In this document: one piece after another, positions 1 through 64,000 of the stretch
How the letters are laid out: the number at the start of each line of letters is the position of its first letter
Numbering within the stretch: position 1 is the stretch's first letter
Notes under the pieces: model-generated
Seen by the model: the letters and a program-made list of their open reading frames with translations, nothing else
What the model was told of the DNA's origin: nothing
Databases searched by the model: none
DNA from: Mobula hypostoma
Taxonomy: Eukaryota
Assembly: GCF_963921235.1 (NCBI RefSeq)
Contig: NW_026948142.1
Span: 124,001-188,000, forward strand
DNA: 64,000 nt
Direction of reading: 5' to 3'
Translations under genes and position numbers: made by a program

Positions 1-69
1 TTCGGTATGGACTAGAAGGGCCGAGATAGCCTGTTTCCGTGCTGTAATTGTTATATGGTTATACGGTTA

Positions 70-1550
70 TAATTTGGTTGAAGTTTTGTAGATTATTTGA
101 GTTTAATAATTTAATTCTTTCTAGTAATATCTATCTTAATTATTTTTAAACCATCAATTTTGGATAAGGCCTTTTAAATTTGGAAAACCAAGGGAATAAT
201 AACTTTTTCAGATTTGTTTTAGGGGACCGTTTAATGTCTTTTTCTCAGTTAGCGGATAAATATGATTTATCAAATGTATACTTTTTTAGATATTTACCAA
301 TTAGGAATTTTTTACATGGTTTGTTGCCAAATTACCCTTCTGCTTTTCCACCTAATATGATAGATGTTCTATTTCAGTTTAAACCATTTCAAAAAGGGTT
401 GATAGCTATAATCTATAAACGGATATTGAGTTTACGAATTATTTCTAATGACAAAGTTAAAGGCGCTTGGGAATTGGAACTTCAAAAGTCATTTTCAGAT
501 AATCAATGGAGTAAAATCTTTCATTTGATTAACAACTCATCTATTTGTGCCCATCATTCCTTGATACAGTTTAAGGTAGTGCACCAGGCCCATATGTCAA
601 AGGATAAACTAGCACCTATTTTCTCCAATATTAATCCTATTTGTGACAGATGTAATACTGAGTTGCCCAGTTTAACTCATCTGTATTGGTCTTCTGTAAA
701 GCTAGTTAACTTTGGGAGATGTTTTTAAAACGCTATCAAGAGTTTTGAATCTGGACCTACAACCTCACTTGCTTATGGCAATTTTTGAGATTATCCCTTC
801 GGAAGCAGGAAATATTCCTGTTTCAACTCAACGTATGACAGCCTTTTCGACCTTACTGGCTGGGAGAGCCATTTTACTGAAGTGGAAGGATTCTAATCCA
901 CCTACGGTCTTTAACTGGCTCTCCTCCATCATCTCCTGTTTATGTTTAGAGAAAATAAGAAGTTGGACATTTGATGCATCCTTTAAATTTGAACAAATAT
1001 GGTGACCTTTTTGCAATATTTTCATTTAATTTGATTTATTGTGCTTTCAAGTTCTTTTCTCGAGGTTTTAGATTTGATCAGAAAGTTTTTCTCTCCTCTT
1101 TTTTCGATTGTATCCTCAAAATGGACTGCCCAGTCCCTTCTGTTTTGTTTGTTCTGTTTTTTTTAATAGTGTAGTGGGGTTTTTTCTCTCTCTATTTAAA
1201 ACCCAATTTTTTTTTTCCTTTCTCCTTTTAATTGGTAAGAGGAGAATTGTTATGTGAGGGGTTTCTTATTTTTATGTCACAGCGCAGTCTAATTAAAATG
1301 GCTTCTTTGTTATGTTATAATTAATTGTCCCTAGACGACAGCGAGCCGAGCGACCCTGAGGCTGGCCAGGGGGGATACAGTTATTTTCTTTTTTTTATTA
1401 TATATTTTATACTAGTTTAACAACATCTATGATTTTGACAGTGTCTATTTTAATCTTGATTACTGATATATATATTTGAACTAATTCTCCTCTTGATTGT
1501 AGCTATGGTTTTTTAAATCAATAGAAAGATTAATAAAGAAAGAAAGGAAA
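70..1550 (+). mobile_element. L1 LINE, 3' fragment (ORF2 C-terminus, 3' UTR, A-rich tail)
   Basis: ORFs 180-1005 include SLIQFKVVH...CDRC...HLYW (zf-RVT region); (AAAG)n tail at about 1533-1550. Same family as 30419-34770. Confidence 0.85.
1253..1379. mobile_element. 127-bp miniature (internally deleted) LTR
   Basis: TG...CA ends and 4-bp TSD GTTA (1249-1252, 1380-1383). Both halves match the ends of the 4279-4975 element. Confidence 0.8.
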
Positions 1551-3755
1551 GGCAGATGAGCTCAGGGCATGAATCAACACCCTGATTTATGATATTGTAG
1601 CCATCAGTGAGACTTAGTTACAGGAGGGGCAGGAATAACAGGTCAATATTTCCGGGTTCCATTGCTTTAGATGCAACAATGGGAGGGCTTAAGGAGGAGG
1701 GGTGAGTGGGTTCCTCGTCAGGGAAAAGATCACTGCAGTGCTCAGTCAGGACAGACTGGAGAGCTCATCTAGTGAGGCTTTATGGGTGGAACTGAGAAGT
1801 AAGGAAGGATATGACCATGTTAAAATGGCTATATTATAGACTGGAGACAGTTGAGTTCTGGGCTGGACATCTTGCTCACTTAATGAAGGCAAAGCATCTT
1901 TCATAGCCTCACCTTTCCAGATGTCGTGATGGCCACAGGACCATTGTTTGGCTTGCCGTGCAGGTGGTCACTTGCATATGGCGTCTCCGATGCTGCTGTG
2001 CCCATAGCAACACCTTCCATGGCGTCTCTCTTCTTAACGAGCTTGTTCTGTCATGGCGTGACTGAGTGTCCAGTGGAATAACTGGGCAAGCAGTCTGAGT
2101 TCATCAGGACAACTCCGATTCCAAACCTGGGTAGATGGGATTTGTTGGCCGTGCCAGGCAGTCTCTCGGAGAAGGAAAACTCCGATACTCGACCTACAGC
2201 CTTGCAGTCGCCGCAGCTCACTGTGCCATTGGGGAATGTCCCCTGGCCTAAAGAGTGGAATCGGTCCGTGCACACCAATCGCCACTATAAACCTATGCAG
2301 CGCAGGCAGGAAGAAAAGTCCTATAGCGATGGAGTTCCCTCCTGATCTTCACAAATAAAGAACCGGCCATAATCATCATCATCGTTGCAGACCGCTCAGC
2401 AGCCCACATAATTTAGAAGAATAGATGTCTACAAGGTCACAAACTGCTGCCTGTCAGAATAAAAGGTAAAGATAACAGGGAACCTTGGGTTTCAAGACAT
2501 ATGGAGACCCTTTTTAAGAGAAAAAAATGTGTATAGCAGATATAGGAAAGTAGGAACAAATGAGGTGCTTAGGGAGTATAAGAAATGCAAGAGAACACTT
2601 AAGGAAGAAACCAGGAGGGCTAAAATAAAGCATGAGGTTGCCCCAGCGTACAAGGTGAAAAACAATCCGACAGGATTCTGCAGGTATGTTAAGAGCAAAA
2701 GGATTGCAAGAGACAAAACTGGTCCTCTGGAAGAGCAGAATGGTACTCTATGCATGGAGTCTGAACACTTGGGGGAGATCTTAAATGGATTATTTGCATC
2801 TGTATTTATTTTAGAAATGGACACAGAGTCTATAGAAGTGAGGCAAAGCAGCAGCGAGGCTATGGACCTAATACAAATTACAGAGGAGGATATGTTTGCT
2901 GTCTTCTGGCAAATTAAGGTGGATAAATCTCCAGTGCTTGACAAGGTGTTCCCATGGACCCAGGGGGAGCCTGGTACAGAAATTGTAGGGGCCCGAGCAG
3001 AGATATTGAAATCATCCTTCACAACAGGTGAGGTACCAGAAGGTTTAAGGATAGCCAATCTTGTTCCACTGACTCGATCAGCCAAATGACCTAATTCTAA
3101 TCCCGAATCTTTTGGTCTTATGTTTAAGAAAGTTTCTAAACACATACCAGGAAAATAAAGGCTGGTGAGCCTAGCATCAGTGGTGGGAAAGTTCTTGGAA
3201 GGTATTCTAAGCGACCGGATATATGAGTATTTGGATAGACAGGGAATGATTAGGAATAGTCAGCATGGTTTTGTGCATGGTAAGTCATGTCTAATTAATC
3301 CTAAAGCTTTTCGAGGAAGTTACCAGGAAAGTGGATAAAGACATGGCAGTGGATGTTGTCTATATGGACATTAGTAAAGCATTTGACAAGGTCCTACATA
3401 GGAGACTGGTCAAGAAGATCCAGTCGCTCAGCATTCAAGTTGAGGTAGTAAATTGGATTCAACAATGGTTTTGAGGGAGAAGCTGGAGACTGGTTGCCTC
3501 CACATACCAACACACAACAATGTCAGGAGTAAGTTTTTTATGCAGATAGTGGTGAGTGTGTGGAATGGGCTGCCGGTAACGGTGGTGGAGGTGGATACAA
3601 TAGGGTCTTTAAGAGACCCCTGGATAGGTACATGGAGCTTAGAAAAATAGAGGGCGATGGGTAACCCTAGGTAATTTCTAAAGTAAGTACATGTTCAGCA
3701 GAGCATTGTGGGCCAAAGGGCCTGTATTGTGCTGTAGGTTTTCTATGTTTCTATG
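1551..3755 (+). mobile_element. CR1 LINE fragments (endonuclease/RT remnants and a 3' end)
   Basis: ORF 2529-3089 (KVDKSP, FASVF); (TTCTATGT)n-type tail near 3740-3755. Confidence 0.8.
1841..2390 (+). mobile_element. Non-coding RTE-related short element inserted in CR1
   Basis: Interrupts a CR1 endonuclease sequence. Contains GGCAGTCTCTCGGAGAAGGAAAACTCCGAT, which I recall as resembling RTE 5' UTR motifs; (ATC)n tail at about 2372-2383. Confidence 0.5.
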
Positions 3756-4278
3756 TATGATAACCTTTTCATTCCTGGAATCATCCTTGTGAACCTCCTC
3801 TGGAACCTCTCCAATGCCAGCACATCTTTTCTAAAATGAGGGGCCCAAAACTGTACACAATACTCACCAGTGCCTTATAAAGCCTTAGCATCACATCCCT
3901 GCTCTTGTATTCTACACCTCTTGAAATGAATGCTAACATTGCATTTGCCTTCCTCACCACTGACTCAACCTGCAATTTAAACTTCAGGGTGTTCTGCACA
4001 AGGACTCCCAAGTCCCTCTGCATCTCTGATTCCTGGATTTTCTCCCCACTTAGAAAATAGTCTGCACATTTAATTCTACTACCAAAGTGCGTGACCATGC
4101 AATGCAATGTTATATTTCATTTGCCACTTCCTTGCCCATTCTCCTAATCTGTCTAAGTCCTTCTGTATCCTACCTATTTTGTCAACACTACCTGCCCCTC
4201 CATAAATCTTCATATCATCTGCAAACTTGGCAAAAAAGCCATCTATTTCATCATCTAAATCATTTATATAGAGACCAC

Positions 4279-4975
4279 TGTAAGGGGTTTCTTCTTTTAT
4301 GTTACTGCGTAGGCTAATTAAAATGGCTTCTTGTTATCTTAACTGCTGAGAAAGTCCTCCCGCTAGCAGTTTGCTTGGATTATGTTATTGATAAGAGAGC
4401 GAATGAACCAATTGGGATAGATGTTATTCTTTCTCGTGTGTCTGTAAGTTATTGTGATGCGCAGGTTTTGGGGCAGAAGGCGCGAGAGAGAGAGATAGAG
4501 AGGATGGACAAGGTGCTGTGTGTCGGCTAACGGGGTCGGACCCCGAGCAGGAGTCCGAGGTCCAGGGTGTTCGGCGAGGAGAAGAGACAGAGACGGACTC
4601 GTGTGGAGCATCTGGTCAACCACCATTGTTGGTTCCAGGCAGCAGGTCGAGGTGCTCCGAGGAGATTGCAGGGTGAAGAAGGAAGGTCCTGAGCTCCAAC
4701 TGTTTGTGCACAGAGATTGGACTTTGATAAGTGTGGTGCCTTTTACCTTCCTTTTATGTAACTTAATTAATATCTCTATTAATTATATAGTTCCAGTAAT
4801 ATCTATAAACTGTAATTCATTTAATCGTATCTGGTGTATTGTCTGTTATTTGGCGGGGTGGGGTACATTGCACAATATCCACACAAACTAATTACCCAGT
4901 TTGGCGGGGCCAAGGGCTGTTTCCCTAGATGACAGTGAGCTGAGCAACCTTGAGGCTTGCCAGGGGAGCTATACC
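4279..4975. mobile_element. Solo LTR (about 700 bp)
   Basis: Starts with TGTAAGG, interrupts CR1, and its ends are homologous to the TG...CA mini-element at 1253-1379. The right end and TSD are degraded. Confidence 0.7.
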
Positions 4976-6601
4976 AGAAAATGAAGTGGTCCCAACACTG
5001 ACCCCTGCTGAACACCACTAGTCACTGGCAACCAACCAGACAAGGATCCTCTTATTCCCACTCGCTGCCTCCTACCAATCAGCCAGTGCTCTAATTATGT
5101 TAATAACTTTACTGTAACACCACGGGCTCTTAACTTAGTAAGCAGCCACATGTGTGGCACCTTGTCAAAGGCCTTCTGAAAGACCAAATATACAACATCC
5201 ACTACATCCCTACTCTATCCTACTTGTAATCTCCACAAAGAATTCCAACAGATTCGCCAGGCAGGATTTTCCCTAAAGGAAACATGCTGACTTTGTCCTA
5301 TCTTGTCCTGCGTCACCAAGTACTCGATCACCTCATCCTTCACAATTGACTCTAACATCTTCCCAACCACTGAGGTCAGGCTAACTGGTCTATAATTTCC
5401 TTTCTGCTGCTTTCCTCCTTTCTTAAAGAGTGGAGTGACATTTGCAATTTTCCATTCCTCTGGGACCATGCCACAGTCAAATGATTTTTGAAATATTATT
5501 TCTAATGCCACCACAATCTCCAATGCTGCCTCTTTCAGAACCCTAGGGTGAAGTTCATCTGGTCCAGGTGACTTGTGTACTCTTAGGTATTTCACCTTTT
5601 TGAGGACCTTCTCCGTTGTAACGGTAACTGCACCCACTTCTCTTCCTCCACACACTACATCTGGCATACTGCTAGTGTCTTCCACAGAGAAGACTGATAC
5701 AAAATATTCATTTAGTTCATCTGCCATCTCCTTGTCCCCCATTATTATTTCTCCAGCCTCATTTTCTAGCGGTCCTATATCCACTCTCATCTGTCTTTTA
5801 TTTTTTACATACTTGAAAAAGCTTTTACTATCCACTTCGATCCTGTTTGTTAGTTTGCTTTCATATTTCATCTTCTGCCTTCTAGTGATTCTTTCAGTTG
5901 CTCTCTGTAGGTTTTTAAAAACTTCCCAATCCTCCATCATCCCACTAATTTTTACTTTGTTATATGTCCACTCTTTTGCTTTTACATTAGCTTTGACTTC
6001 CCTTGTCAGCTATGGTTGTACTATTTAACATTTGAGTATTTCTTCATTTTTGGAATAGACATGTCCTGCACCTTCCTCATTTTTCCCAGAAACTCACGCC
6101 ATTGCTGCTCTGCTGACATCCCTGCCAGTATCTCCTTCCAATTTACTTTGACCAACTCCTCTCTCACACCTCTGCAATTTCCCTTATTCCACTGAAATAC
6201 TGCTATGTCAGACTTTACTTTCTCCCTATTGCAAGTTGAACTCGATCATATTGTGATCGGTGGTTCCCAAATGTTCTTTTACCTTAAGCTCCCTAGTCAC
6301 CTCCGGTTCACTCCATAATACCCATTCCAGTATAGCTGATCCCAGAGTAGGCTCAAAGACAAACTGCTTTAAAAAGCCATCTCTTAGGCATTCAACAAAC
6401 TCACTCTCTTGAGATCCATTATCAACCTGATTTTTCCAATCAACCTGCATGTTAAAATCTCCCATGACTACTATATCATAGCCCTTTTGACACGCCTTTT
6501 CTATTTCCTGTTGTAACCTGTGGTCCACCTCCCAGCCACTGTTGGGAGGCTTGTTTATAACTGCCATCAACATCCTTTTACCCTTGCAGTTTCTTAACTC
6601 A

Positions 6602-6826
6602 CATGGCCAAGTGGTTAAGGCATTTGTCTAGTGATCTGAAGGTCGCTAGTTCGAGCCTCAGCTGTGGCAGCATGTTTGTGTCCCTGAGCAAGGTGTTTAA
6701 CCACACAATACTCTAGTGTCTGTGCGAGGAGTGGTGCCCCACACAGACTTCCAATCTGCCTTGTAAGGCATGAAAATGCCCAACGCAGGCCTCTCAAGGT
6801 CTGAGTTGACGTTCTCTCCCTCCCCC
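6602..6826 (+). mobile_element. tRNA-derived SINE
   Basis: A box TGGCCAAGTGG and B box GTTCGAGCC; 11-bp TSD TTCTTAACTCA (6591-6601, 6827-6837). Confidence 0.85.
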
Positions 6827-7175
6827 TTCTTAACTCAACCCACAAGGATTCAACATCTTCCAATCCTATGTCATATCTTTCTACTGATTTGATGCCATTC
6901 TTTACCAGTAGAACCACGCCTTCCCCTCTGCCTACCTTCCTGTCCCTCCAATACAACGCGTAACCTTGGATGTTCATCTCCCAACTACAACCATCCTTCA
7001 GCCACAATTCAGTGATGGCCACAACATCATACCTGGCGACCTGTAATAGTGCAACAAGATCATCCACTTTATTTCTTATATTCCGCATATTGAGGTACAA
7101 CACCTTGAGTACCGTATTTGTTATCCTTTCTGATTCTGCATCCCTAATGTACTGATACTCACCCTGTTGGCTGTG

Positions 7176-7740
7176 ACTATGGATTAGGAATAGTAACAGT
7201 AAAAAAATTAATGGTGGGAGTTGGCTTTTGGCCACCGAATAATAACATTACAGTGGCACAGGCAATAAACAGAGAAATATCTGAGGCACGTAAGAATGGA
7301 ACAGCAGTTAGATGCACATCGATTGGGTGAACCAAGTTGGTTGAGGCAGTCTTGAGGAGGACTTCATTGAATGCATCCGTGATGGCTTTCTTAAACAGCA
7401 TGTCACTGAACCTACGAGAGAACATGTGATCTTAGATCTGGTCCTGTGCAATGAGGCAGGTAAAATTAGTGACCCTCTTGGAAAATGTGATCATAGTATG
7501 ATTGAATTTCTCACACAAATGGAGGATGCGATAGTTCAATCTAAAACCAGTGTATTATGCCTAAACAATGGAGACTACAATGGGATGAGGGAGGATTTGG
7601 CTAGTGTAGACTGGTAACACAGGCTATATGGTGGGACAGTTGAGGAGCAGTGGAAGACCTTCAAAGAGATTTTTCACCGTGCTCAACAAAAGTTGAAAGC
7701 ATAGACGGTAAGGGTGTGGAGAGCCAGCCTTCGATAACTA
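7176..7740 (+). mobile_element. CR1 endonuclease fragment
   Basis: ORF 7426-7617 ILDLVLCNE...DHSMIEF. Confidence 0.75.
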
Positions 7741-9535
7741 TCTCCTCTGCACCCTTTCTATGGTTTCCATATCCTTCCTGCATTGAGGCGACCAGAAATG
7801 AACACAGTACTCCAAGTGGGGTCTGACCAGGGTCCTATATAGCTGCAACATTACCTCTCAGCTCCTAAACTCAATCTCACAATTGATGAAGGCCAATGTA
7901 CTGAGTGCTTTCTTAACCACAGAGTCAACTAGCGTTGAGCTTTGAGTGTCCTATGGACTCGGACCCCAAGATCCCTCTGATCCTCCACGGTGCCAAAGGT
8001 CTTACCATATAGAGTACTATATTCTGCCATCATATTTGACCTACCAGAATGAACCACCTCACACTTATCTGGGTTGAACTCCATCTCAAACCAGTTTTGC
8101 ATCCTATCAATGTCCCGCTGTAACCTCTGACAGCCCTCCACACTATCCACAACACCCCCAACCTTTGTATCATCAGCAAATTTACTAACCCACCCCTCCA
8201 CTTCCTCAGCTAGGTCACTTATAAAAATTACTAAGAGTAGGGGTCCCAGAACAGATCCCTGAAGCATACCAATGGTCACTGACTTCCATGCAGAATATGA
8301 CCTGTCTACAACCACTCTTTGTCTTCTGTAGGCAAGCCAATTCTGGATCCACAAAGCAAGATCTCCTTCAATCCCATGCCTTCTTACTTTCTCAATAACC
8401 CTTGCATGGGGTACCTTGTCAAATGCCTTGCTGAAATCCATATATGTTATATCTACTGCTCTATCTTCATCAATGTGTTTAGTCACATCCTCAAAAAATG
8501 CAGTCAGGCTCGTAAGGCATGACTTGCCTTTGGCAAAGCCATGCTGACAATTCCTAATCATATTATGCCTCTACAAATGTTCATAAATCCTGCCTCTCAG
8601 GATCTTCTCCATCAACTTACCAACCAATGAAGCAAAACTCACTCATCTATAATTTTCTGGGCTATCTCTGCTCCCTTTCTTGAATAAGGGAACAACATCC
8701 GCAACCCTCCAATCCTCCGGAACCTCTCCCGTCCCCATTGATGATGCAAAGATCATCGCCAGAGGCTCAACAATCTCCTCCCTCGCCTCCCACAGTAGCC
8801 TGGGGTATATCTCATCCGGTCCCAGCGACTTATCCAACTTGATGCTTTCCAAAAGCTCTAGCACATTCTCTTTCTTAATATCTACATGCTCAAGCTTTTC
8901 AGTCTGCTGCAAGTCATCACTACAATCACCAAGATCCTTTTCCACAGTGAATACTGAAGCAAAGTACTCATTAAGTACCACACATAAAAGTTGCTGGTGA
9001 ACGCAGCAGGCCAGGCAGCATCTCTAGGAAGAGGTGCAGTCGACGTTTCAGGCCGAGACCCTTCGTCAGGCCTGACGAAGGGTCTCGGCCTGAAACGTAG
9101 ACTGCACCTCTTCCTAGAGATGCTGCCTGGCCAGCTGCGTTCACCAGCAACTTTTATGTGTGTTGCTTGAATTTCCAGCATCTGCAGAATTCCTGTTGTT
9201 TGTTGTTTACTCATTAAGTACCTCTGCTATCTCCTCCAGTTCCATACACACTTTTCCACTGTCACACTTGATTGGTCCTATTCTCTCACATTTTACCCTC
9301 TTGCTCTTCACATACTTGTAGAATGCCTTGGGGCTTTTCTTAATCCAACTTGATGCTTTCCAAAAGCTCCAGCACATCCTCTTCCTTAATATCTACATGC
9401 TCAAGCTTTTCAGTCCATTGTATGTCATCCCTACAATCACCAAGATCCTTTTCCATAGTGAATACTGAAGCAAAGTTTACACTGTCACACTTAATCCTGT
9501 CTGCCAAAACCTTCTTGTGGCCTCTTCTGGCTCTC
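7741..9535 (-). mobile_element. CR1 LINE RT region (5' part continues at 16609-17710)
   Basis: ORFs contain [21 protein letters not shown]. Colinear with the copy at 42063-46225. Confidence 0.85.
8979..9207. mobile_element. Penelope-type short repeat forming a 92-bp-arm palindrome, with a minimal hammerhead motif on each strand
   Basis: Inverted arms 8979-9070 and 9071-9162; 15-bp TSD TACTCATTAAGTACC (8965-8979, 9208-9222); CTGACGA...GAAAC-GTA at 9072-9099. Confidence 0.8.
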
Positions 9536-11251
9536 CCGGATGGCACCCAGCTACAGTTCTTCGCCGACTACAGCCCCGGCACGATGCAGGAATGGCAGGG
9601 ATACAAGGAAATCAGCGCTAAGCTTCGACAGAAGGGGATCGACTCGTTCCTCATATACCCGGCGATTTTGAGAGTGAATATCAAGGGCATGAAGATGTCG
9701 TTTAACTCAGCAGAGGAAGCGAAAGAAGCTCTGAAATCATCGGTGCTGGGAGATATGGAAGAAGACCCTGGGCAAAGTCCACACGCCCCTTAGGAGGAGA
9801 TGGAACCGCATTAAGAGCTCGGACCAACCTTTATGTGCAATCTAACAGGCACGGGCAAGTTAGCGTCCTAGGTGTGAAGTTTTCTGGTTATTCTTTTGTT
9901 GGAAAGTCATTTGCTGCACTTTTGCATTTAGTTAATTAAGGGGCCAATTTGTCTCTGAGCATTGCAGGTCAGAGTTTTAAGGTAATGGCTCAGTTAACTT
10001 GTTAGTACAAGGATAACATGGTAAGGTGATATAAGTCCACCTAGATTAATACTTTTTATCTTTTACTTTCTAAGGTGATATTCAATATACCCAGATATCA
10101 TACTTCATCAAGAATGAAGCTGAAAAACAGCAGTTAGTTCTGAATAACCTTAGAACGTTATGTCTCCAGTAGACTTGTTTACGTTCCTGGTCACCAGATA
10201 AGACGTCACTGGCGCCAACGCTAAGCGACAGTCTATTAAGGCAACAGTTTCTCGCAAGAGAACTGTTGGGGTCTTAATTATGTGTTATACTATATTTGAG
10301 ATGGATATGGTTTTAATTATATAGGTTAACGGGTTTGTCAAGGTTTTTTTTTCTTGTCTCTTTGATATGATTGTCTATGAGAACTGCTTTGCCTTTCTAA
10401 TGTGTTGGTGCAAGAGGTGGGGGCGGTTGATGTTAATATTCAGTGTCTGACATTGCTAAGTGACACTCACAGATGTTATGAAGTAAAGGGTTGAATGGGG
10501 GGGGGGGTGGGAAGGGGGTAGCTCAGGGCTCCACCACCAACTTACAACAACAGATCCAGGGGAAGATGAGCAACACAGATAAATTAGAAAATCTTACTAT
10601 TGTATCATTTAATGTTAGAGGATTAAACTCTCCCTACAAGCATTCAAAGGTTTTAGATTTTTTACGCAGAAAGAAAATAGATATCACAGTGTTACAGTAA
10701 ACACATCTTAAACCTAATGACATTCCCAGAGTTCAAAACCGCTTTTATAAACCTGTTGCAGCATCAGCTGATGGTACTCGTACGAAAGAGTTATAATATT
10801 AATGAGACGTAGTATTAATGTATCAATTGAAAGGACTGGCGCCGAAAGTGAAGGACGTCTAGCTTTTTGCTGCACATCCATGCAGGGTAAAAGAGTTGCA
10901 TTCATTAGCCTATATGCCCCAACTATATTCGAGGTTGAATTTTTTCCCTCAATTACCTCACAATTACTGAAGTTAAGTGACTACCAACTATATGTTGGTT
11001 CAGACATGAATGCTTTGGTAAACATTAACCTCGATAAATCTTCCTCAACTATATCAAGCTCTCAAGAATCTGCTTCCAAAGCACTTAAGCTTTTTCTAAC
11101 ATATTTAAATTTAACTGATGTGTGGAGGGTGCATAATCCATCTGCTAAAGACTACACCTTCTTCTCCACAAGACAAAACTTTCTCTCGGATAGATTACAT
11201 TCTTATATCCTCCAGTCCGCTGCCTTTGGTACGTACAATAAAATTTTTGTC

Positions 11252-13402
11252 AATAGAACCTTAGAACCATAGAAACTACAGCACAGAAACAGGCCTTTTG
11301 GCCCTTCTTGGCTGTGCCGAACCATTTTCTGCCTAGTCCCACTGACCTGCACACAGACCATATCCCTCCATACACCTCCCATCCATGTATCTGTCCAATT
11401 TATTCTTAAGTGTTAAAAAAGAACCCGCATTTACCACCTCGTCTGGCAGCTCATTCCATACTCCCACCACTCTCTGTGTGAAGAAGCCCCCCCTAATGTT
11501 CCCTTTAAACTTTTCCCCCCTCACCCTTAACCCATGTCCTCTGTTTTTTTCTCCCCTTGCCTCAGTGGAAAAAGCCTGCTTGCATTCACTCTATCTATAC
11601 CCATCATAATTTTATATACCTCTATCAAATCTCCCCTCATTCTTCTACACTCCAGGAAATAAAGTCCTAACCTATTCAACCTTTCTCTGTAACTCAGTTT
11701 CTCAAGTCCCGGGAGCATCCTTGTAAACCTTGTCTGCACTCTTTCAACCGTATTAATATCCTTCCTGTAATTTGGTGACCAAAACTGAACACAATACTCC
11801 AGATTCGGCCTCACCAATGCCTTATACAACCTCATCATAACATTCCAGCTCTTATACTCAATACTTTGATTAATAAAGGCCAATGTACCAAAAGCTCTCT
11901 TTAACACCCTATCTACTTGTGACGCCACTTTTAGGGAATTTTGTATCTGTATTCCCAGATCTCTCTGTTCTACTGCACTCCTCAGTGCCTTATCATTAAC
12001 CCTGCATGTTCTACCTTGGTTTGTCCTTCCAACGTGCAATACCTCACACTTGTCTGCATTAAACTCCATCTGCCATTTTTCAGCCCATTTTTCCAGCTGG
12101 TCCAAGTCCCTCTGCAGGCTCTAAAAACCTTCCTCGCTGTCTACTACACTTCCAATCTTTGTATCATCAGCAAATTTGCTCATCCAATTTACATTATCAT
12201 CCAGATCATTGATATAGATGACAAATAACAATGGACCCAGCACTGATCCCTGTGGCACACCACTAGTCATAGGCCTCCACTCGGAGAAGCAATTCTCTAC
12301 TACCACTCTTTGGCTTCTTCCATTGAGCCAATGTCTGATCCAATTACCACCTCTCCATGTATACCTAGCGACTGAATTTTCCTAACTAACCTCCCATGCA
12401 GGACCTTGTCAAAGGCCTTGCTGAAGTCCGTGTAGACAATATCCACTGCCTTCTCTTCATCCACTTTCCTGGTAACCTCCTCGAAAAACTCCAACAGATT
12501 GGTCAAACATGACCTACCACGCACAAAGCCATGTTGACTCTCCCTAATAAGTCCCTGTCTATCCAAGTGCTTGTAGATTCTGTCTCTTAGTACTCCCTCC
12601 AATAACTTACCTACTACCGACGTTAAACTTACCTACTACCGACGTTAAACTTACCTACTACCGACGTTAAACTTACCGGCCTATAATTTCCTGGATTACT
12701 TTTCGATCCTTTTTTAAACAACGGAACAATATGAGCCATCCTCCGGCACCTCACCTGTAGACAGTGACATTTTAAATATTTCTGCCAGGGCCCCTGCAAT
12801 TTCAACACTAGTCTCCTTCAAGGTCCGAGGGAACACCCTGTCAGGTCCCGGGGATTTATCCACTTTAATTTTCCTCAAGACAGCAAGGACCTCCTCCTTT
12901 TCGATCTGTACAGTTTCCATGATCTCACTACTTGTTTCCCCTAATTCCATAGACTTCATGCCAGTTTCCTTAGTAAACACAGACGCAAAAAACCTATTTA
13001 AGCTCTCCCCCATTTCCTTTGGTTCCGCAGATAGCCGACCACTCTGATCTTCAAGAGGACCACCTTTTGCTCTTAATATACCTGTAAAAGCTCTTTGGAT
13101 TATCCTTCTCTTTGACTGCCAAGGCAACCTCATGTCTTCTTTTAGCCCTCCTGATTTCCTTCTTAAGTATTTTCTTGCACTTCTTATACTCCTCAAGCAC
13201 CTTATTTACTCCCTGCTTCCTATACATGTCATACAACTCTGTCTTCTTCTTTATCAGAGTTGCAATATCCCTTGAGAACCAAGGTTCCTTATTCCTATTC
13301 ACTTTGCCTTTAATCCTGACAGGAACATACAAATTCTGCACTCTCAAAATTTCTCCTTTGAAGGCTTCCCACCTACCGATCACATCCTTGCCAGAGAACA
13401 AC
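11252..13402 (-). mobile_element. CR1 LINE (5'-truncated) nested in L1 ORF2
   Basis: Tail reads (TAGAACCA)n on + at about 11254-11275; RT ORFs 11527-13401 on minus. L1 ORF2 resumes afterwards as LSRHLSDH. Confidence 0.9.
12605..12677 (+). repeat. Perfect triple tandem duplication of 22 bp ACTTACCTACTACCGACGTTAA
   Basis: Three identical units read directly, followed by a partial ACTTACC. Confidence 0.9.
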
Positions 13403-16400
13403 CTGTCCAGACACCTATCTGATCACAACCCAGTCATATCTACTTTTAATTATGGCAAAATTAAAAATAAGGCTACTAGGTGGAGGCTTAACTCCACCCT
13501 TCTAAAAAACGACGAATTTCTATCACAACTGAGAACAAAACTGCCAGAATTTATAAATTTAAATAAAAATCGTGTCTCGGATGTGACAGTGATTTGGGCC
13601 TCCATCAAGGGTTTCTTACGAAATAACGCTATATGGTTCAGTTCCCACCTACATAAGCCGGCTTCAAAAGATTTCCACCCTCGAAGAAGAATGTAAGGTT
13701 TTGGAGAATGATCTCAAAAGGAGATACACCATAACAAAAGAAAACGAGCTCAAAACAAAACAAGCAGAATTAAATGATTTATTAAGAAGCAGGGCAGAAT
13801 ATATGATCCTTATAACCAAACATAAGTATTACACAGAAGGCAGCAGACCGAGCCATCTTTTAGCTCTAACGCTCAAACAACAGGAAACTAAAAGGTCCAA
13901 ACCAGCGATTAGATGTGCTAAACGTGGAGTGGTATCTTCAACAGAGGAAATAAACCAGACATTCAAGAATTACTTTAAAGAACTGTATACAAGTGGTTCA
14001 GTTCCTTCTGAGAATGACTTCACAGATTTTTTTAGTGGATTAGACCTCCCTACGTTGTCATTAGAGGACACCAAAACTCTAGCCTCTCCTATTACACTGG
14101 ATGAGCTACTTAAAGCAGTCAAAGCTACGAATAAGGGCCATACGCCAGGTATAGATGGCATACCTGTGGAACTTTACCTAGCACTTTGGGATATTCTTGG
14201 ACCAGTATGGTTAGAAACATTAAATTATGCTATTGGAAATGGCGCTTTCCATAGAGATCTAAACACAGCCCTGATCACAGTTACACCTAAGCCCGGTAAG
14301 GACCCCTTGGAGTGTGCCAATTACCGTCCAATCTCCTTGATAAATGCCGACCTCAAGATATTTTCCAAAGTCTTAGCCAGTAGACTTGAGACAGTAGTTG
14401 GGAAAATAATTAGCCCAGATCAAACGGGCTTTATCGGGGGCATCTCGCATCTGATAATATTCGCCAGCTCTTACACATACTGAGTGCAACACATAAAATC
14501 CCGCCTGCCTGTGGCCGGCTATTTCTAGATGCTGAAAAAGCATTCGATCGCCTTGAATGGCCATATCTTTGGAGTGTTCTAAAAGAATTTAAGTTGGGCG
14601 ATAAATTTATCAACATGATTCAAACACTGTATGCTACTCCTTCAGCCCGGGTATGTGTGGGAGTAGGTTTCTCAGAGTTATTTGACATAGGACGGGGCAC
14701 ACGACAAGGGCGCCCTTTGTCTCCTTTAATTTTTACTATATCTATTGAACCGCTTGCACATTTAATTAGAAACTCTCCTCAGATCTCCCCTATTACAATA
14801 GGTACAACATCTCGTTCAATATCACTTTACGCGGACGACACGCTAGTTTACATGGCAACTGTTCAACAAACTCTCCCCTATGATTTAAAAACACTGGAGC
14901 AATTTGGATTTCTTTCAGAATACAAAGTTAATTTGTCAAAATCAGCACTGATGCTGATTAATACGGATGAAAGTAAGGTGTCTCTCCCTCCCCAGATTAA
15001 GGTTACAAATGAGGTCCTCCACTTGGGTATTAAATTTAATACTTCCCTATCATCTGTGGCTAAAACAAATTACTCTTTAATTTTGAAAAAAATAGAAGAT
15101 ATTAATAGATGGAGACACCTGCCAGCATCAGTCCCAGCCCGTATATCGGTCATTAAAATGAACATCTTACCCCGCATTAATTTTATCAGCTCAATGATCC
15201 CACTTGCACCTCCAGCAGGATATTGTCAAAAACTGGACTCCTTACTACGATGCTATGTTTGAAATGGTAAACGACCCAATATAAAATGGTCAGCTCTACA
15301 ATTCAAAAAGTCGGATGGGGGATTGGCATGTCCAAATTTTAAATTGTATCACTGGGCATTTGTATTAAAAAGTCTTAGCTATTGGATGGAGGAGGATAAA
15401 GTTTCATCCTGGAAAGATATAGAACAAGAGCTAATAGCACCAATAAGGTTGAAGGACTTTCTCCTTATAGGTATGTCTACCAAAAAATCTGATTTGTATT
15501 ACGGTCCAATTTTAACCATATACTACAAGTGTTTAGAGCAGCAGACAAATTCCTAAATTTTAAAGCGTATGGTGCAAGTCATCTCCATTATGGAACAATA
15601 ATCATTTTCTATCTGGGGGAAAACCATTCACTAACAGAACTTGGGAGGTTAAAGGTATTACTACTCTTCAAGATATTTCTGCTACTTTAGAGTAGCATCA
15701 GCCTACGGCATTCCCTGGGGGTCAGATTTAAAGGACCATCCCATTTTAAGTTGGATATAGAGTGCTTCAGGACAGATGGTGTCATATATCTAAAAATTAA
15801 ACTCTCAGATATATATGTCCACATCAGGAAAGAAAGCCTGGGATGGGGACATATCTGAATTGGGACAAGACTTGGACTGGGATGCGATTTGGGATAATGC
15901 TGCTGGTGCTTTGAAAAACCCAAATCATCGGTATATACACTTGAAATGTTGTCATAGAGCATATTTAACACTGAGAATTAGACATCAAATGGGACTGGTT
16001 CCTGACCCTTATTGCTCATTTTGCCCCCACGGAACCGTTGGCTCTTTTATACATGTTGTATGGGAATGTCCAGGGGTTTTTGGTTTGTGGGGGAAGGTTA
16101 TCAGTACTCTTACAGAACTAACAGGGGTACAATTACCAATGGACCCCGCTATACATCTTCTAAATGATGACTCCCACCTTTCCCTTATGGAAAAAACACG
16201 CAAAATCTAGCTGGCAGGCCTGACTGCAGCTGAGAAGATTGTAGTCCAGCGTTGGAAACCTCCCCATGATATTTCAAATACTCACTGGCTTCAGAGCTTT
16301 TTGGACATTTCTTACCTGGAACTTTCATCAGCAAGAGTAAATGATGCACGACCAAACACAATCTTAATGTGGACAAATTTGATACCTAACTTAAAAGATC

Positions 16401-16608
16401 TTCTGTTAAAATAGGAATGTTTTGTCTGTGTATGCACTACTATTCAGTTGGTTGGTGGAGGGGAGAGGGATGGGGGTAGAGAGGGGTGGAGGGGGATGGT
16501 GATGAAGGTTGGGGGTGGCTGGGTTAAACAGTCAAAATGTAATTGGCAATTGGTTGTATGGATTGTAATTTGTTGCTGTGGCAATAAAAAATTAGTAATA
16601 AAAAAAAA

Positions 16609-17710
16609 GACACATCTCAAACCATCAGTCCGAGCGCATCCCTTCACTATCACCTGCCTATCCTCCCTCACACACTGTATAAGCTTTCTCTATTTGTGAG
16701 CCAACTGACCCTTCCTCTGTCTCTTCAGTTCGTTTCCCACCCCCCAGCAATCCTAGTTTAAACTCTCCCCAATAACCTTAGCAAATCTCCCCCCAGGGTA
16801 TTGGACCCCTGGGCTTCAAGTGCAACCCATTCTTTTTGTACAGGTCACACCTGCCCCAAAAGTAGTCCCAATGATCCAGAAATCTGAATCCCTGCCCCCT
16901 GCTCCAATCCCTCAGCCACGCAATCATCCTCCACCTCATTGCATTCCTATTCCCACTGTCACGTGGCACAGGCAGTAATCCTGAGATGACCACCTTTGTG
17001 GTCCTGCTTCTCAACTTCCTTCCTAACTCCCTGTAGTCAGCTTTCAGGACATCTTCCCCTTTCCTACCTATGTTGTTGGTACCAATATGTACCACGACCT
17101 CTGGTTGTTCACCTTCCCACTTCAGGATATCGTGGACGCGATCAGAAACATCCCGGACCCTGGCACCTGGGAGGCAAACTACCACACGTGCTTCTTTCCT
17201 GCGTCCACAGAATCGCCAGTCCGACCCCCAACTCTGGAGTCCCCTATTACTGCTGCCTTCCTCTTCCTATCCCTACCCTTCTGAGCCACAGGGCCAGACT
17301 CTGTGCCAGAGGCACAGCCACTGTTGCTTCCCCCAGGTAGGCTGTCCCCTCCCCCCCCCAACAGTACTCAAACAGGAGTACTTATTGTTAAGGGGGACAG
17401 CCACTGGGGTACTCTCTAGTATCTGACTCCTGCCCTTCCCTCTCCCGACTGTTCCCCACTTGTCTGTCTCCCGTGGCCCCGGAGTGACTACCTGCCTATA
17501 GCTCCTATCTTTCACCTCCTCACTCTCCCTGACCAGACGAAAGTCATCAAGCTGCATCTCCGGTTCCTAACACGGTCCCTCAGGAGCTGCAGCTCGACGC
17601 ACCGGGTGCAGATGTGGCCGTCCGGGAGGCTGGGAGTCTCCCGGACATCCCACATCCGACACCGAGCACAGAACACCGGCCTCACACACATACTTCCTGT
17701 CTGTATTCTA
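16609..17710 (-). mobile_element. CR1 ORF1 region (SGNH esterase-like domain and zinc finger)
   Basis: VIGDS, CLPGARV, HIGTNNI, CARC...CTRC on minus. Confidence 0.85.
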
Positions 17711-17720
17711 CAGGAAGAAA

Positions 17721-17852
17721 TAAACACAAGAGATCCGCAGATGCTGGAAATCCAAAGCAACACTCAATACTCTGGAGGAACCCAGCCAGTCAGGCAGCAT
17801 CTATGGAAATTAATAAACAGTCGACATTTTGGACCGAGCCCCTTCTTTGAGG
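17721..17852 (-). mobile_element. Penelope-type short repeat, degenerate hammerhead end
   Basis: Same family as 8979-9207. Further fragments occur at about 18548-18625, 25520-25645, 29150-29252, 51530-51585 and 62925-62972. Confidence 0.7.
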
Positions 17853-18224
17853 GGAAATGATCGGATTCATATTCAGAGTAAAGGAAGAGGGAAGCAGAAA
17901 GACAGAGAACGGACCAGAGAAGCCAGGAAGAGTGAGAGGCGACAATGCGTAGGAAGAGATGGGGTATGGAGAAAGAGGGAGAGGGAGAGGGGGAGGGACA
18001 GGGAGTGGGAGTAAGAGTACAACAACCGATGGAATTTTCAGAGTGGAATAGATATTCAGCAGCGACATCTTTAGCGGTGAGAAGCGGACACGACCAGGAT
18101 AAACATCAGGGGGGGGTTGGTGAACTGACGGAAGGAGTAGTCCAGGGGAGGGAATGGTTACGGAAGGAGTTGGGGAGGGGAGGGGTGTGTGTGACTGTAG
18201 ATGGGGAAGGGTCAGGGTGGGATC

Positions 18225-18510
18225 TCTGCACTCCGGCTCCGCACCAGAAGATCCCGAGACCCAGCGGACGCGGGCTCAACTGTCCCGGACACAGACCCGA
18301 GCTTCCCCATCTGACCCCGTCCTCATCGGCCCCGCCCCCAATCGCACCGCCCCCCCCCATCTGACCGCGCCTCGTCCCCTCCCCAGGTACCCGGATTACT
18401 GTGAGAGGCACGTGACCCGCGCGTTTGGCGCGAAATGGCTCGGTGAGTACTGACCTTCAAACTCGGCCAAGACTCTGATTCTCCCCTCAGCCCTGGTCCC
18501 GTCTCCGTTT
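18225..18510 (+). promoter_or_regulatory. CpG-island promoter of the Ldh_2 gene: GC boxes, E-box CACGTGAC (18409-18416), palindromic E2F site TTTGGCGCGAAA (18424-18435)
   Basis: The most conspicuous CpG-dense non-repeat stretch in the window. It has CCCCGCCCC and CCGCCCC boxes near 18330-18355 and lies directly at coding exon 1. Confidence 0.7.
18435..18442 (+). CDS. Ldh_2-family oxidoreductase gene, coding exon 1 (ATG GCT CG; M-A-R split codon)
   Basis: ATG at 18435 in a CpG-rich island, followed by the consensus donor GTGAGT at 18443. Phase 2 matches exon 2 (CG+G = Arg). Confidence 0.75.
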
Positions 18511-18983
18511 GATCTCCCCCTCCTTCCTTCAGCCAGCCCTCACCTACCAACAACAGGAATTCTGCAGACGCTGGAAATTCAAGCAACACACATCAAAGTT
18601 GCTGGTGAACGCAGCAGGCCAGGCCTCACCTACCTACCAGCAGTATCTCAATCATCCATCTCCCTTTGTGTTTATCATCCTCCACCTGAATTCCTTCTTC
18701 CTTATTCCTCCTGTGTTCACCACGCCTTCCTACACGTCGCTTACTCCCTTCCTCCAACACTCCCTGCCCTGTTTCTCCAGCTCCTTTTCACCATTTATGT
18801 CATAACAGTGGAAGCTCTGTTTATTGTTTCTATCTTTGCTCTCCCTCCGTCAACAAACTTGGGCCATTGTCTCACCAACTACTCACTCCCCATCCAGGGT
18901 CACACCAATTGCTCATTCTCTGTCCATTATCCCACCGACTGCTCATTCCCTGTCCAGCGTCTCACCGACTGCTCACTGCCGGG

Positions 18984-19164
18984 CACAAAATAATCTGCAG
19001 ATGCTGGGTTCAAAGCAACACTCACAACAGGCTGGAGGAATTCAGCAGGTCGGGCAGCATCCGTGGAAATGATCAGTCGACGTTTCGGGCCGGAACATTG
19101 ACTGATCATTTCCACGGATGCTGCCCGACCTGCTGAGTTCCTCCAGCATGTTGTGAGTGTTGCT
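18984..19164. mobile_element. Penelope-type short repeat palindrome (about 75-bp arms, centre 19089)
   Basis: 19014-19088 is the near-perfect reverse complement of 19090-19164. Confidence 0.8.
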
Positions 19165-19284
19165 CACTCCCCGTCCATGGTCTCTCCGACTGTTCATTCC
19201 CTGTCCAGGGTCTCACCGACTTGCGCATTCCCATCCATGCTCCCATCGACTGCTCATTCCCATCCATGGTCTCACAGTGCATAT

Positions 19285-19655
19285 ATGAATTGATTTTATT
19301 TCTTACATCCTTCATATGTATATGTGGAGTAAAATTCTTTATGTTATGTCTCCGTCTAAATGTGCAATGTGCAGTCACAGTAATTTATAATAAATAGAAC
19401 AGTTAATGTAGAATAGAGTACACTCAAATCAGTGTGAGTTATCAGTTTGATGGCCTGGAAGAAGCTGTTCTGGAGCTTGTGGGTTCTCTCTTTTATGCTG
19501 CGGTACTGTTTCCCAGATGGTAGCCATTAGAATAGATTGTGGTTGGGGTGACTAGGGTCCCTAATGATCCTACGGGCCCTTTTTACTCACCTGTCCTTGT
19601 AAATGTCCTGAATCATGGGAAATTCACAACTACAGCTATCCTGGGCTTGCTGAAC
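19285..19655 (-). mobile_element. Rex1/Babar-like LINE 3' fragment
   Basis: Resembles the 3' ends at 29930 and 38995 (GAAGAAGCTGT...GCTGCGGTAC...GATGG). Confidence 0.55.
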
Positions 19656-19753
19656 AGTCATCGACTGCTCACTCCCTGTCCGTGGTCTCATCGACTGCTC
19701 ATTCCCATCCATGGTACCACCAACTGCTCACTCCCCGTCCATGGTCTCACCAT

Positions 19754-22700
19754 TGTTACAAGGGGGGGGTTGGGGAGCAGATCCAAATGCAGGACACAGA
19801 CACTGAAATAGTATAAACAGGACTATGTTTATTAAGAATTACCGTGGGGCCAAGATGGAGGACAAAATGGCATCATGGACATAAACATAGAATAACAAAA
19901 TGGAAAACCAGGACTAGAACTTGGGACTTGGACTTCACTGGGCCCTCGGGTCATGACTCGGAACACAGGTCTTGGCAGAGACTCGGTACCTAGGTCTTGG
20001 CTTGGCTCTTGACGTAGAACTTGGACTGGGCGTGACCTGGAACTCGTACTTGGCTTGACCTGGGACCCGGACTTGTCTTGACCTAGGACTCTTAACTTTG
20101 CTTGGCTTGGAACTCAGACTTGGCTTGACTTGGACTCTTCTTGGACACAGGGCCGGGACCCTTCTTGGACACGGGACACAGGGCTGAGACCCTTTTTGGA
20201 CACGGGACACAGGGCTGAGACCCTTTTTGGACACAGGACACAGGGCCGAGACCCTTTTTGGACACGGGACACAGAACTGGGACCCTTCTTCGACATAGGG
20301 CCCAGAGACAGGACTCTTCTTGGACACGGGACACAGAGCCGGGACCCTTCTTGGACACGGGACACAGAGACAGGACTCTTCTTGGACACAGGACACAGAG
20401 GCAATCTAGAGTCCACGATATTCAGTAGCTCCAATAATGGTTCAGACTTACCACATTGGCTGAGGTCACGTGTTTAGCAGCCAGTGGAAAGCGGCCAGAG
20501 CATGAGTGGGCCAGTGAAGGAGTGGAGCTTCGAGGCTTTGACTCGAGAGATTCTGGCAGTTTTGGCAGTTGGTCTGTGCAATCAAGGCAATCAAGATTTG
20601 AATAGATCAGCAGAAAGCCGTTAATTAGACAATCAAGATTTGAATAGCTCAGACTCAGCAGAAAGCAGCTGATTGGGCAGTCGAGGTCAGGTGACCAAAC
20701 ATTCTGAAAAGCTCAAACAGATAAATAGAGGGATAGCTCAAGCGAAGCAGCCAGTGAAGGAGTGGAGCTTTGACTTGAGAGGTTTCAATGAGAAGAGGCG
20801 GAGGACAAGCAAGCTCGCAGTTAGTTTTTACAATGTCCCCTGAGACGGTGATGTGCCTCTCATGTGAGACGTGGCAGTCTTGGGGGAATGCCCCTCTCCC
20901 GCAGAGTCATATCTGCCAGAAGTGCATATGGCTGGGCGATCTGGAAGACCGTGTAAGGAATCTGGAGCAGCAGCTGGATGACCTTCGACTCATAAGGGAG
21001 AATGAGGCAGTCATGGATGAGAGCTACAAGGAGGTAGTTACACCTAGGCTGTCGGAAGCAGGTTGTTGGGTGACAGTCAGAGGGGGGAAAACAAAGGTGA
21101 GCAGACAGGTAGTGTAGAGCACCCCTGTAGCCATTCCCCTGAATAATAAGTTTACCGTCCTGGATACTGTTGGTGGGGATGACTGACCAGGTGTGAGCCA
21201 CGGTGGCAGGACCTCCGGCACTGAGTCTGACCCTGTGGTGCAGAAGGGTGGGAAGGAGAAGGGGAGAGCTGTCGTCATTGGAGACTCTATAGTCAGGGGA
21301 GCAGACAGGAGATTTTTTGGACGTGAGAAGGACACCCGCATGGTTTGTTGCCTCCTGGGTGCCAGGGTCTGGGATGTCTCTGACCGGGCGCACGACATCC
21401 TGGTATGAGAGGGAAAGCAACCAGAAGTCGTGATACATGTTGGGACCAATGACATAGGCAGGAAGAGGGATGAAGTCCTGAAGTGTGAGTTTTGGGAATT
21501 AGGCAGAAGGCTGAAGAACAGGACCTCAAGGGTGACGTTCTCAGGATTGCTGCCAGTGCTACGTGACAGAGATGGTAAGAATTGGAGGAGATGGCAGTTG
21601 AATTCGTGGCTGAGGAGTTGGTGCAGGGAGCAGGGTTTTAGATTTTTGGATCATTGGGATCTCTTCTGGGGAAGGTGGGACCTGTACAGATTTTTCCTTG
21701 CAGGTAGGTTTGCTAGCATGGTTCAGGAGGGTTTAAACTAATTTGTGAGGGGGATGGGACCCAGAGCGATAGAGCAGTGGAAGAAGTGCATGGAGTAAAG
21801 CCAGATCTAACATACAGAGAGGCTTTGAGGAAAGAGAAGCAGAATAAACGGTGTAAAGACAGTAAGGTAGAAGGGCTGAAATGTGTGTACCTCAGTGCAA
21901 GAAGCATCAGGAACAAAGATGATGAACTGAGAGCTTGGATACATACATGGAATTATGATGTAGTGGCCATTACAGAGACTTGGCTGGCACCAGGGCAGGA
22001 ATGGATTCTCAATATTCCTGGATTTCAGTGCTTTAAAAGGGATAGAGAGGGTGGAAAAAGGGGAGGGGGGGTGGCATTACTGGTCAGGGATACTATTACA
22101 GCTACAGAAAGGGTGGGTAATGTAGCAGGATCCTCTTTTGAGTCAATATGGGTGGAAGTCAGGAACAGAAAGGGAGCAGTTACTCTACTGGGGGTATTCT
22201 ATAGGCCCCCTGGTAGCAGCAGAGATACAGAGGAGCAGATTGGGAGGCAGATTTTGGAAAGGTGCAAAAATAACAAGGTTGTTATCATGGGTGACTTTAA
22301 CTTCCCTAATATTGATTGGCACCTGATTAGTTCCAAGGGTTTAGATGGGGCAGAATTTGTTAAGTGTGTCCAGGATGGATTCCTGTCACAGTATGTGGAC
22401 AGGCCGACCAGGGGGAATGCCATACTAGATCTCGTACTAGGTAATGAACCGGGTCAGGTCACTGCTCTCTCAGTGGGTGAGCATCTGGGGGACAGTGACC
22501 ACCGCTCCCTGGCCTTTATAATTATCATGAAAAAGGATAGAATCAAAGAGGACAGGAAAATTTTTAACTGGGGAAAGGCAAATTCTGAGGCTATAAGGCT
22601 AGAACTTGCAGGTGTGAATTAGGATGATGTTTTTGCAGGGAAATGTACTATGGACATGTGGTCGATGTTTAGAGATCTCTTGCGGGATGTAAGGGATAAA

Positions 22701-25015
22701 TTTGTCCCAGTGAGGAAGATAAAGAATGGTAGGGTGAAGGAACCATGGGTGACAAGTGAGGTGGAAAATCTAGTCAGGAGGAAGAAGGCAGCATACATGA
22801 GGTTTAGGAAGCAAGGATCAGATGGGTCTATTGAGGAATATAGGGAAGCAAGAAAGGAGCTTAAGAAGGGGCTGAGAAGAGCAAGAAGGGGGCATGAGAA
22901 GGCCTTCACGAGTAGGGTAAAGGAAAACCCCAAGGCATTCTTCAATTATGTGAAGAACAAAAGGATGACAGGAGTGAAGGTAGGACCGATTAGAGATAAA
23001 GGTGGGAAGATGTGCCTGGAGGCTGTGGAAGTGAGCGAGGTCCTCAGTGAATACTTCTCTTCGGTATTCACCAATGAGAGGGAACTTGATGATGGTGAGG
23101 ACAATATGAGTGAGGTTGATGTTCTGGAGCATGCTGATATTAAGGGAGAGGAGGTGTTGGAGATGTTAAAATACATTAGGACAGATAAGTCCCCAGGGCC
23201 TGACGGAATATTCCCCAGGCTGCTCCACGAGGCGAGAAAAGAGATTGCTGAGCCTCTGGCTAGGATCTTTATGTCCTCGTTGTCCACGCGAATGGTACCG
23301 GAGGATTGGAGGGAGGTGAATGTTGTTCCCTTATTCAAAAAAGGTAGTAGGGATAGTCTGGGTAATTATAGACCAGTGAGCCTTACGTCTGTGGTGGGAA
23401 AGCTGTTGGAAAAGATTCTTAGAGATAGGATCTATCGGCATTTAGAGAATCATGGTCTGATCAGGGACAGTCAGCATGGCTTTGTGAAGGGCAGATCATG
23501 TCTAACAAGCCTGATAGAGTTCTTTGACGAGGTGACCAGGCATATAGATGAGGGTAGTGCAGTGGATGTGATCTATATGGATTTTAGTAAGGCATTTGAC
23601 AAGGTTCCACATGGTAGGCTTATTCAGAAAGTTGGAAGGCATGGGATCCAGGGAAGTTTGGCCAGGTGGATTCAGAATTGGCTTGCCTGCAGAAGGCAGA
23701 GGGTGGTGGTGGAGGGAGTACATTCAGATTGGAAGATTGTGACTAGTGGTGTCCCACAAGGATCTGTTCTGGGACCTCTACTTTTCGTGATTTTTATTAA
23801 CGACCTGGATGTGGGGGTAGAAGGGTGAGCTGGCAAGTTTGCAGACAACACAAAGGTTGGTGGTGTTGTAGATAGTGTGGAGGATTGTCAAAGATTGCAG
23901 AGAGACATTGATAGGATGCAGAAGTGGGCTGAGAAGTGGCAGATGGAGTTCAACCGGAGAAGTGTGAGGTGGTACACTTTGGAAGGACAAACTCCAAGGC
24001 AGAGTACAAAGTAAATGGCAGGATACTTGGAAGTGTGGAGGAGCAGAGGGATCTCGGGGTACATGTCCACAGATCCCTGAAAGTTGCCTCACAGGTGGAT
24101 AGGGTAGTTAAGAAAGCTTATGGAGTGTTAGCTTTCATAAGTCGAGAGATAGAGTTTAAGAGTTGTGATGTAATGATGCAGCTCTATAAAACTCTGGTTA
24201 GGCCACACTTGGAGGATTGTGTCCAGTTCTGGTCACCTCACTATAGGAAGGATGTGGAAGCATTGGAAAGGGTACAGAGGAGATTTACCAGGATGCTGCC
24301 TGGTTTAGAAAGTATGCATTATGATCAGAGATTAAGGGAGCTGGGGCTTTACTCTTTGGAGAGAAGGAGGATGAGAGGAGACATGATAGAGGTGTACAAG
24401 ATAATAAGAGGAATAGATAGAGTGGACAGCCAGCGCCTCTTCCCCAGGGCACCACTGCTCAATACAAGAGGACATGGCTTTAAGGTAAGGGGTGGGAAGT
24501 TCAAGGAGGATATTAGAGGAAGGTTTTTTACTCCGAGTGGTTGGTGCGTGGAATGCACTGCCTGAGTCAGTGGTGGAGGCAGATACACTAGTGAAGTTTA
24601 AGAGACTACTAGACAGGTATATGGAGGAATCTAAGGTGGGGGCTTATATGGGAGGCAGGGTTTGAGAGTCGGCACAACATTGTGGGCCAAAGGGCCTGTA
24701 CTGTGCTGTACTATTCTATGTTCTATTTGTTTTTGGTAACGAGCTTCTTGGTGTGGGTTTCTGATGTCGAGCTTCCTGGAATGAGTGTCTGATGCTGAGC
24801 TTCTTAGTGTGGGTTTCTGACGGGGATTCTAACAGGAACGGTCCAGCAAAGGAATAGCTGGACCCCTGAGCTATTTATGTTGCAAGCCCGAAATAAGGAT
24901 CAGCTGCCTCAATTAAGGCACCCAACAGAAACAAGGGAAAACAAACAACCAGAGTACGGAATCCACAGACCGGACCGTGAACAGGAATGCAGAGTCCACA
25001 GATCGGACTGTGACA
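19754..25015. mobile_element. Solo-LTR-type element with internal about 30-bp tandem repeats (20130-20400), interrupted by a near-full-length CR1
   Basis: TGTTACA...TGTGACA ends; termini homologous to 30364-35822. No clean TSD. Confidence 0.7.
20410..24725 (+). mobile_element. Near-full-length CR1 LINE: ORF1 (zinc finger + SGNH esterase), ORF2 (APE + RT) with few stops
   Basis: ORFs 20788-21741, 21777-22622, 22650-23828, 23936-24565; (TTCTATG)n tail at about 24712-24725. The 5' boundary is approximate. Confidence 0.92.
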
Positions 25016-26529
25016 CTCATTGCCCGTCCATGGTCTCAGCGACTGCTCATTGCCCGTCCATGGTCCCACTGACTGCTCATTTCCTGTCTGTGGTTCCACC
25101 ACAGCTCCTCTACCAATCTACAACCCAAAACAATGCCTTCACCTTCCTCCACCTCTGTCTACAGTCCTACCAATTCCCTCCGCCTCTGTCCATGATCCTC
25201 CAACTACCTCCGCCTCTGTCCATGATCCTCCAACTACCTCTGCCTCTGCCCATAATCCTGTATCACCTCTGCCTCAGTGCAAGGTCCTTCCATCCATTGA
25301 TGGACTCATTAGTTTCTCCTGTTACTTCAGTCCCTCGTTTGTCAATAGTGCCTTGTCTCTTTACAGTGCCTCCACCCGTGCCCATCTGTTGATCTATCAA
25401 TGCGCCTTCTACGTTTTCCCACCTTCTGGAGTCGAACGTGTAACATTCTCCAAGGCCTTAACGTGCTGGATACAAAAAGGATGTTTCCTCTTGTAGGAAA
25501 ACCCAGGAGTAAAGAGTTGATGTTTCAGGAAAAGACCTGTCATCTCTTTATTTCTCCTCCAATGATGTTGCCTGACCTGCAGAGTTCCTCCAGCATTTTG
25601 TGTGTGTTACTCTAGAATTCCAGCATCTACAGAATCTTTTGTGTTAGTTATAAAGTTATAGAATTATACAGTGTGGAAATAGACCTTCTCCCATTTTGTC
25701 AATGCTGACTCCCGTTTGTCTAGTCCCATTTACGTGCATTTAGCCCATTTTGCTCAAAACCTGTCCTCTCCATGCAGCTGTCCAAATAGTGTTTTAATGT
25801 TGTAATTGTATCCATCTCTTACATTTCTTCTGGTAGCTCAATCTATGTAGCCACCACTCTCTGTTACCTCAAAGTTTCCCTTAAAACCTTTCCCCTCACT
25901 TTAATCCTATATTTTCTAGTTTTAGACTCCCCTGTATTGCGGAAAAGATTGTGTCCTTTCACCTTATCTATGCCCCTCATGACTACAAAATTTTATAAGG
26001 TCACCCCTTAGTCTCCAACGCACAGTGAAAAATGTCTCAATCTATGTATGTCTCACGTAATTTTATATACGGTACCTCCACTTACCCTCTTATCCTCTAG
26101 GAAAAAGTTGAAGCCTATCCACTTTCTCCTCATAAGTCAAGAAGTGCAATCTTAGTAACATCTGAGAAATCTAATCTCCCTTTCCAGTTCCTTCCTCCAT
26201 CCTTGTCCAATATCCCTCTATCTATCTGCAAGGCTACATTTTATGTAAGAATTCACATGTTTGAGACTGAAATATCTCTCCTTGTTTCTCTCAGAAACCT
26301 GAGTCAAAAGTTACAGGTAACAGAATCTTTGACTTCTTTTCAGGCAAAAGTAGATATGGCCCTGATAAGCGAGGAGGTATAGAGTTACCAGTGATAGATT
26401 GGAATGAAGAGTTAGGGTTACTGTCAGGATAGTGGTGTTCTCACTGAATGGTGAAGCAGGCTTGAGAGCAGCATAGCCCACTCCAGGTCAGAGTTGACAG
26501 AACCTCCATCAACATTTAAGAGGTTTGGT

Positions 26530-28150
26530 CCATAAGATATGGGAGCAGAAATAGGCCATTTTGGCTCACCAAGTCTGCTTCACCATTTCTTCATGGATGA
26601 ACCAATTTTCCTCTCAGCACCAATCTCCTGCCTTTTCCTGGATCCCTTCATGTCCTGACTAATCAAGAATCTATCAGACTCTGCCTTAAATATACATAAC
26701 AACTTGGTATTCACAGCTGGCTGTGGCAGAGAATTCCACAGATTCACCACTCTCTAGCTAAGGAAATTCATCCTCATCTCCATTCTAAATGGATGGCCTC
26801 TTTTCTGAAGCTGTGTCCTCTACTGTTTGATGACTCCCATCATAGGAAACATCCACTCGATCAAAGCCTTTCACCCATTCAATAGGTTTCAATGAGGTCA
26901 CCCCTCATTCTTCTGAATTCCAGTGAATACAGGCTCAGAGCCATCAAACGCTCTTCATATGACAAGCCATTTAATTCTAGAATCATTTTCGCGAACTTCC
27001 TTTGAACTGTCTCCAGTTTCTAAGATAAGGGGCCCAAAACTGCTCTCAATACTCCAAGTGAGGCCTCAACAGTACATCTTTGCTTTATGTTCTAGTCCTC
27101 TTGAAATGAATGCTAACATCACGTTTACCTTCCTCACTACACACTCAACCTGCAAATTAACCTTTAGGGAATCCTGCACATGGACTCCCAAGTCCCTTTG
27201 CACCACTGTTTTTTTGTACTTAATTAATTTTTTTATTTCTTCTACCAAAGTGCATTCACTTCCTGATACTGTATTTAAAATATAGAACATAGAATAGTAA
27301 AGCACTGTACAGGCCCTTCGGCCCACAATGTTGTGCCAACCCTTAAACCCAACCTCCCATATAAAACCCCACCTTAGATTCCTCCATATGCCTGTCTAGT
27401 AGTCGCTTTAATTTCACTAGTGTATCTGCCTCCACCACTGACTCAGGCAGTGCATTCCATGCACCAACCACTCTGGGTAAAGAACCTTCCTCTAATATCC
27501 CCCTTGAACTTCCCACCCCTTACCTTAAAGCCATGTCCTCTTCTATTGAGCAGTGGTGCCCTAGGGAAGAGGTGCTGGCTGTCCACTCTATTCCTCTTAA
27601 TATCTTGTATACAAAATTATATACAATTGTATGAAATATCTTGTATTTCATCTGACATTTCTTTGACCATTCTCCTAATCTGTCTAAGTCCTTCTGTAGT
27701 CTCTCTACATCCTCAAAACTACCTGCCCCTCCACCTATCTTCATATCGTCTGCTAACTTTGCAACAAAGCCAGAAGCGGTCTCAACACAGACCCCTGTGG
27801 AACACCACTAGTCATCGGTAGCCAACCAGTAAATGCTCCCTTTATTCCTATGCTTTGACTCCCACCAATCAGTCACTGCTCTATCCATGCTAGATTTTTT
27901 CCTGTAATACCATGAGCTCATAGCTTGTTAAGCAGCCTCATGTGTGGTACCTTGTCAAAGGCCTTCTGAAAAGTCAAGTACACAAAATCAACTGATTCTT
28001 GTTTGTCTATCCTGCTTGTTATTTCTTCAAAGAATTCCAACAGATTTGTCAGGCAAGATTTTCCCCTGAGGTGACCGTGTAGACTATGGCTGATTTTATC
28101 ATGTGCCTCCAAGTACCCTGAAACCTAATCCTTAATAATCGACTCCAACG
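26530..28150 (-). mobile_element. CR1 3' fragments, with a younger CR1 3' end nested at about 27282-27610
   Basis: Minus-strand ORFs with QRDLGV and KAFDKVPH; tail reads ATAGAAC on +. Confidence 0.75.
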
Positions 28151-28705
28151 TAGTCGATGGGACTAGGCAGATTAATGGTTTGGCACAGACTAGGTGGGCC
28201 TGTTTCTGTTCTGAATCGGTCGATGACTCTGCTTTCAGTTCTGTTGTCACACCCCCTCCCACCTGAGAAAAATATCATCTCTGCATATAACCATTCAATA
28301 AGACTAACTGCCACACTTCACATCTGAAGTGTTACAGGCCAAGTATGCTTAAATCTCTCCTCGTATAACAAACCCACCCTCCTGGCAATGCTGGAGACAG
28401 TTGGGGTTATACAGGAAGAAACTTTACCCAGAAGGTAAGGAATCTGGAATTTCCTACCAAGAGGACCCTCAATGTTCAACTGCTGAATATACTTGATATA
28501 GTCTGGGAGATCTCCAGGTAGAAGAGGCATTGAAGATTAGCCATGATGTACAGTCAGTGCAAGGGGCTGAATAGCCTCAGGCTTCTACTTCCTCTGTCTA
28601 TGCCCCCATTTCATCCTCAACCCCTGCTCTCTGGCCTGTCCATTTTCTGTTGTGCAGTCTGTGCCTGGCCCTGGCGTTGATGTTGTTTGATGTTTTGTGT
28701 TGCAG

Positions 28706-28854
28706 GTACCTGGTGAGCCGGCCTGAACTGCACCAGTTCATTGAGTGCTGTATGAGTGCAGTTGGAGCGCGAAGCAGCCATGGATCAGCAATGGCCGATG
28801 TACTGGTGGAAGGAGATTATCGAGGACATTATAGCCACGGACTGAACAGACTTG
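28706..28854 (+). CDS. Ldh_2-family oxidoreductase, exon 2 (YLVSRPELHQFIECCMSAVGARSSHGSAMADVLVEGDYRGHYSHGLNRL)
   Basis: T-rich tract + tgcAG acceptor (28704-28705); donor GTGTGT at 28855; 149 nt. Contains the family motif D-x-R-G-x-x-S-H-G. Confidence 0.92.
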
Positions 28855-29252
28855 GTGTGTGCACATAATATTTCTGTTTGCCCTGTGGTACTGAGGATAA
28901 CTCTTCACTCACCATGAGGAACATACATGCCGTTTACTATATACACACACACACACATTCGCACCACTATCTGACAGAAGTTTCTGCACACCTCACTTCT
29001 CAATGACCATCCCCTATTCTTACATCTGTTCCCTTGTTAATAACTCTTGTTTGAAAACATTTCTCAAATACTTAATTTAACTTCAAAATCTGCATGCTAT
29101 AATTTCATTGTGCCTTATTATGTGCAGTTTACTATCAGAGACTAGTTTGGGAAAAGGGTATAGTTGATGTTTTGAGCTGAAACCCTTCGGCAGGACTTTT
29201 CTCCATAGATGCTGCCGGGCCTGCTGAGTTCCTCCAGAGTTTTGTGTGTGTT

Positions 29253-29920
29253 AGATTAGATTATGAGGACACTCAGTCCTCGTTTATTGTCATTTAGAAA
29301 TGCATGCATTAAGAAATGATACAATGTTCCTCCAGAGTGATATCACAAAAAAAGGACAAACCAAAGACTAACACTGACAAAACCACATAATTATAACATA
29401 TAGTTACAACAGTGCAAAGCAATACCATAATTTGATAAAGAGCAGACCATGGGCACGGTAAAAAAAAAGTCTCAAAGTTCCGATCGACTCCCGATAGTCC
29501 TGAAAGCAGGCGGCAAAAGGGAGAAACTCTCCCTGCCATAAACCTTCAGGCACCGACAACTGCCGATGCATTGGAAGCACCCGACCACAGCCGACTCTGA
29601 GTCCGTCCGAAAACTTCGAGCCTCTGACCAGCCCCTCTGATACAGCCTCCCGAGCACCATCCTCTGCCGAGCACTTCGACCTCGCACCGAGCAACAAGCA
29701 AAGCCGAGGACTCGGGGCCTTCTCCGGAGATTTCGGACCACACAGTAGCAGCGGCAGTGAAGCAGGCATTTCAGAGGTTCCTCCAGATGTTCCTCCATGC
29801 TCTCACATCAGTCTCTATGAAATCAGGATTATGCACAGCACCCTACTTGACAGATAACAGATATCATTTCACCGGAGTGGCCACTACGCGCTGCATCGTG
29901 CTGCCATCTTCTCCTCCTCC
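29253..29920 (-). mobile_element. Non-autonomous LINE-related element (about 670 bp)
   Basis: Minus strand begins GGAGGAGGAGAAGATGGC and ends in a (TAATC)n tail; CpG-rich; no credible ORF. Confidence 0.55.
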
Positions 29921-30418
29921 TTGCTAGGGTTAATTCAAGATTGTTTAATGTTATTTCCAGTATACTAGTGTAAAGGAAAACAACACAATTGTTACACCGG
30001 ATCTGATGCAGTGCAAAAAAAACACAATAAGATAAAGAACACAACAATAAAAAATCAGTAATAGAACAAATTATTGTCCTTGAAGATTAGGAAATTGAGA
30101 AACTTACTGATTTAATCAATGACATTTATGAGACTGGAATAATACCAGGAGGGATGAAAAAATCAGTATTTATCACTCTTCCTAAGAAAGCTGGAGCAGT
30201 AAAATGTGAATTACATAGGACCATAGGTTTAATGAGTCATATCACCAAGTACGTCTAAGAATTTTGATGACGAGCTAAAAGTAAGATACAAGCTGAAATA
30301 GGCAAAGAACAATGTGGTTTTGTGAAAGACAAAGGTATAAGAAACGCAATATTGATGTTAAGGTGTCATAAGGCGGTGGCTGGGAACGGACCCAAGTGCA
30401 AAACACAGACACTGAAGT

Positions 30419-33400
30419 CTTTTTTCTTGGGGATGCGTTCAGGCTTTTTCTTTCTTTCGCCGGATTTTCTTCCTTGGGGTTGGTGGGATGTTTGGGGGTA
30501 TTTTTGTATTTTGGGGTTTATTGTGGGATTTTTTTTCACACACACTTTTTGTATTTTTCCCCATTATGGAGTTCCGGTTTTCTATTTGGTTATATTCATC
30601 ACCGCCATCTTTGATTAGCCCACGATGGTATGCGTGTATTGTCGTATTTAGAATAATACTTAATGGTACTTAAACAGATAAGCGTTATTAGTTGGAATGT
30701 ATGTGGCTGGAATCACCCTATTAAGAGAAGGAAGACATTTAAAGTTATTAATCGATTCCAGCCCGATATAATTTTTGCTTAAGAAACGCCTATCAGAACG
30801 GGCGATCAAAATAGATTTTTTAAAACATGGAAGGGCCTTCAATACCATGCTACTTGTCAAAATAAAACAAAGGGAGTATCTATTTTTATTAAATCTAATA
30901 TTTTATTTATTCAAGAAGACATTGTCTCAGATAATAATGGTAGATTTTTAATTATTAAAGGAACAATTTGTAATAGAAAAATTGTCTTGGTTAATCTATA
31001 CGGACCTAATGTAGATGATCCTTTTTTTTAAAATGTATTTGGTTTATTACCAGACTTAAATGAATATATGCTGCTGATGGGAGGTGACTTCAACTGTTTC
31101 TTAAGCCCTTTGATTGACAAAAGTTCAACCAATCAGCAGCTTCCGAGTCATTTGGAAATGTGAATATGATGCTATTGCAGTCTCGGATCATGCGCCTTTA
31201 AGTTTAACTTTTGAGTTAAATGATGTTAGTAATGTAATCTTGCCTTGGCGCTTTCCGGTAAATTTATTACAAAGTTCGGACTTTGTTAAATTTTTAGAGA
31301 TTCAGATAAATGATTTCTTTCTTTTTAATAATACGGGAGATGTTTCGAAATTGATTATATGGGATACACTCAAAGCATATTTGCGAGGTCAGGTAATATC
31401 TTATTTGGCTAAACTCAAGAAACTGACAAAAATAGAATTAAACGCAAACAACAGGAATTCTGCAGATGCTGGAAATTCAAGCAACACACATCAAAGTTGC
31501 TGGTGAACGCAGCAGGCCAGGCAGTATCTCTAGGAAGAGGTACAGTCGAATTAGATAGAATTTCCAAACTAATTAAAGATCTAGATAATACTTACGCAGT
31601 TTCTCCTAATGTTGATTTATTTAAACAAAGGGTTGAACTTCAATCACAATATAATTTACTATTAACTTATCCTATTGAAAGAAATTTGCTTAAATTAAAA
31701 AGTCAATTTTATATGTTTGGAGATAAAAGTAACAAGCTATTAGCATCTCATCTTAAAGCAGTTAGAGCTAAAAGACAAACTTTAAAAATTCGTAAGAGAG
31801 ATGGTAGGTTAGCTTGTAATTATGAAGATATTAATTTTTTCAAGACTATTACAGTGAACTCTGTAAATCTCAGTTTCCAGCTGACCCTTCTAATATGTAT
31901 GCCTTTTTACAAAAAATTGACTTTCCTAGATTATCTGTTGAAGATCAGCAAATTCTTGATGTTCCTCTTACCGAAAGAGAAATTCAGAAAGCTATTCTCT
32001 CAATGCAATCTGGTAAAGCTCCTGGATTGGATGGTTTTTACTGTAGGATTTTATAAAAAATTTGAACATTTGTTTACTCCTTATATGTTGGAAATGCTTA
32101 AAGATTCTTCTCTGTTAGGAGAGTTACCTTCCACATTTTATGAAGCTTCTATTTCTTTAATCCTTAAGAAAGATAAAGATCCTACTGATTGTGCTTCATA
32201 TAGACCTATATCATTATTAAATGTGGATGCCAAAATTCTTTCAAAAATAATGGCTAATCGGATGGAGAATATACTAGCTAAAATTGTTTCTCAGGATCAA
32301 ACAGGTTTTATAAAAGGCCGTTATTCTTTTTCTAATACTCGGAGATTGTTAAGTATTATATACTCATCCCTTTCTAAGACTCCCCAATGTGTTGTTTCTC
32401 TAGATGCTGAAAAGGCATTTGATAGAGTTGAATGGAAATATCTATTTAAGGTTTTAGAGAAATTTGGCTTTGGTACTAATTTTAATAAATGGATCAGATT
32501 GATATAGAAAAGCCCTATTGCCACTGTTATCACTAATAATTGTAGATCCTCCATTTTCCAACTTTCTCAGGGTACGAGACAAGGATGTCCGTTAAGTCCT
32601 CTGTTATTTAACTTGATGTTGGAACCCTTGGCTATTGCACTTCGTGAAGCTAAAAATATTCAAGGAATTTCTATAAATGGGACTATTCATAAGATCTCCT
32701 TTATGTGGATGATCTTTTGGTTTATATTTCGAATCCCGAAGAATCTATTCCTAGCTTATTGAAATTTTTAAATGAATTTGGATTGTTTTCAGGATATAAA
32801 TTAAACCTGCATAAAAGTGAATTATTTCCTTTAAATGATTCTGCTTCTATATATGATAACATTCCTCTAAAAGTTACGGATTCTTTTAAATATTTAGGTA
32901 TTACCATTACTAAAAATTATGGAGACCTTTATAGAACTAATTTAGTTCCCTTAGTGGATTTTATGAAGCAATTTTTTTCTAGATGGAGTCCACTTACACT
33001 TTCATTAGTAGGTCGAATTCATGCAGTTAAAATGATGATTTTACCAAAATTTTTATATGTATTTCAAAACAGTCCTATTTTTCTAACTAAGAAGTTTTTT
33101 GATCAAGTTGACTCTATATTACATCTTTTGTTTGGAATAATAAAAGACCAAGAATTGGTAAATGTCATTTACAAAAATTAAGAAAGGATGGGAGTCTTAC
33201 TTTGCCTAATTTAAGAATGTATTATTGGGCGGTTAATGTACGTTATGCGTATTCTTGGTTATATTGGACCGTTAAAAAGGAACGACCATCTTGGGTTGAT
33301 TTGGAATTGAAAACTGTGAAACAATTTCATTTAACTTCATTATTAGGATCTCCTTTACCTGTACAATTAGCCAAAATTTCTATTCTAAATATAAATCCTA

Positions 33401-34770
33401 TGATTAATCAATTATTATGAATTTGGTATCACTTTTGTAAGTTTTTTAATCTTAAAAAATTTAACCTTTTTAGTTTAATTTATCGAAACTATTTATTTAA
33501 ACCTTCACTTAATGATCCTACCTTTTCTCTTTGGAGGAATAAAGGAATTTTTTCCTTTATGGACTTGTTTCAAGAAGATGGATTGATGTTCTTTGAGAAA
33601 TTAGTAACTAAATACTCTCTCTCATATTCACATTTTTTGCAATATCTTCAGGTCAAACATTTTTTACAAGAATATTTAAGTAATTTTCCACATACGTATA
33701 CAAGATTCTGACCTGTTAGATATTATTTTAAAAATGAACCCTTTAGTGAAAGATTTTATTGGGAAAATTTATAATTTACTATTACAACAGGACAATTATC
33801 CTTTACTTAAAATTAAGCAAGATTGGGAAAGAGAGCTTAATATGACCTTGATAACAGAGGATTGGTTGCGAATTTTGAAGCTGGTTAACTCTTCTTTGAT
33901 TTGTGCTAGTCATTCTCTAATTCAATTTAAAATTGTACATCGTTATTATTTGACGAAGGAGAGATTGTCTAAAATATTTCCTAATGTAAATAGTTAGTGT
34001 GATAGATGCAAAACTGAGATAGCTACATTGACACATATGTTTTGGTCATGTTCTGTATTGAAACAATTTTGGAAATCTATTTTTTCTACAATCTCTTAAA
34101 GCTTTAAGAATCAATTTACAGCCTAATAAATTGACAGTTTTGTTTGGTATAATTCCTCAACATATTCACGGTATTTCTATATCTGACCAATACGTAATTG
34201 CATTTGTCACATTATTGGCTAGAAGGGCTATTTTATTAAAATGGTAAGATGTCTCTGCTCCCATTTTGATACAATGGTTCTCTCAGGTGATGTTATATCT
34301 TAGTTTGAAAAAAATTGGAAGTCGAACTTTTGATCCTAAATTTGACTTCAAGAAAATGTGGGGTTCTTTTGCTCATTATTATCACTTGACTTGAGTTAAT
34401 TAAGATGGTCCTTTTCTGATGCTTAGGTATATGGATTGATTGGCGGTTTGATGTCTTTTTTTTAAACTGGAAGCTTGTATGGCACATAGCTCCAGGTTTG
34501 TGCTCCAAATGGGTTTTTTCCCCTTTTTTTTTAAAGTTATCAGGGGTTTTCTCTGTTTCAGTTAGTAGGGGTTCTTTATTCTTTCTTTCCTTCTTTCCAT
34601 AAAAAAAAGCTTTAATACTTTGTTTTTTGATTATTATTGGTATACTGTTCAGCCTGATTGATAGTTTAACATTTACTCTACATATGGTTATGTTATCTTG
34701 ATTATTTTGATGTATTTTTCTCTGCTGTTGATTTTCAATAATAATTAATAAAAAGATTTAAAAATGAAAA
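30419..34770 (+). mobile_element. L1 LINE ORF2 (frameshifted), nested in the LTR
   Basis: SDHAP, YRPISLLN, DAEKAFDRVEW, SLIQFKIVH; A-rich tail; TSD TGAAGT (30413-30418, 34771-34776). Confidence 0.9.
31441..31547 (-). mobile_element. Penelope-type short repeat inserted in L1
   Basis: TSD GAATTA (31435-31440, 31548-31553); near-identical to the 9100-9200 sequence. Confidence 0.85.
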
Positions 34771-37699
34771 TGAAGTACTAGGGACAGGACTAGGATACAG
34801 GCTGAGGGCAAGGACATGGACACGAAAACCAGGAACCCGGAACAGGACTGGACAAGAGAGCTAGGAGCCCGGGCTTGGACTCCGAGCCAGAGACTGGATA
34901 AGGACCCAGTACCTGGGACTTGCCTCTGGCTCGGACCCCAGAACTAGGCAAGAACGAGGCTTGGCAGGAGGCAGAAGGCTGGAGTCTTCAGGCTAGAGGC
35001 GAGGCTTGGCAGGAGGCTGAAGTCTTCAGGCTTGAGGCTAGAGGCTAGAGACGAGGCTTGGCAAGAGGCTGGAGGCTGGGGTCTTCGGGCTTGAGGCTGG
35101 GCAGGAGGCTGGAGTCTTCGGGCTTGAGGCTGGGCAGGAGGCTGGAGTCTTCGGGCTTGAGGCTGGGCAGGCTCCTCCTAGGGCAGGGCACGGTTCACCT
35201 GGGCAGGGCGCGGATCACCACCTGACGGAGGCATGGGACAGGAAGGGACAGAACCAACCGCAGGTAACGGCAAGACGGCCTGGCTTACCCAATGGAGGGA
35301 AGGGACAGAACAAACTGCAGGTAACGGCAAGACGGCCTGGCTTACCTGGGTGGAGGCAAGGGACAGGAAGGGAGCTAGGTACAGGGTGGCTCCTGGACAA
35401 GACTGCAGGCGAGACGAGGCGAGAGTTACCAGCAAGACAAGGCAAGGCTTCAGGCAAAGCAAGGTGAGACGAGAACTTCAGGTGAGGCGAGAGTTACCGG
35501 CAAGACAAGGCAGGGCTTCTGGCAAAGCAAGGTGAGATGAGAACTTCAGGTGAGGCGAGAGTTACCGGCAAGACAAGGCAGGGCAGGGCTTCAGGTGAGG
35601 AAACAGAAGGCAGGGGAAGGGATACAAGGAGTAAGGACAAGAACAATCCAGCAGCCACGCCCTGGTCTCTGAAGGTATTTATGCAGCCAGCCTCAACGGT
35701 GGTCAGCTGACTCAATTAGAGCTCAACAAGAACAGAAACAGGGTAGACAGGAAAACCTGGAGCAAGAGTCAATGGACTGGACCGTGAACTGGCATACGGA
35801 CTTCATGGACTGGATCATGACATAAGGATACTATCAGAACGAGCTATTCAAGTGCAGAAAGATTTGTTTGTTGTATTGACTACACAAAAATATTTGATAT
35901 TGTGCTTCACTTTAAGTTATTTGAAATATTACAGAAAACTCTAGATCTAGATTCGAAAGACCTCTGCCTAATCAGAAATCTGTACTGGGAACAAACTACC
36001 GCTGTAAGAATAGATGGAGGAGTAAGTCAGTTTACGAAAATTAAGAGAAGCATTAGACAAGGGTGTGTTTTCTCCCCTGATTTATTTAATGTGTACAGTG
36101 AAACAATATTACAAAAAAATAAGAGACATCTCAAACTTGGCGATGAAAACATCAATAATTTCAGATATGCAGATGACACTGTGTTAATTGCAAGTACGGA
36201 GGAAGAACTACAAAACTTAATTGATATAATTGTTGAAGAAAGTGCAAAAATGGATCTGTCTATCAACTGCAAAAAGAGAATGTATGGTGATATCCAAAAA
36301 AGAGAATCCTATCTGCAGGCTGAGAATAAATAGGGAAGACATAAAACAAGTAAAGAACTTTTGCTACTTAGGAAGCTGGGTGACATCAAAAGAAGAATAG
36401 GGATGGCAAAAGACACCTTTACGAGAATGAAGAGTATACTGACCAATACTAAACTAGGCATGGCAACCCTCCTCAGAGTACTGAAATGTTACGTTTATCC
36501 AGTTATGTTATATGGCTCAGAATGTTGGACAATATCTAGTAACATGAGGAAACGAATTGTAGCAGCAGAGATGTGGTTTTTGAGGAGGATGCAAAGAATA
36601 TCATGGATGAAACGAATATCTAATGAGGATGTCATGAACAGCAAACACAAAAAGAGAAATAATGTATGAGATCATGAAAAGGAAACGTAACTTCATTGGA
36701 CATGTGATTAGGAAAGAGGAGTTAGAATGCACGGTAATTATGGGAAAGATTGAAGGGAAGAAAGCAAGAGGAAGACAAAGACAAATGATGATGGAGACAG
36801 CAGCCAGAGAACTGGAAATGAATACCAGTGAATTGATCCACTTGACCCGAAACAGGAGTGTGTGGGCCATGGCAGTCAAAGCTCAAACTGGGCATGGAAC
36901 CTGATGATGATGATGATGATGATAGCTTACATTTATAGATTTATTGTATATCCAAAATGTGACACTAAGCACAGGAGTGTCTCTACATAAGGTGACTAAC
37001 AGGAAATGATAACATAATAGTGATTGGGGATGTGGTGGGGTGGGTTAGTGGGTGGAGGTGTTGATCAGCCTTACTGCTTGAGAAAAGTAACATGAGTCTG
37101 GTGGTTCTGGCATGGATGCTGTATAGCCTCCTCCCTGATGGGAGTGAGACAAACAATCCAGGAGTAGGGTGATGTTCCTGGCACTTTTCCAGTACTTTTC
37201 TATATATATGTCCTTAATGTCAGGTAGGCTAGTACCAGCAATGTGTTGGGCAGTTTTGACTGCCTGTTGTAGAGCCTTCCTGTCCGCCACAGTGATGCAG
37301 CATGTTAGGATACTCTCCTGTGCATCTGGAGAAGGATATGAGTAAGGACATGCATAGTTGAGATCTCTTCAGCCTCCTCCAGAAAGTAGACGTGTTGATG
37401 AGCTTTCCTGACTGTGTAAAATGTATTCAAGGACAATGTGATCTTGTACAAGATATGCATTCCTAGGAATTTGAAGCTACTCACAGTTTCCACCGCTGCC
37501 TTGATGTAAAGAGGGGTGTGAGTGATGCAAGTTCTCCTGAAGTCTTGTTGGCATTGAGGAATTTCAATAAATCTGGTAGGAGTTAAGTTTAAGCTCTGCT
37601 TCAAAGTTAGTGTCTTGTGTTAGGGTTATAGATTTGGGGTTGCAGGTAACAAAACAGATAGATATCCATGGTATTTGTTATTTGCACAAAAGCAAGTAA

Positions 37700-38450
37700 G
37701 AAAATTTGGGCCAAGAAATGGCAGATGGAGTTTAATTTAGCCAAGTCTGAGGTAATGCGCTTAGGAAGGTCAAATGCAAAAGAAAGGTATGCAGTATATA
37801 GCAGGACCCGTAATGTACAGGGTGATAGTTGGATAAAATACCTTAGTTCCCTGAAAGTCCAACACAAGGGTAGTACAGAAGGCACATTGCATGCTTGCGT
37901 TCATTAGTCAAGGTATTGAGTATAAGGGTTGGGAAGTCGTATTGCAGCTGTGCCACTACTGGAGTACTGTGTATAGTTCTGGTCACAGGAAGGATGTGGA
38001 AGTTTTGGAGAGAGTGCAGAAGAGGTTCACTGGGATGCTACTACATTGGGGAATATGGCCTATAAGGAGAGGTTGGGCAAACTTGGCTTGTTTTCTCTGG
38101 AGTGATGGGGGCTGAGGTGAGATGTGGTAGAAGTTTATAAAATGATAAGAGACAGAGGTAGGATTGGCAGTCAGATTCTTTTCCTTTGATGACATAAGTT
38201 TATAGTGAGAGGGGAAAAGTTTAAAGGAGTTTGTGAGGCAAGTTTTGATTTCACTCAGAGTTCTGGGTGCCTGGAACTGGCTGCCAGGTACGGACACAAT
38301 GGCAACATCTAAGAGGCAATTAGATAGGCAAGTGAAGAGGCAGGGACTGGGAGATATGAATCATGTGTAGGCAGATTGGATTACTTTAGATTTGCATTGT
38401 GACGGGCACACACATGTTTGCTGAAAGGCCTGTTCAGTGCTGTGTTGTTG
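37700..38450 (+). mobile_element. Old CR1 3' fragment
   Basis: KWQMEFN, ERVQKRFT. Confidence 0.7.
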
Positions 38451-38547
38451 TATGTATGTGATTGGAGTCAGGCAGTTTGGCCTAAGGGACAGGTTTAAGG
38501 TCAGAGCCAGCCATGTGCATCTCATTGTGACTCTTTCAATATCACAG

Positions 38548-38736
38548 ATACGTACCTGAATGATCTGAAGACTGGGATCTGTGCAAAGGAAGGGGAACCC
38601 ACTGTTGAAAAGTTCACTGAAGCCACTGCATTGGTGAATGGCAATAACTTGCTTGGACCTGTTGTCGGCAACTTCTGCATCAATCTTGCTATCAAAAAGG
38701 CCAAAGAAGTGGGAATAGGCTGGGTGTGTGCTTATG
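38548..38736 (+). CDS. Ldh_2-family oxidoreductase, exon 3 (DTYLNDLKTGICAKEGEPTVEKFTEATALVNGNNLLGPVVGNFCINLAIKKAKEVGIGWVCAY)
   Basis: cacAG acceptor (38546-38547); donor GTGAGT at 38737; 189 nt, phase 1-1. The G-x-N-x-L-G and A-x-x-K-A-K-x-x-G-I-G motifs are typical of the family. Confidence 0.93.
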
Positions 38737-39107
38737 GTGAGTAGCTGGACTATGTATATAAGAAAATAAGAGCAGTAGTCCCCCGAATATGCTCCACCAG
38801 TCCTTCCACATGGACTTTGTCCCATTCTCTGAGTTCTTCCGTCTCCACAGTATGACAAGTACATGCAGAGAAAATTTACAAAGAATATTGCCAGGCTTAA
38901 TTCCCTAGTACATGAAAATGAGGGGAGATTCGATGGAGTTGCAATGGGTTCCGGTTAATTGGACCATTGGTTAATTAGGACAGCTGTTTATTTCAGAATC
39001 AAAATCAGGTTTAATATCACTGGCATATGTCATGAAATTTGATAACTTTGGGGCAGCACTACAATGCAATTTATGATAATATAGAAAAAAAACGTGAATT
39101 ACTGTAA

Positions 39108-39108
<1 letters not shown>

Positions 39109-39144
<36 letters not shown>
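39109..39144. repeat. (TA)n microsatellite
   Basis: About 18 TA units. Confidence 0.95.
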
Positions 39145-39151
<7 letters not shown>

Positions 39152-40086
39152 TAACTTAATTAAGTAGTGCAAAAAAACAGAAATAAAGAAGTAGTGAGGT
39201 GGTGTTCATGGGTTCAATGTCCATTCAGAAATCGGATGGCAGAGGGGAAGAAGCTGTCCTGGAATCACTGAGTATGTGCCTTCAGGTTTCTGTACTTCCT
39301 TCCTGAAAGTAACAATGAGACGAGGTCAGGTCCTGGTTATGGGGGTCCTTAATGATGGATGCCGCCTTTTTTAGGCATTGCCCCTTGAAGATGTTTTGGA
39401 TGCTACAAAGGCCAGTGCCCGTGATGGAGCTGACTAATTTTAAACTCTCTGCACCTTACTTTGATCCTGTGCAGTAGCCCCCTCCGATACCAGATGGTGA
39501 TGCAGCCAGTTAGAATGCTCTCCATGGTAGAAATTTGCGAGCGTTTTAGGTGATATAGCAAATCTCCTCTAAATCCTAATGAAATATAGCTGCTGTCTAG
39601 CCTTCTTGATAGTTGCATCATTTATGTTGGGACCAGGTTAGATACTCAGAGATATTAACACCCAGCAACTTGAAATTGCTCACTCTTTCCACTTCTGACC
39701 CCTCTATGAATACTGATGTGTGTTCCCTCACCTTACCCTTTCTGAGGTCCACAATCAGTTCTTTGGTCTTTGATTGTTGCTGCAACTCCACTCAACGAGC
39801 TCCTGTTCACCCTCTCGTCACCATTCTGTAAACAATGGTTGTATCATCAGCGAAGTTATAGGTGGTATTTGAGCTGTGCCTAGTCACACAGTCATGGGTG
39901 TAGAGAGAGTAGAACAGTGGGCGAAGCACACATCCCAGAGGTGCGCCAGTATTGATTGTCAGTGAGCTGGAGATGTTATTTCCAATTCAGAGTGTAGTCT
40001 TCCCATTTGGAAGTCGATGATCCATTTGCAGAGGGAGGTACAGAGGCCCAGGTTCTGTAGCTTTTTGATCAGGGCTATAGGATTCA

Positions 40087-43000
40087 TCAGGCTTGAGTTT
40101 CTGGGAAAAATGAAGGTGGTGTAGGATAGATGTATTCCAAAAACAAAGAAATACTCAAATGGTAAAATAGTACAACCGTGGCTGACAAGCAAAGTCAAAG
40201 CTAACGTAGAAGCAAAAGAGAGGACATACAAATAAAGCAACAATTAGCGGGAAGATAAAGGATTGGGAAGCCTTCAAAAGTCTACAGAAATAACTAAAGG
40301 TAGTATTAGAAGGGAATAGATGAAATATGAAAGCAAGGTAGCAAACAATATCAAGGTGGGTAGAAAAAGTTTTTTCAAGTATATAAAAAATAAAAGAGAG
40401 ATGAAAGTGCATATAGGACTGCTAGAATATAAAGCTAGAGAAGTAGTAATGGGGGACAGGGAGATGGCAGATAAACTAAATGAGTATTTTGCATCAGTGC
40501 TCACAGTGGAAGACACTAGCAGTGTGCCAGGTGTTGAAAGTAGTGAGGGAAGAGAAATGAGTGCAGCTACTATGACAAGGGAGAACGTGCCAAAGAGCTG
40601 AAAGACCTAAAGGTACAAAAGTCACCCAGACCAGATGAACTGCACCCTAGAGCTCTGAAAGAGGTAGTGATAGAGATTGTGGAGGCATTAGTGATGATCT
40701 TTCAAGAATCATCGGACTTTGGCATGTTTCTGGAGGACTGGAAAATTGCAAATGTCATTCCACTCTTTAGGAAAGGAGGGTGGCAGCGGAAAGGAATTTA
40801 TAGACCTGTTAGCCTGACCTCAGTGATAGGAAGATGTTGGAGACAATTGTTAAGGATTAGGTTATGGATAGTCAAAGGCTTTTTCCCAGGGCTGAAATGG
40901 CTAACACGAGGGGGCATAATTTTGATGAGTTTAGAAATAGGTACCAAGGGGATGTCAGGGGTAAGTTTTTCACACAGAGAGAGGTGGGTGCACTGAATGC
41001 ACTGCCGACAACAATGCTGGAGACAAATACAATAGGGTCTTTTAACAGACTCTTAGATAGATATATGGAGCTTAGGAAAATAGAGGGCTATGCAGTAAGG
41101 TAATTCTAAGCAGTTTCTACAGTAGGTTACATGGTCAGCACAACATTGTGGGCCGAAGGGCCTGTAATGTGCTGTAGATTTGAATGTTCTATGTTCTTGG
41201 TGACACAGGACAAGACAGGACAAAGTCAGCATGGTTTCTTTAAGGGAAAATCATACTTGATAAACCTGTTGGAATTCTTTGAGGAGATTACAAGTAGGAT
41301 AGATAAAGGGGATGCAGTGGATTTTGTGTATTTGGATTTTCAGAAGTCCTTTGACATGGTGCCACACATGAGGCTGCTTACCAAGTTAAGAGCCCATGGT
41401 ATTGCAAGAAGGTTGCTAGCATGCTTAAAGCATTGGCTGATTTGTAAGAGGCAGCAAGTGGGAATGAAAGAATTCTTTTCTGTTTGGCTGCCAGTGACTA
41501 GTGGTGTTCTGTGTTGGGACGGCTTCTTTTTATGCTGTATGGCAATGATTTAGATGATGGAATAGATGGCTTTGTTGCCAAGTTTGCAGATGATACGAAA
41601 AATGATGGAGGGGCAGGTAGTGTTGAGAAAACTGGTAGGCAGCAAAAGAACTGAGACAGATTTGGAGGATGGACAAGAAATTGACAAATGAAATACAGTG
41701 TCAGAAAATGCATTGTCATGCACTTTGGTGAAGAGATAACTGTGCAGACTGTTTTCTAAACAGGGGAAAATCCAAAAATCTGAGATGCAAAGGGACTTGG
41801 GAGTCCCTGTGCAGAACAACCTAAAAGTTAACTTGCAGTTGAGTCGGTGGTGAGGAAGCCAAATGCAATGTTGGCATTCATTTCAGGCGGTCCAGAATAC
41901 AAGAGCAGGGATGTGATACTGAGCCTTCAGAAGGCACTGGTGAGGCCTCACGTTGAGTGTTGTGAACAGTTGTGGGCTCCTTATGTAAGAAAGGGTGTGT
42001 TAGCATTGGAGGGGATTTAGAGGAGGTTCAGAAAGATGATTCCAGGAATGAAAGGGTTATCACGTAGAAACATAGAAAACCTACAGCACATAACAGGCCC
42101 ATCGGCCCACAAAACTGTGCCAAATATGTCCTTACCTTAGAAATGATCTAGGGTTACACATAGCCCGCAATTTTTCAAAGCTCCATATACCTATCCAGGA
42201 GCCCCTTAAAAGATCCTATTGTATCCGCCTCCACTACTGTCACTAGCAGCCCATTCCACACACTCATCACTTTCTGCGTTTATAAAAAAAAACTTCCTCC
42301 TGACATCTCCTCTGTACCTACTTCCAAGCACTTTAAAACTGTGCCCTCTTGTGCTAGCCATTTCAGCCCTGGAAAGGAGCCTCTGACTATCCACATGATC
42401 AATACCTCTTATCACCTTCTACACCTCTATCAGGTCACCTCTCATCCTCTGTCGCTCCAAGGAGAAAAGGCCGAGTTCACTCAACCTATTCTCATAAGGC
42501 ATGCTCCCCAATCCAGGCAACATCTCCTCTGCACTCTTTCTATGGTTTCCATATCCTTCCTGCAATGAGGCGACCAGAACAGAGCACAATACTCCAAGTG
42601 GGACTTGGGTCTGACCAGGGTCCTATATAGATGCAACATTACCTCTCGGCTCTTAAACTCAATCCCACGAATGATGAAGGCCAATGCACTGTATGCCTTC
42701 CTAACCACAGAGTCAACCTGCACAGCAGCTTTGAGTGTCCTTTGACTCAGACCCCAAGATCCCTCTGATCCTCCACACTGCCAAGAGTCTTATCATTAAT
42801 ACAATATTCTGCCATCATATTTGAAATACCAAAATGAACTACCTCACACTTATCTGGGTTGAACTCCATCTGCCACTTCTCAGGCCAATTTTGCATCCTA
42901 TCAATGTCCCGCTGTAACCTCTGACAGCCCTCCACACTACTCACAACACCCCCAATCTTTGTGTCATCAGCAAATTTATAAACCCATCCCTCCACTTCCT

Positions 43001-46000
43001 CATCCAAGTCATTTATAAAAATCACTAAGAGTAGGGGTCCCAGAGCAGATCCCTAAGGCACTCCACTGGTCACCAACCTCCATGCAGAACATAACCACTC
43101 TTTGCCTTCTGTGGGCAAGCCAATTCTGGATCCACAAAGCAATGTCCCCTTGGATCCCATGCCTCTTTACTTTCTCAATAAGCCTTGCATGGGGTACCTT
43201 ATCAAATACCTTGCTGAAATCCAGATACACTACATCTACTGCTCTATCTTCATCAGTGTGTTTAGTCACATCTTCAAAAAATTCAATCAGGCTCATAAGG
43301 CATGACCTGCCTGTCACAAAGCCATGCTGACTATTCCTAATCATATTATGCCTCTCCAAATATTCATAAGTCCTGCCTCTCAGGACCTTCTCCATCAACT
43401 TACCAACCACTGATGTAAGACTCACTCGTCTATAATTTCCTGGGCTATCTCTACTCCCTTTCTTCAATAAGCGAATAACATCCGCAACCCTCCAATCCTC
43501 CGGAACCTCTCCCGTCCCCATTGATGATGCAAAGATCATTGCCAGAGGCTTGGCAATCTCCTCCCTCGCCTCCCACAGTAGCCAGGGGTACATCTCATCC
43601 GGTCCTGGTGGCTTATCCAACTTGATGCTTTCCAAAAGCTCCAGCACATCCTCTTCCTTAATATCTACATGCTCAAGCTTTTCAGTCCATTGTATGTCAT
43701 CCCTACAATCACCAAGATCCTTTTCCGTAGTGAATACTGAAGCAAAGTTTACACTGTCACACTTGATTGCTCCTATTCTCTCAAGCCTTGCCCTCTTGCT
43801 CTTCACATACTTGTAGAATGCCTTGGTGTTTTCCTTAATCCTGTCTGCCAAGACCTTTTCGTGGCCTCTTCTGGCTCTCCTAATTTCTTTCTTAAGCTCC
43901 TGCCTGCTAGCCTTATAATCTTCTAGATCTCTATTGTTATGTAGTTTTTTGAACCTTTTGTAAGCTCTTCTTTTCTTCTTGACTAGATTTACAACAGCCT
44001 TAGTGCATCACGGCTCCTGTACCCTTTCATCCTTTCCCTGTCTCATTGGATCGTACCTATGCAGAACCCCACGCAAATATCCCCTGAATATTTGCCACAT
44101 TTCTTCCGTACATTTCTCTGAAAACGTCTGTTTCCAATTTATGCTTCCAAGTTCCTGCCTGATAGCCTGATATTTCCCCTTACTCCAATTAAATGCTTTC
44201 CTAACTTGTCTGTTCCTATCCCTCTCCAAAGCTATGGTAAAGGAGATAGAATTGTGATTACTATCTCCAAAATGCTCTCCCACTGAGAGATCTGACACCT
44301 GCCCAGGTTCGTTTCCCAATACCAGATCAAGTGCAGCCTCTCCTCTTGTAGGCTTATCGACATATTGTGTCAAGAAACCTTCCTGAACACACCTAACAAT
44401 CTCCACCCCACCTAAACCCCTCGGTCTCGTGAGATGCCAATCGATATTTGGGAAATTAAAATCTCCCACCACAACAACGCTATTATTATTACACCTTTCC
44501 AGAATCTGTCTCCCTATCTGCTCCTCGATGTCCCTGTTACTATTGGGTGGTCTCTAAAAAATCACCCAGTAGAGTTATTGACCCCTTCCTGTTCCTAACT
44601 TCCACCCACGGAGACTCTGTAGACAATCCTTTCATAACTTCCTCCATTTCTGCAGCTGTGACACTATCTCTGATCAACAGTGCCACGCCCCACCTCTTTT
44701 GCCTCCCTCCCTATCCTTTATGAAACATCTAAAGTCTGGCATTTGAAGTAACCATTCCTGCCCTTGAGCCATCCAAGTCTCTGTAATGGCCACTATATCA
44801 TATCTCCAAGTGATGATCCATGCTCTAAGCTCATCTGCTTTGTTCATAATACTCCTGGCATTAAAATGGGCACATCTCAAACCATCGGTCTGAGCGCGGC
44901 CCTTTTCTATCACCTGCCTATCCTTCCTCTGGCACTGTCCCCAAGCTTTCTCTATTTGTCAGCTAACCGCCTCTTCCTCCATCACTTCAGTTCGGTTCCC
45001 ACTCCCCAGCAATCCTAGTTTAAACTCTCCCCAGTAGCCTTCGCAAACCTCCCCGCCAGGTCCCCTAGGGATTCAAGTGCAACCCATCCTTTTTGTACAG
45101 GTCACACCTGCCCCAAAAGTAGTCCCAGTGATCCAGAAATCTATATCCCTGCCCTCTGCTCCAATCCCTCAGCCACGCATTTATCCTCCACCTCATTCTA
45201 TTCCTATACTCACTGTTGCGTGGCACCGGCAGTAATCCCAAGATTATTACCTTTGTGGCCCTGCTTCTCAACTTCCTCCTTAACTCCCTGTAGTCTGTTT
45301 TCAGGACCTCCTCCCTTTTCCTGCATATGTCGTTGGTACCAATATGTACCACGACCTCTGGCTGTTCTCCTTCCCACTTCAGGATATCGTGGACGTGATC
45401 AGAAATATCCCAGATCCTGGCACCTGTGAGGCAAAATACCATCCATGTTTCTTCCCTGCATCCACAGAATCACCAGTCTGGCCCCCTAACTATAGAGTCC
45501 CCTATCACTGCTGCCATCCTCTTCCTTTCCCTACCCTTCGGAGCCACAGGGCTAGATCTGTGCCAGAGGCACAGCCACCGTTGCTTCCCTCAGCTAGGCC
45601 GTGTCCCCCGACAGTGCTCAAACAGGAGTACTTATTGTCAAGGGGGACAGCCACTAGGGTACTCTCTAGTATCTGGCTCTTGCCCTTCCCTCTCCTGACT
45701 GTTACCCACCCACCTGTCTCCTGACACCCTAATGTGACTACCTGACTACCTGCCTATAGCTCCTCTCTATCACCTCCTCACTTTCCCTGACCAGACGAAG
45801 GTCATCAAGCTGCATCTCCAGTTCCCTAATGCTCAACGCACCCTGCGCAGATGTGGCCATCCAGGAGACTGGGAGTTTCCCGAACTTCTCACATCTGACA
45901 CCGAGCACAGAACAATGGCCTCACACACATTCTTCCTGTCTGTAATCTACACAAGCAACCTACCTTGCCTCAACCCATTATCGCCTTCCTTCTCTGTCTC

Positions 46001-46575
46001 CCTCTACTCTGTCACCTGCTCCTCTGATGCCCGCTCTATAAAGTTGTCTCCTTTTAAACTCTTCTTACTGTTCTAACTGGCTGACTTCCATGCGCTTGTG
46101 CAGTTGTGCTCCAATCAAACCGCTGAAAAAATAACCGTTTCCTTTTAAACTCTTCTTGCTGTTCTCATTGGCTGACGTCCACACGCTTGCACAGTCGTGC
46201 CCCGATCAAAGTGCTGAAGAAAAATGAGGAATGTTTGATAGCTGTGGGCCTGTACTCTGTGGAATTTGAATTGAGCAGATGTGGAAAGGATGGTTTCCGT
46301 GGTGGAGGAGTCTAGGACAAGAGGGCACAGCCCTCTTTAGCCAGATGGTGGTGAATTTGTGGAATTTGTTATCTCAAGCAGCTGTAGAGGCCAGGCCATT
46401 GGGTGTATTTAAGGCAGAGGTTGAAAGGTTCTTGATTGGCCGTGGCATTAAAGGTTACGGGGAGAAGGCAGGGGAGTGAAGCTGAGGAGGGGGAAAGGAT
46501 CAGCCAAGATTGAATGCCAGAGCAGACTCGATAGTCCAAATGGCCTATCTCTGCTCCTATGTCTTACTGTCTTAT
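40087..46575 (+). mobile_element. CR1 LINE (40087-42062 and 46226-46575), with further CR1 insertions
   Basis: YFASVLT, WKIANVIP, QHGF ORFs. Confidence 0.8.
42063..46225 (-). mobile_element. Near-full-length CR1 LINE (ORF1 esterase, ORF2 APE-RT)
   Basis: Minus-strand ORFs 42206-45442; tail reads TAGAAACATAGAAA on +. Confidence 0.9.
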
Positions 46576-46830
46576 GTAGGAATGATGGTGTTAAACGCTG
46601 AGCTGTAGTCAATAAACAGCATCCTTACATAGGTATTTGTATTGTCCAGGTGATCTAAGGTTGCATGTCCGCCTTAGACCTATTGTGGCCATAGGTAAAT
46701 TGCAGTTGGTCCAGGTCCTTGCTGAGGCAGGAGTTATTTCTAGCCATAACCAACCTCTCAAAGCACTTCATCATCGTAGATGTGAGCACTACTGGACAAT
46801 CATCGTTAAGGCAACTCACAATGCTCCTAG

Positions 46831-49800
46831 ACCATAAGACAATGAAATATAGGAGCAGAATTAGGACATTTGGCTCATTAAATCTGCTCTGCCACTTCAT
46901 CATACCTGACCCAGTTTTACTGTCTGCCCCAATCTCCTGTCTTCCCCCCGTTTCCCTTTATGCCCTGATCAATCAAAAATCTGTCAACCTCTGCCTTAAA
47001 TATACATAAAGACTTGGCTCCACAGCTGCCAGTGGCAGAGAATTCCACAGATTCAACACTCTCTGGCTAAAGAAATTCGTCCTCATCTCCATTCTAAAAG
47101 GACACCCCTCTATTCTGAGGCTGTCCTCTGGTTCAAGACTCTACCAGCATTGGAAACGTCCTCTCCACATCCACTACATCAAGAGCTTTCACCATTCAAA
47201 AGCTTTCAATGAGGTCACCCCTCATTCTTATGAATTCTAGTGAATACAGGCCCAGAGCCATCAAGTCGTCTTCATATCACAAGCCATTCTATCCTGGAGT
47301 CATTTTCGTTAACCTCCTTTGAACCCTCTCCAGTTCAGCATATCCTTTCTGAGATAAGGGGCCCAAACCTGCTCACAATACTCCAAGTGAGGCCTTGCCA
47401 GTGCTTTATGAAGTCTTAACATTACATTCTTGCTTTTATATTCTAGTTCTCTTGAAATAAATGCTAACATTGTATTTGCTTTCCTCACCACAGATTCAAC
47501 CTGCAAATGAACCTGTAGTGAATGCTGCACAAGGATTCCCATCCCTTTGTGCCTCAATTTTTTGTATTTTCTCTCCACTTATATAATAGTCAACCCTTTC
47601 ATTTCTTCTACCAAAGTGCATGATGATACACCTTCCAACACTATATTCCATCTGCCATTTCTTTGCCCATTTTCCTAATCTGTCTAAGTCCTTCTGTAGT
47701 CTCTCTACTTCCTCAACACTACCTACCCCACCACCTACCTTTGTATCATCTGCAAGCTTTGCAACAAAGCCATCAATTCCAACATCCAAACTATTGACAT
47801 ACAATGTGAAAAGAATCAGTCCCACCACAGACCCCTACACCAACACCACTAGTCACTGACAGCCAACCAGAAAAGGTTTTGCCTCCTGCCGATCAGCCAC
47901 TGCTTAATCCATGCTAGAATCTTTCCTGTAATACCAAGGGCTGAAAGTTTGTTAAGCAGCCTTGTGTGTGGCACCTTGTCAAAGGCCTTTTGAAAATCCA
48001 AGTACACAACATCAACTGATTCTCCTTTGTCAATCCTACTTGTTATTTCTTCAAAGAACTCCAATAGATTTGTCAGACAAGATTTTCCCTTGAGGAAACC
48101 ATGCTGACTAAGGCCTATCTTATCACGTGCCTCCAAATACCCTGAGACCTCATCCTTAATAGTCGACTCTAACACCTTCTCAACCACTGAGGTCAGACTA
48201 ATGGGCCTATAGTTTCTTCTGCCCCTCTCCCTTCTTAAGAGTGGAGTGACATTTGCAATTTTCCATTCTTCCAGAACCATTTCAAAATCTAGTGATTGCT
48301 GAAAGTTCATTACTAATGCCTCCACAATCTCTTCAGCCACCTTTTTCAGAACCCTGGGGTGTACACATCTGGTCCTGGTGACTTATCTACCTTCAGATCT
48401 TTCACTTTCCTAAGAACCTTCTCTGTAGTGATGGTAACTTCACACACCTCATGATCCTGACACCTGGAACTTCCATCAAACTGCTAGTGTCTTCCACAGT
48501 GAAAACTGATGCAACATACTTATTTAGTTCATCTGTCATTTCTTTATCCCCATTACTACTTCTCGAGCTTCATTTTCCAGTGGTCCAATAATCACTCTTG
48601 CCTCACTTTTACACTTTATGTGTCTGAAGAAACTTACAGTATCCTCTATAATATTATTGGATTGCTTACTTTTGTATCCATATTTACCTTCTTAATGACT
48701 TTTTAAATTGCCTTCTGTTGGTTTTTAAAAACTTCCTAATCCTCTAACTTTCCTCTAATTTTTAATCTATTAGATGCCCTCTCTTCAGCTTTTATATTGG
48801 CCCTGACTTCTCTTGTTAGCCACAGGTGTGTCACCTTTCCTTTAGAGTATTCCTCCTTTGGGATGTACTGTATATATCCTGTGCCTTCTGAATTACTTCT
48901 AAAAATTCCAGCCATTGCTGCTGTGCTGTCATCCCTGCCAGTGTCCTTTTCCAATCAGTTCTGGTCAACTCCTCTCTCTGTAATTTCCTTTACTCCACTG
49001 TAATACTGATATGTCTGACTTTAGCTTCTTCTCAAATTTAGAGTGAATGCTATCATATTATGATCACTTGCCCCTGTGGGTTCTTTTGCTTTTAGGTCTC
49101 TAAGCAATTCTAGTTCATTACACAGCACCCACTCAAGAATAGCTGATTCCCTAGTGGGCTCAACCATGAGATGCTCTAAAAAGCCATCTCATAGGCATTC
49201 TAGAAATTCCCTCTCTTGGAATCCAGCACCAACCTGTTTTCCAATCTACCTGCATATTGGAGTCCCCCATGACTATTGTAACATTGCCCTTTTGCGTGCA
49301 TTTTCTGTCTCCCATTGTAATTTGTACACCACATCCTTACTACTGTTTGGAGGTCTGTATTCAACTCCCATCAGGGTCTTTTTACCCTTGTAGTTCCTTA
49401 GCTTGATACACCTTCTGACCCTATGTCATCTCTTTCTAATGATTTGATTTCATTTTTTACCATCAGACCAACGCTGCCCCCTCTGCCTTCCTGACTGTCC
49501 TTTTGATACAATGTGTATCCTTGGACATTAAGCTCCCAGCTATAATAATCTTTCAGCCACGGTTCAGTGATGCCTACAACATCATATCTTCCAATCTGCA
49601 GCTGTGCTGCAAGTTCATCTACCTTATTCCGTATTCTGCGTGCATTCAGATACAACTCAGTCCTATATTCGCCCTTTTTGACTTTGTCTGCCTTTTGCAT
49701 TGTATTGACTGCAATTTTGCCCAATCAGCAACCTCACTACACATTGCTTCTATTTGTACACCAACTACCTCATCTTCAGCGCTATTTTCCACCTTTCCTC

Positions 49801-50965
49801 TGGTACTTCTTACATTGAAATATATGCAGCTCAGGACACTAGCTGCAACATCCTCAACCTTTTAATTCCTAACTTTGTCTGCGGTCTTACCAACATCTGC
49901 CTCCACAACCTCTCCACTAACTGTTCTGGCACTCTGGTTCCCATCCCCCTGCAACTCTAGTTTAAACGTCAACATGCAGCATTAACAAACCTTCCCCTCC
50001 AGTTCAGGTGTAAAGCATCCCTTATGTACAGGTCCCACGACCCTACAAGAGAGCTCAATAATCCAAAAATCTTATGCCCTCCTTCTACACCAACTCCTTA
50101 GTTACATATTAGACTGTATAATCTTGCTAGTTCTGGCCTCACTAGTACATGACACAGGTATAAGTCCTGAATCACAGCCCTGGAGGTCCTGACCTTTAAT
50201 TTAACATTTAATTCCCTGAACTCTCTATGCAGAACCTCGTCACTCAACCTACCCATGTCTTTAGTACCTACATGGACCATGACTTCTGGCTGTTCACCCA
50301 CCCATTTAAGAATGCTGAGGACTCGATCCGAGATATCCCAGTCCCTGGCACCTGGGAAGCAACATACCATCCAGGATTCTCGTTCTCACCCACAGAAACT
50401 CCTGTCCATTCCCCCAACTACTGAATCCTTTATCACCACAGCATGTTCCTTCTCCCCATCCCCCTTCTGAGTCACAGAGGCAGATTCAGTGCCAGAAACC
50501 AGACCACAGTGACTTTCCTCTGTTAGGTCATCCTCTCCAACAATATCCAAAGTAATGTACCTGTTATTGAGGGAGATGGCCACATGAGTTCTCTGCACTG
50601 GCTCCATATACCCTTTCCTCTTCCTGACTGTCACCCAGTTTCCCGTGTCCTGCACCTCTCCACTATCACCCCACTCCCCAGCCTCTCAAATGATCCAGAG
50701 TTCATCCAGTTCCAGCTCCAACTCCTTAACGCAGATTGTTAGAAGCTGCAGCAGGATGTACCTCTCGTAGTTGTAGTCAGTAGGGAGGCTGCCTTCCACA
50801 TCCCGCAAGAGGAGCATTCAACTATCCTACCTGGCAGCTGGACTGTCCTAGCTGAACAGATATAAAGAAAGGAAAAAAAAACTTAACCTTGAACTTTTCT
50901 TTCCTTTGCTTTCTCTAACTAAAGCCTCGAAGAACTAAAGGCTCAAGATCACCACTCTGACGCTG
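46831..50965 (-). mobile_element. Near-full-length, older CR1 LINE
   Basis: Minus-strand ORFs 47309-50655 cover RT, endonuclease and ORF1. Confidence 0.85.
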
Positions 50966-53900
50966 CCTAGCTTCTTAGGCTCCTCTTGGACACTGGTATC
51001 ATTGTTGACTTTTTGAAGCAGGTGGGAACTTCCAACTGCAGCAATGAGAAATTGAAAATGTCCTTGAACACCCCCACCAATGGTTGGCACCGGTTTTCAA
51101 AACCTTAGCAGGTACTCCATCAGAACCTCCCACCTTACGAGGGTTCACTCTCCTGAAAGACAGCTTGGAGATCACAGGGTCACCAGGTGTTGCAGGAGTC
51201 CTCATAGCTGTAGTTTTATTCTCCCTTTCAAAGTAAGCATAAAAAGCATAGAGCTCATCTGGGAATGAAGCATCACCGCCATTCATGATGTTGGGTTTTG
51301 CTTTGTAGGAAGTAATGGTGCGCAAAGCCTGCCAGAGTTGACGTGCATCTGAAGTTGCCTCCAACCTCAATTGGAAATGTTCCTTAGCTCTTGAAATAGC
51401 CCTCTACAAGTCATACCTTGTTTTCTCATGCAGACCTGGGTCACCATTGTTGAATGCCACAGATCTAGCATTCTGCAGGCTATGAACCTCCTGGGTCATC
51501 AATAGCTTTTGATCTGGATATGTACAGTAGAAATCCAAACAACATACACAAAATGCTGGAGGAACTCAGCAGGCCAGGCAGTGTCTCGTAGACACACACT
51601 CATCCACACAGGTTTTAATGAAGTCAGTGTAAACTGTGACATAGATGAATCCCTGAATACAGTCCAGCCCACCGATTCAAAACAGTCCTGTAAGCACTCC
51701 TGCACTTCCCTTGTCCAAGCCTTTTTGGTCCCCACTGCTAGTGTTGCAGTCTTCAGTCTCTGCCTTTTCTCAGGGAGTAGAAGTACAGCCAGGTGGTCAC
51801 ACTTTCCAAGCTGGGTGTGTGATAGCACAGTAAGCATTTTTGATGTTGGTATAACAGCGCTCCAGTGTTTTGGTTCCTCTGGTCCTACAAGTGATTTGTT
51901 GGTAATAATTATTTAGAGTCATTTTCAAGCTAGCCTGTTTAAAATTCCGCAGAATAATGAGGAAGACATCATGTACTGTCTCATGCCTGTTGATCACATC
52001 GCACAGTTCATCTAGAGTCTGTTTGACATTGGCCTGCGTACAATCACTGAAATCTCCTGTAGCAGGTAAATGGCACTTGATTGCGAGGTGTTCCAGGTCT
52101 GGTGAACAGGACCCGGCACAGTGTTGCCATGTTTGTACACCATGAGGTGTTGATCATGAAGCATACTTCACTACCCTTGGCTTTAAAAGACTCAGCAATC
52201 CTATCTTGGTGGTATATTGTGAACCCGCCATTCTGAATAATTACATCTGGGTTGGAAGGGGTTAACCAAGATTCCATGAAATAAAAGGCACAAGTGGTCC
52301 TAATGTCCTTGTGATTCAGCACCCTAGCTCTGAGATCTTCAATTTTATTTACCAGAGACTAGGTTTGCCAGCAAGTAATTGATATTAGGAGTTGAAAACC
52401 TTGTCTTCTTAAATGCACTTTTAGCCCAGCACAACTACTCTTATGCCATCTTAAAGGGGCAAGGCTCCGGCCAGAGTCCGATCTATTTCTGTCATTATTG
52501 ATTAGCGATAGATTATTTAATCGCATTAAAACATTGTTACTAACTGTACAAACCTTAGATGCAGTTTTGGGTTCTCAGCTGCAGTAGGCTGAAACGAGAG
52601 TATTTGATTGTTTCTATTAGAGCTGCCGCACAAATTGCCTTTATCGATAGTGCTCCTTGCAAACAAAAACAAATCAAAATAGTCAGGAATCTATTCTTTT
52701 ATTTGGAGCACACAATGCTTAATTAGGACAGGGAACTGTTGCTGAACATTTTCCAACTCTCATCAGTCGCAAGTATGTTGTGTGGCCACTAGGCACTACT
52801 CTGTGCTTAGAGCAAACAGTTTTTAAATAGTGTCTCTGACATGTTTATATTCAAAAAGCACTGATTTTTGTCACTGATAGTGGGTGAATGATAAACAGTA
52901 AGACAATCTGGAACCATTTTTCTCACTGTGCAGTTTCAAGTATTCAGGCTTGGAGATGCCAGAAATTTGAAGGCATCAGCAATCATCTTGAATGTTACAA
53001 TGAAAATGAAGATTTGGAGGATGCAATCATCGAAAGCATTGTTTGAAGGCAGTCCACTTTGTACGATGTGTCTGCACTGATTTTGTTCATTTACAGTTAA
53101 TCAAAACAGCTCATCACTGTACACTAATGATTTCCTCCATCAATAACTATTAGGAACTAATAGTTTTAAGTACCGTTGTGGTATTGGTGATGTTCTAATT
53201 TATTCTGTATTTTATTTAAATATATAATTTGTTACTCAGTTTGTCTTTTACATCTTTTGAACTATTTCCATGAAATTTTGGCTAATTGGTGCAGCTGCTT
53301 AATTGAGCCAAAATGTGCTGGTTCCGATATGTCCCAATTAACTGGAATCTGCTGCATACAAAATTATGAGGAGTGTAGATAGGATTAATGCAAGCAGACC
53401 TTTTCCACTGAAGTGAGGTTGGGTGAAACTAAAATTGGAGTTGGGTCATGGGTTAAGAGTGAAAGGTGAAATGTTTAAAGGAACATGAGGGGGAACTTCA
53501 TCACTCAGAGGGTGGTGAAAGTGTGGAATGAGCTACCAGTGGAAGTGGTGATGTGGATTCAATTAACGTTTAAGAGATATTAGATTGGGTACATGGATGG
53601 GAGGAGTGTGAAGGGCTATGGTCCAGGTGCAGGCCAATGGGACTAGGCAGATTAAGAATATAAGAAATAAACGCAGAAGTAGGCCATCTGGCTTTTCGAG
53701 CTTGCTCCGCCATTCAATAAGATCACGACTGATCTGGTCATGGACTCACCTACTTGCCATTTTCTCATAACCCTTAATTCCCCGACTTTGCAAAAATCTA
53801 TCCGGCCTTGTCTTAAAATATATTTATTGAATTAGCCCCGCTGCTTCATTGGGTAAAGAATTTTTCACAGATTCTCCACTCTGGCAAAAGCAATTCCTCC

Positions 53901-54479
53901 TCATCTTCATCCTAAATCTACTCCCTTGAATCTTGAGGCTATGTCCCCTAGTTCTAGTCCCACCTACTAGTGGAAACAACTTTCCTGCCTCTATCTTATC
54001 TATCCCTTTCATAATTTTATATGTTTCTATAAGATCTCCTCTCATTCTTCTCAATTCAATTACTAGTTTATAATAGATTCATAGTTTGGCAAGGACTAGA
54101 TGGGCCAAAGGGCCTGTTTCTGTGCTGTAGTGTTCCATGACACTTTCCATAAGGATGCTCTGAAACACTGTCTTCCTGAGCAATAGTTTCCCCTCTACCA
54201 TAGTGAATAAAGCACTTGTCTGCATCTACCTGAGGCAGGAATCATGCCACCACCTTCCAGCTAGCGCAGTAAAGTGTTATGCTGACAGCTCACTACTATG
54301 CCACTCCTACATTCATATCCAAATCATTAATGTATATATCAAATAGTAAGGGTAGCAGCACGAATCTCTATGGTACACCGCTGATAGCAGGCTTTCAGTC
54401 ACAAAAACAACCCTCTTGTCTCATATTACCCAGCCAACTTTGCATCCAATTTGTCAACTTGCCTTTTGGAGTTGATTGC

Positions 54480-55416
54480 TGTGACGGGGTCCTGAATTAC
54501 CCCTATGAACTGAGCTTTTGAAAGGAGAGAGAGAGAGTTATTTAACACCAACATGTTGGTTTGAGAGGGAGAGGGACGAAGACTAACTGTTGGACTGTCA
54601 CTTTAAGGCATTGGAAGTAACTTTTGGATTTCTGCTGAGTTGGAGACAGCACCGAGCAGCTCGTAAGTTGCTATGGTGACCGAGGGCGTTATTTAATGGA
54701 CACTCGATGTTATGATTTTCGGCAGGTTGTTGATACTTCTCAAGGACAGTTTGCCTGCTTGTATTTCTTACACAGAGAGAGGAAGGAGGAGTTATTTGAA
54801 TGACAGTTGATGCTCAGCCCCGGAGGATAAATAGGGGGTCAGATGATATAGACCTCAGACACATGTTTGGACACTGAAGGAGCATTGTTGTGCCTGCAGA
54901 AAAAGTGGGTTTTGGAGGATCGATCAGTGGCTCTTGCAGTGAAAAGAGGAAAGGGGTTGACTGGTGAGGAGTTGTCCATGTGCCCACCCTTGCCTGGGGG
55001 ATAGCTCCACCACAGAAAACCGGTCCCCTTTGTTAAAGTCACAGTCGGTGACTTTTAAAGGATTTCAAAGGACAACGAGAAGATTGGCGGTGTCAGCTCA
55101 CCTGAAGACTCAAATCTCTCCCTCTCTCTCTATCACTACTCAACTCAATACCATGAACTGAACTGTACTGAACTTCACTCATCATCGTAAGACTGTATCT
55201 TTTTACCCCTAGATGTAAAGAAGCTTGGTTTTTCTTTCATACATATATATTTCACACTTACTTTTATATAATCATTGCTAACCTGTTTGATTTATCTACA
55301 TTTATATTACTGTATTGCATAGTTACTAATAAATATTATTAGTTTATAGCAATACTGGACTCCAAAGTGTTTTCCATCTCTGCTGGTTCTTTATTCCCGT
55401 CATGGGGTACATGACA
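54480..55416. mobile_element. Solo LTR (937 bp)
   Basis: TGTGAC...TGACA ends; 5-bp TSD ATTGC (54475-54479, 55417-55421); AATAAA near 55328. Confidence 0.85.
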
Positions 55417-55521
55417 ATTGCCGAGTGGGAGGTACGAAAGTCCACGTAAAATACATCAGCTGCGCCGCCCTCAGCTCTGTTGTCACCTCAAGTTGATCAC
55501 TGTGTCGTACTGTCTTCCCAG

Positions 55522-55583
55522 GTTCCAACCATTATGGCATCGCAGGCTTCTATTCCATGCAAGCTGTGAAATGTGGCCTCATT
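55522..55583 (+). CDS. Ldh_2-family oxidoreductase, exon 4 (GSNHYGIAGFYSMQAVKCGLI)
   Basis: ttcccAG acceptor; donor GTGAGT at 55584; 62 nt, phase 1-0. Contains the S-N-H-x-G-x-x-G-x-Y motif. Confidence 0.92.
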
Positions 55584-55639
55584 GTGAGTAAGATGTGCAA
55601 AAAATGTGATTTGGAAGATTGACCTGTTACACACATATC

Positions 55640-58600
55640 CTTGCAGACAGGTTCGCTAGGGCTGTTCAGGAGAGTTTAAAATAATCAAGCAAGAGAATGG
55701 GAACTGGAGTGAGAGGACTGAGGATAGGGTAGTTGGTTTACAAACAGAGGCAGCGTGTGGGTAGACAGCTCGCAAGCAGAAATTGAAGATAGGGAAAATT
55801 GCAATCAACAAGATGAGTTGCAAAGTAAAAAGGGGACAAGTTGAAAAGGGTGATGAATACAGTACAGAAGGTGTTAAAAGACCATAAGATTATCTTTGTT
55901 CCAAATGGACGTCCTTGTATTTTGAGGTTGTGTCCTCTAGTATTATACTACCCCACCACAGGAAACATCATCTCCACATTCATTTACTGAGGCCTTTCAA
56001 CATTCAGTAGGTTTCAGAGAAACCTCATTCTTCTGAATTCAAGTGTGTGCAGGCTCAGAGCCATTAAACACTCCTCATATGAGAAGCCTTTCTATCCTGG
56101 CAGTTTTGAATATTATACTTCTATGCATGCAGCATACGGAATAAGGTAGATAATCTTGTAGCACAGTTACAGATTGGCATGAATGACGTTGTGGGCATCG
56201 CTGAAACATGGCTGAAAGATTATAGTTGGGAGCTTAGCATCCAAGGATAAATATTGTATCGAAAGGATCGGCAAGTAGGCACATGGGGTGGGATGGTTCT
56301 ATAGGTGAAAAAATGAAATCAAATTAGGTAGAAGTGGCATAGGATCAGAAAGTATAGAATCGTTGTGGGTAGATCTAAGAAACTGCAAAGGTAAAAAGAC
56401 CCTGATGGGAGTTATTTACAGACTGCCAAACAATAGCAAAGATGTGGTCTACAAATTACAACAGGAAATTAAAAATGCATGTCAAGAGGGCAATGATACG
56501 ATAGTCAAGAGAGATTTCAATATGCAGGTCGATTAGGAAAATCAGATTGGTGCTGGATCCCAAGAGAGGTAATTTGCAGAATGCCTATCAAACGGCTTTT
56601 CAGAGCAGCTTGTGGTTGAGCCCACTAAGGGCATCAGGTATTCTGGAGTTGGTGTTGTGCAATGAACTAGAATTGATTAGAAAGCTTAAGGTAAAAGAAC
56701 CTTTAGGGGATATTGATCATAATGTGAGAGATTTCACCCTGCAGTTTGAGAAGGATGTGGAAGACTAATCTAGAAGGTTAAGATGCATGGGGTCCGCGGC
56801 AAATAGGCTGTTTGGATTCAGAACTGACTTGCGCATAGATACAGGGGATAGTGGTTGAAGGGACTTCTTCCGTCTGGAGGTCTGTCATTAGTAGTGTTCC
56901 GCCGCGATCTGAGCTGGGACCTCTGCTGTTAATCATGTATATAAATGACCTGGATGACAATGCAGATGGGTGGGTTAGGTAGATCCCAAAGTAGTAGTAT
57001 TCTAAAGGCAGGATAACACAACCACTGCTGACAAGACAAGTCAAAGAGAAGGTATTTAATATTGCAAAAATTAGTGGGAAGTTAGAGGATTGACAAGATT
57101 GTAAAAAACAACAGAAGGCAACTAAGAAAGTCATAAATAAGGAAAAGACAGAATATGAAAATAAGCTAGCCAATAATATTAAAGAGGATACCAAAGGTTC
57201 CTTCAGATACATAAGGTGTAAAAGAGAGACGAGAGTAGATATTGGACTGCTGAAGTGATGCTGGAGAGATAGTAATGGGAGACAGGAAATGGCAAAGGAC
57301 ACTATGGTGCAGCATAATATGGAAGACACCAGCAGTGTGCCAAAGGTCTGTGAGTGTCAGGGAGCAGGAGTGAGTACCATTGCTATTACAAAGGAAAAAG
57401 TGCTAAGCAAACTCAAAGGCCTTATGGTGGACAAATCACCTGGACCAGATGGACTACATCCCAGAGTTCTGAGAGGTTGCTAAAAAGTTAGCAAATGCAT
57501 TGGTTATGATCTTTCGAGAAACACTTGACTCTGGCATGGTTTGAGAGGACTGGAAGATTGCAAATATCTCTCCATTCTTTAAGAAGGGAGCAAGGCAAAG
57601 GGTTATAGGCCACTTTATAGATCATGCTAGCCTCAGTGTTGGAGTCTATTATTAAGGATGAGGATTCAGAGTACTTGGAGACTAATGATAAAATAAGTCA
57701 AAGTCAGCATAGTTTCTGTGAAGGGAAATCTTGCCTGACAGATCTATTAGAGTTTTTCGAGGAAGTAACAAGCAAGGTGGACAAAAGAGAGGCAGTGCTC
57801 ATCATTTCCTTTGGTTTTCAGTAGGCATTTGATAAGGTGCCGCACATGAGGCTGCTTAGCAAGATAAAATCCTATGGCATTACAGAAAAGATACTGGCAT
57901 GAATAGAGGAATGACTGATAGGCAGGAGGCAGTAAGTGGGAATAAAGGGGGCCTTTTCTGGTCGGCTGCCAGTGGTTAGCGGTGTTCCTCAGTGGTCAGT
58001 ATTGAGGCTCTTCACGGAAGAATAAGGGAGGATTTCACATTGTTTGTCAATGATTTAGGTAATGGAATTGATGGCTTTGTAGCAACATTTGTGGATAATA
58101 TGAAGATAGGTGGAGGGGTAGGTAGTGCTGAGGAAGCAATGAGATTGCAGCAGGACTTAGACAAATTGGAAGAATGCGGAAAAAAAGTGGCAGATGAAAC
58201 ACAATGTTGGGAAATGTATGATAATGCATTTTGGTAAAAGAATCAACAGTGCAGACTATATTCTAAATGAGGAGAAGGTTCAAACATCAGAGGTGCAGAG
58301 GGGCTTAGGAGTCCTTGTGCAAAACTCCTAAATGGTTGAATTACAGGTTGTGAATGTGGTAAAGAAGGCAAATGCAATATTGACATTTATTTCAAGGGGA
58401 ATAGAATATAAAAGCAAGGAGATAATGCTGAGCTTTTATAAGACACTAGTCAGGCTGCACTTGGGAGTGTTGTCAACAGTTTTGGGCCCCATGTCTCAAA
58501 AAGGATGTGTTGTCATTGGAGAGAGTCCAGAGAAGGTTCACGAGGTTGATTCCAAGAATGAAAGGGTTACCATATGAGGAGCATTTGGCAGCTTAGGGCC

Positions 58601-59845
58601 TGAAGAATGCCGAGGGATCTCATTGAAACCAACCGAATATTGAAAGGACTAGATAAGGTGGATGTGGAGGGGATATTTTTTGTGGTGGGGGTATCCAGAA
58701 CTAGAGGGCACAGCCTCAAAATTGAGGAGCAACCATTTAGAACAGAGGTAAGGAGGATTTATTTTTGTGGCAGAAAGTAGTGAATCTGAGGAATGCTGTG
58801 CCACAGACTGCAGTGAAGGCCAAATCCATGGGTATACTTAAAGCGGAAGTTGATAGTTTCCTGATTGGTCAGGTCATCAAAGGACATAGCGAGAAGTCAG
58901 GTGTAAGGGTTGAGTGGATTACAGGATCAGCCATGATGGAATGGCAGAGTACACTCTATGGGCTGAATGGCCTAATTCTGCTCCAATGTCTTATGGGACT
59001 TGGGAATCCTTTTGCAGGATTCCCTAAAGGTTAATTTGCAGGTGAGAAAGGCAAATGCAATGTTAGAACATAGAGCATATAAATCTACACCACATCACAG
59101 GCCCTTAGGCCCACAATGTTGTGCGGACCATGTAACCTACTCTAGAAACTGCCTAGAATTACCCTACTGCATAGCATCCTATTTTTCTAAGTGATGTTAG
59201 CATTCATTTTAAGAGGACTAGAATATAAAAGCAACGATGTAATGTTGAGGCTTTATAAGACACTGGTGAGGCCTCACTTTGAGTATTGAGCGCAGTTTTG
59301 GGCTCCTTATCTAAGAAGGATGTGCTAACATTGGAGAGAGTTCGAAGCGGTTTCACAAAAATGATTCCAGGATTGAAAGGCTTATCATATGACAATCACT
59401 TGATGGCTCTGAGCCTGTACTCACTGGAATTTGGAAGAATAAGGGGAGAATCTCATTGAAACGTGTAGAATGTCAAATGACCTCAATAGAGTGGATATGG
59501 AGAGGATTTTCCCCAAACTGGGAAATTTAAGACCAGTGACACAGCCTCAGAATAGAGCAGTATCCACTTAGTATGCAGATGAGGAGGAATTTCTTTAGCC
59601 AGAGTGGTAAATCTGTTAAATTTGTTGCAATGTACAGCTGTGGTGGCCAAGTCATTGGTTATATTTAAGGCAGAGATTGTTAGGTTCTTGATTAATCCAG
59701 GCATGAAGGCATACAGGGTGGGCAGAATGCAGGAGATTGGGTCTGAGAGGGAAATGGATAAGCCATGATCAAATGGCAAAGCAGATGGGTCAAATGGCAA
59801 AGATAGGTAAAATGGCCTATTCTGCTCCTATATCTTATGGTTTTA
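55640..59845 (+). mobile_element. Decayed, nested CR1 elements filling intron 4
   Basis: Fragmented endonuclease and RT ORFs 56547-59194. Confidence 0.8.
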
Positions 59846-59875
59846 TAACAACATTTTTCTCTTTGTATTCTTTAG

Positions 59876-59929
59876 GGGATGTCTTGTACCAACACCTCTC
59901 CATTTGTGGTGGCAACCAGAGCAAAGGAG
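59876..59929 (+). CDS. Ldh_2-family oxidoreductase, exon 5 (GMSCTNTSPFVVATRAKE); gene continues beyond the window
   Basis: Long polypyrimidine tract + tttAG; donor GTAACA at 59930; 54 nt, phase 0-0. The G-x-x-x-T-N motif normally precedes GTNP in this family. Confidence 0.9.
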
Positions 59930-60164
59930 GTAACATTTTAGCTAACCAACATTTGCTGAGCCAGCATTCTATTTACAGGGTACCTTCTGTCACCCACAAG
60001 GTGTCATAAACTGTGGTTCCTGTTACCAGATTAGGGAATAAATTTGTTTTCAAAACGGCAGCAGGAACCAATCCCCTGGACCCTCATCTGATCTACCTTT
60101 CACTTCTCAGCTGATCTGAGACATGGAGAAACACAGCAGTGAAATAACCCATTGGGCATGTTGG

Positions 60165-61070
60165 GTCTGTACCCAACTGAACTGGTGTCCATTGAGTCTG
60201 TACCCAACTGAACTGGTGTCCATTGAGTCTGTACCCAACTGAACTGGTGTCCATTGAGTGTGTACCCAACTGAACTGGTGTCCATTGAGTCTGTACCCAA
60301 CTGAACTGGTGTCCATTGAGTCTGTACCCAACTGAACTGGTGTCCATTGAGACTGAACCCAACTGAACTGGTGTCCATTGAGACTGTACCCAACTGAACT
60401 GGTGTCCATTGAGTCTGTACCCAACTGAACTGGTGTCCATTGAGTCTGTACCCAACTGAACTGGTGTCCATTCAGTCTGTACCCAACTGAACTGGTGTCC
60501 ATTCAGTCTGTACCCAACTGAACTGGTGTCCATTCAGTCTGTACCCAACTGAACTGGTGTCCATTGAGTCTGTACCCAACTGAACTGGTGTCCATTGAGT
60601 CTGTACCCAACTGAACTGGTGTCCATTGAGTCTGTACCCAACTGAACTGGTGTCCATTGAGTCTGTACCCAACTGAACTGGTGTCCATTGAGTCTGTACC
60701 CGACTGAACTGGTGTCCATTGAGTCTGTACCCGACTGAACTGGTGTCCATTCAGTCTGTACCCAACTGAACTGGTGTCCATTGAGTCTGTACCCAACTGA
60801 ACTGGTGTCCATTGAGTCTGTACCCAACTGAACTGGTGTCCATTGAGTGTGTACCCAACTGAACCGGTGTCCATTGAGATTGTGCCCTACTGAGTCGGTG
60901 TCCATTGAGACTGTACCCAGCTGAATCGGTGTCCATTGAGACTGTACCCAGCTGAACTGGTGTCCATTGAGATTGTGCCCTACTGAGTCGGTGTCCATTG
61001 AGACTGTACCCTACTGAGTCGGTGTCCATTGAAACTGTACCCAGCTGAATCGGTGTCCATTGAGACTGTG
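60165..61070 (+). repeat. 31-bp minisatellite GTCTGTACCCAACTGAACTGGTGTCCATTGA
   Basis: About 23 near-identical units to about 60877, then diverging units. Confidence 0.95.
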
Positions 61071-62900
61071 CCAGAGTCTGTATCTGCTGAATCTGTGCCC
61101 ATCGAAACTGTCCCACTGAGTCAGTACCCACTTAATCTGTGCCCACTGAGACTGTACGTGAGTCTGTACTCACTGAATCGAATCTGTGCCCATTGAGATG
61201 GTGTCCATTAATTCTGTACCCACTTAGACTGTGTGAGTCTGTACCCATTGAATCTGTGCCCAGTGAGAGTGTGCCTCTCCGTACCCACTGAGCCTGTTTG
61301 AGTCTGTACCCGCTGAGAGTGTGTCCATCGATTCTGTACCCACCAAGACTGTGCCCGAGTCTCTGACCATTGAGTCTATTCCCACTGAATATGTTCCCAT
61401 CAAGATCGTGCCTGAGTCTATAGCCACTAAGCCCATGCCCATCGATTCGGTACCCACCAAGACTGTACCCACTGAACCTGTGCCCATCATTTCTGCACCC
61501 ACTGAGACTGTGCCTGAGTCTGTAACCACCGAGTCGGTACCCATCGAAACTATACCCACTAAAACTGTGCCCACCAAGTCTGTGCTTACTGGGACTGTAC
61601 CCACTGTGCCTGTGCCCACTGAATCTGTACCCACTAAATCTGTGCCCATTGAGGCTGTGCTCTCTGAGACTGTACCCATCCATTCTGTACCCGCCAAGTT
61701 TTGCCAGCCGAATCTCTGCCCAAATCTACCCACTGAGCCTGTGCCCAAGTCTGTACCAATCAAGATTATGCCTGCCGACTCTTTACCTGCCAAGATTGTA
61801 CCCATTGAGACTGAACCACTAAATCTGTGCCCACCAAATCTGTACTCACTGAGATTGTGACTGCCATGTCTGTGCACACTGAGACTGGCCACTGAATCTG
61901 TACCCACCAAGACTGTACTGGCCGAATCAACGCTCCGAGTCTATTTTCACCAAGACAGTACCCACTGTTCCTATGCCCACTGAATCTGTACTTGCTGAGA
62001 CTGTGCCCAACAACACTACACCCACCAAGCCTATACCCACCCATCCTGTATCTGTCGGGTCTGTGTCCACTGTGTCTGTGCCCGCTGAGTCTGTGCTCAT
62101 CATGCCTGTGCCCCCTGAATGTGCACTTACTGAGACTGTACCTGAGTCTGTGCCCAGCATGACTGTACCCATTAATTCTGTCTGCCCAGTCTATACCCAC
62201 TGAGCCTGTGCCCACTGAGACTGTACCCATCGATTCTGTGCCTGTCCTGTCGGTAACCATTGAGTCTGCGTACCATGACTGTCCTACTGAATCTGTACTC
62301 ACCAAGACTGTACCCTCTGTGTTTGTACCCACTGAGACTATGCCTGAGTCTGTGACCAGCAAGACTGTCTGCCCAGACTACCCGTCAATTCAGTGCCCAC
62401 CTAGTGTGTACCCATCAAGTCTGTGCCATCAAGCCAGTGCCTGCCAAACCTATAGATGGTGAGACTGTACCCATCACACTGTACTACCGTGCCTGTGCCC
62501 ATTGCATCTGTATCCACCAAGACTATGCACAGTGAGACTGTAACTACCCAGTCTATACTCGCTGAGAATGTGACCAAGCCTGTACCTACTGAGCCTGTGT
62601 CCATCAAGTCTGTACCCATTGAGACTGTATCCACTAAATCTGAGCCGCCGCCCCCCCGAGTCTGTGCCTACTAAGACTGTACCCACCATGCCTATGCCCA
62701 CTGAGATGATGCTCACTGAATCTGTGCCTGCTGAGAATGTGCACAGTGACACTGTACCTACCAGGACGATACCCACCCATCCTGTATCTGCCGAGTCTGT
62801 GCCTGCTAACACTGTGCCAGTGACACTGCCCCTGCCAAGACAGTGCCCAGAAATTCTCTGCCAGCTGAGTTTGTACTTCAAGTCTGAGCCTGCACTGTAC
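61071..62900 (+). repeat. Degenerate 15-16-bp satellite (CTGTACCCACTGAGT-like)
   Basis: Recurrent CTGT(A/G)CCCA(C/T)TGA motif; produces spurious PTESV/VGTDS ORFs on both strands. Confidence 0.85.
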
Positions 62901-63154
62901 TCACCAATTATTTCTCACCATAAGTGCTGCCTGTCCTGCTGAATTCCTTCAGCATCTGCAGAATCTCTTATGTTAATTATCATCATTATTTTTTAAATAT
63001 TTTTTCTCAGTTCAAGTTGGTAAAACCTGAGCTGCAGGCTTAGCCAAGCACATTCATTTCTGCTGGAAAAACAGGACCTCCAGGGTAGTAATCTGTAGAT
63101 TACTGCCTGTGCCATGTGCTAGTGAGGGCAAGAATAGGATGATTTGAAAGATAG

Positions 63155-64000
63155 CATCTAACAATCGATTCCAACAACTTCCCAACCACTGATATCAGGC
63201 TAACAGGTCTATAGTTTCCTTTCTGCTGCCTCCCACCCTTCTTAAATAGCTGAGTAACATTTGCAGTTTTCCAGTCATCCAGTACAATGCCAGAATCTAT
63301 CAATTATTTAAAGGTCATTGTTAATGCCTCTGCAATCTCTCCAGCTACTTCCTTCAGAACCCAAGGGTGCATTCCATCAGGTCCAGGAGATTTATCCACC
63401 ATCAGATCATTAAGCTTCCTTAACACTTTCTCAGTTGTAATTTTCACTGCACAAACTTCACCTCCCTGAATGTCCGGTATACTTCCACTGTGAAGACTAA
63501 TGCAAAATACACATTCAAATTGACTCCTTCTACTTTAGGCCATGAACTTATCAATCACCCCTCGTACTTTGCCTCTGACTTCACTTGTCATTCATGGTAG
63601 TGTCCTTCTTCCCTTTGAAAATTTCTTCTTATGGGGAATATATCTGTCTTGCATTTCCCTCATTTTTCGCAGGAACTCCAGCCATTGCTGCTCTGCTGTC
63701 TTTCCCGCAAATGTCCCTTTCCAGTCAACTTCGGCCAGTTCCCTCTCATGCCATTGTAATTTCCTTTATTCCACTGAAATAGCGACACATTGGATTTTAC
63801 TTTTTCCCTCTCAAATTTCAATGTGAACTTGATCATATTGTGATCACTGTTCCCTAAGGGTTCCTTAACCTTAAGCTCTCTTATCACCTCCAGATCATTG
63901 CGCAACACCCAATCCAGCACAGCCAATCCCCTAGTGGGCTCAACAACAAGCTGTTCTAAAAAGCCATCCCTTAGACATTCCACAAATTCTCTCTTGAGGT
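63155..64000 (-). mobile_element. CR1 LINE fragment, runs off the window
   Basis: NYRPVSLISV, LRDGFLEQ, SDHNMI on minus. Confidence 0.85.

Follow-up and report, generated by a model that had tools for sequence, protein, structure and literature searches.

First five coding exons of the AqE gene in the ray Mobula hypostoma, and a tentative link of its product to L-2-hydroxyglutarate

Results

A spliced gene of five exons at the ray locus

The window analyzed here is a stretch of 64,000 nucleotides from Mobula hypostoma (contig NW_026948142.1, positions 124,001 to 188,000 of the forward strand), and it holds the first five coding exons, that is, the 5′ part, of the ray orthologue of AqE, which encodes a protein of about 361 residues. 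The features, numbered by position in the window, are as follows.

18200..18434 (+): putative promoter and 5′ UTR, GC- and CpG-rich, ahead of the start codon
18435..18442 (+): coding exon 1, with the start codon, residues 1-2 and two bases of codon 3
18443..28705 (+): intron 1, 10263 nt, GT..AG, containing a LINE remnant and several short repeats
28706..28854 (+): exon 2, bearing S46, H47 and R51 (AllD S43, H44 and R48); PF02615 positions 2-47
28855..38547 (+): intron 2, 9693 nt, GT..AG, with an RT remnant at 31413-32507
38548..38736 (+): exon 3, bearing Y55; PF02615 positions 50-108
38737..55521 (+): intron 3, 16785 nt, GT..AG, with minus-strand LINE remnants at 43009-44553 and 47849-48382
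55522..55583 (+): exon 4, bearing H119 (the catalytic H116 of AllD); PF02615 positions 112-131
55584..59875 (+): intron 4, 4292 nt, GT..AG, of which within-window repeats make up 91%
59876..59929 (+): exon 5, bearing T143-S144 (AllD S140-D141) and the T150-R151 motif
59930..64000 (+): 5′ part of intron 5, with a GT donor; the other ~207 codons fall outside the window

The reading frame across the exons (8 + 149 + 189 + 62 + 54 = 462 nt) comprises 154 codons without a stop, with phases of 2, 1, 1 and 0 and with GT..AG at all four introns, so that the structure proposed in an earlier, sequence-only reading of this DNA, including its intron lengths, was reproduced exactly. The start of exon 1 is identical in the RefSeq proteins P0121, P0122 and P0006, and the region 18200-18500 has a GC fraction of 0.66 and a CpG observed/expected ratio of 0.80, compared with mostly 0.1-0.5 in the rest of the window. 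Within-window repeats make up 53% of the window and include none of the AqE exons; an Rfam scan returned no matches. No exon 6 was found in the window: the C-terminal half of the stingray orthologue gave no credible match (best E 0.28), and the GTNP at 60064, a motif expected of a downstream exon, was rejected as a chance match. The N-termini of the Pristis, Narcine and lamprey proteins gave no credible exon.

Four sequencing runs of one study, presumed to be RNA (X1-X4), were used to examine transcription. In contigs from three of them (X1, X2 and X4), 18442 is followed directly by 28706, the 10263 nt in between, bounded by GT..AG, being left out, but the contigs have no more than 22-23 letters ahead of the joint, against a bar of 31; the junction check suggested by the sequence-only reading thus gave a joint for intron 1 that falls short of the bar. 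Exon 2 was spanned without mismatch by contigs of 768-1429 nt in all four runs, and all 18 sampled words of exon 3 were present in X1-X4. The RefSeq Mobula model P0121 has 280 amino acids and departs from the family alignment after residue 272, as it might if AqE in Mobula were truncated or decaying past that point. We regard this as highly improbable, since P0121 is 91% identical to the 361-amino-acid stingray protein up to the break and the model sits on a 233-kb contig, so that such a break is what an assembly gap would be expected to produce; moreover, the spliced contigs of 1344-1429 nt, of which only the 5′ part was read, have room for the whole reading frame.

The gene is AqE

When exons 2, 3 and 4 were scanned singly with PF02615, they scored 38.7, 52.0 and 16.6 bits in colinear order, exon 3 by itself exceeding the cut-off of 38.8, and the Ldh_2 assignment made from the sequence was thereby upheld. 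Both invariant histidines of the family (AllD H44 and H116) are present in the window peptide as H47 and H119, and 72 of 75 whole-peptide homologues align gap-free. Over its whole length the peptide matches residues 1-154 of RefSeq XP_062895197.1 (Mobula) with 100% identity, and it is 92% identical to the stingray 'YjmC-like' proteins. Identity is 92% in rays, 82-86% in other elasmobranchs and about 70% in bony fishes; teleosts and jawless fishes both stand at about 70%, and invertebrates at about 60%, so that cartilaginous fishes come closest. Trees built on stingray P0122 place it in a clade with fish and invertebrate proteins. This breadth does not fit the proposed tie to urea-retaining elasmobranchs.

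The gene is AqE and is not new. RefSeq already annotates it in rays and sharks as 'uncharacterized oxidoreductase YjmC-like' (P0121 automatically as 'ureidoglycolate dehydrogenase-like'), and AqE ('aquatic enzyme', LDH2/MDH2 family) was published in 2018 from sharks, teleosts and invertebrates, together with its loss in tetrapods (bioRxiv 10.1101/495713); the gene was therefore neither hidden nor undescribed. Among the top 120 of 6625 hits, a list extending to invertebrates in which 16 rows are nameless and clusters show one name each, there is no named tetrapod, lungfish or coelacanth, which would be in keeping with the supposed absence from mammals. A follow-up on AqE in fishes reportedly appeared in J Mol Evol in 2021. 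No assay of an animal Ldh_2 member was found in the literature, in which subscription journals were thinly covered. The sequence-only interpretation was thus partly supported: an intact, spliced ray Ldh_2 gene is present, and we found no measured animal substrate in print.

Fold, catalytic residues and cofactor

The predicted model of stingray P0122 (92% identical; pLDDT 87.6) matched the non-Rossmann three-domain fold of the solved members compared with TM scores of 0.81-0.90, including 0.88 to 1V9N and 0.87 to 2X06. The AllD residues S43, H44, R48, Y52, H116, T156, P158, D174, K224 and G306, whose roles are described in PMC3527362, were kept in 11/11 animal-type proteins. Those of the cofactor site (T156, P158, D174, K224 and G306, AllD numbers) lie beyond the window and were kept in all 11 orthologues, and the first four can be read in Mobula P0121. 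The position of the DpkA Arg-Arg pair, equated with AllD D308-Q309 after PMC3527362 and not from a DpkA alignment, is occupied in the orthologues, again beyond the window, by P317-E318, which aligns with ComC, an enzyme preferring NADH (PMC5695019). Judged by these orthologue residues outside the window, the cofactor would be NAD rather than NADP.

The kept residues and the fold make it quite probable that AqE works like the rest of its family. The enzyme would be a dimer binding NAD(H) in extended form, with the nicotinamide stacked on H47 and the substrate carboxylate held by R51, and H119 (or H47) would act as acid/base in the interconversion of a 2-oxo acid and an L-2-hydroxy acid.

Bacterial relatives and the LhgO neighborhood

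Prokaryotic relatives were 35-44% identical to AqE, and the AqE clade grouped with prokaryotic subclades A1 and A2 in three trees (support 97, 95 and 88); in a fourth tree of 112 rows its sister group was unresolved and HcxB was drawn into the eukaryotic clade. R151 occurred in 17/17 animal rows and 10/10 A1 rows, and in only 13/168 prokaryotic loci overall.

An LhgO-like gene lay on the same strand in 23 of the 80 best prokaryotic loci, within 1.5 kb in 22 of them. All 15 full-length neighbors exceeded the NCBIfam LhgO cut-off, the flavoproteins scoring 500-560 bits versus 299, although the LhgO label denotes homology only. LhgO was adjacent in 5/9 A1 loci from genomes. A metagenome scan made afterwards showed it adjacent in 11/13 A1 loci that had 80 nt or more of downstream sequence, versus 9/63 non-A1 loci. 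No other partner was shared by A1 and three or more further Ldh_2 clades. Some A1 loci (L018, L041 and L005) consist of the bare two-gene pair amid unrelated genes, and others (L008, L075, L202, L205 and L212) are flanked by epimerase/dehydratase genes, in some clusters together with Gfo/Idh/MocA, IclR, ABC sugar transport or DUF1537-type genes. Because A1 is rare and mostly of one phylum, its loci are not independent; further members were sought in 81 and 61 genomes, and none was new. A2, equally close to AqE in the tree, had no locus with LhgO and mixed neighbors, DHDPS-family and SDR genes among them.

An early control, with LhgO in 2/5 loci above 285 bits and 0/31 below, had suggested linkage to all AqE-near Ldh_2 genes. 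This was refuted in samples of Chloroflexota and Acidobacteriota, where 0 of 52 Ldh_2 loci (leaving out 10 duplicates and three loci of the unpublished genomes G214, G400 and G425, which no claim draws on) had LhgO within 1.5-3 kb, and the claim was therefore narrowed to particular subclades. A candidate Ldh_2-LhgO fusion in L209 and L214 was rejected, since the long open frames over LhgO lie in different frames. In 18 relatives with a long N-terminal extension, no second Pfam domain was present there, and hence no fusion clue. We found no paper linking Ldh_2 to LhgO in the same thinly covered literature. The A1-LhgO neighborhood suggests a new substrate lead for AqE.

Candidate substrates

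Guided by these bacterial gene neighbors, we tentatively read AqE as an NAD(H)-linked L-2-hydroxyacid dehydrogenase whose physiological pair would be 2-oxoglutarate/L-2-hydroxyglutarate, perhaps with oxaloacetate/malate second, at a probability of about 0.4. The use of (S)-2-hydroxyglutarate by M. jannaschii ComC (bioRxiv 10.1101/495713) speaks for it; against it, 2-oxoglutarate was turned over by a characterized ComC at 0.2% of the sulfopyruvate rate (PMC5695019), and flies are reported to make L-2-hydroxyglutarate via Ldh and Mdh (PMC11408159).

AqE could instead be a third, broad L-malate/2-hydroxy-diacid dehydrogenase, the bacterial LhgO merely clearing L-2-hydroxyglutarate as a side product (metabolite repair), which we consider unlikely. 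The closest solved relatives, 1V9N and 3I0P, carry a malate dehydrogenase label, but the labels rest on homology (bioRxiv 10.1101/495713). Aconitase and isocitrate dehydrogenase genes adjoin 3/80 loci, and genes of Ni-dependent 2-hydroxyacid racemases likewise adjoin 3/80; with oxaloacetate, ComC reaches 31% of its highest reduction rate (PMC5695019). Of the LhgO-linked genomes outside A1, 3/5 had no canonical malate dehydrogenase scoring over the cut-off, whereas 5/5 of the A1 genomes examined have one elsewhere. Worm members have been termed archaeal-type MDHs, yet a null of worm F36A2.3, an essential gene proposed as an anthelmintic target, is lethal despite mdh-1 and mdh-2 (PMC8659336), which suggests a non-redundant reaction; F36A2.3 is a presumed orthologue of AqE.

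Distinctly less likely, AqE would act on some other 2-oxo/2-hydroxy acid, either a sugar acid or an oxo acid derived from an amino acid, and the clustered LhgO-family flavoprotein would oxidize the same compound. The epimerase/dehydratase and sugar-type genes of several A1 loci, the DHDPS-family and SDR genes of A2 and the reduction of a diketo sugar acid by YiaK of the same family favor this view, but the flavoprotein scores far above the LhgO cut-off, the standing of LhgO as the only shared partner and the bare pairs argue against it. Models for YiaK (NF009750, 147 versus 316 bits) and HcxB/YbiC (NF007504, 159 versus 336) scored the orthologue P0002 below their cut-offs.

A ComC-like sulfolactate/sulfopyruvate dehydrogenase of taurine/cysteate metabolism is very unlikely: NF040650, at 251 bits, scored highest of the NCBIfam models and 2X06 ranked second among the structures, but 7/7 proteins reached only 239-265 bits, half the cut-off of 500, and the recurrent neighbors of the 80 loci included no sulfonate-pathway gene. 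As a new idea, the sulfonate role had been anticipated by the 2018 paper. An NADPH imine reductase of the DpkA type, or an AllD ureidoglycolate dehydrogenase serving purine/ureide breakdown in a urea-retaining fish, is hardly credible, despite the automatic name of P0121 and the retained AllD R48 and H116, for AllD S140/D141, M251 and R259 are replaced by T/S, W and A in the AqE alignment, AllD models scored 179-207 bits where their cut-offs are 356 and 496 (P0002: TIGR03175, 178.6 versus 496.2; NF011599, 185.6 versus 356), AllD lies far outside the AqE clade, teleosts and invertebrates have the gene too, the Arg-Arg pair for the NADPH 2′-phosphate is absent, and no allantoin genes recur among the neighbors; the ureidoglycolate role that had been proposed falls with these results.

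The ~40% identity, the one unsupportive tree and the sugar-acid genes in some clusters were counted against the L-2-hydroxyglutarate reading. Taken as a whole (AqE orthologue, family chemistry and L-2-hydroxyglutarate pair), it is our best explanation, at somewhat short of even odds.

Discussion

Both AqE and its disappearance from land vertebrates have already been published, and finding AqE in a ray therefore adds nothing new. If AqE makes or oxidizes L-2-hydroxyglutarate, however, the convergent loss on land gains a mechanism. AqE and the FAD enzyme L2HGDH/LhgO could then form a loop carrying electrons from NADH into the quinone pool; alternatively, NADH might be parked as L-2-hydroxyglutarate at low oxygen. 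It is an unlikely extension of this reading that AqE is a dedicated animal L-2-hydroxyglutarate enzyme using NAD(H), that it was inherited jointly with the bacterial Ldh_2-LhgO redox loop, and that with L2HGDH it forms an NADH-to-quinone shunt or hypoxia sink of fishes and invertebrates that was lost in tetrapods, which would leave mammals with only LDH and MDH side activities for this compound.

Among known systems, E. coli AllD, HcxB (YbiC) and YiaK and Pseudomonas DpkA have the same fold and cofactor residues as AqE, but they are 25-31% identical to it, all their cut-offs are missed and the substrate-site residues differ. ComC (M. jannaschii 2X06; EC 1.1.1.337) and P. horikoshii 1V9N share the fold (TM 0.87-0.88), the catalytic histidines and the NADH-type C-terminal motif, whereas identity is 35-36%, the score is 251 against a 500-bit cut-off and R151 is absent from both. 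A1 (Chloroflexota and one Acidobacteriota, beside lhgO), itself uncharacterized, is the nearest prokaryotic group in 3/4 trees and shares N142-T/S143-S144-P145 and T150-R151 with AqE, but it is about 40% identical and lacks H44, N50, R261, W263 and D316 of AqE, of which R261 and W263 are invariant there. The AqE of the 2018 preprint is the same gene (bioRxiv 10.1101/495713), the orthologues forming one clade that takes in catfish, gar, hagfish, lamprey, chimaera and invertebrate proteins; at the gene level nothing sets the two apart, and only the proposed substrate differs, being there, speculatively, sulfolactate.

Identity and distribution of the gene

The peptide encoded in the window is identical across 154/154 residues to the RefSeq Mobula hypostoma protein XP_062895197.1, and the gene is AqE (bioRxiv 10.1101/495713). 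That study described its function as unknown, put forward sulfolactate, and reported the gene from sharks, teleosts, invertebrates, fungi and algae, with losses in lungfish, tetrapods and land plants. Identity was 92% to the 'uncharacterized oxidoreductase YjmC-like' proteins of Hypanus and Hemitrygon, and 82 to 86% to further elasmobranchs; it fell to about 70% in bony and jawless fishes and about 60% in invertebrates. Among the best 120 of 6625 matches, which extend to molluscs and include 16 nameless rows, no tetrapod was named; neither were cyprinids (zebrafish, carp) or salmonids among the matches listed, where catfishes, characins, milkfish, pike and smelt appeared. AqE is reportedly lost in Cypriniformes and decayed in Salmoniformes, according to one report; such losses in aquatic fishes weaken a simple water-versus-land account and leave zebrafish unsuitable as a model.

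The RefSeq Mobula model, on a 233-kb contig, has 280 residues and is off-track past residue 272, an end that we tentatively read as an assembly gap. Ray and most fish AqE proteins begin at the domain itself, and N-terminal extensions resembling mitochondrial targeting peptides were seen in several invertebrate members (P0095, P0120, P0189, P0111, P0079 and P0083). Judged by sequence, cellular location may differ between lineages.

Gene structure and repeats

The five exons proposed in the sequence-only reading proved exact, giving 154 codons without a stop and GT..AG bounds at all introns, and its assignment to Ldh_2 was borne out by a Pfam scan in which exons 2, 3 and 4 singly matched at successive profile positions.

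Coding exons and introns in the window (read off the sequence)
18435-18442, + strand, coding exon 1
28706-28854, + strand, coding exon 2
38548-38736, + strand, coding exon 3
55522-55583, + strand, coding exon 4
59876-59929, + strand, coding exon 5
Introns 1-4, + strand, 10263, 9693, 16785 and 4292 nt, GT..AG bounds

Gap-free alignment to the peptide was obtained for 72/75 homologues spanning its whole length. The 8-nt exon 1 is the weakest point of the gene model; in its support, two rays and a catshark have RefSeq proteins with an identical beginning. The intron 1 junction was recovered in 3/4 public runs, in contigs omitting exactly 10263 nt at GT..AG with just 22-23 letters on the short side, the four runs being from one study and their RNA origin guessed, not on record. 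GC- and CpG-rich sequence precedes the start codon, introns contain LINE remnants in which endonuclease and reverse-transcriptase domains are recognisable, and the remainder of the gene is beyond the window. The ray AqE gene is real, intact-looking and known already.

Upstream of the start codon, a CACGTG box at 18409-18414 is presumably an E-box/hypoxia-element core, and a pyrimidine tract ends in AG at 18385-18386, a candidate acceptor, so a non-coding exon may exist farther upstream. A short repeat has two sense copies in intron 1 (19118-19152 and 25565-25599, +), both offering a 12-residue start that is in phase and has a GT donor after it; these starts resemble the beginning of Hemitrygon isoform X2 in RefSeq, and the copies are a possible repeat-derived alternative first exon. 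In one contig of run X3, 28 different letters lead into exon 2. Intron 1 also holds a young LINE copy (21717-24565, +), in which single stops part the endonuclease and reverse-transcriptase frames and contig depth is thousands-fold in the four runs. Long stop-free frames at 60093-62942 are due to tandem arrays, a 31-bp array within 60161-62900 (29.3 copies, 95% match) grading into a degenerate 15/30/45-nt one; a Pfam scan of one such frame gave no match.

LhgO neighbourhood of prokaryotic relatives

In the best 80 of 599 candidate prokaryotic loci (35-44% identity to AqE), the most frequent neighbour was an FAD enzyme. An LhgO-like gene, detected with a profile built from 9 of the 23 positives, was found in 23/80 loci and was co-oriented with Ldh_2 in every case. 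Its distance was at most 1.5 kb in 22 loci and at most 300 nt in 18. All full-length copies (15/15) exceeded the independent NCBIfam L-2-hydroxyglutarate oxidase cut-off. Archaeal copies were divergent or cut, the two scanned in frame scoring under it. The linkage occurs in at least 4 separate tree clades and is not general, being found in 2/36 and 0/52 Ldh_2 loci of phylum samples (flanks 1.5-3 kb).

Several other neighbourhoods were observed. In six archaeal loci (L019, L033, L038, L057, L069, L076) a divergent FAD oxidoreductase, possibly an undescribed 2-hydroxy-acid oxidase, adjoins Ldh_2; those of L019 and L057, scanned in frame, had LhgO as best family, under cut-off. A Bacteroidales Ldh_2 clade (L040, L043, L058, L067, L080, L083) immediately follows a YdfG-like short-chain dehydrogenase, Ni-dependent 2-hydroxy-acid racemases precede Ldh_2 in L007, L028 and L034, and single Chloroflexota genomes (G330 and G375, of loci L004 and L006) carry 5 to 8 Ldh_2 paralogues.

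The AqE-containing clade, in which only one of ten basal nameless rows looked up was confirmed eukaryotic, grouped with prokaryotic subclades A1 and A2 in three trees (local support 97, 95 and 88, the last under a mixture model); a fourth left its placement without resolution. R151, encoded in exon 5, is present in 17/17 animal and 10/10 A1 rows and in only 13/168 prokaryotic loci overall. A whole LhgO adjoins 5/9 A1 genome loci and a 5' fragment one more; beside the A2 loci examined it never occurred. A metagenome scan, run as a test after the LhgO idea was formed, added 17 A1 loci, all with R151. LhgO lay downstream in 11/13 of those with at least 80 nt there, versus 9/63 other loci, and 6/7 A1 partners tested exceeded the cut-off; the remaining one was truncated where its contig ends. 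A1 is rare and mainly from Chloroflexota, and its loci therefore represent few independent events.

Candidate substrates of AqE

We put the probability that 2-oxoglutarate/L-2-hydroxyglutarate is a physiological pair of AqE at about 0.4; an enzyme dedicated to this pair seems rather unlikely. Both the A1 Ldh_2 enzyme and its LhgO partner may instead act on another hydroxy acid, since some A1 clusters contain sugar-type epimerases, Gfo/Idh/MocA enzymes and ABC sugar transporters. LhgO could also serve in repair, clearing what a malate dehydrogenase forms as a side product: aconitase and isocitrate dehydrogenase adjoin 3/80 loci, and canonical malate dehydrogenase over cut-off is missing in 3/5 linked genomes outside A1. 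In A1, by contrast, 5/5 genomes encode a canonical malate dehydrogenase elsewhere.

The fly genes CG10512 and CG13334 are, we assume, members of the Ldh_2 family. Against the L-2-hydroxyglutarate lead, function can drift across 60% divergence, the rate of ComC with 2-oxoglutarate is just 0.2% of that with its best substrate (PMC5695019), and animal L-2-hydroxyglutarate synthesis is credited to Ldh and Mdh (PMC11408159 and 10.1101/2020.05.05.078857). The available sections of PMC8659336 handle worm genes as archaeal-type malate dehydrogenases, give no assay and report a lethal null; those of PMC13034625, PMC4772804 and PMC6791719 add no assay. Our literature search, most subscription journals lying outside it, returned no report tying Ldh_2 to LhgO or assaying an animal member. 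The remaining value is a concrete substrate hypothesis for AqE that is cheap to test.

Comparison with characterised Ldh_2 enzymes

The structure predicted for the stingray orthologue (pLDDT 87.6) has the solved Ldh_2 fold, with TM scores of 0.88 to 1V9N and 0.87 to ComC. The catalytic and cofactor-binding residues assigned in AllD (PMC3527362) are kept in 11/11 animal-type proteins, and S46, H47, R51, Y55 and H119 are encoded within the window. In contrast, T143-S144 of AqE replaces the S140-D141 substrate pair of AllD, P317-E318 corresponds to the DpkA arginine pair giving NADPH preference (PMC3527362), and orthologues reach only about half of the score required by each NCBIfam equivalog model (AllD, ComC, HcxB, YiaK). 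From these observations we infer, with good support, that AqE is an NAD(H)-linked 2-oxo-acid reductase/L-2-hydroxy-acid dehydrogenase, and we consider ureidoglycolate an unlikely substrate. The proposal of a ureide pathway particular to sharks found no support, as the AllD substrate pair is replaced, orthologues score under the AllD cut-offs and the gene also occurs in bony and jawless fishes and invertebrates. Thus, the window protein belongs to Ldh_2 and to AqE, while membership in AllD, ComC, YiaK, HcxB or DpkA was rejected by the cut-off and residue tests; although AqE falls outside ComC by its membership test, the chemistry of the two is likely alike.
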